Positions 1-64,000 of a stretch of 64,000 bases of DNA are shown piece after piece. The notes below the pieces were generated by a model. That model had not been told where the DNA came from. It did not search any database and saw nothing but the letters and a program-made list of their open reading frames with translations. Numbering within the stretch: the stretch's first letter is position 1; each line of letters begins with the position of its first letter. The stretch is taken from positions 17,975 through 81,974 of the forward strand of contig CAYPYG010000001.1 in the NCBI GenBank assembly GCA_964415175.1, read 5' to 3'. A program made the translations under genes and the position numbers. Source of the DNA: an uncultured Elusimicrobiaceae bacterium (GTDB lineage Bacteria > Elusimicrobiota > Elusimicrobia > Elusimicrobiales > UBA9959).

Positions 1-1
1 C

Positions 2-937
2 GGCGCGCTGGCCAGGCTCACCGGCCTGCCCAGGCTGGCAGGGAAGCTCGGGCTCTTCCGCATGCTCGGCCTTGCGCCGCTGGAGAAGGCGGAGCGGGAG
101 GCCCCGCGCATGCCCTTCACTTTCCTGGCCGGGAAACTCTCCGCGGACCCCGAACTGGCCGACGCGCCCGGCGGTCCGGCGCCGGCCTGGGCCTATTTCG
201 CGCCCTGCGGACCCAACTACCTTTTCACCGCGGTCGGCGAGGCGACGGTGGCCCTGCTGAAACGCTTCCTGGGCAAAGGGCTGTTCTTCCACAATAACTG
301 CTGCGGGCTCCTGGCCTATAATTACGGCGACATACGCCACGCCAGGGAATTCGCGCGGCGCAACATAAAGAAGTACGAGGAGCTGAAGGAAAAGCACGGG
401 GAATTGAAGGTCGTAGGGGACTGCTCCTCCTGCACGGCCTTCATGAAGACCTACGAACAGCTCTTCACGGCCGAGCCGGAATGGCGGACCAGGGCGGCGG
501 CTTTCGCCGCCGCCGTGCGCGACGCCATAGAGGCCGTCCCATCCTCGGCCATGACCCACGCCCCCAGGGAGGAGCTGGCCGGGACGGGCAGGATAACCTA
601 CCACGATTCCTGCCGGGCCTGCCACGGGCAGGGCATACGGAAGGAGCCCCGCGAAGCACTGAAGACCCTGGCGGGGAAAAATTTCGTCGAGCTGCCCGAA
701 AGCGACTGGTGCTGCGGCGGGGCGGGCGCTTATTCTTTCACCCAGCCGGAGATGTCGGAGCGGATACTCCGGCGCAAGACCGCTAATATCGCCTCGGTCC
801 GGGCCGATACCGTGGCCGTGGGCGGCACCTCCTGCCTGCTGCAGATAAACGCCGGCCTGAAGCGGGATTATCCCCGGGCGAAGGCCGTGCATTACACCCA
901 GCTGCTGGAGCGGCTGACCAGGGTCAGGGGACGCTGA
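2..937 (+). CDS. (Fe-S)-binding oxidoreductase subunit, C-terminal part with two CCG cysteine-rich domains (GlcF/LutA/HdrD-like); 5' end runs off the window
   Basis: The frame is open from nt 2. Motifs NNCCGLLAY and YHDSCRACH...DWCCGGAGAYSF are present. The stop TGA 935-937 lies inside the left arm of the palindrome at 926-990. Confidence 0.75.
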   Translation, partial: GALARLTGLPRLAGKLGLFRMLGLAPLEKAEREAPRMPFTFLAGKLSADPELADAPGGPAPAWAYFAPCGPNYLFTAVGEATVALLKRFLGKGLFFHNNCCGLLAYNYGDIRHAREFARRNIKKYEELKEKHGELKVVGDCSSCTAFMKTYEQLFTAEPEWRTRAAAFAAAVRDAIEAVPSSAMTHAPREELAGTGRITYHDSCRACHGQGIRKEPREALKTLAGKNFVELPESDWCCGGAGAYSFTQPEMSERILRRKTANIASVRADTVAVGGTSCLLQINAGLKRDYPRAKAVHYTQLLERLTRVRGR

Positions 938-990
938 TTCCTAAATGACTGATCGATAGTAAATTAGTCATTTAGGAATCAGCGTCCCCT
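926..990. repeat. Palindromic element copy A: perfect 25-bp inverted repeat (AGGGGACGCTGATTCCTAAATGACT / reverse complement) with a 15-nt loop
   Basis: Arms 926-950 and 966-990 are exact reverse complements. The same arms, with one compensated change, recur at 45536-45632. Confidence 0.9.
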
Positions 991-991
991 T

Positions 992-1000
992 TGCTACAAT
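992..1000 (+). promoter_or_regulatory. Extended -10-like box TGCTACAAT, 6 nt upstream of ATG 1007 (candidate leaderless promoter)
   Basis: TGnTAnAAT motif; no Shine-Dalgarno sequence lies between the box and the ATG. Confidence 0.4.
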
Positions 1001-1006
1001 ATACCT

Positions 1007-2170
1007 ATGACGCGGGCTGAAGACCTCGAAAAACGGCTCGAGCTGCTGGTCAAGTTCGGCGGCAGCATCTCCACCGAGACCCACATCCACAAGCTGATCG
1101 AGCTCATCGCCGACCAGGTGAAGACGATTCTTGCCTGCGACCGCTGCACGGTCTTCGTGATCGACCGCCACACCAACGAGCTCTGGTCGCAGGTCGCCCA
1201 GGGCATGAACCAGCACACCGAGATCCGCATCCCGTACGGCCGCGGCATAGCCGGCCACGTGGCCGCCACCGGCCAGGTGATGAACATCACCGACGCCTAC
1301 GGCGACAGGCATTTCAACCAGGACACGGACCGCCTGACCGGCTACCGCACCAACACCATACTGGCCGTCCCGCTGCGCAACATAAACGGGCGCATCATAG
1401 GCGTCTTCGAGGTCATCAACAAGCTGACCGGCGTCTTCAACAAGGACGACGAGGGCATACTGCAGCTGCTGGGCTCCATCGCCTCCTCGGCCATCGAGAA
1501 CGCGCAGCTCTACGAGAGCCTTTCCAAGTCCCAGCTCGAGACCATCTACCGCCTCGCCGTCACGGCCGAGTACCGCGACCAGCAGGACACGGCCATCCAT
1601 CTGCGCCACATCAGCGAATACTCCGCCCTGCTGGCCGAGAGCGTCGGCCTGCCGCAGAAGGAGATAGAGAACATCCGCTACGCGAGCCCCCTGCACGACA
1701 TCGGCAAGGTGGGCATCGCCGACGCCATACTCCTCAAGCCCGGCAAGCTGACCGCCGACGAGTTCGAGGAGATGAAGAAGCACACCCTTTACGGCGCCAA
1801 GATCCTCTGCAACGCGGAGAGCACGCTGCTGCAGATCGCCTGCAAGATAGCCGGCTCCCATCACGAGAAGTTCGACGGCACGGGCTACCCGGCCCGGCTG
1901 CGCGGCGAGCAGATCCCGATCTACGCCCGCATCGTCTCGGTCGTGGACGTCTTCGACGCCCTCTGCATGCCGCGCGTCTACAAGCCCAAGTGGGAGCCCG
2001 AGCGGGCGCTGGAATACATAAGGAACGAGAGCGGCAGGGCCTTCGACCCGATGGTGGTGGACGCTTTCGAGCGGGTCTACGACCAGGTGGTCAAGATCTA
2101 CTCCCTTTCCGACGCCAGGACCACCGTCATCCCGGGCATAACCCGGGAGATCCACAAGCACAATTACTGA
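1007..2170 (+). CDS. GAF domain / HD-GYP domain protein (putative c-di-GMP phosphodiesterase)
   Basis: GAF-like N-terminal half; HD...HHEKFDGTGYP motif in the C-terminal half. Confidence 0.85.
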   Translation: MTRAEDLEKRLELLVKFGGSISTETHIHKLIELIADQVKTILACDRCTVFVIDRHTNELWSQVAQGMNQHTEIRIPYGRGIAGHVAATGQVMNITDAYGDRHFNQDTDRLTGYRTNTILAVPLRNINGRIIGVFEVINKLTGVFNKDDEGILQLLGSIASSAIENAQLYESLSKSQLETIYRLAVTAEYRDQQDTAIHLRHISEYSALLAESVGLPQKEIENIRYASPLHDIGKVGIADAILLKPGKLTADEFEEMKKHTLYGAKILCNAESTLLQIACKIAGSHHEKFDGTGYPARLRGEQIPIYARIVSVVDVFDALCMPRVYKPKWEPERALEYIRNESGRAFDPMVVDAFERVYDQVVKIYSLSDARTTVIPGITREIHKHNY

Positions 2171-2251
2171 TCCCCGGGCTGAAACTTCCGCCCCCACTCC
2201 GGCATCAAAAGGATGAACGATACCCCGGCCCCGGCCGGCAGGGAGGCTCAT

Positions 2252-2644
2252 ATGCGGGATATTGAAATAACTTTTCCCGGCGGCAAAAAAGTCGCGGCTG
2301 GATTCGACGGCTTCGAGATAATGACCGACCAGCCGGCGGCGGCGGGAGGCGAGGGCTCGGCGCCCTCGCCTTTCGACCTCTTCCTGGCTTCGCTGGGCAC
2401 CTGCGCCGGCATCTTCGTGCTGGGCTTCCTGCGGTCCAGGGGCCTCGCGACGGAAGGGCTGAGGATAATACAGTCGGTGGACTGGGACCCGGCCGCGCAC
2501 CGGCTGAGGAAGGTCTCGTTCAGGGTGGTATTGCCGTCCGGCTTCCCCGGGAAATACAGGGGCGCGGTGGTAAAGGCCGCCGAGCAGTGCCTGGTAAAGC
2601 GCACGCTTCACGACCCGCCGGAATTCGAGATAACGGCCGGCTAG
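2252..2644 (+). CDS. OsmC/Ohr family protein
   Basis: GEGSAPSPFDLFLASLGTCAGIF motif. GGGAGG lies 6 nt upstream of ATG 2252; the track start at 2213 is an alternative. Confidence 0.75.
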   Translation: MRDIEITFPGGKKVAAGFDGFEIMTDQPAAAGGEGSAPSPFDLFLASLGTCAGIFVLGFLRSRGLATEGLRIIQSVDWDPAAHRLRKVSFRVVLPSGFPGKYRGAVVKAAEQCLVKRTLHDPPEFEITAG

Positions 2645-3681
2645 ACTTTTATCTTGGCTATGGCCAGGCTGACCAGGACGAACTCCCCCCCGACGACGAA
2701 ATAGATCAGCGCTCCCCATTCCAGCGAGACCTGCGTCACGAGGAAAGCCGCGACGGAAAGGGCCGCCGCGGTGAGGGCCGATATCGAGACCACCCGGCGG
2801 CGCGAGAAGCCCAGGGCCTCAAGCCGCAGCGCGTAATGGTCCTTGCTGCCCAGGAAAGGGGAATGCCCCCGCCTCAGGCGCATCACGGAGACGAAAAGAG
2901 TGTCGTAGATGGGCAGAGCCAGTATGAACAGCGGGGCGTAGACGCCCAGGGGGTTGAGGTTGGTATAGCTCGTGCCCATGGCTATGACGGCCAGCGTGTA
3001 GCCGCAGAAGAGACTGCCCGAGTCCCCCATGAAGATCTTCAGCCGCCTGGAAAAATTGTAGGGCAGGAACCCCAGCGCCGCTCCGCAAAGGGCCGCCGAC
3101 GCGAAATTGACGTAGATGGACTCCGACGGCAGCGCTATCAGCAGGAAACCGGCCGCGGCCAGCGCCGCCTGGCTGGCCGAAAGGCCGTCCATGATGTCTA
3201 TGATGTTGAAAGCGTTGGAGACCCCGACTATCCAGAGCACGCTCAGGGCCGCGGCCAGGTAGCCCGGCTGAAGGAAGTCTATCCGTATCCCGTAAAAGAC
3301 CGTGAAGAAGGCCACGGCGGCCTGGACCGCGAACTTCGTCCTGACACCGAGGCCGTGAGGCTTTTTCAGGTCGTCGATCAGGCCGAGCAGCAGCATGACG
3401 GCCCCGCCGGTGAGCAGTATCCTCAGGTCGCGGAGCGTGCCCGTAGGGAAGTCGGTAAGGAAGCGCACGGTTATCAGCGAGGCGGCGAAGGCGGCCGCCA
3501 CCGCCACGCCGCCCAGCAGCGGCGTCGCCACTTTATGGGTCTTAACGTGAGTGGAGGGCGCGTCCAGGTGGCCGAACCTCACCGCCAGCGCCCGCAGGAG
3601 CGGGGTCAGGGAAAGGGAAAGCAGCAGCGCGCCCAGGAAACAGGCGAGGTAAAGGTAGAAATTCTGGACCAGGGCTTCCAT
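2641..3681 (-). CDS. Polyprenyl-phosphate HexNAc-1-phosphate transferase (WecA/MraY family, GT4)
   Basis: About 10 TM helices with NAFNIIDIMDGL and FMGDSGSLF motifs. The ATG at 3681 overlaps the upstream stop (ATGA). The longer 543-aa track ORF is an artefactual extension. Confidence 0.85.
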   Translation of the reverse strand: MEALVQNFYLYLACFLGALLLSLSLTPLLRALAVRFGHLDAPSTHVKTHKVATPLLGGVAVAAAFAASLITVRFLTDFPTGTLRDLRILLTGGAVMLLLGLIDDLKKPHGLGVRTKFAVQAAVAFFTVFYGIRIDFLQPGYLAAALSVLWIVGVSNAFNIIDIMDGLSASQAALAAAGFLLIALPSESIYVNFASAALCGAALGFLPYNFSRRLKIFMGDSGSLFCGYTLAVIAMGTSYTNLNPLGVYAPLFILALPIYDTLFVSVMRLRRGHSPFLGSKDHYALRLEALGFSRRRVVSISALTAAALSVAAFLVTQVSLEWGALIYFVVGGEFVLVSLAIAKIKV

Positions 3682-4406
3682 CAGCGGGACCGGGGAGGGA
3701 AGGAGCTTGGGCGCAGCGACAGGCGCAGCCGGAGTATCTTCAGCACGCCCTTCACCGCGTCGCGGAAATCTATCTTTTTCCCCTCCTCCCGCGAACGGGG
3801 CGAATAGGCGATGGGCACCTCCAGGAAACGGAGCCCGAGGAAAGCCGTCTTGCAGGAGAGTTCGGCCTCTATCTCGAAACCCGTCGAGACAAGGCCGAAG
3901 CGGCGCAGTTCCGCGGCGCGGAAAGCCTTGTAGCAGGTGTAGGAATCCGTCATCCGCACGCCGAACAGGACCGAGATCAGGAAGGAGAGGAACCTGTTGC
4001 CGGCCAGGTAGAGACGGCTGTAGGTCCTGACGCCGGAGGAGAGCATGCGCGAGCCGAAGACGGCGTCGGCGCGGCCCTCGGCTACGGGCCGCACCACCTC
4101 CGCTATCTGCAGGGGGTCGTACTCCAGGTCCGCGTCCTGTACGATCACGGCTTCGCCCGCCGCGGCTCCGAAACCGGTTATGAGCGCGCCGCCCTTGCCG
4201 CGGTTCCGCTCGTGCTTTATCAGCCTCAATTCGTAGGGGAAACGCCGCTCCGCGATAGCCCCGTCCAGCCATTCCCTGGAGCCGTCGGACGACCCGTCGT
4301 CGACCACCACCACTTCCTTGTCGATAGGGAGGGCCTTGAGCCTTTCCAGGACCGCGGGCAGGGTCCGCATCTCGTTATAGGAGGGTATTATGATGGAAAC
4401 TTTCAT
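3681..4406 (-). CDS. Family 2 glycosyltransferase, ArnC/GtrB/DPM1-like (polyprenol-phosphate sugar synthase type)
   Basis: MKVSIIIPSYNE...VVDDGSSDGS...QDADLE motifs; clear paralog of 7361-8068. Confidence 0.8.
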   Translation of the reverse strand: MKVSIIIPSYNEMRTLPAVLERLKALPIDKEVVVVDDGSSDGSREWLDGAIAERRFPYELRLIKHERNRGKGGALITGFGAAAGEAVIVQDADLEYDPLQIAEVVRPVAEGRADAVFGSRMLSSGVRTYSRLYLAGNRFLSFLISVLFGVRMTDSYTCYKAFRAAELRRFGLVSTGFEIEAELSCKTAFLGLRFLEVPIAYSPRSREEGKKIDFRDAVKGVLKILRLRLSLRPSSFPPRSR

Positions 4407-4512
4407 TATGGGGCCCGGCGGCTCGCGGGAGATTCAATTATACAATAAAGACCCTTTTTTTATAGAATTAGGGCTCGGGCGGCGGAAAAGCCGCCCCACG
4501 GAGGCGAAACCG

Positions 4513-5643
4513 ATGAAAGTTCCCATGGTAGACATGCTCGCGGGCTATCCCCCCATACGCGAAGAGATAGAGAACGCGGTCAAGGCCGTGTTCAACAAGG
4601 CCAATTTCATACTGGGCGAAGAAGTAAAGAAGTTCGAGGCCGAGTTCGCCGCCCATAACGGCGCCAAATACTGCGTGGGCGTGGCCAACGGCACCGACGC
4701 CCTGCGCATGGCCTATATAGCCAGCGGCATCAAGGCCGGAGACGAGGTCATCACCTCCCCCTTCACCTTCATCGCCACCTCCGAGACCATCTCCCAGATC
4801 GGCGCGGTCCCCGTGTTCGCCGACATCGACCCCGTCACCTTCAACCTCGACCCGAAGTCGGTCGAGAAGAAGATAACGAAGAAAACGAAGGCCATCGTCC
4901 CCGTCCACCTCTACGGCCTCCCCTGCGACATGGACGCTTTAATGGCGCTGGCCAGGAAGCATGACCTTATCGTCGTGGAGGACACCGCGCAGGCTTTCAC
5001 CGGCAAGTACAAACCGGCGGGCGGCGACTGGAAATACCTCGGCACGCTGGGACACTGCGGCACCTACAGCTTCTTCCCGGCCAAGAACCTCGGCGCCTTC
5101 GGCGACGGCGGCGCGGTGGTCACCAACGACCAGAAGATCTACGACACGCTGATCCAGCTGCGCAATCACGGCAGCAAGGTGCGCTACCATCACGAGATGG
5201 AGGGTTTCAACAGCCGCCTCGACACCGTGCAGGCGGCCGTCCTGTCCATCCGCCTGAAGCACGTGGAGAAGTGGACCGAGATGCGCAACAAGGTGGCCGC
5301 CGGGTACGCGAAAGCCCTCGAGGGCGTCTGCGTGACCCCGGTCGTCCCGGCCAATGCCCGCCACTCGTTCAACTACTACACGATACGCTTCGACTCCAAG
5401 GCCAAGCGCGACAACGCGCAGAAGCACCTGACGGAGCAGGGGATAGCCAACCAGATCTACTATCCCATAGCCCTGCACCTGCAGGAGGCTTATAAGCACC
5501 TGGGCGGCAAGCGCGGGGATTTGCCCGTCTGCGACGCCGTGATGGACACCGTCTTCTCGCTGCCCATGTACCCGGAACTCAGCGACGAACAGATAAAGAC
5601 GGTCACCGACGCGGTAAAAGCGTCGCTCAAGGCCGCGGTCTGA
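4513..5643 (+). CDS. DegT/DnrJ/EryC1/StrS family sugar aminotransferase
   Basis: Whole-length family resemblance (GAKYCVGVANGTDAL, FFPAKNLGAFGDGGA). GGAGG lies upstream of ATG 4513; the track start 4390 is an extension. Confidence 0.85.
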   Translation: MKVPMVDMLAGYPPIREEIENAVKAVFNKANFILGEEVKKFEAEFAAHNGAKYCVGVANGTDALRMAYIASGIKAGDEVITSPFTFIATSETISQIGAVPVFADIDPVTFNLDPKSVEKKITKKTKAIVPVHLYGLPCDMDALMALARKHDLIVVEDTAQAFTGKYKPAGGDWKYLGTLGHCGTYSFFPAKNLGAFGDGGAVVTNDQKIYDTLIQLRNHGSKVRYHHEMEGFNSRLDTVQAAVLSIRLKHVEKWTEMRNKVAAGYAKALEGVCVTPVVPANARHSFNYYTIRFDSKAKRDNAQKHLTEQGIANQIYYPIALHLQEAYKHLGGKRGDLPVCDAVMDTVFSLPMYPELSDEQIKTVTDAVKASLKAAV

Positions 5644-5653
5644 GGCCCGGCCG

Positions 5654-6643
5654 ATGAACTGGCGCGGAAGCAGGGTACTCATAACCGGCGGGAGCGGCTT
5701 CATAGGGAGCCACCTCACGGAAAGGCTGGTCAGGCTGGGGGCCAGGGTGACCGCCCTGCTGGAATACACCCCCTACAACGACCTCGGCGCGCTCAAGCAC
5801 GCGCCGCGGCAGCTGCTCTCGCAGATCGAGTTCGTGCCGGGCGACCTGCGCGACCCGGAGATGGTGAAGAAACTGCTCAGGAAGAAGGACGTGGTCTTCC
5901 ACCTCGGGGCACTGGTGGGGATCCCGTACTCCTACGTGAACCCGCGCGAAGTGTTCGAGGTCAACGCCCTGGGTACGCTCAACGTGCTGCTGGCCGCGCG
6001 CGACGCCGGCGCCAGCAAGGTCGTCACCACCTCCACCTCCGAGGTCTACGGCACCGCCCTCTACACCCCGATAGACGAGAAGCACCCGCTGCAGGCCCAG
6101 TCCCCCTACTCCGCCAGCAAGATAGCGGCCGACAAGATAGCGGAGTCCTTCAACCGCACCTACGGGCTGCCGGTGGCGGTCATACGGCCCTTCAACACCT
6201 ACGGTCCCCGCCAGTCGGACAGGGCGATAATCCCGACCATCATCGCCCAGGCCCTTACGAAGCGGACGGTCAAGCTGGGCGCCCTCGCCCCGCGCAGGGA
6301 CCTCAACTACGTGGCGGACACGGTGGACGGCTTCGTAAAGACCGCCGAATCGCCGCGCGCGGTGGGCAGGGTGATAAACATAGGCACCGGGCGCGATATC
6401 TCCGTCGGGGAGCTGGCGGCCGAGATACTGCGGCTGATGGGCCGCAAGGTCAGGATAGAGACGACGAGCGCGCGGAAGCGCCCGAAGGCCAGCGAGGTGA
6501 TGCAGCTGCTCTGCGACAACTCCCTGGCGGCCGGCCTGATAGGCTGGAAGCCGCGCACCACGCTCGAAAGCGGCCTGAAGCAGACCATCGACTGGATAAA
6601 GTCGCACTCGGAAGGCTACAGCCCGGACAAGTACAATATCTGA
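5654..6643 (+). CDS. NAD-dependent sugar epimerase/dehydratase (extended SDR)
   Basis: VLITGGSGFIGSHL Rossmann motif; YSASK catalytic motif. Confidence 0.85.
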   Translation: MNWRGSRVLITGGSGFIGSHLTERLVRLGARVTALLEYTPYNDLGALKHAPRQLLSQIEFVPGDLRDPEMVKKLLRKKDVVFHLGALVGIPYSYVNPREVFEVNALGTLNVLLAARDAGASKVVTTSTSEVYGTALYTPIDEKHPLQAQSPYSASKIAADKIAESFNRTYGLPVAVIRPFNTYGPRQSDRAIIPTIIAQALTKRTVKLGALAPRRDLNYVADTVDGFVKTAESPRAVGRVINIGTGRDISVGELAAEILRLMGRKVRIETTSARKRPKASEVMQLLCDNSLAAGLIGWKPRTTLESGLKQTIDWIKSHSEGYSPDKYNI

Positions 6644-6665
6644 AGCGGGGGAAAGGGGAACTCGG

Positions 6666-7364
6666 ATGAAAGCGGTCATAATAGCCGGCGGCTGCGGTAC
6701 CAGGCTCCGCCCTTTCACTTTCTCCATACCCAAGCCGCTCCTGCCGGTGGACGAGAAGCCGATACTGGAGCACATGGTCCTCCGCCTCAGGGCGCTGGGA
6801 ATAAAGGACATAATCCTCACCCTCGGTTACGGCGCGGAACTGATAGAGGCCTATTTCGGCGGCGGCAGGAAGTTCGGCGTCAGCATCGGCTACACGAGGG
6901 AGCGCCGCCCTCTCGGCACCGCCGGTCCGCTGAAGCTCATAAAAGGCCTGCGCGAGCCCTTCCTGGTGATGAACGGCGACATCCTCACCCGGCTGGATTT
7001 CAGGAAATTCATGACCGCCCACCGGCGCTCGGGCGCGGACCTGACCATCGCGGCGCGCAAATACTCCGACCGCCTCCCTTTCGGCACGGTCTCGGTCTCC
7101 GGCGGCAGGGTCACCGGCATAACCGAAAAACCCGTGACGGAACATCTCGTCTCGGCCGGCATCTACGCCGTCTCGCCCTGCGCCCTGCGCAGGATCCCCC
7201 GCGAGGGGGCCTTCACCATGCCGGAACTGGTGAACTCGCTGCTGGCCGCCGGCAGGCACGTCGGCATGTACGAATTCTCCGATTACTGGCTGGGGATAGA
7301 GAAGGCGTCCCAGCTGGAGGAAGCGGCGCAGGAGGCGCGCCTCCTGCGCACCCGACCCGGATGA
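6666..7364 (+). CDS. Sugar-phosphate nucleotidyltransferase
   Basis: MKAVIIAGGCGTRLRPFT signature of the NTP_transferase family. Confidence 0.8.
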   Translation: MKAVIIAGGCGTRLRPFTFSIPKPLLPVDEKPILEHMVLRLRALGIKDIILTLGYGAELIEAYFGGGRKFGVSIGYTRERRPLGTAGPLKLIKGLREPFLVMNGDILTRLDFRKFMTAHRRSGADLTIAARKYSDRLPFGTVSVSGGRVTGITEKPVTEHLVSAGIYAVSPCALRRIPREGAFTMPELVNSLLAAGRHVGMYEFSDYWLGIEKASQLEEAAQEARLLRTRPG

Positions 7365-8068
7365 AGCTTTCCGTCATAATCCCCTCCTACAACGAGGCCG
7401 CGACCGTGCGCGAGATCATCGCTCGCGTCCGCCGCGTGCCCGTGGACATGGAGAAGGAGATCATAGTGGTCGACGGCGCCTCTTCCGACGGCACCAGGGA
7501 GGCGCTGCGCGCAGAGGAGGCCGTCCCCGGCACGCGCGTCATATACGAGGAGCGCCGGGAAGGAAAGGGGGCCGCCGTGCGCAAGGGCCTCGAGGCCGCC
7601 ACGGGCGAAATCGCCCTCATACAGGACGCGGACCTGGAGGTCAGTCCCGAGGAATATCCCGCCCTGCTGCGTCCCATCCTGGACGGCGAGAGCGACGTGG
7701 TCTTCGGCTCCCGCTTCCTGGGCGGGGCCAGGTTCAGGACCGCCAGCCTGATAGCCAACCGGGTGATCATCGCCCTGACCAACCTCCTTTACGGCGCCGG
7801 CATGACCGACGTGCTCACCTGCTACAAAGTCTTCAGGCTCAGAACGCTGGAGGGGATGAGGTTCACCTGCAACGGCTTCGATTTCGATACCGAGCTGGCC
7901 GTCAGTCTCATCAGGCGCGGGGTCAGGATAAAGGAGATCCCGATAAGCTACACCCCCCGCACCTACGGCGAGGGCAAGAAGATCAACTGGAAGGACGGCT
8001 TCATGGCGGTCTGGAACGTTATCAGGCTCCGGTTCTCGCGGCGAGCGGGGAAGGCGGGACTTCCATGA
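7361..8068 (+). CDS. Family 2 glycosyltransferase, ArnC/GtrB/DPM1-like
   Basis: MKLSVIIPSYNE...QDADLE...TCYKVFR...EGKKI motifs; ATGA overlap with the upstream gene. Confidence 0.8.
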   Translation: MKLSVIIPSYNEAATVREIIARVRRVPVDMEKEIIVVDGASSDGTREALRAEEAVPGTRVIYEERREGKGAAVRKGLEAATGEIALIQDADLEVSPEEYPALLRPILDGESDVVFGSRFLGGARFRTASLIANRVIIALTNLLYGAGMTDVLTCYKVFRLRTLEGMRFTCNGFDFDTELAVSLIRRGVRIKEIPISYTPRTYGEGKKINWKDGFMAVWNVIRLRFSRRAGKAGLP

Positions 8069-9177
8069 CGAAGAACGCCCCTCCCCCCCCACTCACGCGG
8101 CGAATAGATCTGAACGTGGGCTATTCCTGCAACATCAAGTGCAGTTTCTGCTATTATCTCACCGACGTCAAGGCCCGCGACCGCGACAAGGACCTGACCA
8201 CGGAGCAGTGCAGGACCCTCATCAGGCGCCATTACGCGGAGGGACTTCGCGTGCTGGAGTTCACCGGCGGAGAGCCCACCATACGCCGCGACCTTTTCGA
8301 CCTGGTCCGCTTCGCGAAAGAGACGGGGTTCCCCAGGGTCTCGGTCATCACCAACGGCCTGAGGCTCTCCGACAAGGAATACGCCCGCGGCCTGGCGGCG
8401 GCCGGAGTGGAGGACTTTCTTTTCTCGGTGCACGGCTCCACCGCCGCCCTCCACGATTCCGTGACCAACGTCCCCGGCAGCTTCGACCGGCTCATGAAGG
8501 CCGTACGCAACGCTCAGTCCCTTGGCGCCAAGGTCCGCTGCAACTCGGTCGTCACGGGAGTCAACCTGTCGGATGTGTACGGCAGAGCGCGGCTCTTCCG
8601 GGACCTGGGCATCAAGACCGTCAATTTCATCCTCTTCAACCCCATCCAGCAGCAGACCGAGGGCGCCGACGAAAGCAACTTCCTGCGCTACTCGGACGCG
8701 GCAGCGGAACTGAAGCGGGCCATGACGGACTTCGGGCCGGACTTCGACAAGTTCACGGTCAGGTACCTGCCGTTCTGCCTGATGCCGGGTCTCGAAAGGC
8801 ACGTGCAGAACGTGCCCCAGGTCCATTACGACCACGACGAATGGGACTACTATCACCGGTCCCGAGTGCGCGAACCTCTCTGGAAATGGCTGGGCGGCCT
8901 GCTGGCCGGCGCCGCCGTACTGCCTGGCAAGCGGTTCTGGCTGTCCTGCGGCTGGGACCATTTCTGGCACGCCGCCATACTGCAGGCCCACTCACTGCTC
9001 CACAAACGCATGTTCCCCAAGTGCCGGCGCTGCTCTTTCGCCCGCATCTGCGGCGGGGTCTGGAACGAATACGCCCTCCGCTTCGGGGACTCCGAACTGA
9101 TCTCCGTCCCCGGCCCGGTCCTGGCGGAGCCCTGGCATTTCATGGACGAGTCCCAGCGCGCGGAGACCCGGCGGTGA
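8065..9177 (+). CDS. Radical SAM protein with SPASM/twitch-like C-terminal Cys cluster
   Basis: CNIKCSFC (CxxxCxxC) near the N-terminus; CRRCSFARICGG near the C-terminus; ATGA overlap upstream. Confidence 0.75.
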   Translation: MTKNAPPPPLTRRIDLNVGYSCNIKCSFCYYLTDVKARDRDKDLTTEQCRTLIRRHYAEGLRVLEFTGGEPTIRRDLFDLVRFAKETGFPRVSVITNGLRLSDKEYARGLAAAGVEDFLFSVHGSTAALHDSVTNVPGSFDRLMKAVRNAQSLGAKVRCNSVVTGVNLSDVYGRARLFRDLGIKTVNFILFNPIQQQTEGADESNFLRYSDAAAELKRAMTDFGPDFDKFTVRYLPFCLMPGLERHVQNVPQVHYDHDEWDYYHRSRVREPLWKWLGGLLAGAAVLPGKRFWLSCGWDHFWHAAILQAHSLLHKRMFPKCRRCSFARICGGVWNEYALRFGDSELISVPGPVLAEPWHFMDESQRAETRR

Positions 9178-10133
9178 CCGGCGTCTCGATAGTCATACCG
9201 GCCTACAACGCCGAGAGGACCCTCGCCCGCACGCTCGAAGCCTGCCGCGCGCAGTCCCTGCCCTGCGAGGTGGTCGTCGCCGACGACGGTTCGACCGACT
9301 CCACACCGGCCATAGCGGACCGTTTCGGGGTGAAGTACCTGCGCCAGGAGAACCGCGGCGCGGCCGCGGCCCGCAACCTCGGCTGGCGCGCCGCTTCCGG
9401 CCGCTACGTGCTTTTCACGGATTCGGACTGCGTGCCCGACAGGGACTGGGCCCTGACCCTGGTAAGGCTGCTCGACGAGGGCGCCGGGGCCGCCGGCGGC
9501 ACCTACACGCTGGCCAATCCGGAGAGCCTGACGGCGTCCTGCATCCATTACGAGATCCAGTACCGCCATGCCCGGCTGCCGCGCGAGGTCCGCTACCTCG
9601 GCTCCTTCAGCCTGGGCGCGCCCCGCGAGGTACTCGAAGCCCTGGGGGGTTTCGACGAGTCGTTCCGGATAGCCTGCGGGGAGGACTCCGACCTCACCTA
9701 CCGCATAGCCGCCTCGGGCCGGCGCCTGCTCTTCACGCGCGAGGCCCGCACTGGCCATTTCTTCCCGGAGAGCGCCCTCGGTTTCCTGCGCCAGCAGTTC
9801 TGGCGCGGCTACTGGATAATGAAGCTGGTCGCCAAACACCCCGGGCGCATCGGCAACGACGACTACAGCGGGAAGCGCGACGCCGTGCAGCCGCCGCTCT
9901 TCGCGCTCTCGGCCGTCTCGCTCCCTTTCTGCGCCGCCTTCGGCTGGATGCCGCACTGGCTCGCGCTGAACCTGGCCGCCTTCCTGCTCAACCTGCCGCC
10001 GGCCCTTTTCGCCGTGCGGGCTTCCGGTCAGGCCCGGCTGCTCTGGATGCTCCCCCTGCTCTATCTGCGGGGCTTCTGCTGGGCCGCCGGCTGCGCGGCC
10101 GGAACCGTGAAGTTCATCCTTCTGAAAAAATGA
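9174..10133 (+). CDS. Family 2 glycosyltransferase with C-terminal membrane segment
   Basis: VSIVIPAYNAE...VVADDGSTD...FTDSDC motifs. The GTG start overlaps the upstream stop (GTGA). Only the 3' third of track ORF 8139-10133 is credible. Confidence 0.75.
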   Translation: MTGVSIVIPAYNAERTLARTLEACRAQSLPCEVVVADDGSTDSTPAIADRFGVKYLRQENRGAAAARNLGWRAASGRYVLFTDSDCVPDRDWALTLVRLLDEGAGAAGGTYTLANPESLTASCIHYEIQYRHARLPREVRYLGSFSLGAPREVLEALGGFDESFRIACGEDSDLTYRIAASGRRLLFTREARTGHFFPESALGFLRQQFWRGYWIMKLVAKHPGRIGNDDYSGKRDAVQPPLFALSAVSLPFCAAFGWMPHWLALNLAAFLLNLPPALFAVRASGQARLLWMLPLLYLRGFCWAAGCAAGTVKFILLKK

Positions 10134-11776
10134 AGAACGACCCGCCCCTCAGTTCCTCCTCCGCCGCCCCGGCCGGCGCCTCCGCCCGCGGCCTCGTCTG
10201 GCTCGCCGTCGTCCTCCTGGCCGCGGCGGCGCTGCGCTTCCCGGCCGTCTTCTGGAAGCTGCCCGGCGGGACCACGCAGCTCAACACTTATAACAGCGAC
10301 GAGTACACCATCCTGGTCTCGATACAGGCGATGGACCCGGCCAGGCTCGATTTCAACCCCGTCAGCGAGAAGGACCCGCTGGCCCTGTCCGGCGGCACCT
10401 TCCACACCTATCTCTACGCCGCGGCGCTCAAGGCACTCTCGCTCACGGGCTGGCTGGAACTCACCACCGACAAGGAGTTCTACTATTCCCACCCGGAGGA
10501 ATGGGCCCGTTTCTACATAGCCGGGCGGACCCTCTCCGCCGTTTTCGGCCTCCTGACCATCTGGCTGGTCTACCTGCTGGGCCGCCGGACCTACGGCGGG
10601 ACCGCCGGGATCTTCGCCGCGCTGCTGCTGGCGGTGACGCCCTCCCATATCGTCTACTCGGCCTACATGGTCAAGAACGTCCCGGAGACCTTCTGGGCGG
10701 CCCTCTCGCTGTATTTCCTGTGGAAGGCGGCCGAGTCCGGCGGCGGCCGGGACTTCTTCCTGGGCGGGGCCTGCGCGGGACTGGCCACGGCCACGCGCTT
10801 CTCGTCGGCACCGCTGCTGGCGATGATACCGGCGGCCCTGCTGCTGAGGCCGGCCGGCGAGAGGTCCCCGGGCAAGGCCCTGGGGGCGGCCGGGGCCGCG
10901 CTGCTCTTCTTCCTGGTCACTTCCCCCTACACCATCCTCGACTATCCGAGCTTCATGAAGGGGATCGAACTGATAAAGACCGCGGCCTCCGGGGCCCGCC
11001 ACGCGGACGGCCCCCTGCAGAAGTTGTTCGCCGTCTCGCTCAACGCCGCCGAAGGGTTCGGGGTCCCGGTACTGCTGGCCGTCCTCTCCGGCGCGGGCCT
11101 CGCGGCGAAGGCGCGCACGCGCGCCGACAGGTTCGTCCTGGCCTGGGTGCTGCTGATGTCGCTCATCTTCTTCAAAGCGGGAAGGGAGTCCACGGCCGGG
11201 CGCATTCTCCCGCTCATGCCGCTGGCCGCGCTGCTGGGGGGCCGGTCCCTGGCGGCCGCGCTGCGCCGGCGGCCCGCCGCGGCCTGGCTGGCCCTGGCCC
11301 TGGTCCTGGCCCACGCCGCCGTCTTCAACGCGGAGCACCTGCGGCTGCGCGGGGCCCCGGAGATACGCGACCTTGCCTCCGGGTGGCTGGCGGAGAACCT
11401 CCCGCCGGGAAGCTCCATCGGCCTGGCGCGCGAACCCTCCTGGTTCAGCCCGGGCTTGGTCGAGCGGCATTACCGTCATCCGGACCACGGGCTGCTCAAC
11501 GGCGCCGCCCTCGTTTCCGTCTCTTCCAGCGACTGGGGTTCGAACGGGGACATAGACCTCCTGAAAGAGAAAAGACCCGACTTCGTCCTCCTCTCGGACC
11601 TGGAGGCGGAGTTCATAGGACGGCCCGCCGCTTTCCGGGAGATACTGGACGCCGGCTACTCGGAGGCGGCCTCTTTCTCCAGCTCCTTCTCCCGCGCGGC
11701 GGCCTGGCCGCTGCCCGGGAAACCGACCCCCATACTCTTTACCCCCGGCGAGATCAGGATCTTCCGCAGGGTCTGA
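10130..11776 (+). CDS. Polytopic GT-C glycosyltransferase (ArnT / PMT_2-like)
   Basis: Many TM helices with an ArnT/PMT_2-like N-terminal organisation and a soluble C-terminal domain; ATGA overlap upstream. Confidence 0.65.
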   Translation: MKNDPPLSSSSAAPAGASARGLVWLAVVLLAAAALRFPAVFWKLPGGTTQLNTYNSDEYTILVSIQAMDPARLDFNPVSEKDPLALSGGTFHTYLYAAALKALSLTGWLELTTDKEFYYSHPEEWARFYIAGRTLSAVFGLLTIWLVYLLGRRTYGGTAGIFAALLLAVTPSHIVYSAYMVKNVPETFWAALSLYFLWKAAESGGGRDFFLGGACAGLATATRFSSAPLLAMIPAALLLRPAGERSPGKALGAAGAALLFFLVTSPYTILDYPSFMKGIELIKTAASGARHADGPLQKLFAVSLNAAEGFGVPVLLAVLSGAGLAAKARTRADRFVLAWVLLMSLIFFKAGRESTAGRILPLMPLAALLGGRSLAAALRRRPAAAWLALALVLAHAAVFNAEHLRLRGAPEIRDLASGWLAENLPPGSSIGLAREPSWFSPGLVERHYRHPDHGLLNGAALVSVSSSDWGSNGDIDLLKEKRPDFVLLSDLEAEFIGRPAAFREILDAGYSEAASFSSSFSRAAAWPLPGKPTPILFTPGEIRIFRRV

Positions 11777-11897
11777 CGGCCCGCGGCGCCGGCCTCCCCC
11801 CTCCATCCCTATTTGATACAATCTGTTGTCCGGGACGCGCTTTTTCCGCCGCCGTCCCCGGATACCGCGATGTCGCCGGAACGATGACGGACTCCGA

Positions 11898-13352
11898 ATG
11901 GGCCGCAATAAAAGAATAATTTTCGTAAATCCGCCTCTTTCCATAGAGGACCGCTACGGCGTAAAGCACCAGAGCGGCGGTCAGACACCGCCCCTGGGCC
12001 TGCTGTGCCTGGCCACCATGGCGCGGGAGAAAGGTTTCGACGCTTCGATACTGGACGCGGCCGCGCTGAAACTGGGATACCGGGAGACCGTCGGCGCCAT
12101 ACTGGAACGGGCCCCCGGCTGCGTCGGGATAACCGCGGTCACCATCTCCATAGCTCACGCGGCCGAGCTGGCCGCCCGGCTGAAAAAGGCCGACCCCGGC
12201 CTGGTGGTCATGATAGGGGGTCCCCATCTCACGGCCCTGCCCGCTGAGACCATGGAACGATACCCGCAGTTCGACCTCGGGGTCGTCGGCGAGGCGGACC
12301 ATACCATCGTGGAACTGCTGGAGGCGCTGGAGTCCGGCCGGGACTTCTCGCAGGTGAAGGGCCTCATCCTGCGCACGCCGGCCGGTACGGTCAGGACCGC
12401 GCCGAGGGAGCGCGTCGGGAAAATGGACGAGCTGCCCATGCCGGCCTGGGAACTGCTGCCGGACCTGACGCGGTATTACTGCCCGCCCGTGCATACGCTC
12501 AAGCGGATACCCGCCGCCCTGCTGGTGGCCTCGCGGGGCTGCCCGGGCAAATGCACCTTCTGCGACCGCAGCGTGTTCGGGAACGTCCTGCGGGCCTACA
12601 GCGCGCGCTACACTTTCGAGATGATAAAGGAGCTCTACCACAGGCACGGCGTGCGCGAGATACAGCTCCGCGACGACAATTTCACCGCCTACCGCGGCCG
12701 CACGCTGGAGCTCTGCGCGCTGCTCAGGGAGGCCCGGCTGGACCTGGTCTGGACCTGCGCGGGCAGGGTGGACATGGTTAACCCGGAGCTGCTCCGGGCC
12801 ATGAAGGAGGCCGGCTGCTGGCAGATCTGGTACGGCGTGGAGAGCGGCTCCGACGAGATCCTCGCGCGCATAATGAAGAACACCACCACGCGCCAGGTCC
12901 GCGACGCCGTGCGCATGACCCGCGAAGCCGGCATAAGCCCCTGCGGCTTCTTCATGCTGGGCCATCCCGGCGAAACGCCGGCCACGCTGGAAAGCACCAT
13001 CCGCTTTTCCAGGGAACTGCCCCTGGACGAGGCCCATTTCTCGTTCACGACCCCCTTTCCCGGCTCCTGGCTCTACGATCACGCGGAGGAATACGGGACC
13101 TTCGACAGGGACTGGAGCCGGCTCAACGGCTGGCTGCCCGTTTTCGTGCCGCGCGGGCTGACGGCCGCCGCGCTCGAGGCCGCTTCCAAGCGGGCCTTCC
13201 GCGGCTTCTACTTCCGGCCGAGGATAATCCTGTCCTACCTCCTCAGGATACGCAGCCTCAGGCACGCCGCCATCTATTCCAGGGGATTCATGGCGCTGCT
13301 GGAGTGGCTGTTCAAGAGCAGGCGCCCGGGCAAAGGCGGGGCGCGGGACTGA
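11898..13352 (+). CDS. Cobalamin-binding-domain (class B) radical SAM protein, paralog 1
   Basis: N-terminal B12-binding-like domain; SRGCPGKCTFC cluster motif. ATG 11898 is preferred over the track start 11826. Confidence 0.8.
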   Translation: MGRNKRIIFVNPPLSIEDRYGVKHQSGGQTPPLGLLCLATMAREKGFDASILDAAALKLGYRETVGAILERAPGCVGITAVTISIAHAAELAARLKKADPGLVVMIGGPHLTALPAETMERYPQFDLGVVGEADHTIVELLEALESGRDFSQVKGLILRTPAGTVRTAPRERVGKMDELPMPAWELLPDLTRYYCPPVHTLKRIPAALLVASRGCPGKCTFCDRSVFGNVLRAYSARYTFEMIKELYHRHGVREIQLRDDNFTAYRGRTLELCALLREARLDLVWTCAGRVDMVNPELLRAMKEAGCWQIWYGVESGSDEILARIMKNTTTRQVRDAVRMTREAGISPCGFFMLGHPGETPATLESTIRFSRELPLDEAHFSFTTPFPGSWLYDHAEEYGTFDRDWSRLNGWLPVFVPRGLTAAALEAASKRAFRGFYFRPRIILSYLLRIRSLRHAAIYSRGFMALLEWLFKSRRPGKGGARD

Positions 13353-14774
13353 ATGGCGAAACTCCTCTTCCTCCAGAACATCGAGTACGAGTTCCTCGGT
13401 CCGATGTACATCTCCGCGGCCGTGAAGCGCAGGCACGCCTGCGAGCTGGCGCTGGGCGGCGGGCCCGAGGATTTCTACGCCGTCATGGAGTCGTTCAGGC
13501 CGGACGTGATAGCCTTCTCCATCATGACCGGCTCCCACCGCTGGGCCAGGGAGACGGCGAAAGCGCTGAAAGCCCGGTACCGGACGCTCTCGCTCTTCGG
13601 CGGCGCGCATCCGACCTTCTTCCCCGAGTTCGTCGAGGAGGAAGGCGTCGACGTCATCTGCAGGGGCGAGGGAGAGGACGCCGTCCTGGACCTGCTGGAC
13701 GCGCTGGACGCCGGCAAGGACATCTCCGGCATCGCCAACCTCCACGTGAAGACCGGCGGCGCAGTAACGAGGAACCCGGTGCGGCCGCTGCGCGCCGACC
13801 TCGACGAGTACCCCTTCCCTGACCGCGCGCTCTACCGCGCGCTGGGGGCCGTCGCCGACCGCAGCGTCAGGAACGTCATAACCTCGCGCGGCTGCCCCTT
13901 CCACTGCACCTTCTGCTTCGAGGACAGCATAAGGCTGCTCTACAGCGGCAAGGGCCGGCACGTGCGGGTGAGGGACCAGGACAGGGTGATAGAGGAACTG
14001 CGGGGCCTCAAGGAGGCCGGCGAGGTCCGGACCGTCTATTTCTGCGACGACGTCTTCGGGCTGGACAAGCGCTGGCTTTACGGCTTCCTCGACAGGTACA
14101 AGCGCGAGATAGGCCTCGATTTCCTCTGCCTGGCGCGGGCGGACATAATAAGCGCCAATCCCGATTACGCCCGCCGTCTCAGGGACGCCGGCTGCAGGAG
14201 CGTTTTCTTCGGCATCGAGACCGGCTCGGAGACGCTGCGCAACAAGGTCCTCGGGAAAGGCGTGAAGGACGCCGACATCTACAAGGCCGCCGCGCTGCTG
14301 CACGAAGCCGGCATCACTTTCAGGACCTACAATATCGTCGGGCTGCCGGACGAGACGCTCGAGGACGCCCTCGGGACCATCAGGATGAACGTCCGGATAA
14401 AGGCCGATTACCCCTGGTGCTCCATCTTCTCCCCCTATCCACGCACGGCCCTCACGGCCTACGCCCAGGAGCGGGGCTACCTGGAAAAGGACTTCAGCCC
14501 GGACTCCATCTCCTCCTCCTTCTTCATAGACTCCAGGCTCAGGATGCCGGACATACGCAGGCTCGAGAACCTGCACAAGTTCTTCCAGACCGCCGTGATC
14601 TGGCCCTGGACCCTGCCGCTGGTGAAACTCCTGATAAAACTGCCGCCCAACCCGCTGTTCAACCTATGGTTCGGCGCCGTATATTTTTATATATTCCTAA
14701 AGAGCGAAAAGCGGAGTTTTTTCAGGACCTGCGTCTTCGCGCTCAAGAACTACGGCCACCTCCTGAAAAAATAG
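13353..14774 (+). CDS. Cobalamin-binding-domain (class B) radical SAM protein, paralog 2, with hydrophobic C-terminal tail
   Basis: SRGCPFHCTFC motif; starts 1 nt after the preceding stop. Confidence 0.8.
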   Translation: MAKLLFLQNIEYEFLGPMYISAAVKRRHACELALGGGPEDFYAVMESFRPDVIAFSIMTGSHRWARETAKALKARYRTLSLFGGAHPTFFPEFVEEEGVDVICRGEGEDAVLDLLDALDAGKDISGIANLHVKTGGAVTRNPVRPLRADLDEYPFPDRALYRALGAVADRSVRNVITSRGCPFHCTFCFEDSIRLLYSGKGRHVRVRDQDRVIEELRGLKEAGEVRTVYFCDDVFGLDKRWLYGFLDRYKREIGLDFLCLARADIISANPDYARRLRDAGCRSVFFGIETGSETLRNKVLGKGVKDADIYKAAALLHEAGITFRTYNIVGLPDETLEDALGTIRMNVRIKADYPWCSIFSPYPRTALTAYAQERGYLEKDFSPDSISSSFFIDSRLRMPDIRRLENLHKFFQTAVIWPWTLPLVKLLIKLPPNPLFNLWFGAVYFYIFLKSEKRSFFRTCVFALKNYGHLLKK

Positions 14775-14792
14775 GCGGCGCGGGACCCGGAA

Positions 14793-15962
14793 ATGATGAA
14801 CATAAACCTCCTTAAATTCCTGGACAAGTACGCCGGCCTGCCCCTCTGCCTGCTGCTGACCGTCCTGACCCGCCTGTCCGGCCGGGAAACCCCCTCCCTG
14901 CGCGGGGAGGAGATACGCAAGACGCTGGCCATGAAGTTCTTCGGCATGGGCAGCATACTACTGCTGGCCCCGACCCTGGCGGAGTTCAGGAAGACCTATC
15001 CCGGCTCCAGGCTCGTCTTCCTTACCCTGGGCAGGAACCGGGAGATAAGCCGGGCGCTGGGACTTTTCGACGAGATCGTCACCCTGGACATAGACGGGGG
15101 CTGGGCCGCCTTCGCGGGGTCTTTCGCGTCCGTCATGCGGTACCTCTGGAAGGAACGCTTCGACCTGGTCCTGGACTTCGAGTTCTTCACCCGTTTCTCG
15201 GCGATAGTCTCGTTCTTCACTTTCGCCGGGATCAAGGTGGGCTATCACGCCTGGGAGACCTGGCGGGGCGGCATACACACCATAAGGGTCCCGTTCAACA
15301 GGTACTGGCACATAAGCGACAGCTTTTACGCCCTCGGCACCCACATAGGCCTGCCCAGAAAAGAGAAACTGGAGCCGGTCCGGCCCGTCGTGGACCAGGC
15401 GGACCGCGACGCCGTGAAAGAGCTGCTCGGGGCGGGCGGGGTCTCCGGCGCGTACGTCTGCGCCTATGTCAGCGCGGGGGACCTGAGCGTGGAACGCCGC
15501 TGGCCGGCCGACAGCTTCGCCCGCCTGCTCGGAGGCCTCCTGGAGCGCGGAGGCCCCCCTATCGTACTGACCGGGTCCGGCAAAGAGGTGCCCTATGTCC
15601 GGGAGATGCGCCGCCGGCTGAACGACCCGCGCGTGCTGGACCTCTCCGGCAGGCTTTCCGTCACGCAGCTGGCAGCCCTGCTGGAGGGCGCGGAACTCAT
15701 GATCTCCAACGACGGAGGCCCCCTCCACCTGGCCGCCGCCATGGGGACCCGCACCGTCTCCTTCTTCGGGCCGGAAACGCCGGTCATGTACGGTCCCCTG
15801 GGAGAAGGGCACTCGGTCTTCTTCAAGGGCATAGAGTGCAGCCCGTGCATAAACGTCCACGACCGCAAATCCGTGCGCTGCTACTGGACCGAGCCGAAGT
15901 GCATGCAGGCCATAGACCCGGAAGAAGTCCTCGCAGAGGTCGAAAAAAAACTCGCCAGATGA
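14793..15962 (+). CDS. Family 9 glycosyltransferase (heptosyltransferase-like)
   Basis: C-terminal LSVTQLAALLEGAELMISNDGGPLHLAAAMGTRTVSFFGP is typical of GT9. Confidence 0.8.
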   Translation: MMNINLLKFLDKYAGLPLCLLLTVLTRLSGRETPSLRGEEIRKTLAMKFFGMGSILLLAPTLAEFRKTYPGSRLVFLTLGRNREISRALGLFDEIVTLDIDGGWAAFAGSFASVMRYLWKERFDLVLDFEFFTRFSAIVSFFTFAGIKVGYHAWETWRGGIHTIRVPFNRYWHISDSFYALGTHIGLPRKEKLEPVRPVVDQADRDAVKELLGAGGVSGAYVCAYVSAGDLSVERRWPADSFARLLGGLLERGGPPIVLTGSGKEVPYVREMRRRLNDPRVLDLSGRLSVTQLAALLEGAELMISNDGGPLHLAAAMGTRTVSFFGPETPVMYGPLGEGHSVFFKGIECSPCINVHDRKSVRCYWTEPKCMQAIDPEEVLAEVEKKLAR

Positions 15963-17356
15963 AAAAAGTACTCCTGCTCAACCCTCCCGGCGAACGCCTC
16001 TACATCCGCGACTATTTCTGCAGCAAGGTCTCACAGGCCGACTACCTGACCCACCCGGTGGACTTCGTCGTCCTGAGCGGCATACTGGCCGGCGAGTACG
16101 AGGTCGGGCTCGTCGACGCCATCGCCGAGAAGCTTTCGCCCGAAAGGGCGCTGGAGGCGATACGCCGCTTCGACCCCTTCGCCGTGATCTGCCTGTTCGG
16201 CTCGGTCAGCCTGCCCGAGGACCTGGCCTTCGCGGCCAGGGTACGGTCGGCCTGCCCGGACGCCAGGCTGGTGGGAATAGGCGACGTTTTCCGCGAAGGC
16301 GGCGGCAAATACCTCGGCCCGGCGTCCCCCCTCGACGCCCTGCTCCTCGATTTCGCCGCCCCGGACATCCTCTCCTACCTGAGAGGCGATCCCGCGTCGG
16401 CGGCCAATATGCTGATACGCTCGGGGAGCGAAGTACTTCCTCTCCGGCAGGGGACCCCCGGTCCCCGCTTCGAGATACCGGTGCCCCGCCACGAACTCTT
16501 CTCCGGCCGCGGTTACCGCCACCCTTTCGTCAGGAGCAGGCGCTTCGCCACCGTGCTGACCGATTACGGCTGCCCTTTCCACTGCAGCTTCTGCGTGATG
16601 GGCACGCTGGGCTTCAGGTCCCGCGCGCCGGAGTCCGTCATGGCGGAACTGGAGCATATCAGAAGCCTGGGGATCACCGAGGTGCTCTTCCACACCCAGA
16701 CCTTCGGCGCGCGGAAGGACGAGGCCAGGGAGCTCTGCCGCCTGATGATAAGCGCCGGCCTCGGGCTGGGCTGGACCTGTTTCTCCAGGGTCGACGTGGC
16801 GGACCCGGATCTGCTCTCGCTGATGCGGGAGGCCGGCTGCCATACCGTCATCTTCGGGGTGGAGTCCGGCTCCGACGAGATACTGAAGAAGTACGGCAAG
16901 GGCTACACGCGCGGACAGGTAGTGTCGGCCGTCGATCATTGCGCCGCCATAGGCATAGAGACGGTCGGGACCTTCATCCTGGGCCTCCCGGAAGAGACCC
17001 ACGCCACGATGCGGGAGACCCTGGACCTGCTGCGCGCGATAAAGCTCGATTACGCCTCCATAAACGTGGCGGTCCCGCGGATGGGGACCCCGCTAAGGGA
17101 GGAGGCCATCGCCCACGGGCTGGTGGACGGGGATTTCGCGGTGATGGACCAGTCCGGGGCGGAGGTGGCCATGGGCAGCAGGTCGCTCTCCCGGGAGGAG
17201 ATAGCGGAGTACCGCAGGCGCGCCGTCTCGGCCTTTTATTTCAATACGCGCTATATCCTCAGGCGCCTGGCCCGGGTCAGGTCGCTCTACGATCTGACGC
17301 GCCAGGTGAAGCAGGCCGCCGCCCTGGCGGCCAATACCTGGTTCGGGGAGAAATGA
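15959..17356 (+). CDS. Cobalamin-binding-domain (class B) radical SAM protein, paralog 3
   Basis: DYGCPFHCSFC motif. ATG 15959 overlaps the GT9 stop (ATGA); the track start 15836 is an extension. Confidence 0.8.
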   Translation: MKKVLLLNPPGERLYIRDYFCSKVSQADYLTHPVDFVVLSGILAGEYEVGLVDAIAEKLSPERALEAIRRFDPFAVICLFGSVSLPEDLAFAARVRSACPDARLVGIGDVFREGGGKYLGPASPLDALLLDFAAPDILSYLRGDPASAANMLIRSGSEVLPLRQGTPGPRFEIPVPRHELFSGRGYRHPFVRSRRFATVLTDYGCPFHCSFCVMGTLGFRSRAPESVMAELEHIRSLGITEVLFHTQTFGARKDEARELCRLMISAGLGLGWTCFSRVDVADPDLLSLMREAGCHTVIFGVESGSDEILKKYGKGYTRGQVVSAVDHCAAIGIETVGTFILGLPEETHATMRETLDLLRAIKLDYASINVAVPRMGTPLREEAIAHGLVDGDFAVMDQSGAEVAMGSRSLSREEIAEYRRRAVSAFYFNTRYILRRLARVRSLYDLTRQVKQAAALAANTWFGEK

Positions 17357-17357
17357 G

Positions 17358-18569
17358 ATGAACGCCAGGGCCGGGCTTTACGTCTTCCTCGCCGCGCTGG
17401 CGCTGCGCCTCGGCCTGCTGTTCGGCGCGCCGTCCATACCCGAGGCCTACGAGCGCTTCGACGCCAGGGCCTACGAGGCCGTGGCGGTGAACCTGATGCG
17501 GGGCAACGGCTTCGTCGAGGCGCCGGGCCGCCCCACCGACGGCCGCCCGCCGGTCTATCCCCTGTTCCTGGCCGCGGTCTATTCGGTCACGGGCCACAGC
17601 GAATTCGCCGTGAGGCTGCTACAGTGCTTCATCGACTCGGGCAGCGCCGTCCTCCTCATGACCCTGACCGGCCTTATCTTCCCGCCCGCCGCCGCGCTGG
17701 GGGCGGGACTCCTGGCGGCGGCCTACCCGCCGTTCATACTTTACAGCAACGTGCGCCTGACCGAATGTCTTTTCATGTTCCTTTTCCTCTGGGAATGCCT
17801 GCTGCTGACCAGGGCCTTCAGGGAGGGAGACAACCGCAGGTTCGCCCTGGCCGGCATACTGCACGGCGTCGCCGTCCTCGTCAGGGCGCCGACGCTGCTT
17901 TTCCCCCTCTTCCTGCTGCCCGTCGTGCTCTTCAAACGCTTCCGCGGCCTGCTGAAGGGGTTCGTCCTTTACGCGGTGATAAGCACCGCCCTGATATCCG
18001 TCTGGACGGTGCGCAACTATTACGCCCACGGCGGCTTCCTGGCGGTCAATACCGGCAGCGGCTGGCTGATGTGGTACGCCATACAGGACGACGCCTGGGA
18101 CGGCGACAGGATACGGGAGCTCAGCCCGCTGCGCGAATACCCGGAGCTGGCGGGGCTGCCCCGCCACGAGATGGAGAGCATAGTCGGCAGGAAGGTGATG
18201 AAGTACGCGCTCACCCATCCCGTCGATTATTCGCTGAAACTGGCCCGGAACTTCCGCCGCCTGTGGACCCTCCCGATAGGCAAAGTGATGATCTCCGATA
18301 TCTCACCGCTCTACGGCGCGCTCTACCAGGCGGCCCATTACCTCCTGCTCGCCGCGGCCCTCTGCGGGTTCTTCCTGGTCACGAAGTCGAATATCATCCC
18401 CCTCCTGCCCGCGCTGCTCTACCTGGCCTACGTCTCGCTCATGCACAGCGTGATCCTCGGTACCCCCAGGTACCGCCTGCCCTACGATCACTTCATGCTC
18501 ATGTTCTGCGCCGCCGGGCTGGTCTTCCTCCGCGGCGCCGCCGGGAAACCGAAGGGGACCGCCAGGTGA
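17358..18569 (+). CDS. Polytopic GT-C glycosyltransferase (ArnT / PMT_2-like), second copy
   Basis: About 10 TM helices; N-terminal region resembles ArnT/PMT_2-family enzymes. Confidence 0.65.
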   Translation: MNARAGLYVFLAALALRLGLLFGAPSIPEAYERFDARAYEAVAVNLMRGNGFVEAPGRPTDGRPPVYPLFLAAVYSVTGHSEFAVRLLQCFIDSGSAVLLMTLTGLIFPPAAALGAGLLAAAYPPFILYSNVRLTECLFMFLFLWECLLLTRAFREGDNRRFALAGILHGVAVLVRAPTLLFPLFLLPVVLFKRFRGLLKGFVLYAVISTALISVWTVRNYYAHGGFLAVNTGSGWLMWYAIQDDAWDGDRIRELSPLREYPELAGLPRHEMESIVGRKVMKYALTHPVDYSLKLARNFRRLWTLPIGKVMISDISPLYGALYQAAHYLLLAAALCGFFLVTKSNIIPLLPALLYLAYVSLMHSVILGTPRYRLPYDHFMLMFCAAGLVFLRGAAGKPKGTAR

Positions 18570-19429
18570 ACTGCCCGGTCTGCGGGTCCGGTCCGCTGAA
18601 GAGGGGCCGCGCGCTGGGCGCCGGCTTCCTGCACTCCTGCCTGTCCTGCACCGCGCGCTTCATAAGCCCGCAGCCGACGGACGCGGAGCTCAAGGACATG
18701 TACGGCGAGGGCTATTACGGCTCCTGGGGCCTCTCCGGCGGCGGGGAGCAGGACGCGCTCAAGGCCATGAAGACCGCCACCTTCGGGCTCCGGCTGGACC
18801 TGATCTCCCGTTATAAGACGGCCGGCGACATACTCGACGTGGGCTGCGCCACCGGCTTTTTCATGGAGGCCGCCGAGAAAAGGGGCTTCCGCGCCTACGG
18901 CGTCGAGATCTCCGATTATTCCAGCGCGGCGGCCGCGGCCAAGTTCGGCGCCGGAAGGGTGCACCACGGCGTCCTGGAGGACTGCCCTTTCCCGGAAAAG
19001 AGTTTCGACGCCATCGCGATGTCCGACCTGCTGGAGCACGTGCGGGACCCGCTGCGCACGCTGGCCGCCGCGCGCAGGCTGCTCCGGGACGACGGCATGA
19101 TCATGATAATGACGCCGGACACCGGTTCGCTCACGGCCAGGCTGATGGGCGCGAGATGGACGCACTACAAGCCGGAGCACCTGTTCTACTTCAACAGGCG
19201 CTCCCTCTCGCTGCTGGCGAAGAAGTCCGGCTTCGAGGCCGTGCGCTTCGAGGCCGCCCGGAAGGCGATGAACCTGGAGTACCTGCGCACCCAGTTCGCG
19301 GCTTATCCTCACCCGCTCCTCACCCCGGCCAGCGCCCTCCTGGCGCGGATAACGCCGCGCGGAGCGAGGTCCGGCAATTTTTTCCTGACCATGGGGGAGA
19401 TGACGGCCGTACTGCGGCCCTCGAGCTGA
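18566..19429 (+). CDS. Class I SAM-dependent methyltransferase with N-terminal Cys4 zinc-ribbon-like motif
   Basis: CPVCGS...CLSC motif; ILDVGCATGFF SAM motif I. The GTG start overlaps the upstream stop (GTGA). Confidence 0.75.
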   Translation: MNCPVCGSGPLKRGRALGAGFLHSCLSCTARFISPQPTDAELKDMYGEGYYGSWGLSGGGEQDALKAMKTATFGLRLDLISRYKTAGDILDVGCATGFFMEAAEKRGFRAYGVEISDYSSAAAAAKFGAGRVHHGVLEDCPFPEKSFDAIAMSDLLEHVRDPLRTLAAARRLLRDDGMIMIMTPDTGSLTARLMGARWTHYKPEHLFYFNRRSLSLLAKKSGFEAVRFEAARKAMNLEYLRTQFAAYPHPLLTPASALLARITPRGARSGNFFLTMGEMTAVLRPSS

Positions 19430-19465
19430 AGGACCCGGCGCCGTTCCCGGCGCGAAAATGATAGT

Positions 19466-19474
19466 TGCTATAAT
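19466..19474 (+). promoter_or_regulatory. Extended -10 box TGCTATAAT, 9 nt upstream of ATG 19484
   Basis: Consensus TGnTATAAT in an AT-rich gap; no Shine-Dalgarno sequence. Confidence 0.4.
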
Positions 19475-19483
19475 ATCCTCCCG

Positions 19484-20788
19484 ATGATAAGGACCGACAC
19501 GCTGATCATAGGCGGCGGCCTGGCCGGTCTTTCGGCCGCCAGGGAGCTCAGGGGCCGGAAAAAGGTGTTCCTGGCCGAACGCGAGGCGCGTTACGGCGGC
19601 CTGGCCGCGACCATACGCAAAGGCGGCTTCCATTTCGACTATTCCGGGCACCTGCTCCACCTGCGCTGGCCGGAGACGACCAGGCTCATTCTCGGCGCCC
19701 TCGGCTCCAATGTCCGCCGGCTGCGGCGCGACGCGCGCGTCTTCGCGCACGGCCGCTGGACCCCTTTCCCTTTCCAGGCCAATCTCGCCGGCATGCCTCC
19801 CGCGGTGCGTTCGGAGTGCGTGCGGGGTTTCCTGGCGGCCCGCGCGGCCGGCGGCGGCGCGCCCGGCGACGGGAGCGAGACCTTCGAGAAATGGAGCCGC
19901 CGCGTCCTGGGCGACGGCATCTCAAGGCACTTCATGCTGCCCTACAACGCCAAGCTCTGGCAGTACCCGCTGGACCGGCTCACTACCGAATGGTGCGCGC
20001 CTTTCGTGCCGGTCCCTTCCCCCGCCGAGATACTCAAGGGCGCCTACGGCCGGTCCAGGCCCGGCCTGGGCTACAACGCCGTCTTCCACTACCCGCGAAA
20101 GGGAGGCATCGGCGCGCTGGCCGCCGCCCTGGCCCTCGGGACCTCCGGCACGCATCTCGGCATCGAGGTGGAGAAAGTGGACCTGCGCGCCCGGAAAGCC
20201 CGGGTGCGGCACTTCGGGGAGGTCCGTTTCCGCCGGCTCATAAACACGGCGCCGCTCGACGAATTCGTGGCCCTGTGCGCCGACGCGCCGGCCGCCGTGC
20301 GCCGCGCCGCGGCGCGGCTGCGGCGCAACACCGTCTACGTGCTGAACCTGGGCTTCAGGGAACCGGCGCCCGCCATGCACTGGGGCTATTTCCCCGGCGC
20401 GGCCTTCCCCTTCTACCGGGCCGGGGTCTCCGGCAATTTCTCCCCCTTCCTGTCGCCGGCCGGGCGCTCCTCCTTCTACATAGAGATAGCCACCGACGGC
20501 CGCCCGCTGGACCTGGTATCCGCGGAGCGGGCCTGCGTGAAAGGACTGCTGGCCTGCGGGATGCTGAAGGACGCCGGACGGATCGAGGAGCGGCTCTGGC
20601 TCAAGATCCCCTGCGCCTACGTCGTCTACGACGCGGACAGGGCGGCGGCGCTGCCGGTACTGCGCGGCTGGCTCAGGGAGCGGAAGGCCCGCTCCATCGG
20701 CAGGTACGGCGGCTGGAAATATTCCTTCATGGAAGAAAGCGTGAAGGAAGGGCTGGAGGCCGCGCGGGAGATCGCCGCGGGCCTCTGA
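19484..20788 (+). CDS. FAD-dependent oxidoreductase (amine oxidase / UDP-galactopyranose mutase-like superfamily)
   Basis: LIIGGGLAGLSAA dinucleotide-binding motif; C-terminal GRYGGWKY resembles the Glf/amine oxidase family. Confidence 0.7.
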   Translation: MIRTDTLIIGGGLAGLSAARELRGRKKVFLAEREARYGGLAATIRKGGFHFDYSGHLLHLRWPETTRLILGALGSNVRRLRRDARVFAHGRWTPFPFQANLAGMPPAVRSECVRGFLAARAAGGGAPGDGSETFEKWSRRVLGDGISRHFMLPYNAKLWQYPLDRLTTEWCAPFVPVPSPAEILKGAYGRSRPGLGYNAVFHYPRKGGIGALAAALALGTSGTHLGIEVEKVDLRARKARVRHFGEVRFRRLINTAPLDEFVALCADAPAAVRRAAARLRRNTVYVLNLGFREPAPAMHWGYFPGAAFPFYRAGVSGNFSPFLSPAGRSSFYIEIATDGRPLDLVSAERACVKGLLACGMLKDAGRIEERLWLKIPCAYVVYDADRAAALPVLRGWLRERKARSIGRYGGWKYSFMEESVKEGLEAAREIAAGL

Positions 20789-20798
20789 GACCGCGGGG

Positions 20799-21689
20799 TC
20801 AGGACGGCAGTTTTATGCCGGCCTTCAGCATCGCGGCGCGGAGTCCCGGCCGCAGTTTCGCCGCCAACGGCGTCAGAGGCAGCCTCGGCTCGGGACCGCA
20901 GAGCCGCAGCAGCGAGACCGCGTACTTCACGGGGATCGGGTTCGTCTCCACGAAAAGGTTCTTCACCAGCGGGAAAAGCCTGTGGTGCATGGCGGCCGCC
21001 TCGCCCGGCTGGCCTTTCCTGAATAGTTCGCACATGCGCGAGACCTGCGCCGGGGCGATGTTCGAGACCACGGAAACGACACCCCTGGCCCCCACCGCCA
21101 TCATGGGAAGCGTCAGCGAATCGTCGCCGCTCATCACGGCGAAACCTTCCGGCGCGCCGTTGACTATCTCGCTGGCCTGGTCGAGAACGCCCGAGGCCTC
21201 CTTGATGCCGATGATATTGGAGAATTCCTTCGCCAGGGCGAGCACCGTGGCGGGCAGCATGTTGACGCCCGTACGGCCGGGGATATTGTAGAGGACCACC
21301 GGCAGCCGGGTGGCGCCCGCGAGCTCCCCGAAATGGGCCTTCAGGCCGGCCTGCGTGGGCTTGTTGTAATAGGGGACTATGGCCAGCAGACCGTCGACGC
21401 CGAGAGCGGAGACCTTCTTCGCCATCTCCGCCGACCTGGCCGTGGAATTGGTCCCCACCCCGGGCATCACCGGCAGTTTCCCCCCCGCCTCGTCCACGAC
21501 GGTCCTTATGACATCGAGGTATTCCTCGGGCGAGAGCGTAGCGGCCTCGCCGGTGGAGCCGCAGGGCACCAGGCCGTCGGCGCCGTTGGCGATCTGGAAA
21601 GCCACGAGGGACCGCAGCGCCTTCAGGTCGGGCCTGCCCCCTTTGAAAGGGGTGACCAGAGCGGTAAAACATCCTTCAAGTTTCAGCAT
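20799..21689 (-). CDS. dapA: 4-hydroxy-tetrahydrodipicolinate synthase
   Basis: TALVTPF...GLVPCGSTGE motifs and full-length family resemblance. Confidence 0.9.
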   Translation of the reverse strand: MLKLEGCFTALVTPFKGGRPDLKALRSLVAFQIANGADGLVPCGSTGEAATLSPEEYLDVIRTVVDEAGGKLPVMPGVGTNSTARSAEMAKKVSALGVDGLLAIVPYYNKPTQAGLKAHFGELAGATRLPVVLYNIPGRTGVNMLPATVLALAKEFSNIIGIKEASGVLDQASEIVNGAPEGFAVMSGDDSLTLPMMAVGARGVVSVVSNIAPAQVSRMCELFRKGQPGEAAAMHHRLFPLVKNLFVETNPIPVKYAVSLLRLCGPEPRLPLTPLAAKLRPGLRAAMLKAGIKLPS

Positions 21690-22492
21690 CGTTCCTCCCG
21701 TAGGACCATCTCGCCGGCGAAGACCAGGCGGGCCGGCCCCTCTATCGTTATACCGGAAGCGCCCGCGCCCGAGGGCTCCAGGCTTACCGTGAAATCCTCC
21801 CCGCTGCGCGAGCGCAGGGCGACCGGCGGTTCGACCGCGCCGGAGAGCGCCAGCGCTATCGCCGCGGCCGTTATGCCGGTGCCGCAGGCCAAAGTCTCGT
21901 CCTCCACCCCTCTCTCGTAGGTGCGCACCAGCACCCGGCCTCCCCTGGTCTCCGCGAAATCCGCGTTGGCGCCGGCCGGGCCGAAGGCGCGATGGCGGCG
22001 CAGCAGGCGGCCCAGCGCCGGCACGTCCACCCGGCCGACGTCCTTCACGGGGACGACGGCGTGCGGCACGCCGGTATCGAGGAAGTGGACCTCCCTCACG
22101 CCGGCGGGCCAGCGGCCGGGGTGACGCAGGGAGACCTTTTTCACGTCGGGCATGCGCATACGGACCCTGCCCCCGCCCGCGATCTCCACCGGCAGGGTCC
22201 CGGCCGCGGTGGAAAGTTCGAAGGAGCGCGGCGCCAGGCCGTTCAGGAACGCCCAGAGGGCCGCGCAGCGCGAACCGTTGCCGCAGAAGGCGGCGGAGCC
22301 GTCCGCGTTGAAATACCTCACGCTTATCACGCCGGGCCGCGCCCGCCGGACCAGGAGCAGCCCGTCGGCGCCTATGGAGAGACGGCGGTCGCAGAGACGG
22401 CGGGCCAGCCTGCCCGCCGCCGCGCCGCGGGGACCGCCGCCGGCGAGCAGCACGAAATCGTTGCCGGCGCCGGACATCTTCCAGAACTTCAT
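21683..22492 (-). CDS. dapF: Diaminopimelate epimerase
   Basis: MSGAGNDFVLL, CGNGSRC and ACGTG catalytic Cys motifs. Confidence 0.9.
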   Translation of the reverse strand: MKFWKMSGAGNDFVLLAGGGPRGAAAGRLARRLCDRRLSIGADGLLLVRRARPGVISVRYFNADGSAAFCGNGSRCAALWAFLNGLAPRSFELSTAAGTLPVEIAGGGRVRMRMPDVKKVSLRHPGRWPAGVREVHFLDTGVPHAVVPVKDVGRVDVPALGRLLRRHRAFGPAGANADFAETRGGRVLVRTYERGVEDETLACGTGITAAAIALALSGAVEPPVALRSRSGEDFTVSLEPSGAGASGITIEGPARLVFAGEMVLREERC

Positions 22493-23445
22493 CGCCCGCC
22501 TCCCGCCGCCTGCGCGAAACCGGCCAGGAACCGGCTTTCTCCGGCCGCGGCCTCCCCTAACGCCCGCGCGGCCTCTCCGCCGCGGCCCAGCGCCCGCAGG
22601 GCCAGGCCCCTGGCCAGCGCCAGCGGCTGGTCCCCCTCCGGCAGGAACCGGCCGGCCTCGTCGAAGGCCGCCAGCGCCCCCTTGCGGTCGCCGGCGAAGA
22701 GCAGATAGAGGCCGCGCTCGAAGAACAGGTCCCCGTCGCGGCAGTCCGCGCCGCAGGCTTCGGCCGCCAGTTCCGCGGCGCGCGCGTAGTCGCCCGACCT
22801 GGCTTTGAGACGGGCCAGCGCCCCGACGACCCCGCGGTCGGCGGGGGCCGCGGCCTTAGCCTCCTCCAGCAGGGCCGCGGCCCCCGCGAAGTCCCTCGCG
22901 GCTTCGAGGCAGCCGGCGTATTCCGACAGGAAAGCGGGGCCGGACGCGCCGGCCTCGCGGGCGTCCGCGTAGGAGGCCGCGGCCTGCGCCAGCGCGCCCA
23001 GGCCGGCGTAACTGCGGGCCAGGCCCAGGTTGAGCGGCACGGAACCGGGCTCTTTCTTCAGCAGCGGCAGGTAGAGCGGGACGGCCTTGTCGTAAAAACC
23101 GTTGGCGAGGTAAAGGTCGGCGAGCGCCCTCGGGAATAGCGCGTTGTCGGGGTAGAGCGCGGCGGCCAGTCTGTAGGAGGCCATGGCCTTGTCGGAAGCT
23201 CCCAGCGCCTCCTGGCATTTGCCCAGGCAGTAATACGCCCGCTCCTTGATCCCGCGCGCCGGGGAAAGTTCCAGCAGCGAGTTTATGGAGGCGACGGCAG
23301 TCCCGCAGTCCCCGGCCTCCAGGCCGGCGACGGCCTCCTGCAGGAGCTTCTCGTGGGCCGGGTCCGGCTTCTTCTTCCAGAAAAAAGCGCCGGCCCCGCC
23401 GGGGGAGAGCAGAACGGCCGACAGGAACAGCGCCGCCGCCCTCAC
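22489..23445 (-). CDS. Membrane-anchored TPR repeat protein
   Basis: N-terminal hydrophobic anchor followed by repeated A/L/Y-rich TPR-like units. GTG start preceded by GGAGGG; GTGA overlap with the patatin stop; ATGA overlap with dapF. Confidence 0.7.
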   Translation of the reverse strand: MRAAALFLSAVLLSPGGAGAFFWKKKPDPAHEKLLQEAVAGLEAGDCGTAVASINSLLELSPARGIKERAYYCLGKCQEALGASDKAMASYRLAAALYPDNALFPRALADLYLANGFYDKAVPLYLPLLKKEPGSVPLNLGLARSYAGLGALAQAAASYADAREAGASGPAFLSEYAGCLEAARDFAGAAALLEEAKAAAPADRGVVGALARLKARSGDYARAAELAAEACGADCRDGDLFFERGLYLLFAGDRKGALAAFDEAGRFLPEGDQPLALARGLALRALGRGGEAARALGEAAAGESRFLAGFAQAAGGGR

Positions 23446-24401
23446 AATCCCTCCAGCAGCGGCCCCGCCGAGCGCAGCGCGTAGGCGCGCCTGATCCCGT
23501 CCATGGCCGCCCAGGCCGCCGCGCGGCCCAGTTCGCCGGCCTCGGCGCAGCGCTCGAAATCGGCCACCTTTATGCCGCCGGCCCGCGGTTTCACCACGAA
23601 ATCGGCCCCCTTCTCCTGGCTCTCTGCCAGGATGGAGCCCCTGATGTCTATGACCTGCAGCAGCGAGAGCAGCACGTTGGACGGCATCTCGTCCACGCTG
23701 TTCTCGGTCACGCTGGCCAGCACCCATTCCGCCCCTATCCCGCGGGCCGCGTCTATCGGTATGAAGTCGACGACGCCGCCGTCCACCAGGTAGCGGTGCC
23801 TGTATTCGACGGGCGCGAAGATGCCGGGCAGGTTCACGCTGGCGCGCACCGCCACCGCCACCGGACCCTCGTCGAAGATGATCCGCTCGCCGGTGCGGAA
23901 ATCCATCGCGACGCAGGCGAAAGGGGTGCGCAGCGAGGAGAAGTCCCGGCCGCCCAGGTTGTCCTCTATGACCTGCGTGATGTACTTGGGCGAGATAAGT
24001 TTCTCGGTCAGCAGCAGGTTCAGCAGCCGGACGCCGCCGAAATCCCTGTCCAGCCTGAGTTCGGAGGTGCGGCGGCCGAACTCCCAGATCTTTTCGACCG
24101 GCATGCCCGAGGCGTAGAAGCCGCCGATGACCGACCCCATCGAAGTGCCGGAAACGCGGTCCACGGGGAAACCGGCGTAGAGCAGGGCCTCGAGCACCCC
24201 GGTATGCGCGAAACCGCGCGCGCCCCCGCCCGAAAGCGCGACGCCCGTGACGGGCCGCTCGCCGGCCGGCAGGGAGACCAGCCTGTCCCAGAACAGGTCG
24301 AGCAGCAGCGCCTCCCGCGAGGCCGCCGGCGCGGCGGCCGCCGCGCACGGGAGCGCCAGGAGAACGGCCGTCAGGAATCTCTTCGCGCAGAGCGGCTTCA
24401 C
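23442..24401 (-). CDS. Patatin-like phospholipase with signal peptide
   Basis: GVALSGGGARG and GTSMG (GxSxG) motifs. The GTG start at 24401 overlaps the TolC-like stop. Confidence 0.8.
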   Translation of the reverse strand: MKPLCAKRFLTAVLLALPCAAAAAPAASREALLLDLFWDRLVSLPAGERPVTGVALSGGGARGFAHTGVLEALLYAGFPVDRVSGTSMGSVIGGFYASGMPVEKIWEFGRRTSELRLDRDFGGVRLLNLLLTEKLISPKYITQVIEDNLGGRDFSSLRTPFACVAMDFRTGERIIFDEGPVAVAVRASVNLPGIFAPVEYRHRYLVDGGVVDFIPIDAARGIGAEWVLASVTENSVDEMPSNVLLSLLQVIDIRGSILAESQEKGADFVVKPRAGGIKVADFERCAEAGELGRAAAWAAMDGIRRAYALRSAGPLLEGL

Positions 24402-25666
24402 TCGGGCAGTCCTTCGCCCTGCGCCCAGGCCAGCCTGATAGCGGCCATCTTCTGCAGGTAGAGACTCTCGAGCAGGGCGGTCTCCTTCCCGTAGACGGCC
24501 CTGAGTCCGGCGGCCGCGCGGCCGGCGTCGGGACCCGCGCGGTAGGCTTTCTCGTAGGCCGTCGACAGGCTTTCCAGCGAAGCCCGGGCCGCCTCGGCCT
24601 CCTCGAGGCGGAACACGGCCTCCTCCCACGCCGAACGCAGTTCGCCGCGCAGACGGTCCTCCAGTTCGACCCGCTTGAGCACGCCCTGGCGCTGCTGCGC
24701 CCGGCGCTGCAGGATCTGCGTCCACCAGTCGTAGGAAAGCGGGAAATGCATGGCGACCGAGGCGGCCCAGCTGCCGGTGCGGTCGCGCATGGCGGAGATG
24801 GAGTCCGCGTCGTAGGCCACGGCGTCGTAGACGGCGCCGACATAGACGTTGGGGTAGCGGCGCAGCGAGGCCATGTTAAGCGCTATCTCGTCCATCTGCG
24901 CGCGGTAGATCTCCCCGCGCAGTTCCGGGCGCCGCTCCGTGGCGGCGATAAGGGCCTTCTGCAGGGTGCCCTCCGGCGGCTCCGCGGCCAGCTCCCCCTC
25001 TATCTCCAGGGGACCGTCGGCGCCGCGGGCCAGCTCGGCCAGGACGGACAGGGCGTCCGCGTAGGCGCGCGCGGCCCGCTCCTTCTCGCGGCTAAAAGTG
25101 TCCAGCGCCGCGGCCGTCTCCAGCGCGTCCCAGCCGCCGGCGGCCTTCGCGGCCAGCGCGGCGGCGCGCAGGTGATAGGAGGAGGCCGCGGCCAACAGTT
25201 CCCGCCGGTAAAGCGCGGTGCAGAAAGCCTCCCTCGCCCCGCGCGCCGCGGCCAGCCGCTCGGTCTCCAGTTTGAGGCGCGACTGGCTCCAGGCGTGCCG
25301 CGCCATGCGCGCGGCGTTGCGGTTGCGTCCGCCGGTATAGACCGGCTGCACCAGGTGGGCGCGGAGGGCGTAGGTATTGTCGCCGTAGGCGCCGTCCAGG
25401 TAGCGGCCGCCCAGTTCCTGCGGAAGTATCATCGGGTACTCCAGGTTCAGCCTGGAGAGGGAACCGGAAAACGCGATCTGGGGCAGCAGCAGCGACCTGG
25501 CCTCGCGCAGCCGCTGGCGCGAAATGATCACGTCCTGCTCGGCGGAAAGGAGGGAGGTGTCGTTCTTGAGCGCCAGTTCTACGAAACGCTCAACGGTTAT
25601 CGGCCCGGCCGCGGCGGGAGCCGCCGCGCACGGGAGGAATATCGGCAGGAGCAGGAGGAGGCGCAT
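24398..25666 (-). CDS. TolC-family outer membrane channel protein
   Basis: Signal peptide; duplicated OEP-type coiled-coil/barrel repeat pattern. Confidence 0.75.
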   Translation of the reverse strand: MRLLLLLPIFLPCAAAPAAAGPITVERFVELALKNDTSLLSAEQDVIISRQRLREARSLLLPQIAFSGSLSRLNLEYPMILPQELGGRYLDGAYGDNTYALRAHLVQPVYTGGRNRNAARMARHAWSQSRLKLETERLAAARGAREAFCTALYRRELLAAASSYHLRAAALAAKAAGGWDALETAAALDTFSREKERAARAYADALSVLAELARGADGPLEIEGELAAEPPEGTLQKALIAATERRPELRGEIYRAQMDEIALNMASLRRYPNVYVGAVYDAVAYDADSISAMRDRTGSWAASVAMHFPLSYDWWTQILQRRAQQRQGVLKRVELEDRLRGELRSAWEEAVFRLEEAEAARASLESLSTAYEKAYRAGPDAGRAAAGLRAVYGKETALLESLYLQKMAAIRLAWAQGEGLPE

Positions 25667-25669
25667 CGC

Positions 25670-26248
25670 TCATGTCTTGAGACCGGACAAGACCCCCCCG
25701 AGTTCCGCGGCCGCGGCTTCCAGTTCAGCCTTCAGCGGGCCGGCCTCCGGCCTGGCGGCGGCGGCCTCCAGGCGGGACCTGACGGAGGCGACGGAATCCT
25801 TGCTTTCCTTCACCGACTGCTGCAGCGAGCCGGCCATGTTGTTGAACTGCTCCTGCAGGTCCTCGAGATGGTCGCCCTTGCGCAGCCAGACCCGGTAGGT
25901 CAGGTCGCCCTCGGCCAGCGTGGCGCAGCTCTTCTCGAACTTGAAGATGGGGCCGGCCATGCGGTGCGAAACGACGGCGGACATGATCAGCACGATGACC
26001 ATGTACATGAGCATCTTGATGAGGAAGAGCGGCCCCATCGAGGCCATCTCCTCCAGCATCGGCTGCATCATCGGGCGGTCGTTGACGAACTTCGAGAGCG
26101 TCCAGATCAGGTCCAGGCCCACTATCAGGAACGCCACGAACACGCTCATCGTGATGAGCGCCATGTACCGGTACTGCAGCCCCTTCTTTATGAGTATCGT
26201 CTTGCGCTGGAAGGCCGGCTTGGCCTGCGCCTGTGCTTTGTCCGCCAT
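25670..26248 (-). CDS. Two-TM HAMP-domain protein with coiled-coil tail and no recognisable output domain
   Basis: Two TM helices, HAMP-like SHRMAGPIFKFEKSCATLAEGDLTYRV, then an Ala/Glu/Leu-rich coil. Confidence 0.6.
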   Translation of the reverse strand: MADKAQAQAKPAFQRKTILIKKGLQYRYMALITMSVFVAFLIVGLDLIWTLSKFVNDRPMMQPMLEEMASMGPLFLIKMLMYMVIVLIMSAVVSHRMAGPIFKFEKSCATLAEGDLTYRVWLRKGDHLEDLQEQFNNMAGSLQQSVKESKDSVASVRSRLEAAAARPEAGPLKAELEAAAAELGGVLSGLKT

Positions 26249-26258
26249 ATTCTCCCCC

Positions 26259-27293
26259 TTAAAAGAGAACTTCCATCAGCCCGTCCCAGTCCTTCGAGAC
26301 GGTCTTGAGCTGCCCGGTGGCCTTCTCGAGCGGAACGCCGACTATCCGGTTCCCGACCAGCGCCGACATCTGGCCGAACTGCCCGTCGCGCACCAGCTCG
26401 GCGGCCTTCACGCCGACGCGCACGCCCAGCATGCGGTCGAACAGCGTGGGCGCGCCGCCGCGCTGCATGTGGCCTATCACGGCCGAGCGGGTCTCGAAGC
26501 CGGTGTTCTTCTCGATGAACGAGGCGATGCGCTCGCCCATGCCGCGGTCCTTCAGGATCACGTGGCCGAACTGGTCCAGTTCGCGCTTCTGCTCCCCTTC
26601 GCCGACGACCGGCAGCTCGGAGGCCTCGCTGGTCACGACCAGCGCGAACTTCTTCTTCGCGTAGGCCTCCTTGATCTTCTTGAGCATCGCGCCGGTGTCT
26701 ATGGTCTTCTCGGGGATGCAGACGAAGTCGGCGGCCGAGGCGATGGCGGTGAACAGCGCCACCCAGCCGGCGTGGCGGCCCATGACCTCCAGCACCATGA
26801 CGCGGCGGTGGCTGCGCCCGGTGTCCATCAGCGACTCGGCGGCGTCCATGGCCCTGGTGACCGAGGTATCGAAGCCGAAGGTGTAGTCGGTGGCGTCCAG
26901 GTCGTTGTCCATCGTCTTGGGCACGCCGACGACGTTGAGCCTGTGCTCCTTATAGAACTTCGTGGCCACGCCCAGCGTGTCCTCGCCGCCCATGGCGACC
27001 AGCGCGTGCAGGCCCAGTTTTTTGAAGGTCTCCAGGCACTTCTTCACGTTGTCTTCCTTCTTGAACGGGTTGGTGCGGGAGGTGCCGAGCATCGTGCCGC
27101 CCTTCATGATCACGTACTCGGTGATCTCCCTGTTCAGCGGCGTGGTCAGCCCCTCCACGAGGCCCTTCCAGCCGTCGGTAAGGCCGACGCATTCGTAGCC
27201 GAACTTCTCGGCCGCCCAGACGCAGCCTTTTATGGCGGGGTTGAGACCGGGGCAGTCCCCGCCGCCGGTCAGGATAGCGATCTTCTTAGCCAT
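26259..27293 (-). CDS. pfk: 6-phosphofructokinase (PFK-A family; GGEDT/PKTMDND-type motifs; phosphoryl donor uncertain)
   Basis: ILTGGGDCPGLN, MGGEDTLG and PKTMDNDL motifs. Confidence 0.9.
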   Translation of the reverse strand: MAKKIAILTGGGDCPGLNPAIKGCVWAAEKFGYECVGLTDGWKGLVEGLTTPLNREITEYVIMKGGTMLGTSRTNPFKKEDNVKKCLETFKKLGLHALVAMGGEDTLGVATKFYKEHRLNVVGVPKTMDNDLDATDYTFGFDTSVTRAMDAAESLMDTGRSHRRVMVLEVMGRHAGWVALFTAIASAADFVCIPEKTIDTGAMLKKIKEAYAKKKFALVVTSEASELPVVGEGEQKRELDQFGHVILKDRGMGERIASFIEKNTGFETRSAVIGHMQRGGAPTLFDRMLGVRVGVKAAELVRDGQFGQMSALVGNRIVGVPLEKATGQLKTVSKDWDGLMEVLF

Positions 27294-27320
27294 GGTATGT
27301 GTCTCCTTGCCTTGAGGTGT

Positions 27321-28088
27321 TCAGAAACTGGTCGTGTAGCGCATCTGCACCACGCGCTCGGGATTGCGCTCGGAGCCGTCCAGGAAATCCTCGCTGGCGC
27401 CGAGGTCGCGCATCGCCACGTCCAGGTGGAAGTACGGCGTGATGAAGAACCTGGTGCCGGCGTTCACGCGCTTGGGATTGTCCGAATGGAAAAGGTTGTC
27501 GTACTCGAACATGAAGGCCATCTTGTCGCCGAGCGTGTAGTTGGCCGCCAGGAAGCCGAAGATGTAGCCGTCGTCGAAATCGGGCACGTTCAGGCCGCCG
27601 TGGAAGACCAGTCCGGGGGCCAGGTATTCCTTGGAGCCGACCACGTAGAGGCCGCGGCCCTTCTCCATGTACTTCTTGAGCGCCTTGCGGTAGAAGTACC
27701 CCTGCCCGTCGAAACCCAGCGCCAGCGCCGGCACGTAGTAGTCCCCGTCGTGGAAGCGGTAGCGCACCTGTATCTCGGGGCGGACCATCCTCACGGGAGA
27801 ATCGGAGCCCACCAGTTTGTCCACCGCCATCGAAGCGCCCAGGTTGAGCCGCTCGAGCACGCCGAAGTTCAGCGAACCCAGCACTCCGCCCTCGCTGTAG
27901 AAGCGGGTCTTTATCAGGAAACCGTAATAATCCAGTATGCCGGCCGTCGGGACGTCTATCAGGCCCGTCTCGGGCAGTATGACGCCCTCCGGCTTCTCCT
28001 CCCGTTCCGCGCCTTTCTGCGCGGCCAGGGGGGCCGCCGCGAGCACCGCGAACGAGAACGCGAACAACGCTGTCATGGTCTTTTTCAT
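27321..28088 (-). CDS. Outer-membrane beta-barrel-like protein, unknown function
   Basis: Signal peptide MKKTMTALFAFSFAVLAAAPLAA; alternating strand pattern; C-terminal ...RYTTSF. Confidence 0.55.
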   Translation of the reverse strand: MKKTMTALFAFSFAVLAAAPLAAQKGAEREEKPEGVILPETGLIDVPTAGILDYYGFLIKTRFYSEGGVLGSLNFGVLERLNLGASMAVDKLVGSDSPVRMVRPEIQVRYRFHDGDYYVPALALGFDGQGYFYRKALKKYMEKGRGLYVVGSKEYLAPGLVFHGGLNVPDFDDGYIFGFLAANYTLGDKMAFMFEYDNLFHSDNPKRVNAGTRFFITPYFHLDVAMRDLGASEDFLDGSERNPERVVQMRYTTSF

Positions 28089-28138
28089 CTTTTTCTCTAC
28101 GCTCCTTGGTCTTTCACCGAACGACATTCTAGAAAATT

Positions 28139-28522
28139 TCAGTCCGGCCGAGCCGCCAGCAGCGCCTTCACTTTCCTGTCCATCTCATCGAGCGCGAAGG
28201 GCTTCTGCACGGTGTCGCTGGCGCCGCTGAGCAGGGCGATAGGCTTCTCGCTGGCGGTGTCGCGCGAGGTCATGATTATTATCTTCGGGGCGTCCTGTCC
28301 CAGCCGCCCGGTGACCTCGTTGGCCACGTGGTAGCCGTCCATGTAGGGCATCATCACGTCGAGCAGCGCCAGGTCGAACTTCTCCTCCTGCAGCCGCTGC
28401 ACGGCGTCCTTGCCGTTGGTCACCACCTCCACCCGGTAGCCCTGCCCGCCGAAATAGGACTCCAGCAGGTCCGCCAGGTCCGGGTCGTCGTCCGCTATCA
28501 GGATGCGCTTTCCACCTGCCAT
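28139..28522 (-). CDS. Single-domain response regulator (CheY-like receiver)
   Basis: RILIADDD...LALLDVMMP...KP receiver motifs. ATG 28522 lies 25 nt inside the 3' end of dnaE. Confidence 0.85.
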   Translation of the reverse strand: MAGGKRILIADDDPDLADLLESYFGGQGYRVEVVTNGKDAVQRLQEEKFDLALLDVMMPYMDGYHVANEVTGRLGQDAPKIIIMTSRDTASEKPIALLSGASDTVQKPFALDEMDRKVKALLAARPD

Positions 28523-31500
28523 GTCTTCTCTCCCAGTACCGCCTCTATGTCCTTGAAAAGGTTCTCGCCGAGGGCCACGCGCTCGCTCATCTCGACCACG
28601 TACTTGCCGCTGCCGCGCGTGTCCAGGCGCAGGTAGACGGGCGCGCCGCCCTGGTGCTTCCCCAGCGCGGACCTGAGGGCCGAGAGCTGCTTGTCGTCGA
28701 GGAGGTTGGCGTCCGAGAGGAAGACCACCAGGTTCTTCCCCCATTTGCCGAAGGCCTCGCCCATGGCCGAGACCTCGTCGGCCAGCAGCTCGAAGCCGCC
28801 TTCGCCGAAATTGGATTCGTTGACCTGCCCCTGCACCACCACTATCTGGTTGGGGACCAGGTACTTGGAGTACAGCGCGTACTGCCGGGGGAACATCGTG
28901 GCGCTGATGCTGCCGGAAAGGTCCTCCAGTTCGAAGCGGGCCATCGGGTCGCCCTTCTTGGTCGTGATGTTCTTGACCTGCAGGATCATGCCGCCTATGC
29001 GCACCGCGGCGCCCTTCTTGTAGACGCCGCCCGAGACCTTCTCCACGCTGGCCGTGGTCAGCATGGACATCTGCCGGCGCAGGCTGGTCAGCGGGTGGCC
29101 GGAGAGGTAGAAGCCCAGCACTTCCTTCTCGTTCTTGAGCAGGTCGTGCTCGCTGAGCGCGGGAGCGGGGCCGTCCGCGGAGGTGTCCTTCTGCACCAGG
29201 CTGTCGGCGCCGAAAAGCATGTCCTGGGCCTCGTCGCAGGCCTTTTTGGGCCTGGAGAGAGAGCCGGAGGCCTTTTCGGCGGCGGCCAGGCCCCTGGCCC
29301 GGCGCTCCTCCGTCTTAGGGTCCTTGAAGAAGGAATCGAAAGCCCCGGCCTTGGCGGCCGACTCCAGGACGCGTTTATTGAGCTGGTGTCCTTCCATGCG
29401 GCAGACCAGGTCGGAGACGTTCTTGAACGGGCCGTTCTTATCCCGCTCGGCGGCCAGTTCCAGCACCACTCCTTCGCCGACGTTCTTTATCGCGGTCATG
29501 GCGAAGCGCAGGGCCGTTCTCCCGTCCTTCTTCTCCAGCGAGAAGACCGGTCCGGAGGCGTTGATGTCCGGGCCCAGCACCCCGAGGCCCATCTCCTGGG
29601 CCTCCTCCACGTAGGTGACGATCTTGTTCTCCTTGCCGCCCTCCTCGTCGACGGGGCTGTGGCCGATCTCGCTGGTCAGCAGCGCGGCCATGAACTCGGC
29701 CGGGTGATTGGCCTTGAGCCAGGCCGTCTGGTAGGCCACCAGCGCGTAGGCGACGGAATGCGACTTATTGAAGCCGTAGCCGGCGAACTTGGCCATGTCG
29801 TCATAGACCTTGGTGGCGAGCTTGGCCGGGATCTCCTTCTTCTTGCAGCCTTCGACGAACATCAGCCGCATCTTCTCCATCGCCTCCGCGTTCTTCTTGC
29901 CCATGGCCTTGCGCAGGCCGTCGGCCTCGCCGGGCGTGAAACCGGCCAGGCGCTTGGAGATCTCCATGACCTGCTCCTGGTAGACCATGGTGCCGTAGGT
30001 GTCGCGCAGCACCTCCTCCATGAGCTGGTGGTCGTATACGATCTTCTTCCGGCCGTGCTTGCGCTCGACGAAGAGCTCGAGCATGCCGCTCTGGATGGGG
30101 CCGGGGCGGTAGAGCGCCACGAGCGCCGAGATGTCGCTGAAGACGGAGGGCTTGAGGCTCTTGACCAGCTTCTTCATGCCGTCCGATTCCAGCTGGAACA
30201 CGCCGGTCGTGCGGCCCTCCGAGAGCAGGTCGAAGGTCCTCTTGTCGTCGAGCGGTATCCTGTAGATGTCGAAACCCCTGTCGCCGGCGGCGCGTATCAT
30301 GGCGGCCGCCGACTCTATGACGGTCAGCGTGCGCAGGCCCAGGAAGTCCATCTTCAGCAGGCCGAGGTTGCCCAGCTGGTTGCCGTCGTACTGCGTGGTG
30401 ACGACGTTCTTGTTGTTCTTGTTGGAGAGCGGGACGTATTTCGTCACGGCCTCGCGCGTGATGACCACGCCCGCGGCGTGCACGCCGGGCTGGCGCTTGA
30501 GGCCCTCCACCTTGAAGGCCATCTCGAAGAGCTTCTTGATCTTGGGGTCCTTCTGCGCGTCGCGCAATTCCTGCACCTCGGCCACGACCTTGGCCAGCGG
30601 CTCGTTGTTGGGGATCAGTTTGCAGAGCGCGTTGACGTCGGCCAGCGGCACGTCCATCACGCGGCCCATGTCCTTGAGGGCGCTCTTGGCCTTGATGGAA
30701 TTGTAGGTGATGATATTAGCCACGTTGTCGCGGCCGTAGCGCTGGCGCACGTACTCGATGACCTCGTCGCGGCCCTTGTCCGAGAAGTCGATGTCGAGGT
30801 CGGGCATGCTCTTGCGGTCCGGGTTGAGGAACCGCTCGAAGAGCAGGCCGTGGACCATCGGGTCCACGCGGGTTATGTCCAGCGCGTAGGCGACCAGCGA
30901 GCCGGCGCCCGAGCCGCGGCCGGGACCGACCGGGATGCCGACCGAGCGGGCGTGCTTTATGAAATCCATGACTATCAGGAAGTAGCCGGAGAAACCCATC
31001 CGCTTGATGACCCCGAGCTCGTAGTCGAGGCGCTCGATATAGTTGGCCGGGACCTGCCCGACCTTCACGCCGAGGCCCTCGAGACAGAGGTCGTGCAGGT
31101 ACTCGAACTGGCCCTCGGTCCCGGACTTGTATTTCGGGGGAGGATTGAAGATGGGGAAGACGAATTCGCCGGTATTGAGCTTCACGTTGCAGCGGGAGGC
31201 TATCTCCAGCGTGTTCTTCACCGCCTCCGGCGTATGGGAGAAGAGCTCGATCATCTCCTCCGGGCTCTTGTAGTAGAACTCGTGGGTGCTCATGCGCATC
31301 CGGGACTCGTCCTGTATCAGGCGGCCGGTGGCGATGCAGAGCTGGGCGTCGTGGGCCTCCCAGTCCTCGCGCTTCGGGTAATGACAGTCGTTGGTGGCCA
31401 CGACGGGGAGCCCCATCTTTTTGGACAGCTCCAGCAGGCCCTTCATCGCGGCCCGCTCCTCCGGAATGCCGTGGTCCATCAGCTCCAGGTAGAAATTGCC

Positions 31501-32037
31501 CTTGCCCATGATCGCGGCGTACTCGGCCGCGCGCGCCTCGGCCGCGGCCATATCGCCGGAGGCGCAGGCCCGGGCGACGTGGGACTTGAGGCAGCCGGAC
31601 ATCGCGAGCAGTCCGCCCTTGTACTTTTCGAGCAGCTCCAGGTCTATGCGCGGGTCGTGGTAGAATCCCTCCAGGAAGGCCCGAGAGACCAGCTCCAGCA
31701 GGTTCTGGTAGCCCTCGTTGGTCTCCGCCAGCAGGGTCAGGTGGCCGTTGTCGCGTCGGCTGGAGGTGGCCTTGTCCTTGTCGAGGCGGGAACCCTTGGC
31801 CACGTAGACCTCGCAGCCGATTATCGGCTTTATCCCGGCGGCGGAGGCGGTGTTGTAGAACTCCAGCGCGCCGTACATGTTGCCGTGGTCGGTGAGCGCC
31901 ATGGCCGGCACCCGCTTGTCGGAGAGTTCCTTCAGGAAGGGCGACGGCTTGCCGTGCCCGTCCGTGACGCGCAGCATCCCGTCGAGCATGGAATACTCGG
32001 AATGATTGTGCAGATGTATGAACCCGGCGGATTTCAT
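28498..32037 (-). CDS. dnaE: DNA polymerase III alpha subunit
   Basis: PHP-domain start FIHLHNHSEYSMLDG; full-length DnaE resemblance. The ATG at 32037 is preferred over the longer track ORF. Confidence 0.95.
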   Translation of the reverse strand: MKSAGFIHLHNHSEYSMLDGMLRVTDGHGKPSPFLKELSDKRVPAMALTDHGNMYGALEFYNTASAAGIKPIIGCEVYVAKGSRLDKDKATSSRRDNGHLTLLAETNEGYQNLLELVSRAFLEGFYHDPRIDLELLEKYKGGLLAMSGCLKSHVARACASGDMAAAEARAAEYAAIMGKGNFYLELMDHGIPEERAAMKGLLELSKKMGLPVVATNDCHYPKREDWEAHDAQLCIATGRLIQDESRMRMSTHEFYYKSPEEMIELFSHTPEAVKNTLEIASRCNVKLNTGEFVFPIFNPPPKYKSGTEGQFEYLHDLCLEGLGVKVGQVPANYIERLDYELGVIKRMGFSGYFLIVMDFIKHARSVGIPVGPGRGSGAGSLVAYALDITRVDPMVHGLLFERFLNPDRKSMPDLDIDFSDKGRDEVIEYVRQRYGRDNVANIITYNSIKAKSALKDMGRVMDVPLADVNALCKLIPNNEPLAKVVAEVQELRDAQKDPKIKKLFEMAFKVEGLKRQPGVHAAGVVITREAVTKYVPLSNKNNKNVVTTQYDGNQLGNLGLLKMDFLGLRTLTVIESAAAMIRAAGDRGFDIYRIPLDDKRTFDLLSEGRTTGVFQLESDGMKKLVKSLKPSVFSDISALVALYRPGPIQSGMLELFVERKHGRKKIVYDHQLMEEVLRDTYGTMVYQEQVMEISKRLAGFTPGEADGLRKAMGKKNAEAMEKMRLMFVEGCKKKEIPAKLATKVYDDMAKFAGYGFNKSHSVAYALVAYQTAWLKANHPAEFMAALLTSEIGHSPVDEEGGKENKIVTYVEEAQEMGLGVLGPDINASGPVFSLEKKDGRTALRFAMTAIKNVGEGVVLELAAERDKNGPFKNVSDLVCRMEGHQLNKRVLESAAKAGAFDSFFKDPKTEERRARGLAAAEKASGSLSRPKKACDEAQDMLFGADSLVQKDTSADGPAPALSEHDLLKNEKEVLGFYLSGHPLTSLRRQMSMLTTASVEKVSGGVYKKGAAVRIGGMILQVKNITTKKGDPMARFELEDLSGSISATMFPRQYALYSKYLVPNQIVVVQGQVNESNFGEGGFELLADEVSAMGEAFGKWGKNLVVFLSDANLLDDKQLSALRSALGKHQGGAPVYLRLDTRGSGKYVVEMSERVALGENLFKDIEAVLGEKTWQVESAS

Positions 32038-32070
32038 GTTGGGACGGCGATAATTATATAATTTATATAC

Positions 32071-32658
32071 GTGACCACCAAAACCATACCAGGGGCCGCG
32101 CGGAGAAAGACCGCGGAACTGCGCGAGACCCGTATCCGGACCCTCGGCCGCCTCCCCGGCAAAGCGGTCTCCTTCCGCGTGGACGAGGTGCGCCTGCCCG
32201 ACGGCAGGAAGGCCGTGCGCGGCTACATGGAGCACGCCGGGGCGGTGGCCGTCCTCCCGGTCCTGGACGACGGCCGCATCGTCTTCGTCCGCCAGCACCG
32301 CTACCCGGTGGGACGGGACACGCTGGAGATCCCGGCCGGAAAACTGAACGGTCCCGGGGACGATCCCGCCGCCCGCGCCCGCGCGGAGCTCGGGGAGGAG
32401 ACCGGCTGCACCGCCCGCCGCCTCACGCGGCTGCTGTCTTTCTGGCCCAGCACGGCCTTCTCTACGGAAATACTCCATATCTACCTGGCCCGGGGCCTCA
32501 GGGAAGGCGTCCCCTGCCCGGACGAGGACGAGTTCGTGGAGACCGTGATACTCGGTTTCAGGGAAGCCTGGGCGCTGGTCCGGAGCGGCCGCATCAAGGA
32601 CGCCAAGACCGTGATAGCGCTGCAGGCGTGGAAGATAAAGGAGCTTGAAAACAGATGA
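32071..32658 (+). CDS. NUDIX hydrolase (ADP-ribose pyrophosphatase-like)
   Basis: Nudix box GKLNGPGDDPAARARAELGEETG. The GTG start lies 8 nt after a TATAAT. Confidence 0.85.
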   Translation: MTTKTIPGAARRKTAELRETRIRTLGRLPGKAVSFRVDEVRLPDGRKAVRGYMEHAGAVAVLPVLDDGRIVFVRQHRYPVGRDTLEIPAGKLNGPGDDPAARARAELGEETGCTARRLTRLLSFWPSTAFSTEILHIYLARGLREGVPCPDEDEFVETVILGFREAWALVRSGRIKDAKTVIALQAWKIKELENR

Positions 32659-34634
32659 AATTCGACAACACCGACGAACTCTGCGTGAACACTCTCAGGG
32701 CCCTCTCCATCGACATGGTCGGCAGGGCCGACTCCGGCCATCCCGGGCTGCCGCTGGGGGCCGCGCCGCTGGCCTACGCCGTCTGGGCCGGCCACCTCAG
32801 GTTCTCCCCCGCCGACCCGCTCTGGACCGACAGGGACCGCTTCGTCCTCTCCGCCGGGCACGGTTCCTCCCTGCTCTACTCCATGCTGCACGTCTACGGC
32901 TTCGGCCTGGAGATGGAGGAGCTCGGGAACTTCCGCCAGCTGGGCAGCCGCACGCCGGGCCATCCCGAGTACGGCCACACCCCCGGCGTCGAGACGACGA
33001 CCGGTCCGCTGGGGCAGGGCTTCGCCAACGCCGTCGGCATGGCCCTGGCCGAGAAGCTGCTGGCGGAGAAGCTCAACACGCCGGAGTTCGCCCCGGTGGA
33101 CCATCACACCTACGTGCTCGCCGGCGACGGCGACCTGATGGAAGGCCTCAGTTACGAGGCGGCCTCGCTGGCCGGCACGATGAAACTGGGCAAGCTCATC
33201 TGCCTCTACGACTCCAACGGCATCACGATAGAGGGCTCCACCGCCCTGGCCTTCACCGAGGACGTGAAGAAAAGGTTCCAGGCGCAGGACTGGCAGGTCA
33301 TAGAGGTGGAGGACGGCAACAGCCTCGCGGAGCTCGACTCGGCCATACGCAAGGCCAGGCGCGAGACGGAGAAGCCGTCGCTGATAATCGCGCGCACGCA
33401 GATCGGCTTCGGCAGTCCCAAGCAGGGCAAGAGCAGCGTGCACGGCGAACCGCTCAAGCCCGAGGAGATAGCCGCCACCAAGCGGACCCTCGGCTGTCCC
33501 CCCGACCAGCCGTTCTGCATGCCGGAAGAGGCGCGCGCGCGCTTCGCGGAGACCGCCGCGGCCGGCGAGCGCGGCAGGAAGAAATGGCTAAAGCTCTGGA
33601 AGAAGTACAGCGAAGCCCATCCCGACAAGGCCGCCCTGGCCAAGGCCATGCTGGGCGGCGAGGTACCCGAGGACCTCTTCAAGGTCCCCGAGAACTTCTT
33701 CGACAAGCCGGCCGCCACGCGCGAGGCCTCCGGCAGGGTCATCAACCTGATGGCCGACAGGCTGCCCGGCCTTACCGGCGGCTCGGCCGACCTCGGCCCG
33801 TCGACCAAGACGGATTTCACGAAGGAGCCGGGACGCACGCTGCATTTCGGCATACGCGAGCACGCCATGGGCTCCATCCTCAACGGCCTGGCCCTGCACG
33901 GCGGGCTGATCCCGTTCGGCGCCACCTTCCTGGTCTTCTCCGATTACATGCGCCCGGCCCTGCGGCTGGCGGCGCTGATGAACGCGCCGGCGGTGTTCGT
34001 CTTCACGCACGACGGCATCGGCGTCGGAGAGGACGGCCCCACCCATCAGCCCGTCGAGCATCTGATGAGCCTGCGCCTGATACCGGGCCTGCTGGTGCTG
34101 CGGCCGGCCGACGCGTGGGAAACGCTCTACGCCTGGGAGGCGGCCGTCAGGACCCGACGCCCGGCCTGCCTCGCTCTTTCCCGCCAGAAACTGCCGCTGC
34201 TGACGCAGTTCAGGGCGAAAGCGGCCGAGGGGGTGAAACGCGGCGGCTACATCCTCAAGGAAGCCGTGGAGACACCCGACGTGGAGCTGATCGCCACCGG
34301 CTCCGAGGTGGCGCTGGCGCTGGAGGCGGCGGACCTGCTGGACAAGAAGGGGCTGGCGGCGCGCGTGATTTCGATGCCGTCGTTCGAACTTTTCAGGGAG
34401 CAGCCGCCGGCCTACCGCGAGAAGGTCCTCTCGCCCGGCACGCCCAAGCTGGCCGTGGAGGCCGGCAGGACGGCGGGCTGGAAGGACCTGGCGGGCGCCG
34501 AAACCTCCGCGCTGGGAGTGGAGACCTTCGGGAAGTCGGCCCCGGCCGGGCAGGTCTACGCCGCCGTCGGGCTGACGGCGAAGCGGGTCGCCGAGGAGGC
34601 GGCCGCTCTGGCGAAGGGAAGGACGAGGGGCTGA
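32655..34634 (+). CDS. tkt: Transketolase
   Basis: SGHPGLPLGAAP, GDGDLMEG and THDGIGVGEDGPTHQP motifs; ATGA overlap with nudix. Confidence 0.95.
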   Translation: MKFDNTDELCVNTLRALSIDMVGRADSGHPGLPLGAAPLAYAVWAGHLRFSPADPLWTDRDRFVLSAGHGSSLLYSMLHVYGFGLEMEELGNFRQLGSRTPGHPEYGHTPGVETTTGPLGQGFANAVGMALAEKLLAEKLNTPEFAPVDHHTYVLAGDGDLMEGLSYEAASLAGTMKLGKLICLYDSNGITIEGSTALAFTEDVKKRFQAQDWQVIEVEDGNSLAELDSAIRKARRETEKPSLIIARTQIGFGSPKQGKSSVHGEPLKPEEIAATKRTLGCPPDQPFCMPEEARARFAETAAAGERGRKKWLKLWKKYSEAHPDKAALAKAMLGGEVPEDLFKVPENFFDKPAATREASGRVINLMADRLPGLTGGSADLGPSTKTDFTKEPGRTLHFGIREHAMGSILNGLALHGGLIPFGATFLVFSDYMRPALRLAALMNAPAVFVFTHDGIGVGEDGPTHQPVEHLMSLRLIPGLLVLRPADAWETLYAWEAAVRTRRPACLALSRQKLPLLTQFRAKAAEGVKRGGYILKEAVETPDVELIATGSEVALALEAADLLDKKGLAARVISMPSFELFREQPPAYREKVLSPGTPKLAVEAGRTAGWKDLAGAETSALGVETFGKSAPAGQVYAAVGLTAKRVAEEAAALAKGRTRG

Positions 34635-34635
34635 A

Positions 34636-35721
34636 TCAAAGGGCCCGCGCCCGGCGCAGTCCCCACAGACCGAGCGCCAGGAAGAACAGCAGCGGACCGA
34701 AGGCGGCCGTGAACGGGCCCAGTATCTCCACCTGGCCGGCGGACTGGCCGAACATCATCGCGGCCCAGAGCAGGAAGCCGGACCCTATCGCGAGGCCGAG
34801 ATTGAAAAGTCTGCCCTGGCTGCCCAGCAGCAGGACCACCGCGGCGCCGAGCAGCGCCATGACCGGGTTGGCCAGCGGCGCGGCGAGCTTGCCCCAGAGG
34901 ACGGTCTCCTCCTCCGCCGACGGGGCGCCGATGAGACGCAGGCGTCTTATGCGCAGGAAAAGGCCGCGCATCGAGATCCCCTCCGGGACCAGTTTGTCCA
35001 TCACCATGTCCCAGGGCGCGAGCGCTATGTCGGAAATATGCGTTTCGCGGCGGGAAACCGCCGGCCCGGAAGGCAGGTACTCGGTCATCAGCGCGCCGTG
35101 GAACACCCAGCGCCCGCGGTCCGGGTCCCAGACGGCGGTCTCCGCCGAGATCTCCCCCGAAAGTTCCCCGGCGGCGTAGATATCGGCCGACACCTTCTCC
35201 ATCCGGCCCGCCGCCCCGTCGAACAGCCTCGCCGTGAGGAACACCCCTCCCCCCACCGAGAAGGAGACGTCCTCCCGGACCAGGCGGCGCCAGTCGTCGT
35301 AACCCCGCAGGTCCTCGTAATAAAGTTCCTGGGACCTCATAAAGGCCGGGGGCATCAGCAGTTCCTGCGCCGCCAGGTGCAGGACGGAGACGCCCAGGGC
35401 GCAGGCGAGCAGCGGCGCCAGCATCTGTGCCGGGCGGTAGCCGCCGGCCAGGCCCGCCTTCCATTCGCCCCGCGCCATGAGCCCGCCCAGGGCGAAAAGC
35501 GAGGCCAGCAGCGTCGCCATCGGCATCACCCTGACGGCGAAATAAGGCGCCTGCAGTCCTATATAGGAAAGAAAAAGCCCGGCGCCGGCGTCCTTCCCGG
35601 TGAAAACGGCCAGTTTGTCGAACGCGGTCCCGAAAAGGATGAGGGCCAGAAAGATCCCCAGGCCGAAAACGAAAGGGCCCCAGTAAAGAGAGGAGACGTA
35701 CCTGAAGAAGGTCTTTCTCAT
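34636..35721 (-). CDS. LptF/LptG family (YjgP/YjgQ) permease
   Basis: Six-TM pattern with a large periplasmic insert and a typical N-terminus; ATGA overlap with its partner. Confidence 0.8.
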   Translation of the reverse strand: MRKTFFRYVSSLYWGPFVFGLGIFLALILFGTAFDKLAVFTGKDAGAGLFLSYIGLQAPYFAVRVMPMATLLASLFALGGLMARGEWKAGLAGGYRPAQMLAPLLACALGVSVLHLAAQELLMPPAFMRSQELYYEDLRGYDDWRRLVREDVSFSVGGGVFLTARLFDGAAGRMEKVSADIYAAGELSGEISAETAVWDPDRGRWVFHGALMTEYLPSGPAVSRRETHISDIALAPWDMVMDKLVPEGISMRGLFLRIRRLRLIGAPSAEEETVLWGKLAAPLANPVMALLGAAVVLLLGSQGRLFNLGLAIGSGFLLWAAMMFGQSAGQVEILGPFTAAFGPLLFFLALGLWGLRRARAL

Positions 35722-36839
35722 CTGAAACTCAGTTTCCTGCGCCAGAGCCAGGCCCCCGCCAGGGCGCCGGCCGCCGTCGGCGCGAACATGACCCAGGGAA
35801 AAAGACCGGGCTGCTTGCGGCTTAGCGCCATGCCGGCCACGGTCAGCCCGTAATAGAGGAATATGACCAGCAGGCTGGCGGCGAAGCCGGAGGACCTGGC
35901 CTTCGAGTCCAGCACCAGCCCCAGCGGGGCGCCGAGCAGGAAAAAGACCAGCGGCGCCAGGGTCACGGAAAGCCGGCTGACTATCTCCATCCGGTAACGG
36001 AGGGCCAGGCGGCCGTCCTCCACCCCTTCGGACAGCCTGGCGAGCAGCGCGGGCGTGGTCATTTCCCTGGCGTGCAGGGGCCGCGTTTCGGTCCCGCCGG
36101 AAAAGAAGGGCAGCAGCGTCCTGTAGGAAGTGAAACCGCCGTGCATGAGACGCGCCCGTCCGCCGAAGGAGGACTGGCTAAGCGTGCCGTCGGCCAGTTC
36201 TATCTTTATCCCGAGGGCGGGTTCCACGCCGTAACGGCCCCGCGAGGCGCTGATGCGCATCAGCCGCGGCTGGGACCCCGGGCGCTGCACCCGCCGCGTC
36301 AGTTTCACGCCCCCGAGCCGTCCCGTCACGGCGTCGGCCTCGTCCGCGTAGAAGGTCCAGTCGGCTATCCTGCGGAAAGTCCGCGGCTTGAGCTCGATAT
36401 GCGTTATGCGGGAGACCATCGCCTCGACATGGTCGTTGGAACGCTTGAGGCTGACCGGGCCGGCCCAGTTCCCGAGCGCCGCGGTAAGCGCCGCGGCGCC
36501 CGCCGCGGCCAGGAGCAGCGGCGCCAGGACGCGCCCGAAGGAGAAGCCCGACGCGCGCAGCGCCATGATCTCGCCGTCGCGGGAAAGCTGGCCCAGGCCC
36601 AGGAGCAGCGCCATGAGGAAAGCGATCGGCAGCACGAGGGTCATGACGTTGGGCAGCAGGAAGAGGAGCGTCCGCGACATGAGCGGGAAGGAAAAGCCGT
36701 GCAGGACCCCCTCGTGCAGTATCTGGAGGAAGTTGACCATTACGATGAGCGCGGAGAAGATGAAGACCGAAAGCAGGAAAAAGCCGCCGAAGACCTTCAG
36801 CACATAGCGCTGCGCGACAGTTATCCTCATCGTTTCCAT
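35718..36839 (-). CDS. LptF/LptG family (YjgP/YjgQ) permease
   Basis: Paralogous architecture to 34636-35721. Confidence 0.8.
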   Translation of the reverse strand: METMRITVAQRYVLKVFGGFFLLSVFIFSALIVMVNFLQILHEGVLHGFSFPLMSRTLLFLLPNVMTLVLPIAFLMALLLGLGQLSRDGEIMALRASGFSFGRVLAPLLLAAAGAAALTAALGNWAGPVSLKRSNDHVEAMVSRITHIELKPRTFRRIADWTFYADEADAVTGRLGGVKLTRRVQRPGSQPRLMRISASRGRYGVEPALGIKIELADGTLSQSSFGGRARLMHGGFTSYRTLLPFFSGGTETRPLHAREMTTPALLARLSEGVEDGRLALRYRMEIVSRLSVTLAPLVFFLLGAPLGLVLDSKARSSGFAASLLVIFLYYGLTVAGMALSRKQPGLFPWVMFAPTAAGALAGAWLWRRKLSFR

Positions 36840-36853
36840 TCTATTATATATTT

Positions 36854-36863
36854 TGATTATAAT
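36854..36863 (+). promoter_or_regulatory. Extended -10-like TGATTATAAT in the divergent lptF/G - giant OMP intergenic region
   Basis: AT-rich 80-bp gap; motif match only. Confidence 0.35.
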
Positions 36864-36919
36864 ACTACGATGACCGTACGGCGGGCAGCGAGCCGCCGCG
36901 CGCTTTCGCTCGTCGCCAC

Positions 36920-39900
36920 GTGAAAAAAGTCCTGCCGCTCATACTTCTTCTTTCGGCCGCCCCGTCGCGGGCGGAGGAGCACTATTCCGCTCCCCCTCCG
37001 CCGCCGTCCGGCAGGTTCCTGCTGCTCGACAGGGAGGACTCCTCCTCCCTTTTCCCGCCGGCCGCCGAAGAGGAGGCCGGGCCGGAGAGCGGAGAGGGCG
37101 GACTGGACCGGCTGCTGGACCGCCTGCCGGTCTCGGACTATTCCCAGGAGAGGTGGAACAAGGTCCGCGGCGACATCGAGACCGGCCGCTTCCAGCGGGA
37201 GGAAACGCCGCCGCTGGCCCGCGTGGCCGTCTCCACCGACACCCCGCTGTCCCCTCCGCCGGAACTGGAGTTCAGGGAATCGGGCACCACGCTCTCCCTG
37301 ACGGGCCGCAAGGTCATCGGCTTCAACTACAGCGGCAAACGCTACATGAAGGAACAGACCACCGTCATACGGCCGCGCTCGCTGAGCCTTTTCGAGATAA
37401 GCCAGCAGCTGCAGGTGCGCATGCAGGGCAAGGTCGGGCAGAAGATAACCGTCAACGTGGACTACGACGACACCAAGGAGGACAGGCAGGACATCTCCGT
37501 CGTCTACCAGGGCGATCCCAACGAGGTCGTGCAGAACGTCTCGTTCGGCGACATAGACCTTTCCCTGCCCTCGACCGAGTTCGTTTCCTACAACAAGCAG
37601 CTCTTCGGCATCAGGGCCGACCTGCGCGCCAAGGGCTTCGCGCTGACCTTCATCGGCTCGCGCACCAAGGGCCAGACCAAGGTGAAGCAGTACACCGGCA
37701 ACACGCAGTTCCAGACCGTGGACGTCCAGGACGTCAACTACCTGCGCCGGCGCTACTACGACGTGGCCTTCCGCGATTACGCCTATTTCCCCTCCTCCGA
37801 GGGACTCCCGGCGGGCCGGCTGCCCATCAAACCCGGCTCCGAGTCCGTCTACATAGACCGGCAGAGCGCGGCCGCCGTCGACAATATCACGATCTCCTCG
37901 ATAACCGCCGACGACCTGGCGCTGCAGACAACGACCTACACCGGCCGTTTCCAGCGGCTCAGCCCCGGCATCGACTACACGATGGACTACTCCAAGGGCA
38001 TACTGACCTTCAGCCAGACGCTGAACGTCCAGGACGTCGTCATCATAGACTACGTCAACGCGAACGGCACGCTGCTCTCGCAGAACACCTCTTCCATAAC
38101 GGTCAACACCGGCGGCACCCTGCGGCCCAAGCTGGTCAAGACCCGCAACGACGCCCCGATCAACTCCGGTTCGCTGACCGACGACGATTTCGCCGCCCAG
38201 GCCGGCTGGAACCGCGAGATAAAGACCTATTATTCGATAGGCCAGACCAACCTGGTGCGCGACGACGGCCGCGGCAGCTTCACGCTCAAGCTGCAGGACT
38301 TCAACCGCAACGAGGTCTCCGCGCCGGGCACCGACGGCAACCCGGTAAAATACCCCGACAACATAGAAGTGGACTTCGAGCAGGGCGTCTTCAAGCTCAA
38401 ATACCCTTTCCAGGACCCGGAACTGGCCGGCACGGCCGACCGGCAGATCTATTCGGCCGCCCCGGCCGCGCGGCGGCTCTTCCGCGTGGAGTATTCCTAC
38501 AGGTTCAAGACCTTCCTGCTGGAGCCCTCCATAGTCGTGAATTCCGAGATCGTGACCGTGGACAAGCAGAGGCTGCGCAAGAACGAGGAATACTTCATCG
38601 ACTACGACTCGGGCTTCATCACCTTCTACTACCCCGACCGCATAGGCCAGAACAGCGCGATAGAGATCAGCTACGAGGTCTCGCCCTTCGGAGGGGCCGG
38701 CAATCTCTCGCTGGTGGGCGGCCGCGTGTCCTACGACTTCGGCTCCAGGCTCTCGCTGGGCAGTTCGCTCCTCTACCAGGGCGGCATCAAGGCCAAGTCC
38801 GTGCCCAGCGTGACCGACCTGACCAGCAGCATGTTCGTCTACGAGGGCGACGTACAGCTCAAGAACCTCAACCTCTTCGGCCTGAGGATGACCCTGGGCG
38901 GCGAGATAGCCCAGTCCAGGCTCAACCCCAACCTCAACGACTACGCGCTGGTGGACAACATGGAGGGCGTCAAGCAGGAGGATGCGCCCTCCATGGACAG
39001 GAACTTCTGGTTCATAGCGGCCAACCCGCCCGGCTCGGTCGACACTTCGGCGGACCCGGCGTCGGTCGCCTGGAACACCGTGGAGATCAAGGCGCGCGAC
39101 ATAAACCCTTCGGCCACTTCCGACGGGACGCAGCAGGTCCTCTCGGTCTCCTACGACTTCACGCTCTCCAACGAGGTCTCCATCGTCTACCCGCTTTCGG
39201 CGACCGGGCTGGACTTCACCCAGAAGACGGCGCTCGAGATGGTGCTGCAGGGCCAGGGCGCCGGCGGACCGGAGGTGAACCTGCACTTCGGCCAGATAGA
39301 CGAGGACGCGGACGGACGCGGCGGACAGAACTTCGCCTGCTCCAGCGGACTGGCGCTGTTCGGAGCGCCCAGAAGCGAGGACCTCAACTGCGACGGCCAG
39401 CTCTCCAGCACGGAGGACATCGGCTGGGAATACGCGCCGGCCGGCAAGGGCTCCACGCGCTACGGGGCCAATAACGGACGCATAGACTCGGCCGACCTCA
39501 ACCGCAACGGCCGCCTGGACCCGCAGGACTTCAGCGGCGGTTCTTTCGGCTATGTCACCGGCACCAAGTTCACCGACACCACGGATTCCGCCCAGAAGAA
39601 CGCGGTGGATTCAACGGAGTGGCGCACCTGGAACATGCCGCTGTTCATCGCCTCCACCGAGACCTACAAGTGGAACGCGGTCAAGCAGCTGCGCCTGACG
39701 CTGCGCAAGGCGGCGGGCGGCTCCAATTCGGGCACGGTGCGCTTCGCGCGCATCGCGGCCGTCGGCAACACCTGGACGGTGCAGCAGAGCACGACCACGG
39801 GGACCCTGCAGCTCCTGGGCGTCAACAACATCGACAATCCCACCTATGTGCCCATCTACAGCGTGGGCGGACCCCCGTCGCAGGTCTACAACTCCCTTTA

Positions 39901-42301
39901 CGGCTCGGTCTCGGAGCAGCGCGAGCGGACGAATTCCTCCAATGTCAGCGAGCAGGCCCTCTCCGTCTCCTACAATTCGGTGGTCTCGACCTCCACGGTC
40001 TACGCCTACCGCAAGTTCCCGCAGGCGCTGGACATCTCGCAGCACGAGGAGTTCCGCTTCCTGCTCTACGACAACGCCACGCCCAACGCCAGTTTCTATC
40101 TGAAGATCGGCGACGAGAACAGCTACTTCAAGGCCTCGGTGGCCCCGGCGGCTTCGGCGGGCTGGCGGCTGATCACGCTGCGCCAGGAGGACGTCAACGG
40201 CGACAAGATCCCGGACGTCTGGACCAACGCGAGCCCCTACGCCGTGGAGATCTCCTCCCGCGGCAATCCCAGCCTGCAGCAGGTCTCGGGCATACTGATA
40301 GGCGCGGAGACCGCCGCGGGCCAGCAGAGCGGCACCTTCTACCTCAACGAGATCCACCTGGCCAAGCCTCTTATGCGCGTCGGCGAGGCCCGCAAGGCCG
40401 AGGCTTCGTTCGAGATCCCCGGCTGGATGACCTTCGGCGGCAAGCACCGCGAGACGGACCGCAACTTCCAGACCCCGGTCTCGGTCATCTCCAACCAGGA
40501 CAACGAGCAGCAGACGGCTTACCTCAATTTCAACAGGCTCTCCTTCTTCCCGCTCGCTTTCACCGGCGCCCGCCAGGTCACGGTCACGCCCAACACCTAC
40601 GTCACCGGCGGCAGCAGCCTGGTGACATTGCTGCAGCAGGGGCGGGTGAAGAAGCTCGACGGAACGGCGGCCGGCAATCTCTCGCTGGGCGGCCTGCCCA
40701 GGATCTCGCTGAATTACGCCGGCAACAGGACCGAGTACGACCTGCTCAAGCGCGACGACAGCAGGGACGTCTATTCCGGCGCCCTGACCTACAGTCCGCC
40801 GCTGCAGTTCTTCCTGCTGCCGCGCACGCTGAGCCTCACCTACTCGCTGACCAGCAGCCGCGTGGACTACCGGACGGAGGAACTGGACTCGCTGGACGGC
40901 CTGTACCGCACCGAGGAGCGCGTCGACGCCTACGGGGCCCGGCTGAACTTCGTCCCCTGGCGGGGCTCCACCTTCAACCCCTCCTACAACCTGCAGGAAA
41001 CGCGCGAAAAGAAGGACGAGCTCTTCAGCGGCAACAGTTACGATTATCCCAAGGCCCGTCAGCAGACCGTCGACTTCAACTCCAACTTCCTGCTGGCGCG
41101 CTGGTTCAACCCGGCCGTCAACTACTCGGTCACGACGATGGAGAACAACAATATCGTCGTCACGACCGTGACCGTCGTGACCTCCTCGGCGGTCTACTCG
41201 CCCGGCGAGATCAAGACCGTCAACCGCACGGCGCAGGGCGGCGTGAGCCTGAACTTCAGCATGAACGATCTCACGCCCCGGAACCGCCTGCTCCGCTCGC
41301 TGGTGGTCTCCTCCAACTTCCAGATACAGGACGGCGATTCCTGGCAGAACGTCGAGCGGGACTACGACACGGCCAACAAGCTCTGGGTCCGGGAGAGCCT
41401 GCGGCCGCGCAACGCCCTGGCGCTGAGGAGCTCTCTCACTACGCGCGACACGTTCACCTCCAACCAGAGGTGGCAGCCGCTGGAGGGCTACGCCCTCAAG
41501 GGCCGGCTCGCGCCGCTCTCCACCATCTCGATAACTAACAATTTCTCCAGCACCTACCAGAAATCGGACGTGACCGGCACCAGGTCGCGGGTCTCGAACC
41601 GGACGTTCCCCGACGCCATAATCTCCATCTCCAAGCTCGAGGTGCTGGCCGGCGCGCAGTCCTGGGCGCGCAACGCCACGATGAACGTCAAGTACTCCAA
41701 CAATACCAACGAGACCAGGACCATCAGCCTGGACCTCACCCGCTCCTACGGGACGGACCTGCGCTTCCGCCTGCTGGAGAAGGTAGACACCGCCCTGAGC
41801 TACAATTACCGCTTTACCGAGAGGAAGGACCTGCGCCGCGGCCAGGTGACGCAGAGCGCCGAGCACCACGACGCCACGGTGCAGGGGACTTTCGACTACC
41901 GCAAGTTCCGCTTCACCCCAAAAGTGGACTACTCGCTGGACTACGGCAAGACCGCGCTCGGCGTGGTCAACCAGGACCTGACCGTCATGACCCCCAGCCT
42001 GCTGATCAAGACCGACTTCCAGGCGCCCAAGGGGCTTCGCCTGCCTTTCATGAAGCAGGCCGTGGTCTTCAGCAACCGCATAGTCTGGACCACCACGCTC
42101 AGCTACGCCATCCGCAAATCTCCCATCGTGGTGGCGGAGAACAACAGGCTGTTCTCCATGAACACCACCGCCGATTACGAGGCGGCCAAGAACCTGCGCC
42201 TCGCCTTCAACGCTTCGGTGCAGCGGCTCTGGCACAAGTATCTGCACCAGGAAGACTACCTTTCCTACACCGCCGGCAGCACGCTGACGTTCCAGTTCTA
42301 G
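36920..42301 (+). CDS. Giant (1793 aa) outer-membrane beta-barrel protein, SprA/Sov-like
   Basis: Signal peptide MKKVLPLILLLSAAPSRA; C-terminal ...TLTFQF. The N-terminal blocks MQGKVGQKITVNVDYDD and KQLFGIRADL...TFIGSRTKGQ...YLRRRYYDVAF resemble the SprA N-terminal region as I recall it. Confidence 0.6.
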   Translation: MKKVLPLILLLSAAPSRAEEHYSAPPPPPSGRFLLLDREDSSSLFPPAAEEEAGPESGEGGLDRLLDRLPVSDYSQERWNKVRGDIETGRFQREETPPLARVAVSTDTPLSPPPELEFRESGTTLSLTGRKVIGFNYSGKRYMKEQTTVIRPRSLSLFEISQQLQVRMQGKVGQKITVNVDYDDTKEDRQDISVVYQGDPNEVVQNVSFGDIDLSLPSTEFVSYNKQLFGIRADLRAKGFALTFIGSRTKGQTKVKQYTGNTQFQTVDVQDVNYLRRRYYDVAFRDYAYFPSSEGLPAGRLPIKPGSESVYIDRQSAAAVDNITISSITADDLALQTTTYTGRFQRLSPGIDYTMDYSKGILTFSQTLNVQDVVIIDYVNANGTLLSQNTSSITVNTGGTLRPKLVKTRNDAPINSGSLTDDDFAAQAGWNREIKTYYSIGQTNLVRDDGRGSFTLKLQDFNRNEVSAPGTDGNPVKYPDNIEVDFEQGVFKLKYPFQDPELAGTADRQIYSAAPAARRLFRVEYSYRFKTFLLEPSIVVNSEIVTVDKQRLRKNEEYFIDYDSGFITFYYPDRIGQNSAIEISYEVSPFGGAGNLSLVGGRVSYDFGSRLSLGSSLLYQGGIKAKSVPSVTDLTSSMFVYEGDVQLKNLNLFGLRMTLGGEIAQSRLNPNLNDYALVDNMEGVKQEDAPSMDRNFWFIAANPPGSVDTSADPASVAWNTVEIKARDINPSATSDGTQQVLSVSYDFTLSNEVSIVYPLSATGLDFTQKTALEMVLQGQGAGGPEVNLHFGQIDEDADGRGGQNFACSSGLALFGAPRSEDLNCDGQLSSTEDIGWEYAPAGKGSTRYGANNGRIDSADLNRNGRLDPQDFSGGSFGYVTGTKFTDTTDSAQKNAVDSTEWRTWNMPLFIASTETYKWNAVKQLRLTLRKAAGGSNSGTVRFARIAAVGNTWTVQQSTTTGTLQLLGVNNIDNPTYVPIYSVGGPPSQVYNSLYGSVSEQRERTNSSNVSEQALSVSYNSVVSTSTVYAYRKFPQALDISQHEEFRFLLYDNATPNASFYLKIGDENSYFKASVAPAASAGWRLITLRQEDVNGDKIPDVWTNASPYAVEISSRGNPSLQQVSGILIGAETAAGQQSGTFYLNEIHLAKPLMRVGEARKAEASFEIPGWMTFGGKHRETDRNFQTPVSVISNQDNEQQTAYLNFNRLSFFPLAFTGARQVTVTPNTYVTGGSSLVTLLQQGRVKKLDGTAAGNLSLGGLPRISLNYAGNRTEYDLLKRDDSRDVYSGALTYSPPLQFFLLPRTLSLTYSLTSSRVDYRTEELDSLDGLYRTEERVDAYGARLNFVPWRGSTFNPSYNLQETREKKDELFSGNSYDYPKARQQTVDFNSNFLLARWFNPAVNYSVTTMENNNIVVTTVTVVTSSAVYSPGEIKTVNRTAQGGVSLNFSMNDLTPRNRLLRSLVVSSNFQIQDGDSWQNVERDYDTANKLWVRESLRPRNALALRSSLTTRDTFTSNQRWQPLEGYALKGRLAPLSTISITNNFSSTYQKSDVTGTRSRVSNRTFPDAIISISKLEVLAGAQSWARNATMNVKYSNNTNETRTISLDLTRSYGTDLRFRLLEKVDTALSYNYRFTERKDLRRGQVTQSAEHHDATVQGTFDYRKFRFTPKVDYSLDYGKTALGVVNQDLTVMTPSLLIKTDFQAPKGLRLPFMKQAVVFSNRIVWTTTLSYAIRKSPIVVAENNRLFSMNTTADYEAAKNLRLAFNASVQRLWHKYLHQEDYLSYTAGSTLTFQF

Positions 42302-42334
42302 CGGGAAAGGACGGGGGCCGGGGGAAGAAGCGCC

Positions 42335-43051
42335 ATGGGGCTGAACTTCAAAGGACTCGGGATAAGACTGCTGGGCGTGCTCCTGCCCCGCACCTGCGTC
42401 CACTGCGCCGAGGACCTGCCCGCCGCTTCGGAGCGGCCGCTGTGCGCGGACTGCCTGGCCGCCCTGGAAAGGCCGGGACCCCCGCTCTGCGGCCGCTGCG
42501 GTCTGCCGCTGCGGTCCGCGGAGGTCTGCCGGTCCTGCCGGGGACCGCGGCCCCCTTTCGACCTGGCCAGGTCGGCGTTCCTTTTCAACCCTCCGCTGCG
42601 CTCGCTCCTGCACGCCTTCAAATACTCCGGCCGCCGGGACCTGGCGCGGCCGCTGGCGCTCATGATGGCGTCGGAACTGGCGCTTCTCGAGGAGCTCACC
42701 CCGTTCCGGACGGTGCTGCCGGTCCCGCTGCATCCCTCGAGGGAGCGGCGGCGCGGCTACAACCAGTCGGCGCTGCTCGCCCGCGGCCTGGCCGAAGCCG
42801 CCGGCCTTTCTTTCGCGGAGGACCTGCTGACGCGGGAGCGGGAGACGCGCCCGCAGGTGGACCTGAAGCGCAGGGAGAGGCTGGAGAACGTGCGCTGGGC
42901 CTTCCGCGCCGCGCCGGGCGCGGCCGGAGGCAGTTTCCTGCTGGTGGACGACGTGGCCACCACGCTGGCGACCGCCGGGGACGCCGCGCGGGCGCTGAAA
43001 GAGGCCGGCGCGGCCGCCGCGGCCGTGTTCACGCTGGCGCGGGAGCCCTGA
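42335..43051 (+). CDS. comF: ComF family protein (phosphoribosyltransferase domain with N-terminal Cys4)
   Basis: CVHC...CADC...CGRC Zn-ribbon-like motifs; FLLVDDVATTLAT PRTase motif. Confidence 0.8.
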   Translation: MGLNFKGLGIRLLGVLLPRTCVHCAEDLPAASERPLCADCLAALERPGPPLCGRCGLPLRSAEVCRSCRGPRPPFDLARSAFLFNPPLRSLLHAFKYSGRRDLARPLALMMASELALLEELTPFRTVLPVPLHPSRERRRGYNQSALLARGLAEAAGLSFAEDLLTRERETRPQVDLKRRERLENVRWAFRAAPGAAGGSFLLVDDVATTLATAGDAARALKEAGAAAAAVFTLAREP

Positions 43052-43052
43052 A

Positions 43053-44540
43053 TCAGAATTCTATGTCGAAGATGTAGGAGGCGTAAGGCGGGACGTTCTC
43101 CAGGCGCAGCCCCTCTTTAAGCGAATCGGAATCAAAGGAAAAGAAACGGTCGGAGAGCTGTTCGAAAACGGCCGTGGTCTCGCCGGAAGTCCGTATCTTC
43201 ACGTTCACCACTCCGCAGACCGGCGCGGGCGAGTAGTTGACCACCACGATCTTCAGCGTGCGCCGCTGCGCCCAGCTCCAGGCCAGGATGTTGACAAAGC
43301 TCCGGTCCTCCTTAGAACAGGGCCGCACGTCCAGCAGCGTCCATTCGCCGCCGTGGAAAGCGGGGTGGTCCACGATCTTGAGCAGTTTCTCGTAGAACTT
43401 CTTCACGGCCAGGTCCGGCTCGAGGGAAATGTCCTTGAGCTGCAGGGGCACGCGCCGCCGCAGGCCGCTCAGCTGGGAATCGGAATAAAAGCGCAGGCCT
43501 TTGATGGTGGAGATCACCGCGGCCGCCGCCTGCGCGCGCGGCCAGCCGAAGGCCTCGACGGAGGGATCTTCGTCGTGATTGTCGATGAAGCGTACCGAGC
43601 GCTTCTGGTAGAGCTTCTCGGCGCGCAGGTGGCCGCGCACCTCGTCGGCGCCCAGGGAGCGCAGGCGGTCGTAGACGACCTTGTCGTAGGTATAGTCGAA
43701 CCCCAGCTGCTGCAGCCGCCACTCCAGGCCCCAGTAGACCTCGGCGAGGAAGACGAACTCCGGGTGCTCCTCCTTGACGGCCTTTATGGCCGTCTCCCAG
43801 AACTCCTTCCCGGGCCGCCGGAAGCCGGCGCGCTCCAGCAGCGGGCCCCAGGTGCCCTCGTGTATGTCGTTGAGCGTCAGCATGACCATGTCGCAGCGCA
43901 CGCCGTCGCACATCCCGGCCACTTCCAGCAGCTGCTTCGTCATCTTCTCCCTGGTCTCGGGGTGGAAATAGTTCAGCTGCACGCTGTCGGTCCAGGCGGG
44001 GAAGTTGGGGTCCCGCGCGTAGGCCACATAGGCCTTGCCGTCCGGAGTGTCCAGCTCGAAGAACCAGTCCGGGCGCGCCTTATAGTCGTCGGCCGTCCCC
44101 TTAACGAAGCAGTGCAGGCACTCCTTCAGGCAGGGATTGTCGCGCGCGACGTGGTTGGAGACGAAATCCAGCAGCAGTTTCATCCCCATCGCGTTGAGCT
44201 TCTCGCGCAGGGCCTTCAGCTCCCACTCGAAACCGAGCGCGGGGTTGAGCTTGTACTCGTAGATGGAATATGGGGAGGCGTCCAGGTTCTCGTCGGTGCC
44301 GGCTATCGAGACGGCCTCCTCGCGCAGCGCCGGGGTCTCGCGCGCTATACGGGCCGACCCGGGGCTCGGCGTCCAGACGCCCATCAGCCAGACCATATCG
44401 AAGCCCAGGTGCCGCAGGGCCTCCCATTCCTCGTCGGGAATGGTGGAGATCGTCATGTCCGGGGAGGCGTACTTCCGCCGCAGGCCGTTGAGCCAGACGC
44501 GCGTGTTGATCTCCATGAGGTGGGGGTTCGCTCTCAGCAT
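43053..44540 (-). CDS. Cytoplasmic alpha-amylase-family (GH13-like) enzyme
   Basis: DFVSNHV, GVRCDMVM, FLAEVYW and FIDNHDE correspond to GH13 conserved regions I-IV; no signal peptide. Confidence 0.75.
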   Translation of the reverse strand: MLRANPHLMEINTRVWLNGLRRKYASPDMTISTIPDEEWEALRHLGFDMVWLMGVWTPSPGSARIARETPALREEAVSIAGTDENLDASPYSIYEYKLNPALGFEWELKALREKLNAMGMKLLLDFVSNHVARDNPCLKECLHCFVKGTADDYKARPDWFFELDTPDGKAYVAYARDPNFPAWTDSVQLNYFHPETREKMTKQLLEVAGMCDGVRCDMVMLTLNDIHEGTWGPLLERAGFRRPGKEFWETAIKAVKEEHPEFVFLAEVYWGLEWRLQQLGFDYTYDKVVYDRLRSLGADEVRGHLRAEKLYQKRSVRFIDNHDEDPSVEAFGWPRAQAAAAVISTIKGLRFYSDSQLSGLRRRVPLQLKDISLEPDLAVKKFYEKLLKIVDHPAFHGGEWTLLDVRPCSKEDRSFVNILAWSWAQRRTLKIVVVNYSPAPVCGVVNVKIRTSGETTAVFEQLSDRFFSFDSDSLKEGLRLENVPPYASYIFDIEF

Positions 44541-44541
44541 C

Positions 44542-45486
44542 TCACTCCCCCGCCCTGAAAACGGGCCCGAGCCATTTCGCCGCCAGGGCCAGGGTCATGA
44601 ACGACAGCAGCACGATCATCGCCGCGCCGGTCAGGATGACCCGCTTGATCCAGCCGGTGCCGGAACGGGACTCCAGGCCCGCGGCGGAGGCCAGTTCGTA
44701 CACCCACCAGCGCGTGCCGGGCACCGCCGCCGCGGCGATGAGCAGGTCCTCTCCGCGATGGGTGGAAGCTATCCTGGCCGAGGAAAGTCCGCGGCCGGAA
44801 GCGCGCCCGACCAGTTCCAGGACCGGCTCCGGCGACTTCAGCCCCGGTTTGAGCAGGGAACGGCCGGCGGAATCGGCTATGGTCTGGCCGCCCGCGTCGA
44901 GCAGGGCGGTGACGCCGAGCGAGCCCTTTCCGCTGACGCGGAAAAAAGCGGAGGTCTTCGCCAGGCTGATGCGGGAAAGGACCGCTCCCTGCGGTTTGCC
45001 GTCCTTCAGCAGCGGCTCGGCCAGCACCAGCACAGGCGGCATATCCTCGAAATACTCCACGGCCCCGGCCGGACCGCCGGATCCCTTCATGGCGGTGAAA
45101 ACGGGGCTGGAGGAATAATCCTGCAGCGGCGCCTTATCCTCTCCCGTGCGGGCTATCTCCCTGCCGGAACCGTCGAGCAGCGAGAAATGGAGGTAAAGGC
45201 CCCGGTTCTCGCCGGCTAGCCTGCCGAGGCGGCGCTTCTTCTCCTCGCGCGAGGCGGAGACGAAGGCCTTGCCCCGTATCTCTTCCAGCGGGGCGGCGGC
45301 GGCGACCAGGTGCTCGGCCAGCGTCCCGGCTATCAGCCGGGTGCGCAGTTCCATGTAATTCAGGGTGTCCCGCCTGAGAGCGGCGCGGCTGGTGCGCAGG
45401 AAGTGGGAGGAAAGGACCAGGAACGGGGTTAGGAACATGACCGCCACGACGGCCACGAAAGCCCATTTAGGTTTGACCAAAGTCAT
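44542..45486 (-). CDS. Two-TM protein with Cache-like periplasmic domain and no cytoplasmic output domain
   Basis: TM1 near the N-terminus, a ~250-aa extracytoplasmic region with a Cache-like pattern, then TM2 followed by only ~12 residues. Confidence 0.5.
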   Translation of the reverse strand: MTLVKPKWAFVAVVAVMFLTPFLVLSSHFLRTSRAALRRDTLNYMELRTRLIAGTLAEHLVAAAAPLEEIRGKAFVSASREEKKRRLGRLAGENRGLYLHFSLLDGSGREIARTGEDKAPLQDYSSSPVFTAMKGSGGPAGAVEYFEDMPPVLVLAEPLLKDGKPQGAVLSRISLAKTSAFFRVSGKGSLGVTALLDAGGQTIADSAGRSLLKPGLKSPEPVLELVGRASGRGLSSARIASTHRGEDLLIAAAAVPGTRWWVYELASAAGLESRSGTGWIKRVILTGAAMIVLLSFMTLALAAKWLGPVFRAGE

Positions 45487-45524
45487 ATCGGACCCCTCCC
45501 CGGAATGATAGCAAAAAAACCTCG

Positions 45525-45533
45525 TGCTATAAT
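45525..45533 (+). promoter_or_regulatory. Extended -10 box TGCTATAAT immediately upstream of palindromic element copy B
   Basis: Consensus motif; the predicted transcription start falls within the first bases of the left arm. Confidence 0.4.
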
Positions 45534-45535
45534 AG

Positions 45536-45632
45536 AGGGGACGCTGATTCCTAAATGCCTAATTGGCGGGACATTCGCCGATCATGATGATCGAGCCGTA
45601 CGGAATCAGGCATTTAGGAATCAGCGTCCCCT
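45536..45632. repeat. Palindromic element copy B: perfect 25-bp inverted repeat (AGGGGACGCTGATTCCTAAATGCCT / reverse complement) with a 47-nt loop
   Basis: Arms 45536-45560 and 45608-45632 are exact reverse complements. They differ from copy A by one base, changed in both arms. Confidence 0.9.
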
Positions 45633-45639
45633 ATCCCTT

Positions 45640-46941
45640 ATGCGCGAAATAACTCTCGAGTTCAGGAAAATAGTGGGCGAAGGCAAGGCGCTCGGCCGCG
45701 CCGACGGCAAGGTGGTCTTCTGCTACGGCGTGCTGCCGGGCGAAACGGCGCGCGTGCGCGTCAAACGCGAGAAGCGCAACTGGGCCGAGGCCGACCTGGT
45801 GGAAGTCCTGACGCCCTCCCCCTCCCGCCGCGAGCCGCGCGAGGACCATTACCTGAGCTGCTCGCCCTGGCAGGTCATGGACTACGCCCTGCAGGCGGAG
45901 ACCAAGAAGGCGCTGATCGAGGACCTTTTCTACCAGACGCTCAAAGAGACCGTAAAACTGGATTTTTTCCGGACCGCGAAGGAGCACTACGGCTACCGGA
46001 CCAAGATAGAGTACAGTTTCACCGAGGAGGACGGGCGCCTGGAGCTGGCCTTCCACAAGCGCGGCTCCTACGGCGAGAAATACGCCCTGAAGTCGGGCTG
46101 CGCGCTGATAAGCGACAATACCAACGCCGCCGCGCTGACCATAACGGAGGAACTGCGCAGGAAGGGCGCCAAAGCCTCCGACCTTAAGTCCCTGATAATA
46201 CGCGAGTCCAAGGACCCCGAGGGACGTATAGCCGCGCTTTTCGTGAAGAATCGCGAGCTCGACGCCGCCGGCCTGGCGCTGCCGCCGGGCCTCAACGGCT
46301 TCACGGCCGCCTGGTCGAATCCCTTAAGCCCCGTCAGCCAGGCCGACGAAGTGATCTTCTCGTCCGGCGACGACCATATCACCGAGACGCTGCCCGGAGG
46401 CGAATTTTCCTCGCGGGTGAAGCTCTCCTACGGCTTCGACTGCTTCTTCCAGAACAACATGGAGCTCTTCGCCCAGGCGCTGGACGAGATGGGCCGCCAC
46501 TGCTTCAAGTGCGGCAAGATGGTGGACCTCTATTCCGGGGTGGGGGCGATAGGCCTCTCGCTGCGCCAGTACGCGGACAAGGTCTACGCCGTCGAGTCCT
46601 CGCCCTCGGCCGTGCGCTACGCGGCGCATAACGCGCTGGAGAACGGGGCCTCCAACTTCGAGGCCGCCTGCGGCCTGTCGGAGAAGACCGGCGAGGAGGC
46701 GCTGCACGGGGCGGAAATACTGCTGGTGGACCCGCCGCGCGCGGGCCTGCACATCAAGGCGGTGAAGTCGATACTGGCGGCGCGGCCGAAAAGGGTGATC
46801 TACCTCTCCTGCAACCCGATAACGCAGGGCAGGGACGCCGCTTTCTTCCTGGAAAAGTACAAGCTCTCCGCCTCCGGCGGCTTCGATTTCTACCCCAACA
46901 CTCCCCACGCCGAGACCATGATGGTCTTCGACCTCAGGTAA
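45640..46941 (+). CDS. TRAM-domain RNA (uracil-5-)-methyltransferase, RlmD/RumA/TrmA family
   Basis: TRAM-like N-terminus (GKALGRADGKVVFCYGVLPGE); DLYSGVGAIGL SAM motif; SCNP catalytic Cys motif. The start at 45640 is preferred over 45505. Confidence 0.85.
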   Translation: MREITLEFRKIVGEGKALGRADGKVVFCYGVLPGETARVRVKREKRNWAEADLVEVLTPSPSRREPREDHYLSCSPWQVMDYALQAETKKALIEDLFYQTLKETVKLDFFRTAKEHYGYRTKIEYSFTEEDGRLELAFHKRGSYGEKYALKSGCALISDNTNAAALTITEELRRKGAKASDLKSLIIRESKDPEGRIAALFVKNRELDAAGLALPPGLNGFTAAWSNPLSPVSQADEVIFSSGDDHITETLPGGEFSSRVKLSYGFDCFFQNNMELFAQALDEMGRHCFKCGKMVDLYSGVGAIGLSLRQYADKVYAVESSPSAVRYAAHNALENGASNFEAACGLSEKTGEEALHGAEILLVDPPRAGLHIKAVKSILAARPKRVIYLSCNPITQGRDAAFFLEKYKLSASGGFDFYPNTPHAETMMVFDLR

Positions 46942-46958
46942 ACGAACCGCGGACGGAC

Positions 46959-47918
46959 TCAGTCCGCCGCGACCCACGCGGCGGTCCGCGTACCCTTCAG
47001 CTTGCCGTTGAACCCTTCCACCCACGCGTTATAGCGGGTCTGCACCTGTTTCCCCTCTCCCAGGTATTCGGGGTTCAGCGCGTTCTTCACGAAACCTTCC
47101 GCGACGGGGAAGGCCGTAACGAGCTGCGCGTGCGGCTTCGACGAGTCCTTGACCGAATAGACCAGCAGGTAGGCGTTCCCGCCGGAGGTGACGGCCCCGA
47201 AAGGAAGGAAGTCGGTGCGCAGCGAGACGCTCCGCTTGCGGGTGAGGGCGACGGTCTCGTTCAGCCGGAAATGGCCCGGGGCTTTCCAGGCCCTGGCGGC
47301 GGAGCCGCAGGCGTAGGACGCTTTTGCCAGCCTGGCGCGGGCCGCGCCGTCGTCGGCGAAAGCCGCGGCGCCGGACACGCAGGTGATATTGGCCAGCAGC
47401 GTGCCCTCCGCGGGAGAAGGGCCCAGCGCGCCGCGCGCGAAACCGAGTCCCGCCTCTATGTCGTCGCGCACCCAGCGGGCGCGCTTGAAACCGAACTTGG
47501 TCGGCAGCAGGCTGAAAAGATAGCCGTAGGAGTGCTCCATGCCGGCGTGGACTATCTTGCCGCGCGGGCCGGGGAGGGCCAGCTCGCCGGCGAGGAAGGA
47601 AAGTATGGAGTCGTGGACTATGCGGGCCTTGGCCATCTCGTCGAAGTTGACGCTCTCCCCCCAGAGTTCCTTGAGGTCCGTATTGAGCTTGTCGGAGGCC
47701 AGCTGGGCGGCCAGGCCCGGGGCGTGTTCCGCCAGCACCGGCGCCAGCGGCAGGCTCCCGGCGGCGTTGGCTTCCATCACCCGGGCCATGCCGGCCCAGG
47801 GGCAGTCCAGGGCGTCCTCGGCGGCGGGATCGCCCGGCGCGGCGGGCGCCGGGCACTGGTAGGCGTGCAGCGCCGCGGCGAGGAGGAACAGCGGGAGAAC
47901 GAGGAGAGCGCGCTTCAT
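46959..47918 (-). CDS. Secreted hypothetical protein (319 aa)
   Basis: Signal peptide MKRALLVLPLFLLAAALHA; no family recognised. Confidence 0.55.
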   Translation of the reverse strand: MKRALLVLPLFLLAAALHAYQCPAPAAPGDPAAEDALDCPWAGMARVMEANAAGSLPLAPVLAEHAPGLAAQLASDKLNTDLKELWGESVNFDEMAKARIVHDSILSFLAGELALPGPRGKIVHAGMEHSYGYLFSLLPTKFGFKRARWVRDDIEAGLGFARGALGPSPAEGTLLANITCVSGAAAFADDGAARARLAKASYACGSAARAWKAPGHFRLNETVALTRKRSVSLRTDFLPFGAVTSGGNAYLLVYSVKDSSKPHAQLVTAFPVAEGFVKNALNPEYLGEGKQVQTRYNAWVEGFNGKLKGTRTAAWVAAD

Positions 47919-47919
47919 A

Positions 47920-48267
47920 TCAGGCCCTCCCCCGGAAGTCGGAAAGGCTGACCGTGAAGTAACGGGTGCCGCAGGGATAGCCGGGATAGGGGCCGCATTC
48001 CTCGTCCGGATTTATCGGTTCCTGGACGGCGCGGGTGGTCTTGGACACTTCGTCCGGCGCCCGCTCGACGGCCGGCCGTACGCGCCCGTCGGCGGCCGGC
48101 GCGGGCGGCTCGGCCGCGGTCCGCGCGTTCGAGCCGTTCCCGGCGCAGCCGAAAAGACCCAGCACGGCGGCGGCCAGGGCGCCCAGAAGTCCGGCGCGCG
48201 AAAAGCCGGCGGCCTCCCTTTCGCTCATCCCGGTCTTCAAAGCCAGTTCCCGCAGTTTCTTTTCCAT
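47920..48267 (-). CDS. Small membrane/lipoprotein-like hypothetical protein (115 aa)
   Basis: AGGAG upstream of the ATG; hydrophobic segment ending LGLFGC (lipobox-like); 1-nt gap to the next gene. Confidence 0.5.
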   Translation of the reverse strand: MEKKLRELALKTGMSEREAAGFSRAGLLGALAAAVLGLFGCAGNGSNARTAAEPPAPAADGRVRPAVERAPDEVSKTTRAVQEPINPDEECGPYPGYPCGTRYFTVSLSDFRGRA

Positions 48268-48330
48268 AAGGTCGGCTCCTTTATTTCGGACTCCCGGACA
48301 TTGTACAAAAGCGGGGGCCGCCTTATTTAG

Positions 48331-48336
48331 TAAAAT
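48331..48336 (+). promoter_or_regulatory. -10-like TAAAAT, 6 nt upstream of the ispH-fusion ATG 48343
   Basis: Same -10-N6-ATG geometry as other genes in the window. Confidence 0.3.
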
Positions 48337-48342
48337 CCACTC

Positions 48343-50061
48343 ATGTCCTACCGGGCGCAGATAACGGTGGCCGCCAGCGCGGGCTTCTGCCCGGGCGTCA
48401 AAGGAGCCATCGACAAGGTGCTGGAACTGGCCGCCGCCGGCAAGTCCCCCGTCTACACGCTGGGGCCCCTCATCCACAACAAGCAGGTCATAGAGACCCT
48501 GGAGGAAAAAGGCGTGCGCGCCGTCAAGGACGCCTCCGAGATAAAGGAGAAGGGCGCGACCCTGGTCATACGCGCCCACGGCATACCGCCGGGACTCGAG
48601 GCCGCAGTCAGGGCGCTGGACCTCAATGTCGTGGACGCCACCTGTCCGCTGGTGAAGCGGGTGCACCGCAATATAAAGGAATGGGCCGACAAGGGCTACG
48701 ACACCGTAATAGTAGGCGACGCCGACCACGCCGAGGTCGTCGGCCTGATGGGCTATACCGGAGGCCGCGGCCACGTGGTCAGCGGGCCGGAGGAAGCGGC
48801 GCGGCTGCCCCGCCTGGAGAAGGCCAATATAGTCGCCCAGACCACGCAGGGAACGGACGTTTTCCTCAGGACCGTGGAGGCGCTGCGGCCGAACACCGGC
48901 GAACTGATAGTCTCCAACACCATCTGCGCTCCCACCCGCGAGCGCCAGAGCGAGACCATGGACCTCTCGCGCCGCAGCGGCCTGGTCATAGTCGTCGGCG
49001 GCAAGAACTCGGCCAATACGGCGCGCCTTTTCCGGATCTGCGCCGGCCTGGCCCCCCGCGCCGTCCACATAGAGCGCGAGGACGAGCTCTCGCCGGAACT
49101 GTTCGACGGGGTCACCTCCGTCTTCATAACCGCCGGCGCCTCGACGCCCGCCTGGATGATAGAGAAGGCGCTCGCCCGCGCGCGCGAGCTGACCGAGGTG
49201 CGCCGCTCCCCGCTGGCGGCCGGGCTGGAATTCTTCTGGCTGCTGCTGGTGACGAGCTGCGTCTTCACGGCCGCGGGCGCCGTGGCGCTGGCCTACGCCT
49301 CGATGCGCCTGCAGGGCCTGCCGATAAGCCCAGCGATGCTGGCCCTGGCCGGCCTCTTCGTCTTCAGCCTGCACCTGACCAACCGCGCCGCCGAGAAAGG
49401 CGCCGCCGTGCCCGACCGCGCCAAGCAGCTGCTCTTCGTCCGCTTCGGCCGGGCCGCGCGGGCCGTGGCCCTGCTGGCCGGCGTGGCGGCCATAGCCCTG
49501 GCCGCCGGCACTACGGGCACGCTGGCCCTGCTGCTGACCGCCTTCTTCTGGGCCATGGGCATGCTCTACCCCTATAAGATGCCTCTGGGCCTGGACTCCC
49601 TGGCGAAATTTCCCGGCTCCAAGGACATCATGACCGCGCTGGGCTGGGCCTTCGTCTGCGCCGCCCTGCCCGCGCTCTCCTACGGTTCGCTGGCCTACAA
49701 ATCGTCGCAGCTGGCGGTAGTCTTCGCCTTCACGCTGGTCTTCGCGCGCTCGGTCATGTTCGGCATCAGCCACGTGCACAGCGACATGATCGTCGGCAAC
49801 GAGAACTTCTACAAGGCGGCGGGACCGAAAGCTACCTACGCGGCCGTCCTGTCCATCTTCATCTTCATGGAGGCGATACTCATCGCCCTCAAGAACATGG
49901 CGTGGAAGGAACCGCTGGTCAACGCGATGATAGCGGGGATGTTCTACTACCTGGGGCTGATGGTATTCTTCTATTTCCGGCGGATGCCGGAGAAGACGCT
50001 GGCGGAAACGCTGATAGACAGCCAGTTCCTCATCCTGGCCGGCCTGGTGCTGGTCTCCTGA
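48343..50061 (+). CDS. ispH: 4-hydroxy-3-methylbut-2-enyl diphosphate reductase (IspH/LytB) fused to a ~285-aa polytopic membrane domain
   Basis: The N-terminal ~285 aa carry the three cluster Cys contexts GFCPGV, DATCPLV and NTICAPT. The ORF continues uninterrupted into ~8 hydrophobic helices. Confidence 0.85.
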   Translation: MSYRAQITVAASAGFCPGVKGAIDKVLELAAAGKSPVYTLGPLIHNKQVIETLEEKGVRAVKDASEIKEKGATLVIRAHGIPPGLEAAVRALDLNVVDATCPLVKRVHRNIKEWADKGYDTVIVGDADHAEVVGLMGYTGGRGHVVSGPEEAARLPRLEKANIVAQTTQGTDVFLRTVEALRPNTGELIVSNTICAPTRERQSETMDLSRRSGLVIVVGGKNSANTARLFRICAGLAPRAVHIEREDELSPELFDGVTSVFITAGASTPAWMIEKALARARELTEVRRSPLAAGLEFFWLLLVTSCVFTAAGAVALAYASMRLQGLPISPAMLALAGLFVFSLHLTNRAAEKGAAVPDRAKQLLFVRFGRAARAVALLAGVAAIALAAGTTGTLALLLTAFFWAMGMLYPYKMPLGLDSLAKFPGSKDIMTALGWAFVCAALPALSYGSLAYKSSQLAVVFAFTLVFARSVMFGISHVHSDMIVGNENFYKAAGPKATYAAVLSIFIFMEAILIALKNMAWKEPLVNAMIAGMFYYLGLMVFFYFRRMPEKTLAETLIDSQFLILAGLVLVS

Positions 50062-50598
50062 TCACTTTTTGTTGAATTCTTCGCGGAGCCGGAGGCGGCC
50101 GCGCAGCAGGCGGGACTTGAGTGCCCCGACGGTTATTTCGAGCACCTTCGCGGCCTCTTCCAGCGACATTTCCTGTATGTCGACCAGGGTGATGGCCATC
50201 CTGTAATCCACCGGCAGGGCCGAAAGCGCCCTGGCGACGCTCTCGGAAAGGTCCTTCTTTATCGATTCCTCGTGGGCGACGGCGTCCTTTACGTCCTTGA
50301 TGTCCTCGAGGCTGACCAGCTTCTCGCGCTTCTTCCTGCGGAACTTCATCCAGCAGTTGTTGGCCGCGATGCGGTAGAGCCAGGTGCCGAAGCCGGACCT
50401 GCCCTTGAAGCTCTTTATCTTGGTGAAGGCGGTCAGCATCGTCTCCTGGTAAACGTCCTCCGCCTCCGAGGGCAGGCCGCTGCAGACATAATGCGCCAGG
50501 CCGTAGATGCGGTCCTTGTGCAGCTTTATCAGTTCCTCGAAACTGGCGATGTCGCCGTCCTTCGCCTTGGCGATGAGCGCCTCTTCCTTCGCGTCCAT
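50062..50598 (-). CDS. ECF-type RNA polymerase sigma-70 family factor
   Basis: Region 2 (DVYQETMLTAF...WLYRIAANNC) and region 4 (EMSLEEAAKVLEITVGALKSRL). ATG 50598 lies 6 nt downstream of TGTGTATAAT. Confidence 0.85.
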   Translation of the reverse strand: MDAKEEALIAKAKDGDIASFEELIKLHKDRIYGLAHYVCSGLPSEAEDVYQETMLTAFTKIKSFKGRSGFGTWLYRIAANNCWMKFRRKKREKLVSLEDIKDVKDAVAHEESIKKDLSESVARALSALPVDYRMAITLVDIQEMSLEEAAKVLEITVGALKSRLLRGRLRLREEFNKK

Positions 50599-50604
50599 AC
50601 TCCG

Positions 50605-50614
50605 ATTATACACA
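50605..50614 (-). promoter_or_regulatory. Extended -10 TGTGTATAAT for the ECF sigma gene (leaderless geometry)
   Basis: The minus strand reads TGTGTATAAT-cggagt-ATG. Confidence 0.45.
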
Positions 50615-50618
50615 AAAG

Positions 50619-50627
50619 TGATAAAAT
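50619..50627 (+). promoter_or_regulatory. Extended -10 TGATAAAAT upstream of tRNA-Val
   Basis: Lies 11 nt before the mature tRNA 5' end. Confidence 0.4.
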
Positions 50628-50638
50628 AACGGCACGGA

Positions 50639-50713
50639 GCGCAGTTAGCTCAGCGGTAGAGCATCCGCCTTACACGCGGAGGGCCATAGGTTCGAATCCT
50701 ATACTGCGCACCA
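50639..50713 (+). tRNA. tRNA-Val (anticodon TAC), CCA encoded
   Basis: Manual cloverleaf: acceptor GCGCAGT/ACTGCGC, D stem GCTC/GAGC, anticodon loop CTTACAC, T arm ATAGG-TTCGAAT-CCTAT. Confidence 0.9.
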
Positions 50714-50747
50714 TTTTCCATTCCTTCCCAAAAAGGCACCAAAAAAA

Positions 50748-52727
50748 ATGACCGACGACAAGCGCGACGACCTTCCCAAAGAAGAGGTAATGGCAGAGGA
50801 CGAGATAGAGCTCCTGGACGAGCCCGAGAAAGGCCCCGAGGACATCAAGGACCCCGAGCAGATAGAGCTCAAGTGGTTCAGGGAGGTCTACCAGGGCGAC
50901 AATATGAAGCAGCTCACGCTGCGCGCCGTCGTCATGGGGGCGTTCCTGGGCGGCTTCATGTCGCTCTCCAACCTTTACATCGGACTCAAGACCGGCTGGG
51001 GCCTGGGCGTCGCCATCACGGCCTGCATACTTTCGTTCACGATCTGGAAGACGCTGATGACGCTGCTGCCCTTCCTCTTCAAGGACCCGATGACCATCCT
51101 GGAGAACAACTGCATGCAGTCCACGGCCTCGTCGGCCGGCTACTCCACCGGCGGCACCATGGTCTCGGCCATCTCGGCCTACCTGCTGATCACCGGCACG
51201 CACATGTCCTGGCAGGTGCTCACCGTCTGGACGATATTCCTGGCCATGCTCGGCGTCTTCATCGCCATACCGATGAAACGTCAGATGATAAACATCGAAC
51301 AGCTCAAGTTCCCCAGCGGCATAGCCGCCGCCGAGACCCTCAGGAGCCTGCATTCCAAGGGCGCCGAGGCTTCCGACAAAGCCAAGGCCCTGGGCGCGGC
51401 GGGTCTTTTCGGGGCGGCCGTGGCCTTCTTCCGCGACAAAGGGGAGGCCGTCTTCGGCAGGACGCTGATCCCCGGAATGCTCGAGTTCCCCGGCGCGCTG
51501 AAGGGCCAGCCGCTTTCCAAGTGGACCATCTCCTTCGAAATGAGCGCGATAATGGTGGCCGCCGGGGCCATCATCGGCTGGAAAGTCTCCTGGTCGCTGC
51601 TGCTGGGCGCCATCGTCAATTACGGCCTGCTCGCGCCCTGGGTGGCGGGCCTGCCGCCGACGGAGGCCGGGGTGGCGGCCATAGACGCTTCCAGCCTGGG
51701 CTACCGCGCCATCGTGCAGTGGAGCACCTGGGCGGGCGCCTCGATAATGGTCACCTCGGGCCTGTTCATGTTCGCGCTGCAGTGGAAAACGATCAAGCGG
51801 GCTTTCAGCGGCATCACCGCCATCTTCAGGCCCAAGTCGGAGAGAAAAGCCGACCCGATGGCCAGGATAGAAGTGCCCGCCTCCTGGTTCGCCGGCGGCA
51901 CCTTCGCGGCCGGTCTCGGCTGCATCTTCGTCCTGCACTACGCGTTCAATACCAGCTGGTGGATGGGCCTGGTCGCCATAATCATGACCTTCTTCCTGGC
52001 CATGGTCGCGGCGCGCGCCACCGGCGAGTCCGACATCACGCCCATAGGCGCGATGGGAAAGATCACGCAGCTAACCTTCGGCGTGCTGGCCCCGTCCAAC
52101 ATGACGACCAACCTCATGACGGCCTCGGTCACGGCCGGCGCGGCCGGCTCCACAGCCGACCTGCTGGTGGACCTCAAGAGCGGCTACCTGCTCGGAGCCA
52201 ACCCGCGCCAGCAGTTCATCGCGCAGTTCCTGGGCATCTTCGCCGGCACGCTGGTGGTGGTCCCGGCCTTCTACCTGCTGGTGCCCGACGCCTCCATACT
52301 CGGTTCGGACAAGTGGCCGGCCCCGTCGGCGCAGGTCTGGGCGGCGGTGGCGAAACTGCTCTCGAACGGCATCGGCTCGCTGCATCCCGCGGCGCGCAAC
52401 GGCCTGCTCATAGGCGGCCTGGTCGGCCTCGTCATCCCCGCGCTGGAGCTCATGTTCCCGAAACGGCGCAAGTACATCCCTTCTGCGATGGGGCTGGGAC
52501 TCGCCATGGTCATCCCGTTCTGGAACTCGCTTTCCATGTTCATCGGCGGCCTGATAGCGCTGATCCTGGAGAAGAAGAACAAGCCGCTGGCCGACAAGTA
52601 CATCATCCCGGTCAGTTCGGGCATCATCGCCGGCGAGTCGATAATGGGCGTGGCGATCGCCCTGACCGACGCCAGGGACATGGTGACCGAGGTGATAGGG
52701 CGCGTCAAGGCCGTGCTCGGGCGCTGA
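50748..52727 (+). CDS. OPT family oligopeptide transporter
   Basis: 659 aa and ~16 TM helices; the N-terminal LTLRAVVMGAFLGGFMSLSNLYIGLKTGW is typical of the OPT superfamily. Confidence 0.85.
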   Translation: MTDDKRDDLPKEEVMAEDEIELLDEPEKGPEDIKDPEQIELKWFREVYQGDNMKQLTLRAVVMGAFLGGFMSLSNLYIGLKTGWGLGVAITACILSFTIWKTLMTLLPFLFKDPMTILENNCMQSTASSAGYSTGGTMVSAISAYLLITGTHMSWQVLTVWTIFLAMLGVFIAIPMKRQMINIEQLKFPSGIAAAETLRSLHSKGAEASDKAKALGAAGLFGAAVAFFRDKGEAVFGRTLIPGMLEFPGALKGQPLSKWTISFEMSAIMVAAGAIIGWKVSWSLLLGAIVNYGLLAPWVAGLPPTEAGVAAIDASSLGYRAIVQWSTWAGASIMVTSGLFMFALQWKTIKRAFSGITAIFRPKSERKADPMARIEVPASWFAGGTFAAGLGCIFVLHYAFNTSWWMGLVAIIMTFFLAMVAARATGESDITPIGAMGKITQLTFGVLAPSNMTTNLMTASVTAGAAGSTADLLVDLKSGYLLGANPRQQFIAQFLGIFAGTLVVVPAFYLLVPDASILGSDKWPAPSAQVWAAVAKLLSNGIGSLHPAARNGLLIGGLVGLVIPALELMFPKRRKYIPSAMGLGLAMVIPFWNSLSMFIGGLIALILEKKNKPLADKYIIPVSSGIIAGESIMGVAIALTDARDMVTEVIGRVKAVLGR

Positions 52728-52781
52728 CGCTCCCGATTTGCCTCGCCCGGCGCGCTTTTGATATCATTTCCCCGTTCCCGT

Positions 52782-52858
52782 GGGGTCGTGGTGTAGTTGG
52801 TTAACACGCCGCCCTGTCAAGGCGGAGACCGCGGGTTCGAGTCCCGTCGACCCCGCCA
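52782..52858 (+). tRNA. tRNA-Asp (anticodon GTC), CCA encoded
   Basis: Manual cloverleaf: acceptor GGGGTCG/CGACCCC, anticodon stem CCGCC/GGCGG, loop CTGTCAA, T loop TTCGAGT. Confidence 0.9.
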
Positions 52859-52881
52859 AATTTCCTGCAAAGGAAATTTGG
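52856..52881 (+). other. 11-bp hairpin with GCAA tetraloop whose 5' arm begins with the tRNA-Asp CCA end
   Basis: CCAAATTTCCT-GCAA-AGGAAATTTGG is a perfect complement. Confidence 0.6.
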
Positions 52882-52903
52882 TGTCAGTAACATCCGCTAG
52901 TTC

Positions 52904-52942
52904 AAAAAATGTCCGCCGGCTTTAATCCGGCGGTTATTTTTT
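52904..52942. terminator. Bidirectional intrinsic terminator-like hairpin
   Basis: A6 tract, stem CCGCCGG/CCGGCGG with a 7-nt loop, then TTATTTTTT. Confidence 0.6.
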
Positions 52943-52983
52943 GCCATTATGGGTCCGATGAAGAAGGCTTTTCCGGAAATAGC

Positions 52984-53013
52984 AAAAACCGCGCCGTCAA
53001 AGCCGCGGTTTTT
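52984..53013. terminator. Bidirectional intrinsic terminator-like hairpin downstream of the minus-strand lipoprotein gene
   Basis: AAAAACCGCG ... CGCGGTTTTT are exact complements. Confidence 0.55.
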
Positions 53014-53061
53014 ATAGCCGGCAGCCGATTTTACCCGGCCGGTACGGGTCGGGACGCGGCT

Positions 53062-53535
53062 TTATCCGCCGTGATGGTGGTCTTCCTCCCCGTCGTCATG
53101 CTCCCCCCACTTCCTGTCCCGGTTCAGCGGGCGCATCAGGGATGGCTCGTCGAGAACGCGGCGCAGTTGTTCCATTGACCAGTCGCCCTCGTGACGGCCT
53201 ATCCCTTTCATCTCCAGAGGGAACTCGACAAAGTCCACGGTCTTGCCGCCTATCTCCGCCGTAAAGCTGCCGTCGATGACCGCGGCGAAGGGGAAATGCT
53301 CCCGGGGCAGGCCGTACTTTTCCCTGAACGGCTCTGACGAGGGGTCTAAAATGTCGCGCTTTATTATGTTGAGACCCTTCCTGCCCTCCAGCGCCGCCTC
53401 CGCGAGACCCAGCGTTTTCAGCGACGGCGGCATCTTCTTGTAAAAGAGCTCCACCGTTCTTTCACCGCCTCCGGTATTAGTGGCGGCGCAGCCCGCCAGC
53501 AGCAGGCACAGGGCCAATCCCGTAGTCTTTTCCAT
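53062..53535 (-). CDS. Lipoprotein with acidic/His-rich C-terminal tail, unknown function
   Basis: Lipobox LLAGC after a short signal sequence; tail EHDDGEEDHHHGG. Confidence 0.6.
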   Translation of the reverse strand: MEKTTGLALCLLLAGCAATNTGGGERTVELFYKKMPPSLKTLGLAEAALEGRKGLNIIKRDILDPSSEPFREKYGLPREHFPFAAVIDGSFTAEIGGKTVDFVEFPLEMKGIGRHEGDWSMEQLRRVLDEPSLMRPLNRDRKWGEHDDGEEDHHHGG

Positions 53536-53559
53536 TTCAATCTCCTTTAACCCGCGGGT

Positions 53560-54297
53560 TCAGGCTATCCAGCTCCTGCGGATATTGCGCAGGCTCAGCA
53601 TGAACAAGCCAGCGCAGAAAGCGGCCAGCGCCGCCAGGTCCAGCGCGAAAGGCATTATGTTCCCGCCGCGCACGGCGCCGTGCAGCATGTCCGCGCCGTA
53701 AGTCAGCGGCAGCGCGTAGGCCAGCGGCCGCAATAAGGCCGGCAGGTCAGAGACGGGGAAGAACAGCCCGCACAGGAAAACCATGGGGAAGCGGAAAAAA
53801 TTGGAGAAGGTCTGGGCCTCGAAGACCTCGCTGACCGCCACCGCCACGAAAAGCCCAAGGAAAGTGGAGGCCACGGAGATCAGCAGCACCGCCGGCAAGA
53901 ACGCCGCCCAGTCGAGGCCGCGCAGGTCAATCATAAAAGCCGCCATCACCACGGGCACGAAGGCGTTGGCCACCCCGAACAGTATGGCCCCGGCGGTCTT
54001 GGCCAGCATCAGCAGCTCCAGCGGCACTGGGGCCAGCAGCAGGCGCTCGAAGGAGCGGCTTTTCTTCTCGAAGGTCACCGCCACCGAGAGCAGGGAGGTG
54101 GTGCCGAACAGGATGGACAGCGCGATGACTCCCGGCAGTATCCCGGCCAGGCTCTCCGGCCCGCCGCCGGACTTTATGAAGAACATGCCGGTCCAGGCCA
54201 GCGGGAAGATGATGCCCCAACTGACGTTAGGCGGCTTCAGGTAATAGGTGCGCAGGTCCTTGGCCAGGATGTTCCAGAAGGCGGTCCAGAGCCTCAT
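53560..54297 (-). CDS. ABC-2 type transporter permease
   Basis: Six-TM ABC-2 pattern; ATGA-type overlap with the ATPase gene. Confidence 0.8.
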   Translation of the reverse strand: MRLWTAFWNILAKDLRTYYLKPPNVSWGIIFPLAWTGMFFIKSGGGPESLAGILPGVIALSILFGTTSLLSVAVTFEKKSRSFERLLLAPVPLELLMLAKTAGAILFGVANAFVPVVMAAFMIDLRGLDWAAFLPAVLLISVASTFLGLFVAVAVSEVFEAQTFSNFFRFPMVFLCGLFFPVSDLPALLRPLAYALPLTYGADMLHGAVRGGNIMPFALDLAALAAFCAGLFMLSLRNIRRSWIA

Positions 54298-55268
54298 TGT
54301 TTCCCCCCCGCTCTTTCCTTTTCCTTGCGCATGGCGCCGGCGTCTATGCCCGTCACGCTCACAAAGACGTCCTCAAGGCTAAGCGCTATCTTCCTCGCCT
54401 CGGACACCTCGGCCCCGCCGTCCTCGAGGAACCGCACCAGCGGGCCCACGCGCACGGGGCCGCCGGCCTCCACCCGCACCGCGCCCGGACGCGGGGCGCT
54501 GAAAGCCAGGCCGGGGAAGGCCCCGGCGAGACCGGCAAGGTCCACCGGGCCGGCGCAGGAGATCTCCACCGCGTGTTTGTCCCGTACGGGGCGGACCAGG
54601 TCCTCCACGGTATCGGTCCGCACGACGCGGCCGGACACTATGAAGGCGATGCGGTCGCACAGGCGCTCCGCCTCCTCTATGTAATGGGTGGTCAGGAAGA
54701 TAGTGGTGCCGTCCCGGCGCAATTCTCCGATGAGGCGGCGCAATTCCCTTGCGCTGGCCACGTCTATGCCGGTGGTGGATTCGTCGAGGAACAATATCCG
54801 CGGCTTATGGATGATCCCGGCGGCGATGGTGAGCTTGCGCTTCATGCCCTTGGAATAGGCCGCGAACTTCCGGTCGACCGCTTTCTCCAGCCCGAAGGTC
54901 CGCAGCAGCTCGCGGGCCCTGGACCGGCGTTCGGGCTTGCGGATGCCGTAGAGGGAGGCGCAGAAGCAGAGGTTGTCGAAACCGGAGAGTTCGGGGTAGA
55001 GGTTGCTCTCGTCGGGCACCACGCCGATGAGGTGCTGGGCGCCGCGCGGCTTTTTCACGCAGCCGATCCCGCCTACTTCGACGCTTCCGGCGTCGGGGCG
55101 CGCCAGGCCGGTGAGCATGTTGATGGTGGTGGTCTTGCCCGCCCCGTTGGGGCCGAGGAAACCGAACAGCTCGCCCTCGTACACGTCGAAGTCGGCCGCG
55201 GCCACGGCCCGCACTTCGCCGAAGCTCTTGGCGAGCCCGCGCACGCTTATGACGACACCGGCGCTCAT
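54294..55268 (-). CDS. ABC transporter ATP-binding protein
   Basis: Walker A GPNGAGKTT, signature YSKGMKRKL, Walker B ILFLDEST. ATG 55268 is preferred over the longer track ORF. Confidence 0.9.
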   Translation of the reverse strand: MSAGVVISVRGLAKSFGEVRAVAAADFDVYEGELFGFLGPNGAGKTTTINMLTGLARPDAGSVEVGGIGCVKKPRGAQHLIGVVPDESNLYPELSGFDNLCFCASLYGIRKPERRSRARELLRTFGLEKAVDRKFAAYSKGMKRKLTIAAGIIHKPRILFLDESTTGIDVASARELRRLIGELRRDGTTIFLTTHYIEEAERLCDRIAFIVSGRVVRTDTVEDLVRPVRDKHAVEISCAGPVDLAGLAGAFPGLAFSAPRPGAVRVEAGGPVRVGPLVRFLEDGGAEVSEARKIALSLEDVFVSVTGIDAGAMRKEKERAGGKQ

Positions 55269-55633
55269 GCGGACGTACCGTCCACGGAAGCCGCGGAGAC
55301 CATGTACGTGCCCGCTTCCCTGTCCCACTTCCGCTTCAGCGTTCCTTTTTCCTCCATTATCAGGATGACCCCGGCCAGCTCTTCGGTATCGTTGTAGAGG
55401 TCGGCAATAAGCCGGTCCTGGCGCAGGGGCCCGCCATGCTGGCGCAGCATGGACAGGATCTCCCGCTCCGGCAGCGACAGCACCTCCCTCTCCCGCGGCG
55501 TCAGGCCGTCGGAAGCCGTCATCCTCCTGTAGCTCAGCCACACGATGACCGCTACCGCCAGCAGCAAACCGACGATGATCACCGTAACCATCCACGGCTC
55601 GAAGGCCGCGGCGGAGTAGTGACCGTGCCTCAC
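55265..55633 (-). CDS. Membrane-anchored winged-helix (MarR-like) protein
   Basis: One TM helix followed by a wHTH-like region (EREILSMLRQHGGPLRQDRLIADL). The GTG start overlaps the small ORF stop (GTGA). Confidence 0.5.
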   Translation of the reverse strand: MRHGHYSAAAFEPWMVTVIIVGLLLAVAVIVWLSYRRMTASDGLTPREREVLSLPEREILSMLRQHGGPLRQDRLIADLYNDTEELAGVILIMEEKGTLKRKWDREAGTYMVSAASVDGTSA

Positions 55634-55785
55634 GCCCCGCTCTTCCCGGCGCGTTTTTCAGTGTTCGGCGCGCACGGATGCGTTTTAACGTCGCCGTGGC
55701 ACTTCTTTATCTGCGCGGCCGAGCAGCCGCTCGCGCGGCCCTTGCGGTCCGCCGGTCTCAGGCACTTCGTTTTTCCCTGGCACAT
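55630..55785 (-). CDS. Unannotated 51-aa Cys/His-rich small protein (MCQGKTKCLRPADRKGRASGCSAAQIKKCHGDVKTHPCAPNTEKRAGKSGA)
   Basis: My own translation. A strong AGGAGG lies 7 nt upstream of the ATG. The stop is coupled by a GTGA overlap to the next gene. The ORF is below the track length cut-off. Confidence 0.45.
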   Translation of the reverse strand: MCQGKTKCLRPADRKGRASGCSAAQIKKCHGDVKTHPCAPNTEKRAGKSGA

Positions 55786-56105
55786 AAGCTTCCTCCTTTT
55801 TTATCCCTCTTGCGCGCAAACAACGCGTTTAGCGCCCCGCGGCAGCGCGCCATTGCGTCCGGCGCGGCCCGGTAATGCATGAAATAGCCGCGCCGCACCG
55901 CTTTTACCAGCCCGGCCTTCCTTAAAACGTTGAGATGCTGCGAGACCGCGCCGGCCGAAAGGCCGAGGCGGCGCGAAAGCGCCCCCACGCAAAGCGCGCC
56001 GCCGGCGAGCTGCCCCAATATCCGTACGCGGCTCTGCGCAGAGAGGGCATTGAAGAGCCCGCAAAGGGCTTTTTCGGAACCGGCTAGGCGCATTTGTTTT
56101 AGCAT
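55758..56105 (-). CDS. ArsR/SmtB family transcriptional regulator
   Basis: wHTH region RVRILGQLAGGALCVGALSRRLGLSAGAVSQHLNVLRKAGLV. The alternative start ATG 56093 fits a leaderless geometry. Confidence 0.85.
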   Translation of the reverse strand: MLKQMRLAGSEKALCGLFNALSAQSRVRILGQLAGGALCVGALSRRLGLSAGAVSQHLNVLRKAGLVKAVRRGYFMHYRAAPDAMARCRGALNALFARKRDKKGGSLCAREKRSA

Positions 56106-56119
56106 ACACTAAAACAAAT
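56092..56119. promoter_or_regulatory. Perfect 10-bp inverted repeat ATTTGTTTTA-N8-TAAAACAAAT overlapping the arsR start and -10 region (candidate ArsR operator)
   Basis: Exact palindrome read directly. TTGACC-N17-TATGCT promoter-like hexamers lie on the minus strand at the same place. Confidence 0.5.
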
Positions 56120-56139
56120 CATGGGTCAAGGCCAGGGCG

Positions 56140-56520
56140 GGTGCGACGACCACACGGGAGCCAGGCGCGCCCGGCCCGGCCCCTTCCCTTACGGTCCCCG
56201 TTCCCGCTCCCCCCCGGTGGCCGCTTTACATTAACAGGAAAGACCACCGCGGCGGCCGCAGCAGGCCGTCTGACGAGCATAGCTCTTGATACGGCACGGG
56301 CATAGGCCGGTAGAGCCGCCGGGGGCGTTAATAAGAGCGGGCATCCTTGGGAGCAGGTGCGACGGCGCATAGTGCCGGAGCCCTGCGAACGGCCTTCCTA
56401 GCGGCAAGGAACAGTGCGGGGCCACGCTGCGTGGCCACGCCTGCGACGACATCTCAATGTAAATTAGAATTTCATCCTGAAAACACCACCAAATTTCTCC
56501 CCGGAGAGATTTGGCATCTG
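56140..56520 (+). other. GC-rich non-coding region with local hairpins and repeated GTGCGACG motif; unassigned candidate structured RNA or leader
   Basis: No credible ORF. Motif copies at 56141, 56357 and 56441; hairpins at 56420-56436 and 56489-56514; followed by a terminator. Confidence 0.35.
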
Positions 56521-56573
56521 CAAAACCCGCCAGCGACCGCCAGCAGTTTTCACCAGGACGGCGGGGAGTTAAG

Positions 56574-56609
56574 AAAGCCGCGCTTTAAAGGCGCGGCTTT
56601 TCGTTCTTT
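56574..56609 (+). terminator. Intrinsic terminator-like hairpin
   Basis: AAAGCCGCGC-TTTAAAG-GCGCGGCTTT followed by TCGTTCTTT. Confidence 0.6.
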
Positions 56610-56681
56610 CCCGGCGGCGCGAAAGCGAGCGAGAGAGCGGACTGGCGCCGCCGCGCCCATTAATAATATAGTGTCTTCCGA

Positions 56682-58796
56682 ATGGGTACAGGGGATACGC
56701 GGGAACCGGCCGCCGCGCCGTATTTCGCCGCGGCCATCTTCCTCGGCGCCTTCCTGCTTTTCCAGGTGCAGCCGATGATGGCCAAGGCCATACTGCCCTG
56801 GTTCGGCGGCGCGCAGGCGGTCTGGACCACCTGCATGCTGTTCTTCCAGACGGCGCTGCTGGGCGGTTATCTCTACGCCCACCTCCTCACCACCCGTCTC
56901 AGGCCGGACGCGCAGACGGCGCTGCACCTGGCGCTGCTCCTGCTCAGCGCGCTCTTCATACGCATACTGCCCTCGGCCGACTGGCGCCCGCTTAACAGCG
57001 GGGCTCCCGCGTTCAGGATACTGCTGCTGCTGGCGGTCAATGTCGGTCTGCCGTTCTTCCTGCTCTCCGCCACCAGCCCGCTGCTGCAGTCCTGGTACGG
57101 CGCGGCGGCGCCGGGCAGTTCCCCCTACAGGCTCTACGCTCTCTCCAACGCGGGGTCGATGCTGGCGCTGCTCAGCTATCCTTTCCTGGTGGAACCCTTC
57201 CTCGAACTGCGCGCGCAGGCCGGCCTGTGGGGCATCCTCTATATACTCTTCGCGATAGCGCTCTGGCGTTCCTCCCGGGTCTATCTGGCCGCCCGGCCGG
57301 GCCCGCTTCCGGCGCCGTGGTCCGCCGCCGCGGCCGGCCGCCCCCCGGCCTCCGCGATCGCGTTCTGGACGCTGCTCGCCGCCTGCGGCTCGGCGATACT
57401 GCTCTCGGGCACGGCGCAGCTGACGCAGAACGTGGCGCCGGCGCCTTTCCTCTGGATACTGCCTCTCTCTCTCTACCTGCTCTCTTTCATCCTCTGCTTC
57501 GAGAGCGACCGCTGGTACTCGCGCGGCAGGTGGACGGTCTATTTCGGCTTCGCCTGCGCCGGAACGGTCTACCTCCTGTCCGCCTGGATAAAGACGCCGC
57601 TGGCGCTGCAGCTGCCCATACATTCGCTCTCGATCTTCATCGCCTGCATGGTCTGCCACGGCGAACTGGCAGCGCTCCGTCCCGCAGCGGGGCACCTGAC
57701 GCTCTTTTATGTCGCGGTCTCGGCCGGCGGCGCGCTGGGCGGACTGCTGACGGCGCTGGGCGCGCCGCTGCTGCTGGACGGGCCGTGGGAATACCACATC
57801 GCCTGGGGCACGCTGGCGGCCGCGGTGCTGGTCCTGCTCGCCGGCCGGGCCGGCCTGCGCTCCGGGCGCGCGCGCCTCGGCGGCGCGGCGCTGCTGGCCC
57901 TCTACGGCGGCTTCGTCTACGCGCTTTACGCCAATTATTCCGAGGAATCCTCCTCGCGCCTGGACATGCGGCGCAACTTCTACGGCACGCTGCAGGTCTA
58001 TGAATGGGAGCATTACGGCGCGCAGGCCCTGACCCTGATGCACGGCCAGATCGACCACGGCTTCCAGTTCCTCGAAGGGGACCCGCGCAGGGACAGGCCG
58101 GTCTCCTATTACGGGCCGGACTCGGGCGCCGGGGCGGCGGTGCGCGCGCTGCGCCGCAGGCGGGGCGGCCGGGCGGGGCTGGAAATGGGCGTCGTCGGGC
58201 TGGGGGCCGGCATCATGGCCGCCTGGGGCCGGAGCGGCGACAGGCTGACCTTCTACGAGCTCAACCCGCTGGTGACGCGGCTGAGCTACGCCTATTTCAC
58301 CTACCTCGATTCGACGCGCGCCGGCGTGGCGGTGGTCATGGGCGACGCGCGGCTGAGCCTGGAACGCGAAGCGGCCGGGAAGGCGCGCCGTCAGGACCTG
58401 CTGGTCCTCGACGCTTTCAGCAGCGACGCCATACCGCTGCACCTCCTCACGCGCGAAGCCTTCGAAGTCTATTTCAGGCGGCTCAAGCCCGGCGGAGTGC
58501 TCGCCGTGCACGTATCCAACCGTTTCCTGGACCTGGAACCGCTGGTGGCCGGTCTCGCGGAGGAACGCGGCCTGGCCTGGACGGTGACGGACTCTTACGA
58601 GGTCCCGGAGGACGGCGCCTCGGCCAGCACCTGGGTGCTGGTCAGCGCCGACGCGGAACTCCTGTCGGGCCCGCCGGTCTCGAGCCGTTCGCGCGGGCTG
58701 GAGGAAGGCCGCGCGCCGCTGGTCTTCACGGACCGCCACAGCGATCTCTTCAGGCTCATCCGCGGCGGCTGGCTGGCCGGGGCGGACATGGAATGA
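56682..58796 (+). CDS. Polytopic membrane domain fused to a spermidine-synthase-like methyltransferase fold
   Basis: About 12 TM helices in the N-terminal two-thirds; C-terminal LLVLDAFSSDAIPLHLLTREAF...LKPGGVLAVHVSN is typical of spermidine-synthase-like proteins. Confidence 0.75.
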   Translation: MGTGDTREPAAAPYFAAAIFLGAFLLFQVQPMMAKAILPWFGGAQAVWTTCMLFFQTALLGGYLYAHLLTTRLRPDAQTALHLALLLLSALFIRILPSADWRPLNSGAPAFRILLLLAVNVGLPFFLLSATSPLLQSWYGAAAPGSSPYRLYALSNAGSMLALLSYPFLVEPFLELRAQAGLWGILYILFAIALWRSSRVYLAARPGPLPAPWSAAAAGRPPASAIAFWTLLAACGSAILLSGTAQLTQNVAPAPFLWILPLSLYLLSFILCFESDRWYSRGRWTVYFGFACAGTVYLLSAWIKTPLALQLPIHSLSIFIACMVCHGELAALRPAAGHLTLFYVAVSAGGALGGLLTALGAPLLLDGPWEYHIAWGTLAAAVLVLLAGRAGLRSGRARLGGAALLALYGGFVYALYANYSEESSSRLDMRRNFYGTLQVYEWEHYGAQALTLMHGQIDHGFQFLEGDPRRDRPVSYYGPDSGAGAAVRALRRRRGGRAGLEMGVVGLGAGIMAAWGRSGDRLTFYELNPLVTRLSYAYFTYLDSTRAGVAVVMGDARLSLEREAAGKARRQDLLVLDAFSSDAIPLHLLTREAFEVYFRRLKPGGVLAVHVSNRFLDLEPLVAGLAEERGLAWTVTDSYEVPEDGASASTWVLVSADAELLSGPPVSSRSRGLEEGRAPLVFTDRHSDLFRLIRGGWLAGADME

Positions 58797-58841
58797 GCAT
58801 CTGAAAGCGGCCGGACGGGCCCCGGCCGCCGCGGAGGAAAA

Positions 58842-60059
58842 ATGAAAGTAATATCGACAGCGCTGCTCCTGCTCCTGCCCTGGCCGGCGGCGGCCAGGAT
58901 AGAGGACAGGACCGAAGAACTTTATACGGCCGCCGCGGCCGGCGACCTGAAGACCGTCAGGGCCATACTGGAGGAGAGCGACCAGAACGTGAACGTCTCC
59001 TACGACGACAACGACACCTCCCCCCTGATGCTGGCCTGCCGGGCGGGGAACGAGGAACTGGCGGAACTGCTGATAAAACATGGCGCGGACATCGCGGCCG
59101 TGGACGCCGGCGGCAGGCCGGTGGAAGAATACCTCCTCCCGCCGGCCGGGCCCGCGCATAAGCGGCTGCGCCGGCTGCTGTACGCGGCGGCGGCCGAAAA
59201 GAGCGTACAGCTGCCCTACGCCTGGTCGACGCTTTTCATGCCCGACCCCGCCTCTTCCCCGGCGCTCTCCCCCGACCCCCAGGTACTGCCCGCGGGCAAC
59301 GCCGCCGACGGCGACCCTGCCACCGCCTGGGCGGCGAAAGGGACCGGCGCGGAACTGTGGCTTTTCATAAATCCCGGGGCCTCTTCGCTGCGCGTGAGCA
59401 ACGGCTGCGCGAAAACCAGGGCGCTCTTCAAGGCCAATAACCGCGCGAAGAAACTGGCCGTCTCAGTCTGGACCGCCGAGCATCTGGACGGCGACGTCAC
59501 GGAAACGGCGCGCGCCTGGAAAGCCGCCAGACTGACCGCGGACGCCGCGCTGCAACTCAAGGACGCCCCGGAAACGCAGGAGTTGCCCCTTCCTTTCAAC
59601 TGGGAGGAACTGCGTTTCAGGCGGGCGGAAGCCGTCTCTTCCCTGATGAAGCGGGCCGATTACCGCGGCAGGAAGCGGCTCTATTCCTCCTTCGTCCTGC
59701 GCCTGGAACCCCTGGAGGTGTACCGCGGCTCCGGATCCGGCGACACCTGCGTCTCCGAGCTCGCCGCCGGCGGCCGCTGGCTTAACGAGGCCGCGCTGCC
59801 GGGCGTCTGGGAACGGCCTTACGGCGGCGCGAGCGAGACGATATCGCTTTCCACCCCGCAGGAACGCCTCTATTCGCTCAAACGGGGGGACAAGACCCTG
59901 CATTCGGGCAACTGGCGCGTCGAGGACGGTCTGCTGGTCATGGAGCACGAGGCGGGCGCCGCGCGCTACGGGGCCTTCGTGGAGACGCGAGGCGGGAAGA
60001 AGACCCTCCGCCTGACCGGCGAAGGCGGCGAAACGCTTATTTACCGGCCGGCGCGCTGA
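58842..60059 (+). CDS. Secreted ankyrin-repeat protein with discoidin-like middle domain
   Basis: Signal peptide; ANK units (LYTAAAAGDLKTVRAIL, SPLMLACRAGNEELAELLIKHGADI); NAADGDPATAWA...G.ELW motif. Confidence 0.65.
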   Translation: MKVISTALLLLLPWPAAARIEDRTEELYTAAAAGDLKTVRAILEESDQNVNVSYDDNDTSPLMLACRAGNEELAELLIKHGADIAAVDAGGRPVEEYLLPPAGPAHKRLRRLLYAAAAEKSVQLPYAWSTLFMPDPASSPALSPDPQVLPAGNAADGDPATAWAAKGTGAELWLFINPGASSLRVSNGCAKTRALFKANNRAKKLAVSVWTAEHLDGDVTETARAWKAARLTADAALQLKDAPETQELPLPFNWEELRFRRAEAVSSLMKRADYRGRKRLYSSFVLRLEPLEVYRGSGSGDTCVSELAAGGRWLNEAALPGVWERPYGGASETISLSTPQERLYSLKRGDKTLHSGNWRVEDGLLVMEHEAGAARYGAFVETRGGKKTLRLTGEGGETLIYRPAR

Positions 60060-60123
60060 ACGAGCGCCGCCGCCGTTTTGAGCGCCTTTTCCAGGTCGTC
60101 GGCCAAGACCGGGGAAAGAGGGC

Positions 60124-61722
60124 TCAGTTCCCGGCCTGCCGGGGCGGGGGAAGCTTGGAAAGGACCACCTTCGGGTGGCGCTCAAGGAAATATTTGCAGT
60201 CCCACTCGCGCGCGAAGAGCAGCACGGGCCTGCCGTCCGGGTCCCCCGCGAGGCGCGCGCCCGTAGGCAGCATGTCCTCGGTGACCGGCTCCGAACCCGC
60301 GCCCAGCCAGCGCAGCACTTCCCAGCCTGTCTGCTCCAGCCGCGCGTCGGCGCCGTACTCGTTGGCGAGGCGGTACTGCAGCACTTCGAACTGCAGCGGT
60401 CCGACCGCGCCCAGCAGCGGCACCCGCGACTGGGAACTGGGGATATTGAAGGTCTGCACCACGCCCTCCCGCAGCAGGTGGTCGAAGCCCGCGCGGAACC
60501 GCTTGAACTGCGCCGTGTTGCTGCAGTGCAGGAAAGCCAGGTGCTCTGGCGGGAACCGCGGCACCTCGGGATAGATTATCGACGGGTCCTCGGTCAGAGT
60601 GTCGCCTATGCGGAACTCCTCGTGGCCGACTATGCCGATCACGTCTCCGGCATAGGCTTCGTCCACCGTCTCGCGCTCGCGGCCGAAGAGCTTGTGGGAG
60701 CTGGAGATGCGCAGCGTCTCCTTCGTGCGGGCGTTGAAGACCTTCATGTCGCGCTCGAACCGCCCCGAACAGACGCGCAGGAAGGCTATCTGGTCGCGGT
60801 GCTTGGGGTCCATGTTCGACTGTATCTTGAAGACGAAACCGGAGAAGCGCGGATCGTCCACGGGCACCGGGCCGGAGACCGCCGACTGGGGGCGCGGCTC
60901 CGGCGCCATGGCCAGGAAATTGTCCAGCAGCAGCTGCACGCCGAAATTATTGACCGCGCTGCCGAAGAAGACCGGCGTCAGGTCCCCCTTGAGCACGGCC
61001 TCCCGGTCGAAAGCGTCGCCCACCGCGTCGAGCATCGAGACTTCCTCCAGGAAACGGGCGGTCGAGACGGCGTCCGCCCTGCCGGTCAGTTCCTTGCCTA
61101 GGTCCTTCACCACCGTCAGCGGCGCGCGGTAGGCGCCGCCGGGCACGCGCTCGAAAAGATGCAGGTCGCGCGAGCGCCTGTCATAGACGCCCTTGAAATC
61201 GGAACCCATTCCCAGCGGCCAGTTGACGGGATAGGTCTGCAGCTGCAGCGACTTGTCTATCTCGTCGAGGAGCTCCAGCGGCTCCCTCGCCGGGCGGTCC
61301 ATCTTGTTCACGAAAGTGAAGATCGGGATCTGCCTCATGCGGCAGATCTCGAAAAGCTTGAGCGTCTGCGCCTCTATGCCCTTGGCCGCGTCGAGCACCA
61401 TGATGACCGAGTCCACGGCCATCAGGACGCGGTAGGTGTCCTCCGAGAAATCGCGGTGGCCGGGGGTATCGAGCAGGTTGACCTTGCGGCCGCCGTAGTC
61501 GAACTGCAGGACGGTGGAACTTACCGAGATACCGCGCTTCTTCTCCAGCTCCATCCAGTCCGACGAGGTGCTCTGCTGCTTGCGGCGGGCGGTGACCGAG
61601 CCGGCCAGCTGCACGGCGCCGCCGTAGAGCAGGAATTTTTCCGTCAGCGTGGTCTTGCCGGCGTCCGGGTGCGAAATGATGGCGAAAGTGCGCCTCTTGG
61701 CTATCTCTTTGGGGTTTATCAT
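60124..61722 (-). CDS. prfC: Peptide chain release factor 3
   Basis: GTPase motifs AIISHPDAGKTT, DTPGH and NKMD; full-length RF3 resemblance. Confidence 0.9.
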   Translation of the reverse strand: MINPKEIAKRRTFAIISHPDAGKTTLTEKFLLYGGAVQLAGSVTARRKQQSTSSDWMELEKKRGISVSSTVLQFDYGGRKVNLLDTPGHRDFSEDTYRVLMAVDSVIMVLDAAKGIEAQTLKLFEICRMRQIPIFTFVNKMDRPAREPLELLDEIDKSLQLQTYPVNWPLGMGSDFKGVYDRRSRDLHLFERVPGGAYRAPLTVVKDLGKELTGRADAVSTARFLEEVSMLDAVGDAFDREAVLKGDLTPVFFGSAVNNFGVQLLLDNFLAMAPEPRPQSAVSGPVPVDDPRFSGFVFKIQSNMDPKHRDQIAFLRVCSGRFERDMKVFNARTKETLRISSSHKLFGRERETVDEAYAGDVIGIVGHEEFRIGDTLTEDPSIIYPEVPRFPPEHLAFLHCSNTAQFKRFRAGFDHLLREGVVQTFNIPSSQSRVPLLGAVGPLQFEVLQYRLANEYGADARLEQTGWEVLRWLGAGSEPVTEDMLPTGARLAGDPDGRPVLLFAREWDCKYFLERHPKVVLSKLPPPRQAGN

Positions 61723-61731
61723 AAAGGATAA

Positions 61732-61826
61732 AGGGGACGTTGTTTAGTTCTTTAGTTTTCGCTGTGCCGGGGGCCTAATAGGGGTCGCTGAAGGGTCGAA
61801 AACTAAAGAACTAAACAACGTCCCCT
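61732..61826. repeat. Palindromic element copy C: perfect 30-bp inverted repeat (AGGGGACGTTGTTTAGTTCTTTAGTTTTCG / reverse complement) with a 35-nt loop
   Basis: Arms 61732-61761 and 61797-61826 are exact reverse complements. They share the AGGGGACG terminus with copies A and B. Confidence 0.9.
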
Positions 61827-63381
61827 GGTATTCCGGGCCGCCGGGCAGCCGCCAGGGCCGCCCTTTGACGCGGCCCTTCACGAAAACGCGCAGGCCGTGG
61901 GCGGGGACTTCCGCTTCCAGCGAGCCGGCTGCGACGCGGGCCCTATCCCCGGCGTACAGCTCGCGGTATTTTCCGGAGGGCAGACCGCCGGCCCTCAGCA
62001 GCGCCGGGGAGGAGCCCTTGTTGAGCATGACCACGGCGGTCTCTCCGCCGTAGTCCCGCCTGAAGACATAGGAGTCGCTCGAAGAGGAGACGGCGGTCTG
62101 AGTCCCGCGCCGCAGAGGGGCGGCGGAGCGCCTCATCGCGTTGAGTTTCTTCAGGTGATGATAAACGGGATCGGTCTTCGCGCTCTTTATCCCTTCGGCG
62201 CCGAGCATCCTCCTGTTGTCGGGATCGTTGCCGCCGGCCATGCGGACCTCGGTGCCGTAGAAGACGCAGGGGATGCCGCGCGCGGTGAAATAGAAGTTCA
62301 GCGCGTCGAAGTACTGCTCCTCGGACGCGGGCGTGCCCTGTCCTTCCCCGCCCGCGCCGTTGAACCTCGGTTTGTCGTGATTGTCCAGGAAAGTGACGAG
62401 CCAGGTCGGGTCCTTGTATTTATGGTCGTGGGCGAATATCGCGTCGGCCTTCGAGTAATCCCCGCCCTTGAAGACCTCCTCCATCGGTCCCCAGGTCCCC
62501 ATCGCCGAGAGCGGCATGTCCAGCAGGCTCATGGCGGAGTTCATCGGCTCGCCTTCGGACAGGCGGCTGTAGCGGGCCAGCATATCGAAGTCGTCGCGGG
62601 TCCAGGCCTCGCCGAAGATGAAGAAATCCTTCTTCGCCGCGTGCAGCGCGTCCGTGAAATCGCGCCAGAAGGCGTCGCCCATCCAGACGACGGTGTCCAG
62701 CCGGAAGGCGTCCACACCCATCGCCTGGTAAGCCAGGTAAATGTCCGTCAGCCACTTCGCCGTCGCGGGATTTTCGTCGTTGAAGTCCAGCAGGTCGGCG
62801 ATGACCGGGCCCCTGCGGTTGAACCAGTCCTTCCCGTCCGCGTAATAGTCGAACTCCAGCCCGAGGCCGCGCACCTTTCCGCGCTCCGCGTGCCATTTCA
62901 CCGACGGGTGGGTGTCGCCGCCGTGGCCGTGATTGGCCACCACGTCCTGTATCAGTTTCAGGCCCCGCGAGTGGGATTTCCTTATCAGGTCGGCGTAAGA
63001 CGCCCCCTTCGACTCCAGGTGCGGGTCTATCCGGGAGAGATCCCAGGCCCAGTAGCCGTGATAGCCGGCCGCGTCGTAGGTCTCCGACGAGTTCAGATAG
63101 CGGCCCGGCGGCTGCATCACCGGCGGGGTTATCCAGACGGCCGAGAAACCCATGTCCTTTATGTGGGACAGATTGTCCATCAGACCGCGGAAATCGCCGC
63201 CCTGGTAGTAGCGCAGGTTCCCGGGGACGTATTCGTCCCCGTAGATGTCGTTGTTGGAAGGGTCGCCGTCGGCGAAGCGGTCGGTCAGGACCAGGTATAT
63301 CGTCTCGTCGCGGAAATCGGACGCCGACCCCGGAAGGGCCGGCGCCAGCAACAGGAGCAGCAGCGCCGCGGCGGTCTTCAT
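61744..63381 (-). CDS. Secreted alpha-amylase family (GH13) enzyme; last ~27 codons and the stop are encoded by palindromic element C
   Basis: Signal peptide; DRFADGDPSNN, GFSAVWITPP, DAFRLDTV, FGEAW and FLDNHD conserved regions. Confidence 0.85.
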   Translation of the reverse strand: MKTAAALLLLLLAPALPGSASDFRDETIYLVLTDRFADGDPSNNDIYGDEYVPGNLRYYQGGDFRGLMDNLSHIKDMGFSAVWITPPVMQPPGRYLNSSETYDAAGYHGYWAWDLSRIDPHLESKGASYADLIRKSHSRGLKLIQDVVANHGHGGDTHPSVKWHAERGKVRGLGLEFDYYADGKDWFNRRGPVIADLLDFNDENPATAKWLTDIYLAYQAMGVDAFRLDTVVWMGDAFWRDFTDALHAAKKDFFIFGEAWTRDDFDMLARYSRLSEGEPMNSAMSLLDMPLSAMGTWGPMEEVFKGGDYSKADAIFAHDHKYKDPTWLVTFLDNHDKPRFNGAGGEGQGTPASEEQYFDALNFYFTARGIPCVFYGTEVRMAGGNDPDNRRMLGAEGIKSAKTDPVYHHLKKLNAMRRSAAPLRRGTQTAVSSSSDSYVFRRDYGGETAVVMLNKGSSPALLRAGGLPSGKYRELYAGDRARVAAGSLEAEVPAHGLRVFVKGRVKGRPWRLPGGPEYQGTLFSSLVFDPSATPIRPPAQRKLKN

Positions 63382-63393
63382 CGGCCCGGGCGC

Positions 63394-64000
63394 TCAGCGG
63401 TTGAGGACGTAACTGAACAGCAGCGGGGCCACTATGGTCGCGTCGCTCTCTATGACGAACTTGGGGGTATCCACGGCCAGCTTGCCCCAGGTGATCTTCT
63501 CGTTGGGCACGGCGCCGGAATAGGAGCCGAAACTGGTGATGCTGTCGGAGATTTGGCAGAAGTAGCTCCACATCTTCACTTCCTTGCGCAGGTCGCATTC
63601 GATCAGCGGCACGACGCAGATGGGGAAGTCGCCGGCTATGCCGCCGCCTATCTGGAAGAAGCCGATGCCCGCCTCCGTCTCGCGGCTGGTCTTCTGGTAC
63701 CAGTCGGCCAGGTGCATCAGGTACTCGATGCCGGTCTTCATCGTGCCGGGCTTCAGCTGGCCCTTGATGCACTTGGCGGCGTAGACGTTGCCGAGCGTGG
63801 AGTCCTCCCAGCCGGGCACGTAGATCGGGAGGTTCTTCTCGGCCGCGGCCAGCAGCCAGCTGTCGGCCGGGTCCACCTGGTAGTGTTTCTTTATGTCGCC
63901 CGAGAGCAGCAGGTCGTAGAAATGTTCGTGCGGGAACTTGCGGTTGCCCGTCTTCTCGGAGGCCTTCCAGCGCTTAACGATGTGGTCCTCGATGTGGTAC
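63394..64000 (-). CDS. Deoxyhypusine synthase-like protein, C-terminal part (5' end beyond the window)
   Basis: I read the frame as open to nt 64000. FFQIGGGIAGDF and the catalytic-Lys context EKITWGKL resemble the DHS family. Confidence 0.8.
   Translation of the reverse strand, partial: YHIEDHIVKRWKASEKTGNRKFPHEHFYDLLLSGDIKKHYQVDPADSWLLAAAEKNLPIYVPGWEDSTLGNVYAAKCIKGQLKPGTMKTGIEYLMHLADWYQKTSRETEAGIGFFQIGGGIAGDFPICVVPLIECDLRKEVKMWSYFCQISDSITSFGSYSGAVPNEKITWGKLAVDTPKFVIESDATIVAPLLFSYVLNR

Follow-up and report, generated by a model that had tools for sequence, protein, structure and literature searches.

A gene cluster in an uncultured Elusimicrobiaceae bacterium combines glycosyltransferases with four radical SAM enzymes, which raises the question whether these genes belong to a single pathway and, if so, what is made and where it ends up. 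The window analysed here is a stretch of 64,000 nucleotides. A preliminary description, made from its sequence, had proposed an envelope-glycan supercluster that attaches modified amino sugars to lipopolysaccharide (LPS), lipid A or another periplasmic acceptor, and this interpretation is partly supported by the present work. Domain families were called with Pfam, and NCBIfam models were scored against their cut-offs; the equivalog cut-off was reached by none of the cluster's proteins, so that the models assign no substrate.

Organization of the locus

The cluster comprises 16 genes, two on the minus strand (g01, g02) and 14 on the plus strand (g03 to g16), and an independent gene call on the identical public contig gave the same set. 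Every domain named earlier was found by Pfam. The genes form one chromosomal 14-gene operon and a divergent 2-gene unit, with tight translational coupling. Start-stop overlaps of 4 nt occur as ATGA at 7361, 8065, 10130 and 15959 and as GTGA at 9174 and 18566. All six are present where they had been placed, but the statement that most genes are joined in this way was slightly overstated, as they represent 6 of the 13 junctions in the plus-strand run. They connect g06 through g09 (GT2b-rSAM1-GT2c-GT-C1) and g12 with g13 (GT9-rSAM_C). Eleven junctions are no longer than 22 nt, the exceptions being 121 nt before g10, the largest gap within the operon, and 54 nt before g16.

The start of g01 is at 3681, where its ATG overlaps the stop codon of g02 as TGATG, and g10 most likely starts at 11898. 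The start of g03 that had been chosen, 4513, is confirmed by a GGAGG ribosome-binding site and by the matching length of the ortholog in locus L089. It is preceded by an AT-rich divergent intergenic region of 106 bp (4407-4512), probably the promoter region of both units. One sigma-70-like match lies on its plus strand (4439-4468), a consensus match only, the number of matches in this region not being above that in shuffled sequence. Housekeeping genes (dapA, dapF, dnaE, tkt, lptFG) surround the locus, and the window encodes LptF/LptG and an outer-membrane efflux protein.

Nucleotide sugars and glycosyltransferases

Three consecutive genes, g03 to g05, probably supply an NDP-4-amino-4,6-dideoxyhexose. 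The first (4513-5643) encodes a DegT/PseC-type sugar 4-aminotransferase (Pfam DegT, 2e-118), with best NCBIfam matches, all below cut-off, to PseC (244 bits), dTDP-4-amino-4,6-dideoxygalactose transaminase (230 bits) and LegC (210 bits). The SDR protein g04 (5654-6643) resembles the NDP-hexose 4,6-dehydratase LegB (TIGR04180, 404 bits, cut-off 475), all other SDR models scoring far lower, and its translation displays the STSEVYG and YxxxK motifs. The sugar-1-phosphate nucleotidylyltransferase g05 (6666-7364; Pfam NTP_transferase, 8.6e-35) has mannose-1-phosphate guanylyltransferase as its top NCBIfam match (156 bits, below cut-off). At the end of the operon, g16 (19484-20788) encodes a flavoenzyme (Pfam Amino_oxidase) resembling eukaryote-type UDP-galactopyranose mutase (UGM), since residues 6-428 match the Aspergillus (6e-42) and T. 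cruzi (1e-39) enzymes in the PDB.

Among the carrier-linked enzymes, g01 (2641-3681, minus strand) is a polyprenyl-phosphate sugar-1-phosphate transferase of the WecA/MraY family (Pfam Glycos_transf_4, 1.6e-29) with about eight or more predicted transmembrane segments; it is assigned to family level only because the WecA model gives 113 bits against a cut-off of 326. GT2a (g02, 3681-4406, minus strand; Pfam GT2, 2.4e-31) and GT2b (g06, 7361-8068; 4.1e-30) are soluble DPM1/PpgS/GacI-type GT2 proteins without predicted transmembrane segments, GT2a being a putative polyprenyl-phosphate sugar synthase. Their proposed paralogy is borne out by 43% identity (E 1e-60), and the four motifs quoted for the pair are all visible. 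In NCBIfam, GT2a comes closest to AglJ, ArnC, dolichyl-P-hexose transferase and PpgS without reaching a cut-off, and the top PDB matches of GT2b are Pyrococcus DPMS (5mlz, 8.7e-21) and ArnC (4e-15).

The third GT2, GT2c (g08, 9174-10133; Pfam GT2, 1e-33), is membrane-anchored by a hydrophobic C-terminal tail and has chondroitin synthase and GalT1 as top PDB matches. Its sequence is not ArnC/GtrB-like, ArnC matching at only 1e-5. The GT9 glycosyltransferase g12 (14793-15962; Pfam GT9, 3.8e-28), translationally coupled to g13, matches 3tov (1e-16) and WaaC (8e-11) in the PDB, with heptosyltransferase models below cut-off.

Radical SAM enzymes and methyltransferase

All four radical SAM proteins that had been recognized carry CX3CX2C. 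The SPASM domain (PF13186), one of the profiles suggested for checking, was not detected in the Pfam search of the cluster proteins. Two enzymes possess a cobalamin-binding domain: B12-rSAM A (g10, 11898-13352; Pfam B12-binding 3.4e-23, Radical_SAM 1e-26), which matches AprD4 and the glutamine C-methyltransferase 9ccb in the PDB (each about 6e-27), and B12-rSAM B (g11, 13353-14774; 8.4e-17 and 8.5e-24). Not all radical SAM enzymes with a B12 domain are methyltransferases. The AprD4-like rSAM_C (g13, 15959-17356) has a degenerate N-terminal Rossmann-like domain and matches AprD4 (6fd2) over residues 26-396, nearly its full length, at 4.5e-27; with the AprD4 NCBIfam model it scores 109 bits, the cut-off being 500. 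This family is large, with 1353 matches at E<=1e-20, and among the 120 matches listed all are at least 45% identical.

The remaining enzyme, rSAM1 (g07, 8065-9177, CX3CX2C at residue 22), belongs to a family of its own, whose C-terminal domain is helical and rich in cysteine; C238, C320, C323 and C329 are invariant across 33 homologs. Its structure was predicted by AF2 with a pLDDT of 92.8. The best PDB match of rSAM1 is the sugar-acting BlsE, in the core only (TM about 0.5), and DesII was also matched. A distant homolog in Nitrosomonas ureae sits among sugar-modifying genes. The class I SAM methyltransferase g15 (18566-19429; Pfam Methyltransf_23, 1.1e-27) carries an N-terminal CxxC...CxxC zinc ribbon.

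Such a set of enzymes recalls specialised metabolism. The AprD4-like enzyme, the B12-domain radical SAM enzymes, the DegT aminotransferase and the methyltransferase are hallmarks of aminoglycoside tailoring, and both BlsE and DesII are antibiotic sugar enzymes, so that the product might be diffusible, an aminoglycoside-like compound or a glycolipid natural product, instead of an envelope component. We consider this very improbable, since the cassette has conserved WecA-like and DPM1-type GT2 genes together with at least two for polytopic GT-C enzymes, Pfam revealed neither a cyclitol synthase nor a resistance gene nor an exporter in the cluster, the surroundings are of a housekeeping nature, and the rSAM_C family is broad within one phylum.

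Conservation of two cassettes

The cluster is composed of two evolutionary cassettes, R1 and R2, that recur in other lineages. Cassette R2 consists of a GT-C, a small GT2, the two B12-domain radical SAM enzymes, the GT9, the AprD4-like radical SAM enzyme, the compact GT-C and the methyltransferase. Orthologous cassettes occur on many metagenome contigs as well as in other Elusimicrobia and in a Deltaproteobacteria MAG, in both of which B12-rSAM A, B12-rSAM B, GT9, rSAM_C, GT-C2 and the methyltransferase all have orthologs; the same conservation extends to 80 metagenome loci. Of the 56 rSAM_C loci having sufficient upstream sequence, 44 carry a GT9-like ORF; where the flank measures 8 kb or more (37 loci), GT9 occurs in 28, a B12-radical SAM gene in 25 and a small GT2 in 23. 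Orthologs were found for g10 (607-737 bits; L088, L089, L109), g11 (445-841 bits; L087-L089 and many metagenome loci), g15 (231-319 bits; L087, L088) and g03 (288-586 bits; L089, L105, L119, L160), and in L089 a GT2a ortholog (331 bits) is divergent from that of the aminotransferase. In several loci (e.g. L087, L092, L094, L097) the gene immediately following rSAM_C is an ortholog of GT-C2, and GT-C1 relatives (55-161 bits) occur in L087, L089, L094 and L097; because homology of GT-C proteins between cassettes is too weak for phmmer scoring, the number of GT-C genes counted is too low and their orthology is uncertain. WecA-like genes adjoin rSAM_C homologs in L101 and L170, where g16 homologs adjoin the WecA-like genes. 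Taxon names, where available for the rSAM_C cassette, are Elusimicrobia, Endomicrobia and Deltaproteobacteria, which are diderm lineages.

Cassette R1 is the pair rSAM1-GT2c. The two genes are adjacent in Omnitrophota, Patescibacteria, Planctomycetota and Anaerolineales, the GT2c orthologs in L005-L009 and L084-L086 scoring 243-300 bits. In the first three of these groups the pair adjoins a small GT2, a GacJ-like DUF2304 protein, encoded directly after this GT2, and a GT-C. The Patescibacteria cassette adjoins an STT3 gene and pilin/T2SS-like genes, and a more distant form is present in DPANN archaea, in loci that also contain GT9-like genes. In the present cluster, rSAM1-GT2c is located within an Elusimicrobia-type cassette, with the small GT2 on one side and the GT-C, B12-radical SAM, GT9, AprD4-like radical SAM, GT-C and methyltransferase genes on the other. 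Instead of the two parallel transfer modules proposed earlier, the cluster is better described in terms of two evolutionary cassettes, one lying inside the other.

Since the same gene combinations recur across unrelated lineages, the arrangement is not due to chance, and the view of a single, functionally linked glycan cluster is supported. It could still be argued from sub-threshold NCBIfam matches to HpnJ, BchE, ApyD and PhpK that the radical SAM genes merely happen to lie among glycan genes without being related to them, encoding for instance enzymes of cofactor, lipid or RiPP metabolism. This is hardly credible: synteny with GT9, GT2 and GT-C genes is conserved across phyla, the 4-nt overlaps tie radical SAM to glycosyltransferase genes, operon gaps are short, and neither a precursor-peptide-sized gene nor a riboswitch was found at the locus. 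The radical SAM genes are therefore integral to the cluster, as had been suggested, and the lack of conservation in relatives that the preliminary description had named as counter-evidence was not what synteny showed.

Proposed pathway and acceptor

Two polytopic PMT_2 proteins are candidates for the final transfer. GT-C1 (g09, 10130-11776; 6.4e-18) has a C-terminal soluble domain and an invariant D57-E58 just after TM1, and GT-C2 (g14, 17358-18569; 4.8e-16) is compact and membrane-only, with D35, W216, R219 and N220 invariant; the invariant acidic residues of the GT-C enzymes sit in the first external loop. The enzyme families support the amino-sugar branch, polyprenyl-phosphate-type GT2 and GT-C transferases of the preliminary description. 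We judge it moderately probable that the cluster serves envelope glycan assembly or decoration via polyprenyl carriers, with radical SAM tailoring, in a diderm Elusimicrobia-like host.

As to substrates and acceptor, we infer the following course. A hexose-1-phosphate would be converted by g05, g04 and g03 to the amino-dideoxyhexose nucleotide, and g16 may provide a furanose nucleotide sugar. The WecA-like g01 would prime polyprenyl-PP-HexNAc, g02 and g06 would form polyprenyl-phosphate monosaccharide donors, and g12 and g08 would add sugars at the cytoplasmic face. The four radical SAM enzymes and the methyltransferase may tailor carrier-bound glycosides instead of free nucleotide sugars: g10 and g11 by C-methylation of unactivated carbons, g13, coupled to GT9, by diol dehydration to a deoxy sugar, and rSAM1 by a redox, epimerisation or decarboxylation step. 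Tailoring could alternatively occur at the nucleotide-sugar stage. In favour of a polyprenyl-carrier route, the small GT2 enzymes are closest to DPMS, ArnC and PpgS. A flippase encoded elsewhere would carry the donors across the membrane, and g09 and g14 would pass the sugars to a periplasmic acceptor, for which LPS suggests itself as a candidate in this host. Lipid A or LPS is possible as acceptor because LptF/G are encoded in the window.

The same machinery might instead serve another target, and the GT-C enzymes would then glycosylate either a polymer other than LPS or proteins, such as S-layer proteins, pilins or lipoproteins. Protein O-mannosyltransferases make up the PMT_2 superfamily, and the GT-C2 model (pLDDT 92.1) is nearer in fold to the oligosaccharyltransferases STT3, AglB and PglB (TM about 0.55) than to ArnT (0.40), although such likeness among GT-C families does not discriminate acceptors and GT-C2 lacks a periplasmic domain and a WWDYG-type region. 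The rSAM1 cassette occurs in Patescibacteria, near STT3 and pilin/T2SS-like genes, in Anaerolineales and, distantly, in DPANN archaea, groups that are generally considered to be without LPS. Against this stand the diderm lineages named for the rSAM_C cassette and the presence of LptF/G, and we regard a non-LPS target as rather unlikely. No publications on the present cassette were found. Since the pairing of GT/GT-C machinery with radical SAM enzymes, four of them here, recurs in many uncultured microbes, the product is probably an undescribed surface sugar.

Comparison with known systems

The analogy drawn earlier with the Arn pathway (ArnA, ArnB, ArnC, ArnD, ArnE/F, ArnT) holds for the logic: an aminotransferase and an SDR yield an amino sugar, a GT2 transfers it to polyprenyl phosphate, and a GT-C acts in the periplasm. 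It does not hold for the components, as the SDR is LegB-like (ArnA-like score 63 bits), the ArnB and ArnC models score 195 (cut-off 631) and 62-65 (cut-off 529), genes for a formyltransferase, ArnD deformylase and ArnE/F are lacking in the cluster, and the GT-C2 model is no closer to ArnT (TM 0.40) than to STT3, AglB or PglB.

Aminoglycoside tailoring, in which GenK and GenD1 are B12-dependent C-methyltransferases, shares with the cluster the AprD4 diol dehydratase likeness of g13, the B12-binding and radical SAM architecture of g10 and g11, and action on assembled glycosides, as proposed here. However, g13 is far below the AprD4 cut-off, a counterpart of the reductase partner AprD3 was not identified, and the enzymes here are encoded amid polyprenyl-carrier and GT-C machinery, not in a cyclitol antibiotic pathway. 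In the hopanoid side-chain pathway, HpnI (GT2)/HpnK/HpnJ, a radical SAM enzyme remodels an amino sugar already on a membrane lipid. For g10, g11 and g13, HpnJ ranks first or second among the NCBIfam matches, but scores are 112-186 against a cut-off of 578 and there are no hopanoid genes at the cluster.

Mycobacterial arabinogalactan synthesis employs WecA, Glf, GT2 galactofuranosyltransferases, lipid-linked DPA formed via DprE1/E2, GT-C arabinosyltransferases and PpgS/Rv3779. The cluster likewise has a WecA-type primer, a UGM-type mutase, GT2 enzymes, polyprenyl-phosphate donors proposed to be tailored on the lipid, and several GT-C proteins, a likeness at the level of logic that does not imply orthology; arabinogalactan tailoring depends on flavin and NADH enzymes instead of radical SAM enzymes.

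A GT2 polyprenyl-phosphate sugar synthase combined with a GT-C is also found in three-component periplasmic systems, such as GtrA/GtrB/GtrC, GacI/GacJ/GacK/GacL of group A Streptococcus, PpgS/Rv3632/Rv3779 of M. tuberculosis and pentofuranose systems (PMC11127046). Unlike these, the cluster contains neither a flippase (GtrA, Wzx, MATE or SMR type) nor a DUF2304 gene. GacJ, a DUF2304 protein that partners the GacI synthase, and Rv3632 are comparable to the DUF2304 protein in relatives of the rSAM1 cassette. The DUF2304 family has been discussed for the GlcNAc side-chain pathway of group A Streptococcus (bioRxiv 10.1101/180810), and three-component systems are known in which the sugar is diversified by auxiliary enzymes ahead of its transfer by the GT-C (PMC11127046). 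No such system containing radical SAM enzymes was found described in the literature, and the present cluster differs in that four of these enzymes are integral to it, as are a second GT-C, a GT9 and a WecA-like enzyme.

Results

The cluster comprises 16 genes. A WecA/MraY-family transferase (g01, window 2641-3681) and a small GT2 glycosyltransferase (GT2a, g02, 3681-4406) are encoded on the minus strand. The plus strand carries, in order, a DegT aminotransferase (g03, 4513-5643), an SDR protein (g04, 5654-6643), a nucleotidyltransferase (g05, 6666-7364), the glycosyltransferase GT2b (g06, 7361-8068), the radical SAM protein rSAM1 (g07, 8065-9177), the glycosyltransferase GT2c (g08, 9174-10133), the PMT_2 protein GT-C1 (g09, 10130-11776), the B12-radical SAM proteins A (g10, 11898-13352) and B (g11, 13353-14774), a GT9 protein (g12, 14793-15962), the radical SAM protein rSAM_C (g13, 15959-17356), a second PMT_2 protein, GT-C2 (g14, 17358-18569), a class I methyltransferase (g15, 18566-19429) and a flavoprotein (g16, 19484-20788). 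Pfam, from which these assignments derive, matched every domain family inferred in the preliminary description, and the six ATGA/GTGA overlaps reported there (at 7361, 8065, 9174, 10130, 15959 and 18566) are all present. The plus-strand operon has 13 junctions, and all but two of them span no more than 22 nt. GT2a and GT2b, which had been regarded as paralogs, are 43% identical (E 1e-60) and have the motifs quoted for them in common. The proposed aminotransferase start at 4513 is upheld, with a GGAGG ribosome-binding site in place. The divergent intergenic region upstream of it is AT-rich, 106 bp long and contains only one promoter-like site; promoter and terminator scans gave counts not above those of shuffled sequence. 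The CX3CX2C motif is present in all four radical SAM proteins of the cluster, and none of the 16 proteins reached an NCBIfam equivalog cut-off.

The window has a G+C content of about 65%, and its genes are cleanly delineated by codon-position GC bias. The cluster is flanked by genes without a link to glycan synthesis, with GAF-HD and OsmC genes upstream and convergent dapA and dapF genes downstream. LptF/LptG and an outer-membrane efflux protein are encoded in the window, and the organism is therefore a diderm with an LPS export system. An Rfam scan of the window returned two tRNAs only, and no cobalamin riboswitch or other regulatory RNA. A reading of the cluster as a RiPP system was rejected: ApyD-like matches were sub-threshold, and the gaps within the operon, none of which exceeds 121 nt, are too short to hold a precursor gene.

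Some further features of the window may be mentioned. A perfect TATAAT precedes the start codon of g16 by about 10 nt, within the 54 nt between g15 and g16 (19463-19483); it may serve g16 as an internal promoter or mark a leaderless start. The LptF/LptG permease pair (34636-36839, minus strand) is divergent from an ORF of 1793 aa (36920-42301, plus strand) for which no Pfam match at E≤1e-5 was found and which may be a giant envelope protein. Local G+C rises to 0.70-0.72 across 22000-26000, where an ORF for a 784-aa TPR protein (22489-24843, minus strand) overlaps other long ORFs and the outer-membrane efflux protein gene (24398-25666). Two ORFs, 56682-58796 (plus strand, 704 aa) and 46959-47918 (minus strand, 319 aa), have a strong coding-type GC3 bias and no Pfam match.

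The SDR protein g04 scores 404 bits on the model of the 4,6-dehydratase LegB, below its equivalog cut-off and far above the scores on other SDR models (ArnA, 63 bits). The aminotransferase g03 is nearest to 4-keto-sugar 4-aminotransferases (PseC, dTDP-4-amino-4,6-dideoxygalactose transaminase, LegC) and the nucleotidyltransferase g05 to guanylyltransferases, in both cases below equivalog cut-offs. The best inference from these family relationships is that g03, g04 and g05 produce an NDP-4-amino-4,6-dideoxyhexose. For g16, initially described as Glf/amine-oxidase-like, the assignment to this flavoprotein family stands and can be refined to a resemblance to eukaryote-type UDP-galactopyranose mutases (UGM): a PDB sequence search matched the Aspergillus (E 6e-42) and T. 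cruzi (1e-39) enzymes over residues 6-428, and on NCBIfam PRK07208-type models the protein stays below cut-off.

Both B12-radical SAM proteins match PF02310 (B12-binding) and PF04055 above cut-off, with the CX3CX2C motif at C239 in g10 and C181 in g11; they have the domain architecture of cobalamin-dependent (class B) radical SAM enzymes and are predicted to bind cobalamin. In a PDB search they matched AprD4 and 9ccb, the B12-dependent glutamine C-methyltransferase QCMT, although not every radical SAM enzyme with a B12 domain is a methyltransferase. No Pfam B12-domain match was found in g13 (rSAM_C). The predicted structure of rSAM1 (pLDDT 92.8) matches PDB structures in its radical SAM core only, BlsE being the best (TM about 0.5), and its C-terminal helical domain has no good counterpart in the PDB. 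In 33 homologs of rSAM1, C238 and the cysteines of a CX2CX5C motif (C320-x2-C323-x5-C329) are invariant, and a Pfam SPASM (PF13186) match is absent.

The best relatives of GT2a and GT2b are the Pyrococcus Dol-P-Man synthase DPMS (5mlz, 8.7e-21), ArnC, a dolichyl-P-hexose transferase model and PpgS, with equivalog scores below cut-off; neither protein has a TM segment. At the family level, they are putative GT2 polyprenyl-phosphate sugar synthases. GT2c has a hydrophobic C-terminal tail, and its sequence is like that of ordinary GT2 enzymes (chondroitin synthase, GalT1), not like ArnC or GtrB. The protein encoded by g12 belongs to the GT9 superfamily (Pfam 3.8e-28, PDB matches); WaaC and WaaF were matched weakly, and the scores are below the heptosyltransferase cut-offs (85.9 vs 170.2 for III, 76.1 vs 134.6 for II). 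The two PMT_2 proteins have invariant acidic residues just past TM1, in the first external loop (D57-E58 in GT-C1, D35 in GT-C2). Because neither had a match in a sequence search against the PDB, structure prediction was needed. The model of GT-C2 (pLDDT 92.1) resembles STT3, AglB and PglB (TM about 0.55) more than ArnT (0.40), and ALG, PMT and Emb proteins were also matched; judged by this model, GT-C2 is a GT-C fold enzyme, not specifically ArnT-like.

The cluster sequence is also present in public MAG and metagenome contigs. Within the species collection, the closest genome is that of an Elusimicrobia MAG (locus L004), in which g01-g15, the genes inside the fetched locus, have the same order and 93-98% amino-acid identity, with the exception of rSAM1 (82%). 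Nucleotide identity to this MAG falls to 77-83% over window 8043-9242, exactly over the rSAM1 gene, the flanks of which are about 92-98% identical; 5343-6242 is 100% identical. The pattern resembles that of an allele replaced precisely over one gene, or of mosaic recombination, and strain mixing in the MAG is an alternative.

The preliminary description treated the radical SAM genes as integral to the system, and in relatives they are not unrelated neighbors: synteny with glycosyltransferase genes is kept for both cassettes, that of rSAM1 and that of rSAM_C. The rSAM1 family is small and distinct, with nearly all members from MAGs. In relatives that are 56-65% identical (Omnitrophota, Patescibacteria, Planctomycetota/Phycisphaerae, Anaerolineales), the gene order is small GT2, DUF2304, rSAM1, GT2c ortholog (243-300 bits) and a PMT_2-type GT-C, often with B12-radical SAM, GT9 and YfhO genes close by. 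DUF2304 corresponds to GacJ, a small membrane protein that partners GacI, the synthase of polyprenyl-phosphate GlcNAc, and to Rv3632, the partner of PpgS. The position of DUF2304 after the small GT2 in these relatives thus supports the small GT2 proteins as lipid-carrier sugar synthases. The family is discussed in a study of the GlcNAc side chain of group A Streptococcus (bioRxiv 10.1101/180810); a search of the window revealed neither DUF2304 nor GtrA-like sequences. The GT-C proteins of rSAM1 cassettes in other phyla have no phmmer link to GT-C1 or GT-C2, and sequence evidence for GT-C orthology across cassettes is weak.

More distant rSAM1 homologs, 34-38% identical, from Nitrosomonas and Thiocapsa lack the glycosyltransferase neighbors. 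Among these, the context was checked in Nitrosomonas ureae, where the homolog is near genes for a GFO/IDH/MocA oxidoreductase, a heparinase II/III-like protein and a UDP-GlcNAc 2-epimerase, which is a sugar context. In the cultured strain N. ureae Nm13 (locus L038, 8707-14228) it lies between the first two of these genes, with 34% identity to rSAM1, and this strain may be a tractable entry to the chemistry of the family. Distant homologs (30-37% identical) also occur on DPANN MAG contigs of Nanoarchaeota, Woesearchaeota and Pacearchaeota (loci L065, L073, L080, L053 and L082), adjoining GT2c-like, GT9-like and B12-radical SAM genes, which suggests an archaeal counterpart of the radical SAM-glycosyltransferase association.

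The rSAM_C family is large, with 1353 matches at E≤1e-20, of which the best 120 are all ≥45% identical; named members among the matches listed are mostly Elusimicrobia/Endomicrobia, with one Deltaproteobacteria MAG. In three genomes of named taxa, rSAM_C has as neighbors orthologs of both B12-radical SAM proteins, GT9, GT-C2 and the methyltransferase, and a small GT2 and GT-C1-like proteins are found as well; locus L089 has also kept the divergent aminotransferase/GT2a pair. Of 80 metagenome loci, 56 extend far enough upstream to be scored for GT9, and 44 of these have a GT9-like ORF; the loci with ≥8 kb of flank (n=37) contain GT9 in 28, B12-radical SAM in 25 and small GT2 genes in 23 cases. 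These counts, which use stop-to-stop ORFs and the best hits of phmmer, are approximate, and divergent families are undercounted. WecA-like and UGM-like genes are inside two of the rSAM_C loci (L101 and L170). An extreme version of the cassette is locus L171 (1-21380 of metagenome contig ERZ27253369 k141_1299816), in which GT9-rSAM_C is surrounded by at least seven radical SAM genes with a B12 domain and one with a SPASM domain; three genes for PMT_2 GT-C proteins, a small GT2 and several methyltransferases accompany them. The cassette has three to four radical SAM enzymes that are as conserved as its glycosyltransferases, and at least seven in this relative. Since the neighborhoods of rSAM1 and rSAM_C each recur in relatives, the cluster is read as combined cassettes: it is an Elusimicrobia-type cassette in which the rSAM1-GT2c pair separates the small GT2 from GT-C1.

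Discussion

The analysis establishes which enzyme families are present, how the operon is built and that the association of the genes is conserved, and a pathway can be proposed around these points. The cluster would make an amino-dideoxyhexose nucleotide and perhaps also a furanose nucleotide; GT2a and GT2b would load sugars onto polyprenyl phosphate, and the WecA-like g01 would prime polyprenyl-PP-HexNAc. The carrier-bound sugar would be extended by GT9 and GT2c and, as a glycoside, tailored by the radical SAM enzymes and the methyltransferase. An unlinked flippase would then carry it across the membrane, for transfer to a periplasmic acceptor by GT-C1 and GT-C2.

Tailoring at the lipid-linked or glycoside stage is favored, though not proven, on four grounds. 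AprD4, GenK and GenD1 act on glycosides, and the radical SAM enzyme HpnJ remodels a lipid-bound amino sugar. The translational coupling of GT9 and rSAM_C points in the same direction, as does the use of auxiliary enzymes that diversify the sugar in three-component GT-C systems (PMC11127046). As for the acceptor, LPS is possible in this organism, and the named rSAM_C cassette loci are from diderm phyla. LPS is not specifically indicated, since lineages generally considered to lack it (Patescibacteria, Anaerolineales, DPANN archaea) also have the rSAM1 cassette and GT9-like genes.

A wider interpretation can be offered, tentatively and with rather less than even confidence. The radical SAM enzymes may form a widespread, undescribed layer of envelope-glycan tailoring that acts on polyprenyl-phosphate- or -diphosphate-linked sugars by B12-dependent C-methylation, AprD4-type deoxygenation and a new rSAM1 reaction, followed by export by GT-C enzymes, across Elusimicrobia and Deltaproteobacteria, with a related rSAM1 form in Omnitrophota, CPR and DPANN. 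If so, sugars beyond the reach of nucleotide-sugar pathways would be put on the cell surface by GT-C enzymes, and the conservation of the radical SAM genes points to C-methylated or deoxygenated surface sugars in major uncultured lineages. This would give functions to large, so far unassigned radical SAM families, i.e. more than 1000 rSAM_C-like sequences and the distinct rSAM1 family, and would carry radical sugar chemistry of the aminoglycoside type into cell-envelope biology. The cassette provides concrete enzyme sets for reconstitution in vitro.

The resemblance to the Arn pathway noted in the preliminary description is confined to its general logic, and the cluster does not belong to that pathway. 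Tests for ArnA, ArnB (195 vs a cut-off of 631) and ArnC (62-65 vs 529) fail, ArnD and ArnE/F are absent, Pfam finds no formyltransferase, deformylase or SMR genes in the cluster, and ArnT is not specifically matched. With AprD4, rSAM_C has a near full-length architecture in common (6fd2, residues 26-396, 4.5e-27), but differs in its family-model score (NF033070, 109 bits vs a cut-off of 500) and in the partner reductase, as no AprD3-like gene was identified in the cluster; the SDR protein g04 could conceivably serve in that role. In the literature on radical SAM enzymes with glycan-transfer systems, no published description of the cassette was found. To our knowledge, known systems for periplasmic glycan decoration use sugars that are finished at the nucleotide stage, or that simple epimerases or deformylases alter once they are attached to the lipid carrier. 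With three-component periplasmic glycosylation the cluster shares the GT2 sugar synthase family and a GT-C transferase, and it would work like such a system. It differs in that no dedicated flippase (GtrA, Wzx, MATE or SMR type) is encoded among the 16 genes, which all have other domain assignments, and in that it adds a GT9, a WecA-type primer enzyme and a conserved radical SAM layer.

Follow-up and report, generated by a model that had tools for sequence, protein, structure and literature searches.

A glycan-assembly locus of a diderm bacterium encodes three radical SAM enzymes, rSAM1, rSAM2 and rSAM3, which, judged by their sequences, belong to three BchE/HpnJ-like families of ancient divergence and did not arise by local triplication. 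The locus lies in a stretch of 64,000 nucleotides, analysed as a whole and hereafter referred to as the window, which also carries LptF/LptG. The module to which the three enzymes belong spans many bacterial phyla. We tentatively propose that the radical SAM enzymes serve a cell-surface glycan pathway, in which they would modify lipid-linked sugars at the cytoplasmic face of the membrane, ahead of their transfer by a GT-C glycosyltransferase.

Organization of the locus

The features of the locus are the following.

2641-4370, minus strand: WecA-like phosphoglycosyl transferase (346 aa) and small GT2 (229 aa), divergently transcribed; Glycos_transf_4 103 bits
4390-7364, plus strand: nucleotide-sugar genes for a PseC/LegC-like aminotransferase, a LegB-like 4,6-dehydratase and a sugar-1-phosphate nucleotidyltransferase (Pfam)
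7361-8068, plus strand: small GT2 of the polyprenyl-phosphate sugar synthase type, 235 aa; PF00535 105 bits
8065-9177, plus strand: rSAM0, a fourth radical SAM enzyme, without B12 domain and with C-terminal cysteines, 370 aa; PF04055 84.8 bits
9174-10133, plus strand: GT2 glycosyltransferase with hydrophobic C-terminal region, 319 aa; PF00535 117 bits
10130-11776, plus strand: second GT-C glycosyltransferase (PMT_2/PMT), 548 aa; PF13231 65.9 bits, PF02366 34.2 bits
11814-11822, plus strand: TGATACAAT, candidate extended -10 promoter element, within the 121 nt between the second GT-C gene and rSAM1
11898-13352, plus strand: rSAM1, 484 aa; motif CPGKCTFC, B12-binding domain, basic amphipathic C-terminal tail
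13353-14774, plus strand: rSAM2, 473 aa; motif CPFHCTFC, B12-binding domain, family-specific aromatic C-terminal domain
14793-15962, plus strand: GT9-family glycosyltransferase, 389 aa; PF01075 98.9 bits
15959-17356, plus strand: rSAM3, 465 aa; motif CPFHCSFC, degenerate Rossmann-like N-terminal domain
17358-18569, plus strand: GT-C glycosyltransferase (PMT_2), polytopic, 403 aa; PF13231 59.8 bits
18566-19429, plus strand: class I SAM methyltransferase, 287 aa, whose N-terminal CxxC pair resembles a zinc ribbon; Methyltransf_23 97 bits
19484-20788, plus strand: FAD-dependent amine-oxidase-like oxidoreductase, last gene of the locus, 434 aa; PF01593 59.4 bits

The open reading frames of the window are matched by independent gene calls made on public contigs identical to it. 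Both bear out an earlier note on this DNA, which described three radical SAM proteins of 465-484 aa with a CxxxCxxC motif bracketing a GT9 gene. The gene order that it gave, rSAM-rSAM-GT9-rSAM and then GT-C, is also correct, but the junctions are not all of 0-4 nt. The distance is 0 nt between rSAM1 and rSAM2 and 1 nt between rSAM3 and GT-C, and the GT9/rSAM3 and GT-C/methyltransferase pairs each overlap by 4 nt, but rSAM2 and GT9 are 18 nt apart. The box TGATACAAT, noted earlier as a possible internal promoter, lies at the position given above and is a candidate promoter element. Two related Elusimicrobia loci (L015, L059) keep the box while the bases on either side of it vary. A sigma-70 scan, which needs a -35 match, found none and does not list the box.

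The nucleotide-sugar genes match the Pfam families DegT (396 bits), GDP_Man_Dehyd (228 bits) and NTP_transferase (121 bits), and the NCBIfam models LegB (404.5 bits, cut-off 475) and PseC (243.7 bits). Most other neighbours resemble curated NCBIfam models below their cut-offs. These are WecA (113 bits) and AglJ (106 bits) for the divergent pair; AglJ, dolichyl-phosphate hexose transferase, ArnC and PpgS for the small GT2 of 235 aa; HxsC4 and MoaA as the best matches of rSAM0; and MftF and EpsD for the GT2 of 319 aa, which has one hydrophobic segment at residues 263-281. The second GT-C has six hydrophobic segments. The GT-C of 403 aa has seven, and its gene comes after rSAM3 in all Elusimicrobia relatives. 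The methyltransferase has an orthologue in locus L014 with 41% identity. The oxidoreductase, which matches PRK07208-type 'hypothetical protein' models of NCBIfam at about 124 bits, below the cut-off, is kept only in close relatives.

Three families of radical SAM enzymes

The predicted structures of rSAM1-3 (pLDDT about 90) show a two-domain class B radical SAM fold, in which a Rossmann-like N-terminal domain is followed by the radical SAM barrel. The top Foldseek matches of the models are MgmA, OxsB, CysS, TsrM, TokK and AprD4. All six are found for rSAM2 (pLDDT 90.3), with MgmA at the top. The model of rSAM3 (pLDDT 90.7) is closest to AprD4 (6fd2), with a TM-score of 0.75-0.80 and 24% identity.

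The earlier note assigned a B12-binding-like N-terminal domain to all three proteins. Pfam confirms it for rSAM1 (Radical_SAM 94.7 bits, B12-binding 82.4 bits) and rSAM2 (85.0 and 61.6 bits), the B12-binding cut-off being 32.1 bits. The hallmark is absent from rSAM3, which has a Radical_SAM match of 87.8 bits and no Pfam match to PF02310, the B12-binding family. Even so, this protein has an N-terminal domain homologous to that of rSAM1; hhalign aligns the two proteins end to end, over 462 columns, with a probability of 100%. At the place of the GG(P/A)H (GGxH) motif of rSAM1 and rSAM2, the rSAM3 family has xGD(A/V)(L/F)L. Both rSAM1 and rSAM2 retain these hallmarks of the B12 domain, and both are probably cobalamin-dependent. 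Cobalamin in rSAM3 is doubtful, because PF02310 is not matched, xGD replaces GGxH, and the closest solved structure, AprD4, is that of a cobalamin-independent enzyme.

Pairs among rSAM1, rSAM2 and rSAM3 share 28-30% identity (E = 7e-32, 2e-47 and 4e-26), a similarity far beyond chance. Their cross-phylum orthologues, in comparison, are 50-64% identical to them. Each protein thus has its own widespread family, and the triplication inside the cluster that had been suggested is not upheld. Orthologues of rSAM1 are found in Patescibacteria, Nitrospirota and Planctomycetota (50-57% identity). An alignment of the rSAM2 family across phyla (33 sequences) has a mean column identity of 72%, tail included. 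This tail was found in 114 representative clusters, always at the C-terminus of a protein of about 470 aa.

None of the three proteins came up to the cut-off of any curated NCBIfam family (HpnJ, BchE, ApyD, PhpK, AprD4, HpnR). HpnJ ranks first or second among the models for rSAM1, rSAM2 and rSAM3, with 186, 112 and 152 bits, respectively; the best matches of rSAM1 are ApyD, HpnJ and BchE, all far under cut-off. A ring contraction of lipid-linked sugars has been proposed for HpnJ and for the archaeal calditol synthase Cds (PMC13459092), and the substrate that AprD4 dehydrates is an aminoglycoside sugar, according to the title of 6fd2. The closest curated families thus act on sugars or lipid-linked substrates, which counts in favour of the proposed tailoring of lipid-linked sugars. 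We found neither a characterised system with such an architecture nor a characterised family member in the literature, including recent reviews, in agreement with the earlier note.

The C-terminal tails described earlier are present in all three enzymes. They are amphipathic and aromatic, but none reaches transmembrane-like hydropathy (19-residue Kyte-Doolittle maximum 1.38-1.58). Since rSAM1-3 have no true membrane-spanning segment, we only infer their association with the membrane.

Recurrence of the module across phyla

We counted the genes around rSAM2 orthologues in 38 genome loci, each with 5 kb or more of sequence on each side of the orthologue. In 32 of them a GT9 gene is found no more than 10 kb away, in 27 a class I SAM methyltransferase, and in 24 an rSAM3-like gene. 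A GT-C of the PMT_2 or GT87 type is present in 25/38; the number rises to 34/38 when other large polytopic proteins, including DUF2079 and YfhO-like types, are counted. In four of the 38 loci, which count against the pathway proposed below, rSAM2 stands alone in unrelated contexts. The GT-C partner switches between families (PMT_2, GT87, YfhO, DUF2079) while rSAM2 keeps 55-60% identity.

Of 45 loci with rSAM1, 16 have a small GT2 immediately before it and 13 have a GT-C immediately after it; where at least 5 kb is available on each side, a GT2 is found in 16 of 19. In Patescibacteria, members of the rSAM1 family are again found with GT2, GT-C and GT9 genes. The order there is GT2-rSAM1-PMT_2, with near-contiguous genes, and the GT2 directly upstream is orthologous to the small GT2 of the window (38-44% identity). 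Furthermore, in three Patescibacteria contigs GT2-rSAM1 is directly followed by a single 862-aa open reading frame, a fusion of a PMT_2 GT-C (residues ~21-475) and a radical SAM domain (CxxxCxxC at 537). This domain is rSAM0-like (26-27% identity) and not of the rSAM1-3 type.

A deltaproteobacterial MAG has the entire set in another order: orthologues of rSAM1, rSAM2 and rSAM3 (55%, 46% and 49% identity), single GT9, methyltransferase and GT2 genes, and a pair of PMT_2 genes. The nucleotide-sugar genes vary by locus, being Leg-like in the window, for ADP-heptose in Tenacibaculum and for GDP-heptose in L010. Some loci have a Wzx-type flippase and a PglC-like initiating transferase. Cultured carriers are Tenacibaculum, Aurantibacter and Spongiimicrobium.

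Proposed tailoring of lipid-linked sugars

In the proposed pathway, a cytoplasmic glycosyltransferase would put a sugar on a lipid carrier in the membrane, for which polyprenyl phosphate is the likeliest candidate. The loading enzyme would be the small GT2 in one sub-module and GT9 in the other. To our knowledge, GT9 enzymes target lipid A-core or proteins and not polyprenyl phosphate, which speaks against such a role for GT9. With their amphipathic tails keeping them at the surface of the membrane, the radical SAM enzymes would then change the lipid-linked sugar by radical chemistry. rSAM1 and rSAM2 may carry out C-methylation or carbon-skeleton rearrangement. rSAM3 probably works without cobalamin, as an enzyme of the dehydration or rearrangement type, given its lost B12 hallmarks and its likeness to AprD4. 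The modified product would be flipped across the membrane, and the adjacent GT-C would move it to an acceptor outside the cytoplasm.

Enzymes of the GT-C class use lipid-phosphate sugar donors, and the Patescibacteria fusion ties radical SAM chemistry physically to this class. Where a Wzx-type flippase and a PglC-like transferase are present, tailoring of a polyprenyl-diphosphate oligosaccharide fits equally well.

A less likely reading, which still deserves serious weight, is that the substrates of the radical SAM enzymes are soluble nucleotide sugars, for example ADP-heptose, GDP-heptose or the NDP-amino-dideoxyhexose that the upstream genes provide, and that GT9, GT2 and GT-C merely deliver the sugar once it is modified. 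The high conservation of rSAM2 would suit an invariant small molecule, e.g. ADP-heptose. GmhA, HldE, GmhB and HldD-like genes for ADP-heptose lie beside the module in Bacteroidota, GDP-heptose genes lie beside the rSAM1 orthologue of L010, and AprD4 itself acts on a soluble pseudodisaccharide. However, the nucleotide-sugar genes vary between loci while the radical SAM families are constant, the steadiest partners are membrane-bound GT-C-type proteins and GT9, and the fusion is hard to account for with a soluble substrate.

Modification of LPS itself, as a lineage-specific decoration of a core sugar added by GT9 or of a lipid A acyl chain, is improbable. In its favour, the bacterium is a diderm whose LptF/LptG lie in the window, and GT9 is the heptosyltransferase family. 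PMT_2/ArnT-type GT-C enzymes decorate lipid A in other bacteria, the GT-C of 548 aa matches the ArnT model (E = 2e-4), and the small-GT2 and GT-C logic of the locus resembles the Arn pathway. However, the GT9 protein cannot be assigned to any of the LPS heptosyltransferases I-III; it scores 56.2 bits for HepI (cut-off 185.3), 76.1 for HepII (134.6) and 85.9 for HepIII (170.2). The rSAM1 family also accompanies GT2, GT-C and GT9 genes in Patescibacteria, in which we know of no LPS. The locus has no acyl-chain enzymes. The earlier description as an LPS-type cluster, and the acyl-chain modification suggested with it, are thus not supported.

It is very unlikely that, in place of the sugar, the lipid chain (polyprenyl, another isoprenoid or alkyl) is methylated, cyclised or cross-linked, as by HpnP/HpnR, GrsA/B or tetraether synthases. 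Inert lipid carbons are the target of many class B radical SAM enzymes (PMC13459092), the ladderane-type lipid model TIGR04072 gives weak matches, and the tails are hydrophobic and aromatic. However, every lipid-modifying family scores far under its cut-off, with 80-108 bits against 360 for TIGR04072 and 28-74 bits against 650 for HpnR, and the Tes model matches rSAM0 only. The recurring neighbours are glycosyltransferases and sugar-nucleotide genes; no lipid-biosynthesis genes recur. A RiPP-like maturation of a peptide or protein by C-methylation or cross-linking, with glycosylation of the same product, is hardly credible: the RiPP enzyme ApyD is the top NCBIfam match of rSAM1, RiPP C-methyltransferase and MCR glutamine methylase models match weakly and the structure of rSAM2 is closest to MgmA, but such scores are far under cut-off (198.6 bits against 750 for ApyD), the partners are consistently glycan-assembly genes, and no precursor-peptide, protease or exporter genes were seen among the recurring neighbours, which were viewed without a dedicated short-ORF search.

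The sequential modification of a sugar suggested earlier is plausible. As GT-C families and nucleotide-sugar genes change while rSAM2 stays steady, the constant feature of these loci would be the lipid-linked route and not one nucleotide sugar.

Layout of the radical SAM/glycosyltransferase locus

The three radical SAM proteins, rSAM1 (484 aa), rSAM2 (473 aa) and rSAM3 (465 aa), are encoded in a single tightly packed gene run on the + strand, window 4390-20788. Their lengths, motifs and gene order, and the TGATACAAT box, agree with the earlier note. A fourth radical SAM protein, rSAM0, was absent from that description. In the list, GT2, GT9 and GT-C are glycosyltransferase classes and PMT_2 is a GT-C family of Pfam.

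Genes of the locus, with window coordinates and strand

2641-4370, divergent from the main run: WecA-like transferase and another small GT2
4390-7364 (+): PseC/LegC-like aminotransferase, LegB-like 4,6-dehydratase and sugar-1-phosphate nucleotidyltransferase, at the head of the locus
(+), after the nucleotidyltransferase and before rSAM0: small GT2, 235 aa
8065-9177 (+): rSAM0, 370 aa, between two GT2 genes; no B12 domain, a C-terminal cysteine cluster, HxsC4/MoaA-like
(+), after rSAM0: GT2, 319 aa
(+), after the 319-aa GT2: GT-C (PMT_2), 548 aa, then a 121-nt gap before rSAM1
11898-13352 (+): rSAM1, motif CPGKCTFC
13353-14774 (+): rSAM2, motif CPFHCTFC
14793-15962 (+): GT9, between rSAM2 and rSAM3
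15959-17356 (+): rSAM3, motif CPFHCSFC
17358-18569 (+): second GT-C, directly after rSAM3
18566-19429 (+): methyltransferase, after the second GT-C
19484-20788 (+): FAD oxidoreductase, after the methyltransferase

The LegB-like 4,6-dehydratase scores 404.5 bits, short of the cut-off of 475. Taken as a set, the sugar genes at the head of the locus suggest an NDP-4-amino-4,6-dideoxy-hexosamine-type sugar as their product. Public Elusimicrobia contigs carry the identical locus, gene for gene. Spacing of 0-4 nt had been claimed for all junctions; rSAM2 and GT9 are 18 nt apart, and the remaining junctions measure 0, -4, 1 and -4 nt. The TGATACAAT box is unchanged in two related genomes where the adjacent bases drift, which gives weak support to a putative promoter. 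It is missing from the consensus scan because it has no -35 element. A sigma-70 and terminator scan of window 4000-21000 gave counts not above those of shuffled controls. Judged by the names of homologues, the window belongs to Elusimicrobiota/Elusimicrobiales. Elsewhere in the window, LptF and LptG indicate a diderm with LPS export. The two large ORFs that adjoin them, 36857-39286 (-, 808 aa) and 39611-42733 (-, 1039 aa), have no Pfam match at E <= 1e-5. The sole Rfam matches in the window are tRNA-Val(TAC), 50639-50713 (+), and tRNA-Asp(GTC), 52782-52858 (+).

Three families within the radical SAM superfamily

All three proteins carry CxxxCxxC in a radical SAM core (PF04055; 94.7, 85.0 and 87.8 bits, cut-off 29.5). 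Their pairwise identity is 28-30%, whereas each has full-length orthologues of 50-64% identity in other phyla. This low mutual identity rules out a recent triplication; the earlier note had spoken of a triplication inside the cluster. Orthologues of rSAM1 are found in Patescibacteria, Nitrospirota and Planctomycetota, and those of rSAM2 in Bacteroidota, Planctomycetota, Calditrichota, Ignavibacteria, Omnitrophota and Desulfobacterota. The rSAM3 family occurs chiefly in Elusimicrobia and Deltaproteobacteria, and its Bacteroidota relatives are 36-49% identical. One of the three families is about 60% identical between Elusimicrobia and marine Flavobacteriia. Cultured carriers include Tenacibaculum xiamenense, T. 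retecalamus, Aurantibacter aestuarii, Spongiimicrobium salis and Aquimarina algiphila. In T. retecalamus (locus L012, 7344-8761), the rSAM3-like gene lies in two ORFs that match residues 2-154 and 150-446 of rSAM3, and is either frameshifted or a pseudogene. The three proteins are new subfamilies within a known superfamily.

A B12-binding domain had been ascribed to all three. The PF02310 domain is present in rSAM1 (82.4 bits) and rSAM2 (61.6 bits; cut-off 32.1), but the Pfam search gave no PF02310 match for rSAM3. The latter has a Rossmann-like domain homologous to that of rSAM1, with homology running end to end, and about a quarter of the rSAM3 orthologues among the matches listed have a precomputed PF02310 match. 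However, the GGxH-bearing segments IGGPHxTA of rSAM1 and FGGAHPTFF of rSAM2 are replaced by xGD(A/V)(L/F)L in the rSAM3 family, in every phylum examined. The AlphaFold model of rSAM2 (pLDDT 90.3) resembles the cobalamin-binding enzymes MgmA, OxsB, CysS, TsrM and TokK. For the model of rSAM3 (pLDDT 90.7), the best match is AprD4 (PDB 6fd2), with a TM-score of 0.75-0.80 and 24% identity, and AprD4 is also its top PDB sequence match, over residues 26-396. AprD4 does not bind cobalamin (PMC12931638). Taken together, the motif change, the AprD4-like model and the Pfam result indicate that rSAM1 and rSAM2 look like genuine cobalamin enzymes while rSAM3 is probably not one.

The modelled fold of rSAM3 resembles AprD4 strongly, yet this is not family membership. 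AprD4 is a radical SAM 1,2-diol dehydratase of apramycin biosynthesis that acts on a sugar and, like rSAM3, has a Rossmann-like N-terminal domain. It comes from an antibiotic pathway of actinomycetes, where its partner is the reductase AprD3, whereas no equivalent reductase adjoins rSAM3. Its cluster motif is non-canonical, while that of rSAM3 is the canonical CxxxCxxC.

The C-terminal tails that had been pointed out are real, but hydropathy shows none of them to be hydrophobic enough for a membrane span, which rules them out as transmembrane anchors. In a search of 1.84 billion representative proteins, the rSAM2 tail was found in 114 clusters and nowhere else; it was invariably C-terminal, and the proteins were about 470 aa long or fragments of such proteins. 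It is thus confined to the rSAM2 family and is not a module common to other proteins. The rSAM2 family is strongly constrained, with a mean column identity of 72% over 33 cross-phylum sequences, tail included.

No curated NCBIfam cut-off is reached by rSAM1, rSAM2 or rSAM3. A known orthologous group was found for none of them among the curated NCBIfam families, and their PDB relatives (AprD4, MgmA, TokK, OxsB and TsrM) are distant only; AprD4 and the MCR glutamine methylase MgmA (9ccb) come closest in sequence.

Scores in bits of rSAM1, rSAM2 and rSAM3, in that order, against curated models

HpnJ (TIGR03471): 186.2, 112.0, 152.1; cut-off 577.6
BchE (TIGR02026): 180.7, 103.1, 66.0; cut-off 481.35
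AprD4 diol-dehydratase (NF033070): 110.0, 60.5, 109.0; cut-off 500
HpnR hopanoid C-methylase (TIGR04367): 74.2, 68.5, 27.9; cut-off 650
PhpK-type P-methyltransferases (TIGR04479): 122.0, 102.7, 133.6; cut-off 600
Ladderane-type lipid enzyme (TIGR04072): 108.1, 80.1, 87.6; cut-off 360
Tetraether synthase Tes (NF045702): match to rSAM0 only, 66.6; cut-off 450
ApyD: rSAM1, 199; cut-off 750

HpnJ shares the two-domain layout of the three proteins, a B12-like domain and then a radical SAM barrel, and ranks first or second among the curated models for each of them. HpnJ is proposed to rearrange a lipid-linked amino sugar, made by the GT2 enzyme HpnI, into a cyclitol ether (PMC13459092). None of the three is an HpnJ orthologue, since all score below its cut-off. 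Moreover, no hopanoid genes are found here, and the partners are GT9 and GT-C rather than HpnI and HpnK. BchE, the anaerobic Mg-protoporphyrin IX monomethyl ester cyclase, shares a broad BchE/HpnJ-like branch with rSAM1-3, but the locus has no photosynthesis context. The public names 'BchE' and 'YgiQ' are widespread on these proteins; the former is an over-annotation, and our result corrects this naming. The sugar C-methylating class B radical SAM enzymes GenK, GenD1, Fms7 and MoeK5 depend on cobalamin and modify unactivated carbons of sugars (PMC12931638). They belong to actinomycete antibiotic pathways and are not known to be associated with GT9 or GT-C genes. The substrate of MoeK5 is a phosphoglycolipid, a lipid-linked moenomycin sugar, which would parallel the lipid-linked substrate proposed below.

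Conserved neighbourhoods across phyla

A profile scan for rSAM2 with one genome per species yielded 74 loci, which were annotated by searches seeded with the window's own proteins; the counts rest on the 38 loci that have flanks of 5 kb or more in both directions. GT9 is present in 32 of the 38, at least one further class B radical SAM gene in 29, a methyltransferase in 27 and an rSAM3-like gene in 24. A GT-C of the PMT_2 or GT87 family is found in 25 loci, and a GT-C-type partner in 34 once other large polytopic proteins are included, two of which are named DUF2079 and YfhO-like by Pfam. Where PMT_2 and GT87 are missing, rSAM2 and GT9 are flanked by DUF2079- and DUF6798-containing proteins (L031, 6644-9034 and 13455-15182) or by a YfhO-like protein (L083, 6111-8657). 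Both DUF2079 and DUF6798 are candidates for additional partners of the GT-C type. In Bacteroidota, the core has the order GT9-rSAM3-GT87-rSAM2, with overlapping genes, and often adjoins ADP-heptose synthesis genes and a Wzx flippase. A deltaproteobacterial MAG has orthologues of all three radical SAM proteins together with GT9, a methyltransferase, GT2 and two PMT_2 genes, but the genes are arranged differently. The rSAM2 orthologue is solitary amid unrelated genes in four of the 38 genomes. Two such contexts gave no functional clue: L043 (9202-14904), with DUF3298/PdaC and a CotH protein bearing a type IX secretion tail, and L066 (7616-13509), with a PLP enzyme and an FtsJ methyltransferase.

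A carbamoyltransferase and DUF5989 adjoin the radical SAM/GT9 module in Tenacibaculum (L012, 18123-20434, -), with a faint SxtJ-like match too, and in the deltaproteobacterial MAG (L014, 1-2028, +), where a GDSL lipase lies between them. In the literature, mention of the carbamoyltransferase, DUF5989 and SxtJ families was found for saxitoxin clusters only.

A metagenome scan for rSAM1 yielded 68 loci. Of 45 evaluable cases, 16 have a small GT2 immediately upstream and 13 have a GT-C immediately downstream; GT2 is present in 16 of the 19 well-flanked loci. The order in Patescibacteria is GT2-rSAM1-PMT_2. Furthermore, three Patescibacteria contigs have, directly after GT2-rSAM1, a single ORF of 862 aa (L089, 11452-14016; L120 and L125, 9425-12010) in which a PMT_2 GT-C (residues ~21-475) is fused to a radical SAM/SPASM part with CxxxCxxC at 537. 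This radical SAM part is related to rSAM0. The same glycan locus of L089 encodes, at 5342-7501, a 719-aa B12-binding radical SAM enzyme fused to a class I SAM methyltransferase.

In at least eight phyla, these three uncharacterised families are found repeatedly in the company of GT9 and GT-C genes. Three kinds of partner stay the same: a cytoplasmic glycosyltransferase, radical SAM enzymes (from one to several), and a membrane enzyme of the GT-C type. The GT-C families and the nucleotide-sugar genes differ between loci.

A possible role in tailoring lipid-linked sugars

GT-C enzymes draw their sugar from polyprenyl-phosphate carriers, which are made by small GT2 enzymes of the AglJ, DPM1, ArnC or PpgS type. 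Weak NCBIfam matches of the small GT2 agree with such a type. Because the radical SAM domain is necessarily cytoplasmic, the fusion puts radical chemistry on the cytoplasmic side of the same GT-C that later uses the lipid-linked sugar. Given the constant partners, the carrier use of GT-C and GT2, and this fusion, we tentatively propose from context that the radical SAM enzymes could tailor lipid-linked sugars, which would then be flipped and transferred by the GT-C. The Arn (ArnC/ArnD/ArnT) and Gtr (GtrA/GtrB/GtrC) systems share the logic of a small GT2 that makes a polyprenyl-phosphate sugar for transfer by a GT-C outside the cytoplasm. ArnD may tailor the sugar on its lipid, as up to four radical SAM enzymes per locus would do here. 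However, the ArnC and ArnT models match GT2 and GT-C weakly, far below cut-off, no ArnD or GtrA homologue was seen at the locus, and GT9 belongs to the core here. A chemical parallel is offered by HpnJ and Cds; for each of them, rearrangement of a lipid-linked sugar has been proposed (PMC13459092).

The main rival, in which a soluble nucleotide sugar such as ADP-heptose is tailored, appears rather unlikely. An LPS-specific role, in line with the LPS-type cluster that had been suggested, is improbable. The GT9 scores 56.2, 76.1 and 85.9 bits against LPS heptosyltransferases I, II and III, below the cut-offs of 185.3, 134.6 and 170.2, and is a GT9-family member by Pfam only; moreover, the rSAM1 family occurs with GT2, GT-C and GT9 partners in Patescibacteria. 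Little speaks for a lipid chain or a peptide as the substrate. In Kuenenia (anammox), the S-layer carries a heavily methylated O-glycan, which was considered as a possible product and dropped, as the paper describes neither a gene cluster nor a connection to radical SAM enzymes. The core observation of the earlier note stands, while its triplication and LPS-type readings need revision.

Extending the proposal of lipid-linked tailoring, a widespread and hitherto undescribed route to surface glycans is conceivable but doubtful. Polyprenyl-phosphate-linked sugars, possibly including a heptose that GT9 would load onto the lipid carrier and not onto LPS, would be rebuilt by radical chemistry and then exported to the cell surface by GT-C. 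The rebuilding might be C-methylation, deoxygenation or a ring rearrangement that gives a carbocycle, a reaction proposed for HpnJ and Cds. If true, this would be a new class of modified sugars common to Elusimicrobia, Patescibacteria, Bacteroidota, Planctomycetota and others.

Class B radical SAM enzymes are known chiefly from antibiotic, cofactor and lipid pathways, and we know of none tied to general bacterial surface-glycan assembly. Searches of the literature for radical SAM with GT-C, GT9, heptosyltransferase, or polyprenyl or undecaprenyl phosphate, and for Elusimicrobia, returned nothing relevant, and the module is absent from two reviews of 2026 on radical SAM enzymes that depend on B12 or modify lipids (PMC12931638, PMC13459092), in agreement with the earlier view that no system of this architecture has been characterised. 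The conserved GT9/GT-C pairing is a new system-level variant. Since cultured carriers exist, it is directly testable by genetics and by glycan and lipid mass spectrometry. The envelopes of Patescibacteria are poorly understood. The conservation across phyla implies a common, undescribed sugar modification on bacterial surfaces, those of Patescibacteria included.

Follow-up and report, generated by a model that had tools for sequence, protein, structure and literature searches.

A giant open reading frame in a 64,000-nucleotide stretch of DNA from an Elusimicrobiota MAG, the whole of which is referred to here as the window, encodes a true homologue of SprA/Sov. We consider it probable, at roughly 65%, that this sprA-like gene encodes the SprA/Sov of Elusimicrobiota, acting as outer-membrane translocon in a type IX secretion system (T9SS)-like pathway outside the FCB phyla. 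Because relatives within the phylum encode partners and tagged cargo beside the sprA-like gene, its product is probably a working protein-export pore, neither an orphan nor a lipid exporter. A first-pass annotation of this DNA had described an orphan, shortened SprA-like barrel paired with lptF/lptG and had offered two options, a minimal translocon outside the classical T9SS hosts or a SprA-fold barrel recruited to envelope lipid export. The shortened SprA-type barrel in a non-classical host is upheld by TIGR04189, profile searches, the predicted fold and the Elusimicrobiota origin of the DNA. The locus comprises the following features:

34636..35721, minus strand: lptG-like LPS-export permease gene (PF03739, E = 9.5e-56; TIGR04408, 145 bits, cut-off 240)
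35718..36839, minus strand: lptF-like LPS-export permease gene (PF03739, E = 3e-61; TIGR04407, 152 bits, cut-off 230)
36840..36919, no strand: divergent intergenic region between the lptF-like and sprA-like genes, exactly 80 bp
36920..42301, plus strand: sprA-like gene, Elusimicrobiota subfamily of SprA/Sov, encoding a predicted giant outer-membrane beta-barrel of 1793 aa (ORF, TIGR04189, PDB profile, Foldseek)
36920..36973, plus strand: signal peptide, aa 1-18, MKKVLPLILLLSAAPSRA, read directly off the translation
36974..37270, plus strand: periplasmic N-terminal tail, aa 19-117, a Pro-rich low-confidence linker plus one conserved helix (aa 76-87)
37271..37774, plus strand: conserved N-terminal SprA homology block, aa 118-285, first barrel strands (best TIGR04189 stretch)
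38708..38926, plus strand: stretch of four long strands (aa 597-669) attributed to the barrel wall (DSSP of both models)
38942..40318, plus strand: predicted extracellular cap region, aa 675-1133 (models; aligns to SprA 1213-1403)
40325..42298, plus strand: C-terminal run of ~28 consecutive long beta-strands, aa 1136-1793 (DSSP of model 1)
42335..43051, plus strand: comF/gntX-like gene, double zinc ribbon plus PRTase (PF18912; NF008616/TIGR00201)

The first in-frame start of the sprA-like ORF is the GTG at 36920 rather than position 36840, and the 36839/36840 junction is the boundary of the divergent lptF-like gene. The protein begins with MKKVLPLILLLSAAPSRA followed by EE and the Pro-rich linker, and terminates in GSTLTFQF, so that the C-terminal strand run ends in an outer-membrane-protein-type signal (TLTFQF). 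Y, T, S, N and G together account for 35.4% of its residues, and the window has a GC content of ~65%.

Homology to SprA was established with profiles, as single-sequence phmmer against the PDB and a Pfam scan of the sprA-like protein did not return SprA. TIGR04189 matched in three stretches with E = 8.7e-34, a significant hit although its 116 bits fall below the curated cut-off of 200; the best stretch pairs aa 118-285 with profile positions 92-261 and coincides with the family's densest run of invariant residues. All 25 of the family members sampled matched TIGR04189 (best E = 8.8e-53), which was the sole family common to all of them. PF14349 (SprA_N) gave no match to the window protein at E <= 1 in Pfam; a few Elusimicrobiota-family proteins do carry it (P0094 and, faintly, P0301). 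Searched against the PDB, the family profile retrieved only Flavobacterium johnsoniae SprA (6h3i_A/6h3j_A, E = 3.6e-20), in four colinear stretches. Query residues 151-281 align with SprA 160-291, profile positions 524-602, adjoining the four-strand part at aa 597-669, with SprA 701-779, and the first part of the C-terminal strand run with SprA 1459-1546. Two N-terminal blocks that the first-pass annotation had called SprA-like proved genuine, as both pair with SprA blocks in this alignment: QGKVGQKITVNVDYDD lies opposite SprA MGKIGTRLEVNANYD, and LFGIRADL...GSRTKGQTK opposite LFGVKTQLQFG...SEQKSQTK. Furthermore, an intermediate-family profile bridges the groups, scoring ~1000 bits for Elusimicrobia, 615 for Marinimicrobia SprA and ~260-390 for Bacteroidota SprA, the last with PF14349.

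Structure prediction with AlphaFold, carried out as two overlapping half-models, led to the same family. Model 1 (aa 594-1793, pLDDT 86.8) had SprA 8gl8_A as its top Foldseek match (E = 4.5e-42, TM 0.58), and model 2 (aa 61-1260, pLDDT 79.6) had SprA 8gl6_A (E = 2.6e-50); an LptD-like fold, raised earlier as an alternative, was not seen. The SprA barrel is composed of 36 strands. A DSSP tally over the two half-models (28 + 4 strands plus the N-terminal strands) gives ~36, and the sprA-like protein thus looks to be a single-chain capped beta-barrel of roughly 36 predicted strands. The barrel design looks the same as in Bacteroidota SprA, with smaller loops and inserted cap domains. The cap region contains Ca-binding-like D-x-D-x-D-G loops, a Cys pair (C807 and C824) that is nearly invariant in the family, and a CBM-like jelly roll, and fold searches returned CBM11/CBM30 sub-matches for it. 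At the other end, a helix spans residues 16-27 of model 2, between two stretches (1-15 and 29-53 of the model) with pLDDT <50; this helix, aa 76-87 of the full protein, includes W79, which is invariant in family alignment A1. The N-terminus of F. johnsoniae SprA is the part held by SkpA (PMC10994853), and by analogy the tail described here may play a similar role.

Colinear homology with F. johnsoniae SprA (Fjoh_1653; 6H3I, 6H3J, 8GL6, 8GL8) and Porphyromonas gingivalis Sov runs from the N-terminal block through the cap, and the window protein, like SprA, is predicted to pair a giant single-chain barrel and extracellular cap with a disordered periplasmic N-terminal tail. In contrast to the 2403 aa of SprA, the window protein has 1793, and alignment offsets spread the ~600 missing residues over several inserts: ~170 before SprA residue 701, ~150 before 1213 and ~230 within the C-terminal portion. 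Identity in structural alignments is only ~12-15%, the protein scores under the curated family cut-offs, and its host phylum lies outside the FCB group.

As in SprA systems, Elusimicrobiota also possess PorV/PorQ-family genes and cargo with a type-A C-terminal sorting domain (CTD), sometimes at the same locus, and the earlier label of orphan is therefore not borne out at the phylum level. Several Elusimicrobiota contigs have a PorV/PorQ-family gene no more than a few kb away from the orthologue. The highest-scoring one (L064:12386-13345), which follows a 47%-identical orthologue at a distance of 1 kb, scores 144 bits with NF033709 (PorV/PorQ family) against a cut-off of 90; genes near other orthologues score 70.7 bits (L045) or 44-55 bits (L094, L092, L046 and L083), and the gene at L008 was recovered by jackhmmer. 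The larger PorV-like proteins (434-526 aa) fall far under the family cut-off, and single PorV-like proteins used as phmmer queries found nothing in the PDB; a profile combining PorV-like proteins with two Marinimicrobia PorV/PorQ proteins was needed to reach F. johnsoniae PorV (6h3i_F, E = 3.3e-21). A T9SS type-A CTD occupies the extreme C-terminus of 11 M6 proteases labelled Elusimicrobiota, Elusimicrobia, Endomicrobiia or Elusimicrobiales, two of which have PF18962 on record, and the CTD at L092 passes TIGR04183 (29.7 bits, cut-off 23). These elements come together on the NCBI Elusimicrobia contig DOOR01000024.1, where the gene order is TPR, PorV-like, M6-CTD, lptG and lptF, then divergently sprA-like, comF and gap. 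Type-A CTD cargo was absent from ~1.3 Mb of flanks of sprA-like loci in Elusimicrobiota MAGs, except in the L093-95 species, and a de novo search of Elusimicrobiota loci for a C-terminal domain common to unrelated proteins found nothing.

Transport by the sprA-like barrel would be expected to follow the SprA mechanism. Cargo would cross the inner membrane via Sec, with an Ig-like T9SS type-A sorting domain at its C-terminus; it would then enter the barrel from the periplasmic side and exit sideways, bound to a PorV/PorQ-family outer-membrane carrier. Extrapolating from relatives, we infer that PorV/PorQ and CTD partners are encoded elsewhere in this genome.

The divergent pairing with lptF/lptG is real, as the first-pass annotation held, and is conserved at 54 of 64 Elusimicrobiota loci. 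The two permease genes overlap by 4 bp, and both products score under the equivalog cut-offs while matching PF03739 strongly. The intergenic region had been called an 80-bp AT-rich divergent promoter: the length is right, but AT-richness is confined to the first 40 bp (25% GC versus 53% overall), and a consensus promoter scan of the region found nothing. The same divergent pairing at a canonical-type SprA locus with Por_Secre_tail cargo on its flanks shows that the adjacency is ancestral, an old gene order shared with canonical SprA loci that may reflect synteny only. It could also be functional. Since T9SS cargo of P. gingivalis is attached to anionic LPS, the pairing may reflect a coupling of cargo anchoring to LPS, with the translocon role unchanged, co-regulation tying cargo secretion to LPS export, and cargo anchored to LPS after CTD removal. 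We regard this refinement of the main reading as possible but rather doubtful. The pairing persists over phylum-level divergence (~25-35% identity), the gap between the lptF and sprA-like starts is short in relatives (median 130 bp), a deep clade carries DegT, GT4 and Bac_transf genes upstream, and both the attachment of cargo to A-LPS and the Wbp/Vim linking sugar are established in P. gingivalis (PMC9143113, PMC7468200). Against it, no PorU or PorZ homologue was identified, the canonical loci L089, L090 and L091 are without the pairing, and neighbouring housekeeping genes are conserved too.

The window itself holds no T9SS partner candidates, in agreement with the first-pass annotation: Pfam or NCBIfam scans of 45 of its 48 crude gene calls found no T9SS family, and CTD and PorV/PorQ profiles built here matched none of its ORFs. 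PorV/PorQ-family and CTD genes are likewise absent from the three closest loci (L005, L041 and L084). Taken literally, these absences would describe a minimal translocon, the window clade (81-98% identity) having lost or never possessed PorV/PorQ and CTD cargo and the barrel acting alone, perhaps as a pore that gates the export or import of folded proteins or polymers. TXSScan points in the same direction, reporting no T9SS, and zero secretion systems of any type, for Elusimicrobium minutum Pei191 and TG1 Rs-D17, both complete Elusimicrobia genomes (PMC4793230, Table S3). However, T9SS genes are dispersed in Bacteroidota as well, and a 64-kb stretch without them therefore tells little; in the 62%-identity clade (L008 and L045) and in deeper clades the orthologue has PorV/PorQ-family genes nearby, and one M6-CTD protein is labelled Elusimicrobiales. 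A barrel that functions alone is therefore unlikely.

The TXSScan result for Pei191 and Rs-D17 also implies that the motor and ring may be absent and that the mechanism may differ from that of Bacteroidota. In a bolder and similarly improbable proposal, Elusimicrobiota and sister candidate phyla would use a stripped-down type IX pathway that does without the GldKLMN/PorKLMN motor and ring and consists of SprA-like barrel, PorV/PorQ-type carrier and CTD cargo. It would be linked to LptFG, so that export of LPS either energises or anchors the release of cargo, and at the extreme the barrel would also stand in for the missing LptD.

Recruitment to lipid export, in which a SprA-fold barrel with a lateral opening replaces LptD/LptE and is co-expressed with LptFG, was the second of the earlier options and now appears very improbable. 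LptD releases its substrate through a lateral gate, and the two systems are alike in having a large outer-membrane barrel with a genetic link to the Lpt pathway. The lptFG pairing speaks in favour of this idea; in addition, lipid A genes adjoin lptFG at L086, glycan-synthesis genes lie upstream in a deep clade without lptFG, and all Endomicrobiaceae reportedly lack LptD though LPS genes are present (PMC11257099). We nonetheless downgraded LptD replacement because the pairing recurs at the canonical-type SprA locus with its flanking Por_Secre_tail cargo, and because CTD and PorV-like genes occur inside the same Elusimicrobia clusters. The wider conserved block includes comF, gap, pgk and secG and resembles plain synteny. 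Structurally, LptD combines a 26-strand barrel with an N-terminal jellyroll and an LptE plug, whereas the N-terminus of model 2 shows no LptD-type jellyroll that could receive the LptA bridge, the tail being a disordered linker with one helix. PF04453/PF03968 (LptD/OstA) had no match in the sprA-like protein in Pfam or NCBIfam, and LptD ranked far below SprA in the fold search of model 1 (E ~1e-5, TM ~0.15). Least credible of all is a structural outer-membrane protein without a transport role, one that would scaffold or tether the envelope in the manner of the large SlpA barrels of Deinococcus-Thermus: the gene is apparently widespread and well conserved in the phylum and SlpA is among the weak fold matches, but that match is ~37 orders of magnitude weaker than SprA, Pfam and NCBIfam found no SLH or peptidoglycan-binding domain in the protein, and the gene clusters with cargo and carrier genes.

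The preferred reading, a SprA/Sov-type translocon, extends to many relatives. Sequences related to the sprA-like protein occur at no fewer than 193 GTDB species loci, of which the best 80 are all from Elusimicrobiota and include Ca. Endomicrobium trichonymphae; an N-terminal 1200-aa Elusimicrobia profile retrieved 669 representatives (50% clustering) at E <= 1e-30. Members of the same superfamily in other phyla, namely Ca. Firestonebacteria (P0207, 1765 aa), Ca. Hydrogenedentota (P0268, 2150 aa) and lineages L086 and L092, are only 25-35% identical to the window protein and are annotated as hypothetical. Divergent lptFG is found upstream in L086 and L092, where CTD cargo also adjoins the SprA-like gene, and is absent from the Firestonebacteria locus L085.

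A literature search found no paper tying SprA or T9SS to Elusimicrobia, and Elusimicrobiota are described in the literature as lacking such genes. The SprA homologue, PorV/PorQ-family genes and CTD-tagged proteases of Elusimicrobiota extend the range of type IX-like secretion, which is stretched further by the relatives in Firestonebacteria and Hydrogenedentota, and provide a candidate export route for a phylum previously without any. A naturally minimised SprA with ~600 fewer residues also offers a way to ask which parts of the translocon are essential, and if the motor is truly absent, how T9SS transport is energised could be tested directly in this family.

Downstream, a terminator scan at the 3′ end of the sprA-like gene found nothing, and the comF/gntX-like gene follows after 33 bp on the same strand. 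A downstream comF is conserved in Elusimicrobiota, in Firestonebacteria (L085) and in the L086 and L092 lineages. The sprA-like gene is paired with lptFG and comF, whereas the single Bacteroidota-type locus examined has ruvA upstream.

The product of the window's sprA-like gene is a SprA/Sov translocon of a new, shorter kind; in Elusimicrobiota it most likely forms the pore of an export pathway resembling type IX secretion. TIGR04189 ("T9SS outer membrane translocon Sov/SprA") was the sole NCBIfam match of the product, with its best stretch at residues 118-285; this search, suggested by the first-pass annotation, returned a clear E-value (8.7e-34) but a score of 116 bits, which falls below the 200-bit cut-off of the model. 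A Pfam scan of the protein gave nothing useful, and single-sequence phmmer against the PDB gave no match. A profile of 25 family sequences, all 25 of which match TIGR04189 (best E = 8.8e-53), recovered from the PDB F. johnsoniae SprA only (6H3I, 6H3J, 8GL6 and related entries; E = 3.6e-20). The two align along four colinear stretches (profile/SprA positions 151-281/160-291, 524-602/701-779, 884-1064/1213-1403 and 1082-1168/1459-1546), the first of which contains both SprA motifs given in the first-pass annotation. Its call of SprA homology was correct.

The gene and its immediate neighbours are arranged as follows (window positions).

35718-36839, minus strand: lptF-like permease gene (PF03739, E = 3e-61), divergent from the sprA-like gene
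Flanking, beside the lptF-like gene: lptG-like permease gene (PF03739, E = 9.5e-56)
36920-42301, plus strand: sprA-like gene, from GTG start to stop, encoding 1793 aa
42335-43051, plus strand: comF/gntX-like gene (double zinc ribbon and PRTase), 33 bp downstream of the sprA-like gene

The two permeases were told apart by TIGR04407 and TIGR04408, both scoring below the equivalog cut-offs. The 1793-aa reading frame proposed earlier holds, but its start moves from 36840, the first base past the lptF-like gene, to the GTG at 36920. Likewise, the intergenic gap is exactly 80 bp as described, but only its first 40 bp are AT-rich (25% GC); the GC content of the window is about 65%. The product begins with MKKVLPLILLLSAAPSRA, followed by EE and a Pro-rich linker, and ends in ...GSTLTFQF; Y, T, S, N and G make up 35% of its residues.

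Structure prediction was carried out on two overlapping halves of the protein, each with a 79-row alignment, and the models were compared with the PDB by Foldseek. SprA was the top match of both: residues 594-1793 (mean pLDDT 86.8) matched 8gl8_A (E = 4.5e-42, TM 0.58) and then 8gl6, 6h3i and 6h3j, and residues 61-1260 (mean pLDDT 79.6) matched 8gl6_A (E = 2.6e-50). For the first model, the runners-up after SprA were LptD, TonB-dependent receptors and SlpA, at just ~1e-5. DSSP of the models gave 28 consecutive long strands at residues 1136-1791, four more at 597-669 and additional strands beginning at residue 123, so the predicted total, tallied over the two half-models, is of the order of the 36 strands of SprA (PMC10994853). 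The models place calcium-binding-like loops and a CBM-like jelly roll in a cap region (residues 675-1133). In contrast to LptD, which has an N-terminal jellyroll, the window protein starts with a low-confidence linker bearing one conserved helix, in which W79 is invariant. Relative to SprA, the offsets of the profile alignment indicate that the ~600 absent residues are spread across inserts and loops.

The best 120 homologues are full-length proteins, mostly of 1730-1850 aa, all from sources named Elusimicrobiota and all annotated as hypothetical. Scanning one genome per GTDB species yielded at least 193 loci with a relative, the best 80 of which are all from Elusimicrobiota, including Ca. Endomicrobium trichonymphae; the relative at locus L005 (JAGVVD010000008.1, MAG WAS_Bin_5) is 98% identical to the window protein. 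An exhaustive profile search returned 2006 representatives at E ≤ 1e-3 and 669 at E ≤ 1e-30, with lengths of ~1550 to 2500 aa, and this wider set includes named Ca. Firestonebacteria and Ca. Hydrogenedentota. An intermediate-family profile scored Elusimicrobia proteins at ~1000 bits, Marinimicrobia "cell surface protein SprA" at 615 and Bacteroidota SprA at ~260-390. The window protein is therefore a member of a broad SprA superfamily, and what has been published on T9SS covers just one end of it.

The first-pass annotation had offered, as an alternative to a minimal translocon, a SprA-fold barrel recruited to lipid export with the LptFG-like permeases, and had proposed examining this adjacency in relatives. 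A divergent lptF lies within 1.5 kb in 54 of the 64 loci from Elusimicrobiota MAGs (L001-L084) that have at least 1.5 kb upstream, with a median gap of 130 bp. By identity, the counts are 44/44 at ≥55%, 5/6 at 49-55% and 5/14 below; in the deep clade that lacks lptFG, the upstream position is taken by glycan genes (GT4, Bac_transf and DegT). The pairing recurs at the distant loci L087 (Elusimicrobia, 33% identity) and L092 (34%), and at L086, where lpxD, an lpxC/fabZ fusion, lpxA and lpxI adjoin lptG-lptF (L086:1244-7498), this lipid A cluster lying 2.5 kb upstream of a 2028-aa sprA-like gene. It is found, too, at L088, beside a SprA (1915 aa, PF14349) that clusters with the canonical clade (across 91% of its length it is 30% identical to Marinimicrobia SprA) and is preceded by two Por_Secre_tail proteins. 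The pairing is thus real yet ancestral, and its presence at a canonical-type locus and in distant lineages means that adjacency is no argument for recruitment to lipid export. A lipid exporter is conceivable because all Endomicrobiaceae are reported to lack LptD (along with BamBCD and FadL) despite having LPS genes (PMC11257099); it is, however, unsupported, given that the canonical-type locus shares the same pairing.

The block often extends with comF, gap, pgk, tpi and secG, and is preceded by metK and ahcY at three of the distant loci (L087, L092 and L094). At the Bacteroidota-type locus L091, ruvA lies upstream of sprA, with secG and lptE 7-9 kb upstream (L091:522-3055 and 9344-9928); in the L092 lineage the conserved block likewise finishes with secG, and at L087 secG is found close to the sprA-like gene, a placement that hints at very old synteny. 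The comF/gntX-like gene is found downstream of sprA-like genes in Elusimicrobiota, Firestonebacteria (L085), the L086 and L092 lineages and L094. At the canonical-type locus L088 this place is taken by a ComEA-like gene (HHH_3; L088:15795-16217) and then PilM_2, a link to DNA-uptake genes.

Returning to the translocon reading, genes of the PorV/PorQ family (NF033709, cut-off 90 bits) occur near sprA-like orthologues.

L064:12386-13345: 144 bits (PorQ also 100 bits), 1 kb downstream of a 47%-identical orthologue
L045: 70.7 bits, 62%-identity clade, ~4.5 kb downstream
L094, L092, L046 and L083: 44-55 bits, near or adjacent to the orthologue
L008: detected by jackhmmer, 62%-identity clade

A profile of the L064, L008 and L045 proteins with two Marinimicrobia PorV/PorQ sequences matched F. 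johnsoniae PorV (6h3i_F, E = 3.3e-21). Directly upstream of the L064 sprA-like gene, a 1420-aa fusion (L064:1343-5605, minus strand) joins TPR, Ser/Thr kinase, WD40-repeat and FGE-sulfatase domains. GldK/PorK are FGE-sulfatase-family proteins; the fusion does not look like a GldK/PorK orthologue.

Cargo candidates were sought by jackhmmer seeded with two type-A C-terminal sorting domains (CTDs) from L088. These detected C-terminal CTDs in a 1545-aa fn3 protein between sprA-like and comF at L086 and in an M6 protease adjoining lptG at L092; the latter clears TIGR04183 (29.7 bits, cut-off 23) and also matches the CTD of PorU. Full-length orthologues of this protease are labelled Elusimicrobiota, Elusimicrobia, Endomicrobiia and Elusimicrobiales, two with PF18962 on record. 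Among the matches listed, 102 of 120 orthologues carry a CTD, at the extreme C-terminus in all 11 labelled Elusimicrobiota, with the typical ending ...GxYxYR...K.GK.aiv(R/K). One contig of Elusimicrobia bacterium GCA_003512775.1 holds the whole cluster: metK, ahcY, a TPR protein, a 498-aa PorV-like protein, the M6-CTD protease, lptG, lptF, a divergent sprA-like gene (1768 aa, 33.5% identical to the window protein), comF and gap. A small TPR protein (267-279 aa, weak BamD-like N-terminus) directly upstream of the PorV-like and M6-CTD genes at L092:3489-4328 and L094:7685-8488 could be a SprE/PorW-type partner.

As in the first-pass annotation, no T9SS partners were found in the window: Pfam and NCBIfam found no T9SS family among the 45 window proteins scanned, and profile searches found neither PorV/Q-family genes nor CTD proteins in the 64 kb or in the three closest loci (L005, L041 and L084). 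At the level of the phylum, its description of the gene as an orphan lacks support, given the PorV/PorQ-family genes, the M6-CTD proteins and the contig with the complete cluster; for the source genome it is unproven. TXSScan placed T9SS in Bacteroidetes only, and its Table S3 (PMC4793230) credits neither E. minutum Pei191 nor TG1 Rs-D17 with a single secretion system; a 2024 paper reported that phyla other than those of the FCB group have no T9SS genes. The components still missing have either diverged too far for the models or are lacking from the Elusimicrobiota system.

Other envelope-related and membrane genes lie in the window. A glycan-synthesis cluster (2641-18569) encodes a WecA-like GT4, a DegT aminotransferase, an epimerase, a nucleotidyltransferase, a GT2, four radical-SAM enzymes (two with B12-binding domains) and two PMT_2/ArnT-like membrane glycosyltransferases. 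A TolC-like outer-membrane efflux protein with OEP repeats (24398-26248, minus strand) adjoins a small HAMP-domain protein; pump genes were not identified beside them. The 268-aa product of 27321-28127 (minus strand), with an N-terminal signal-like segment, a C-terminal ...RYTTSF and no Pfam or NCBIfam match, may represent an undescribed family of small outer-membrane barrels. A 704-aa polytopic membrane protein (56682-58796, plus strand) has no family match, and its soluble C-terminal part looks methyltransferase-like in sequence; next comes a secreted ankyrin-repeat protein (58842-60059, plus strand) with a weak F5/8-type-C-like region.
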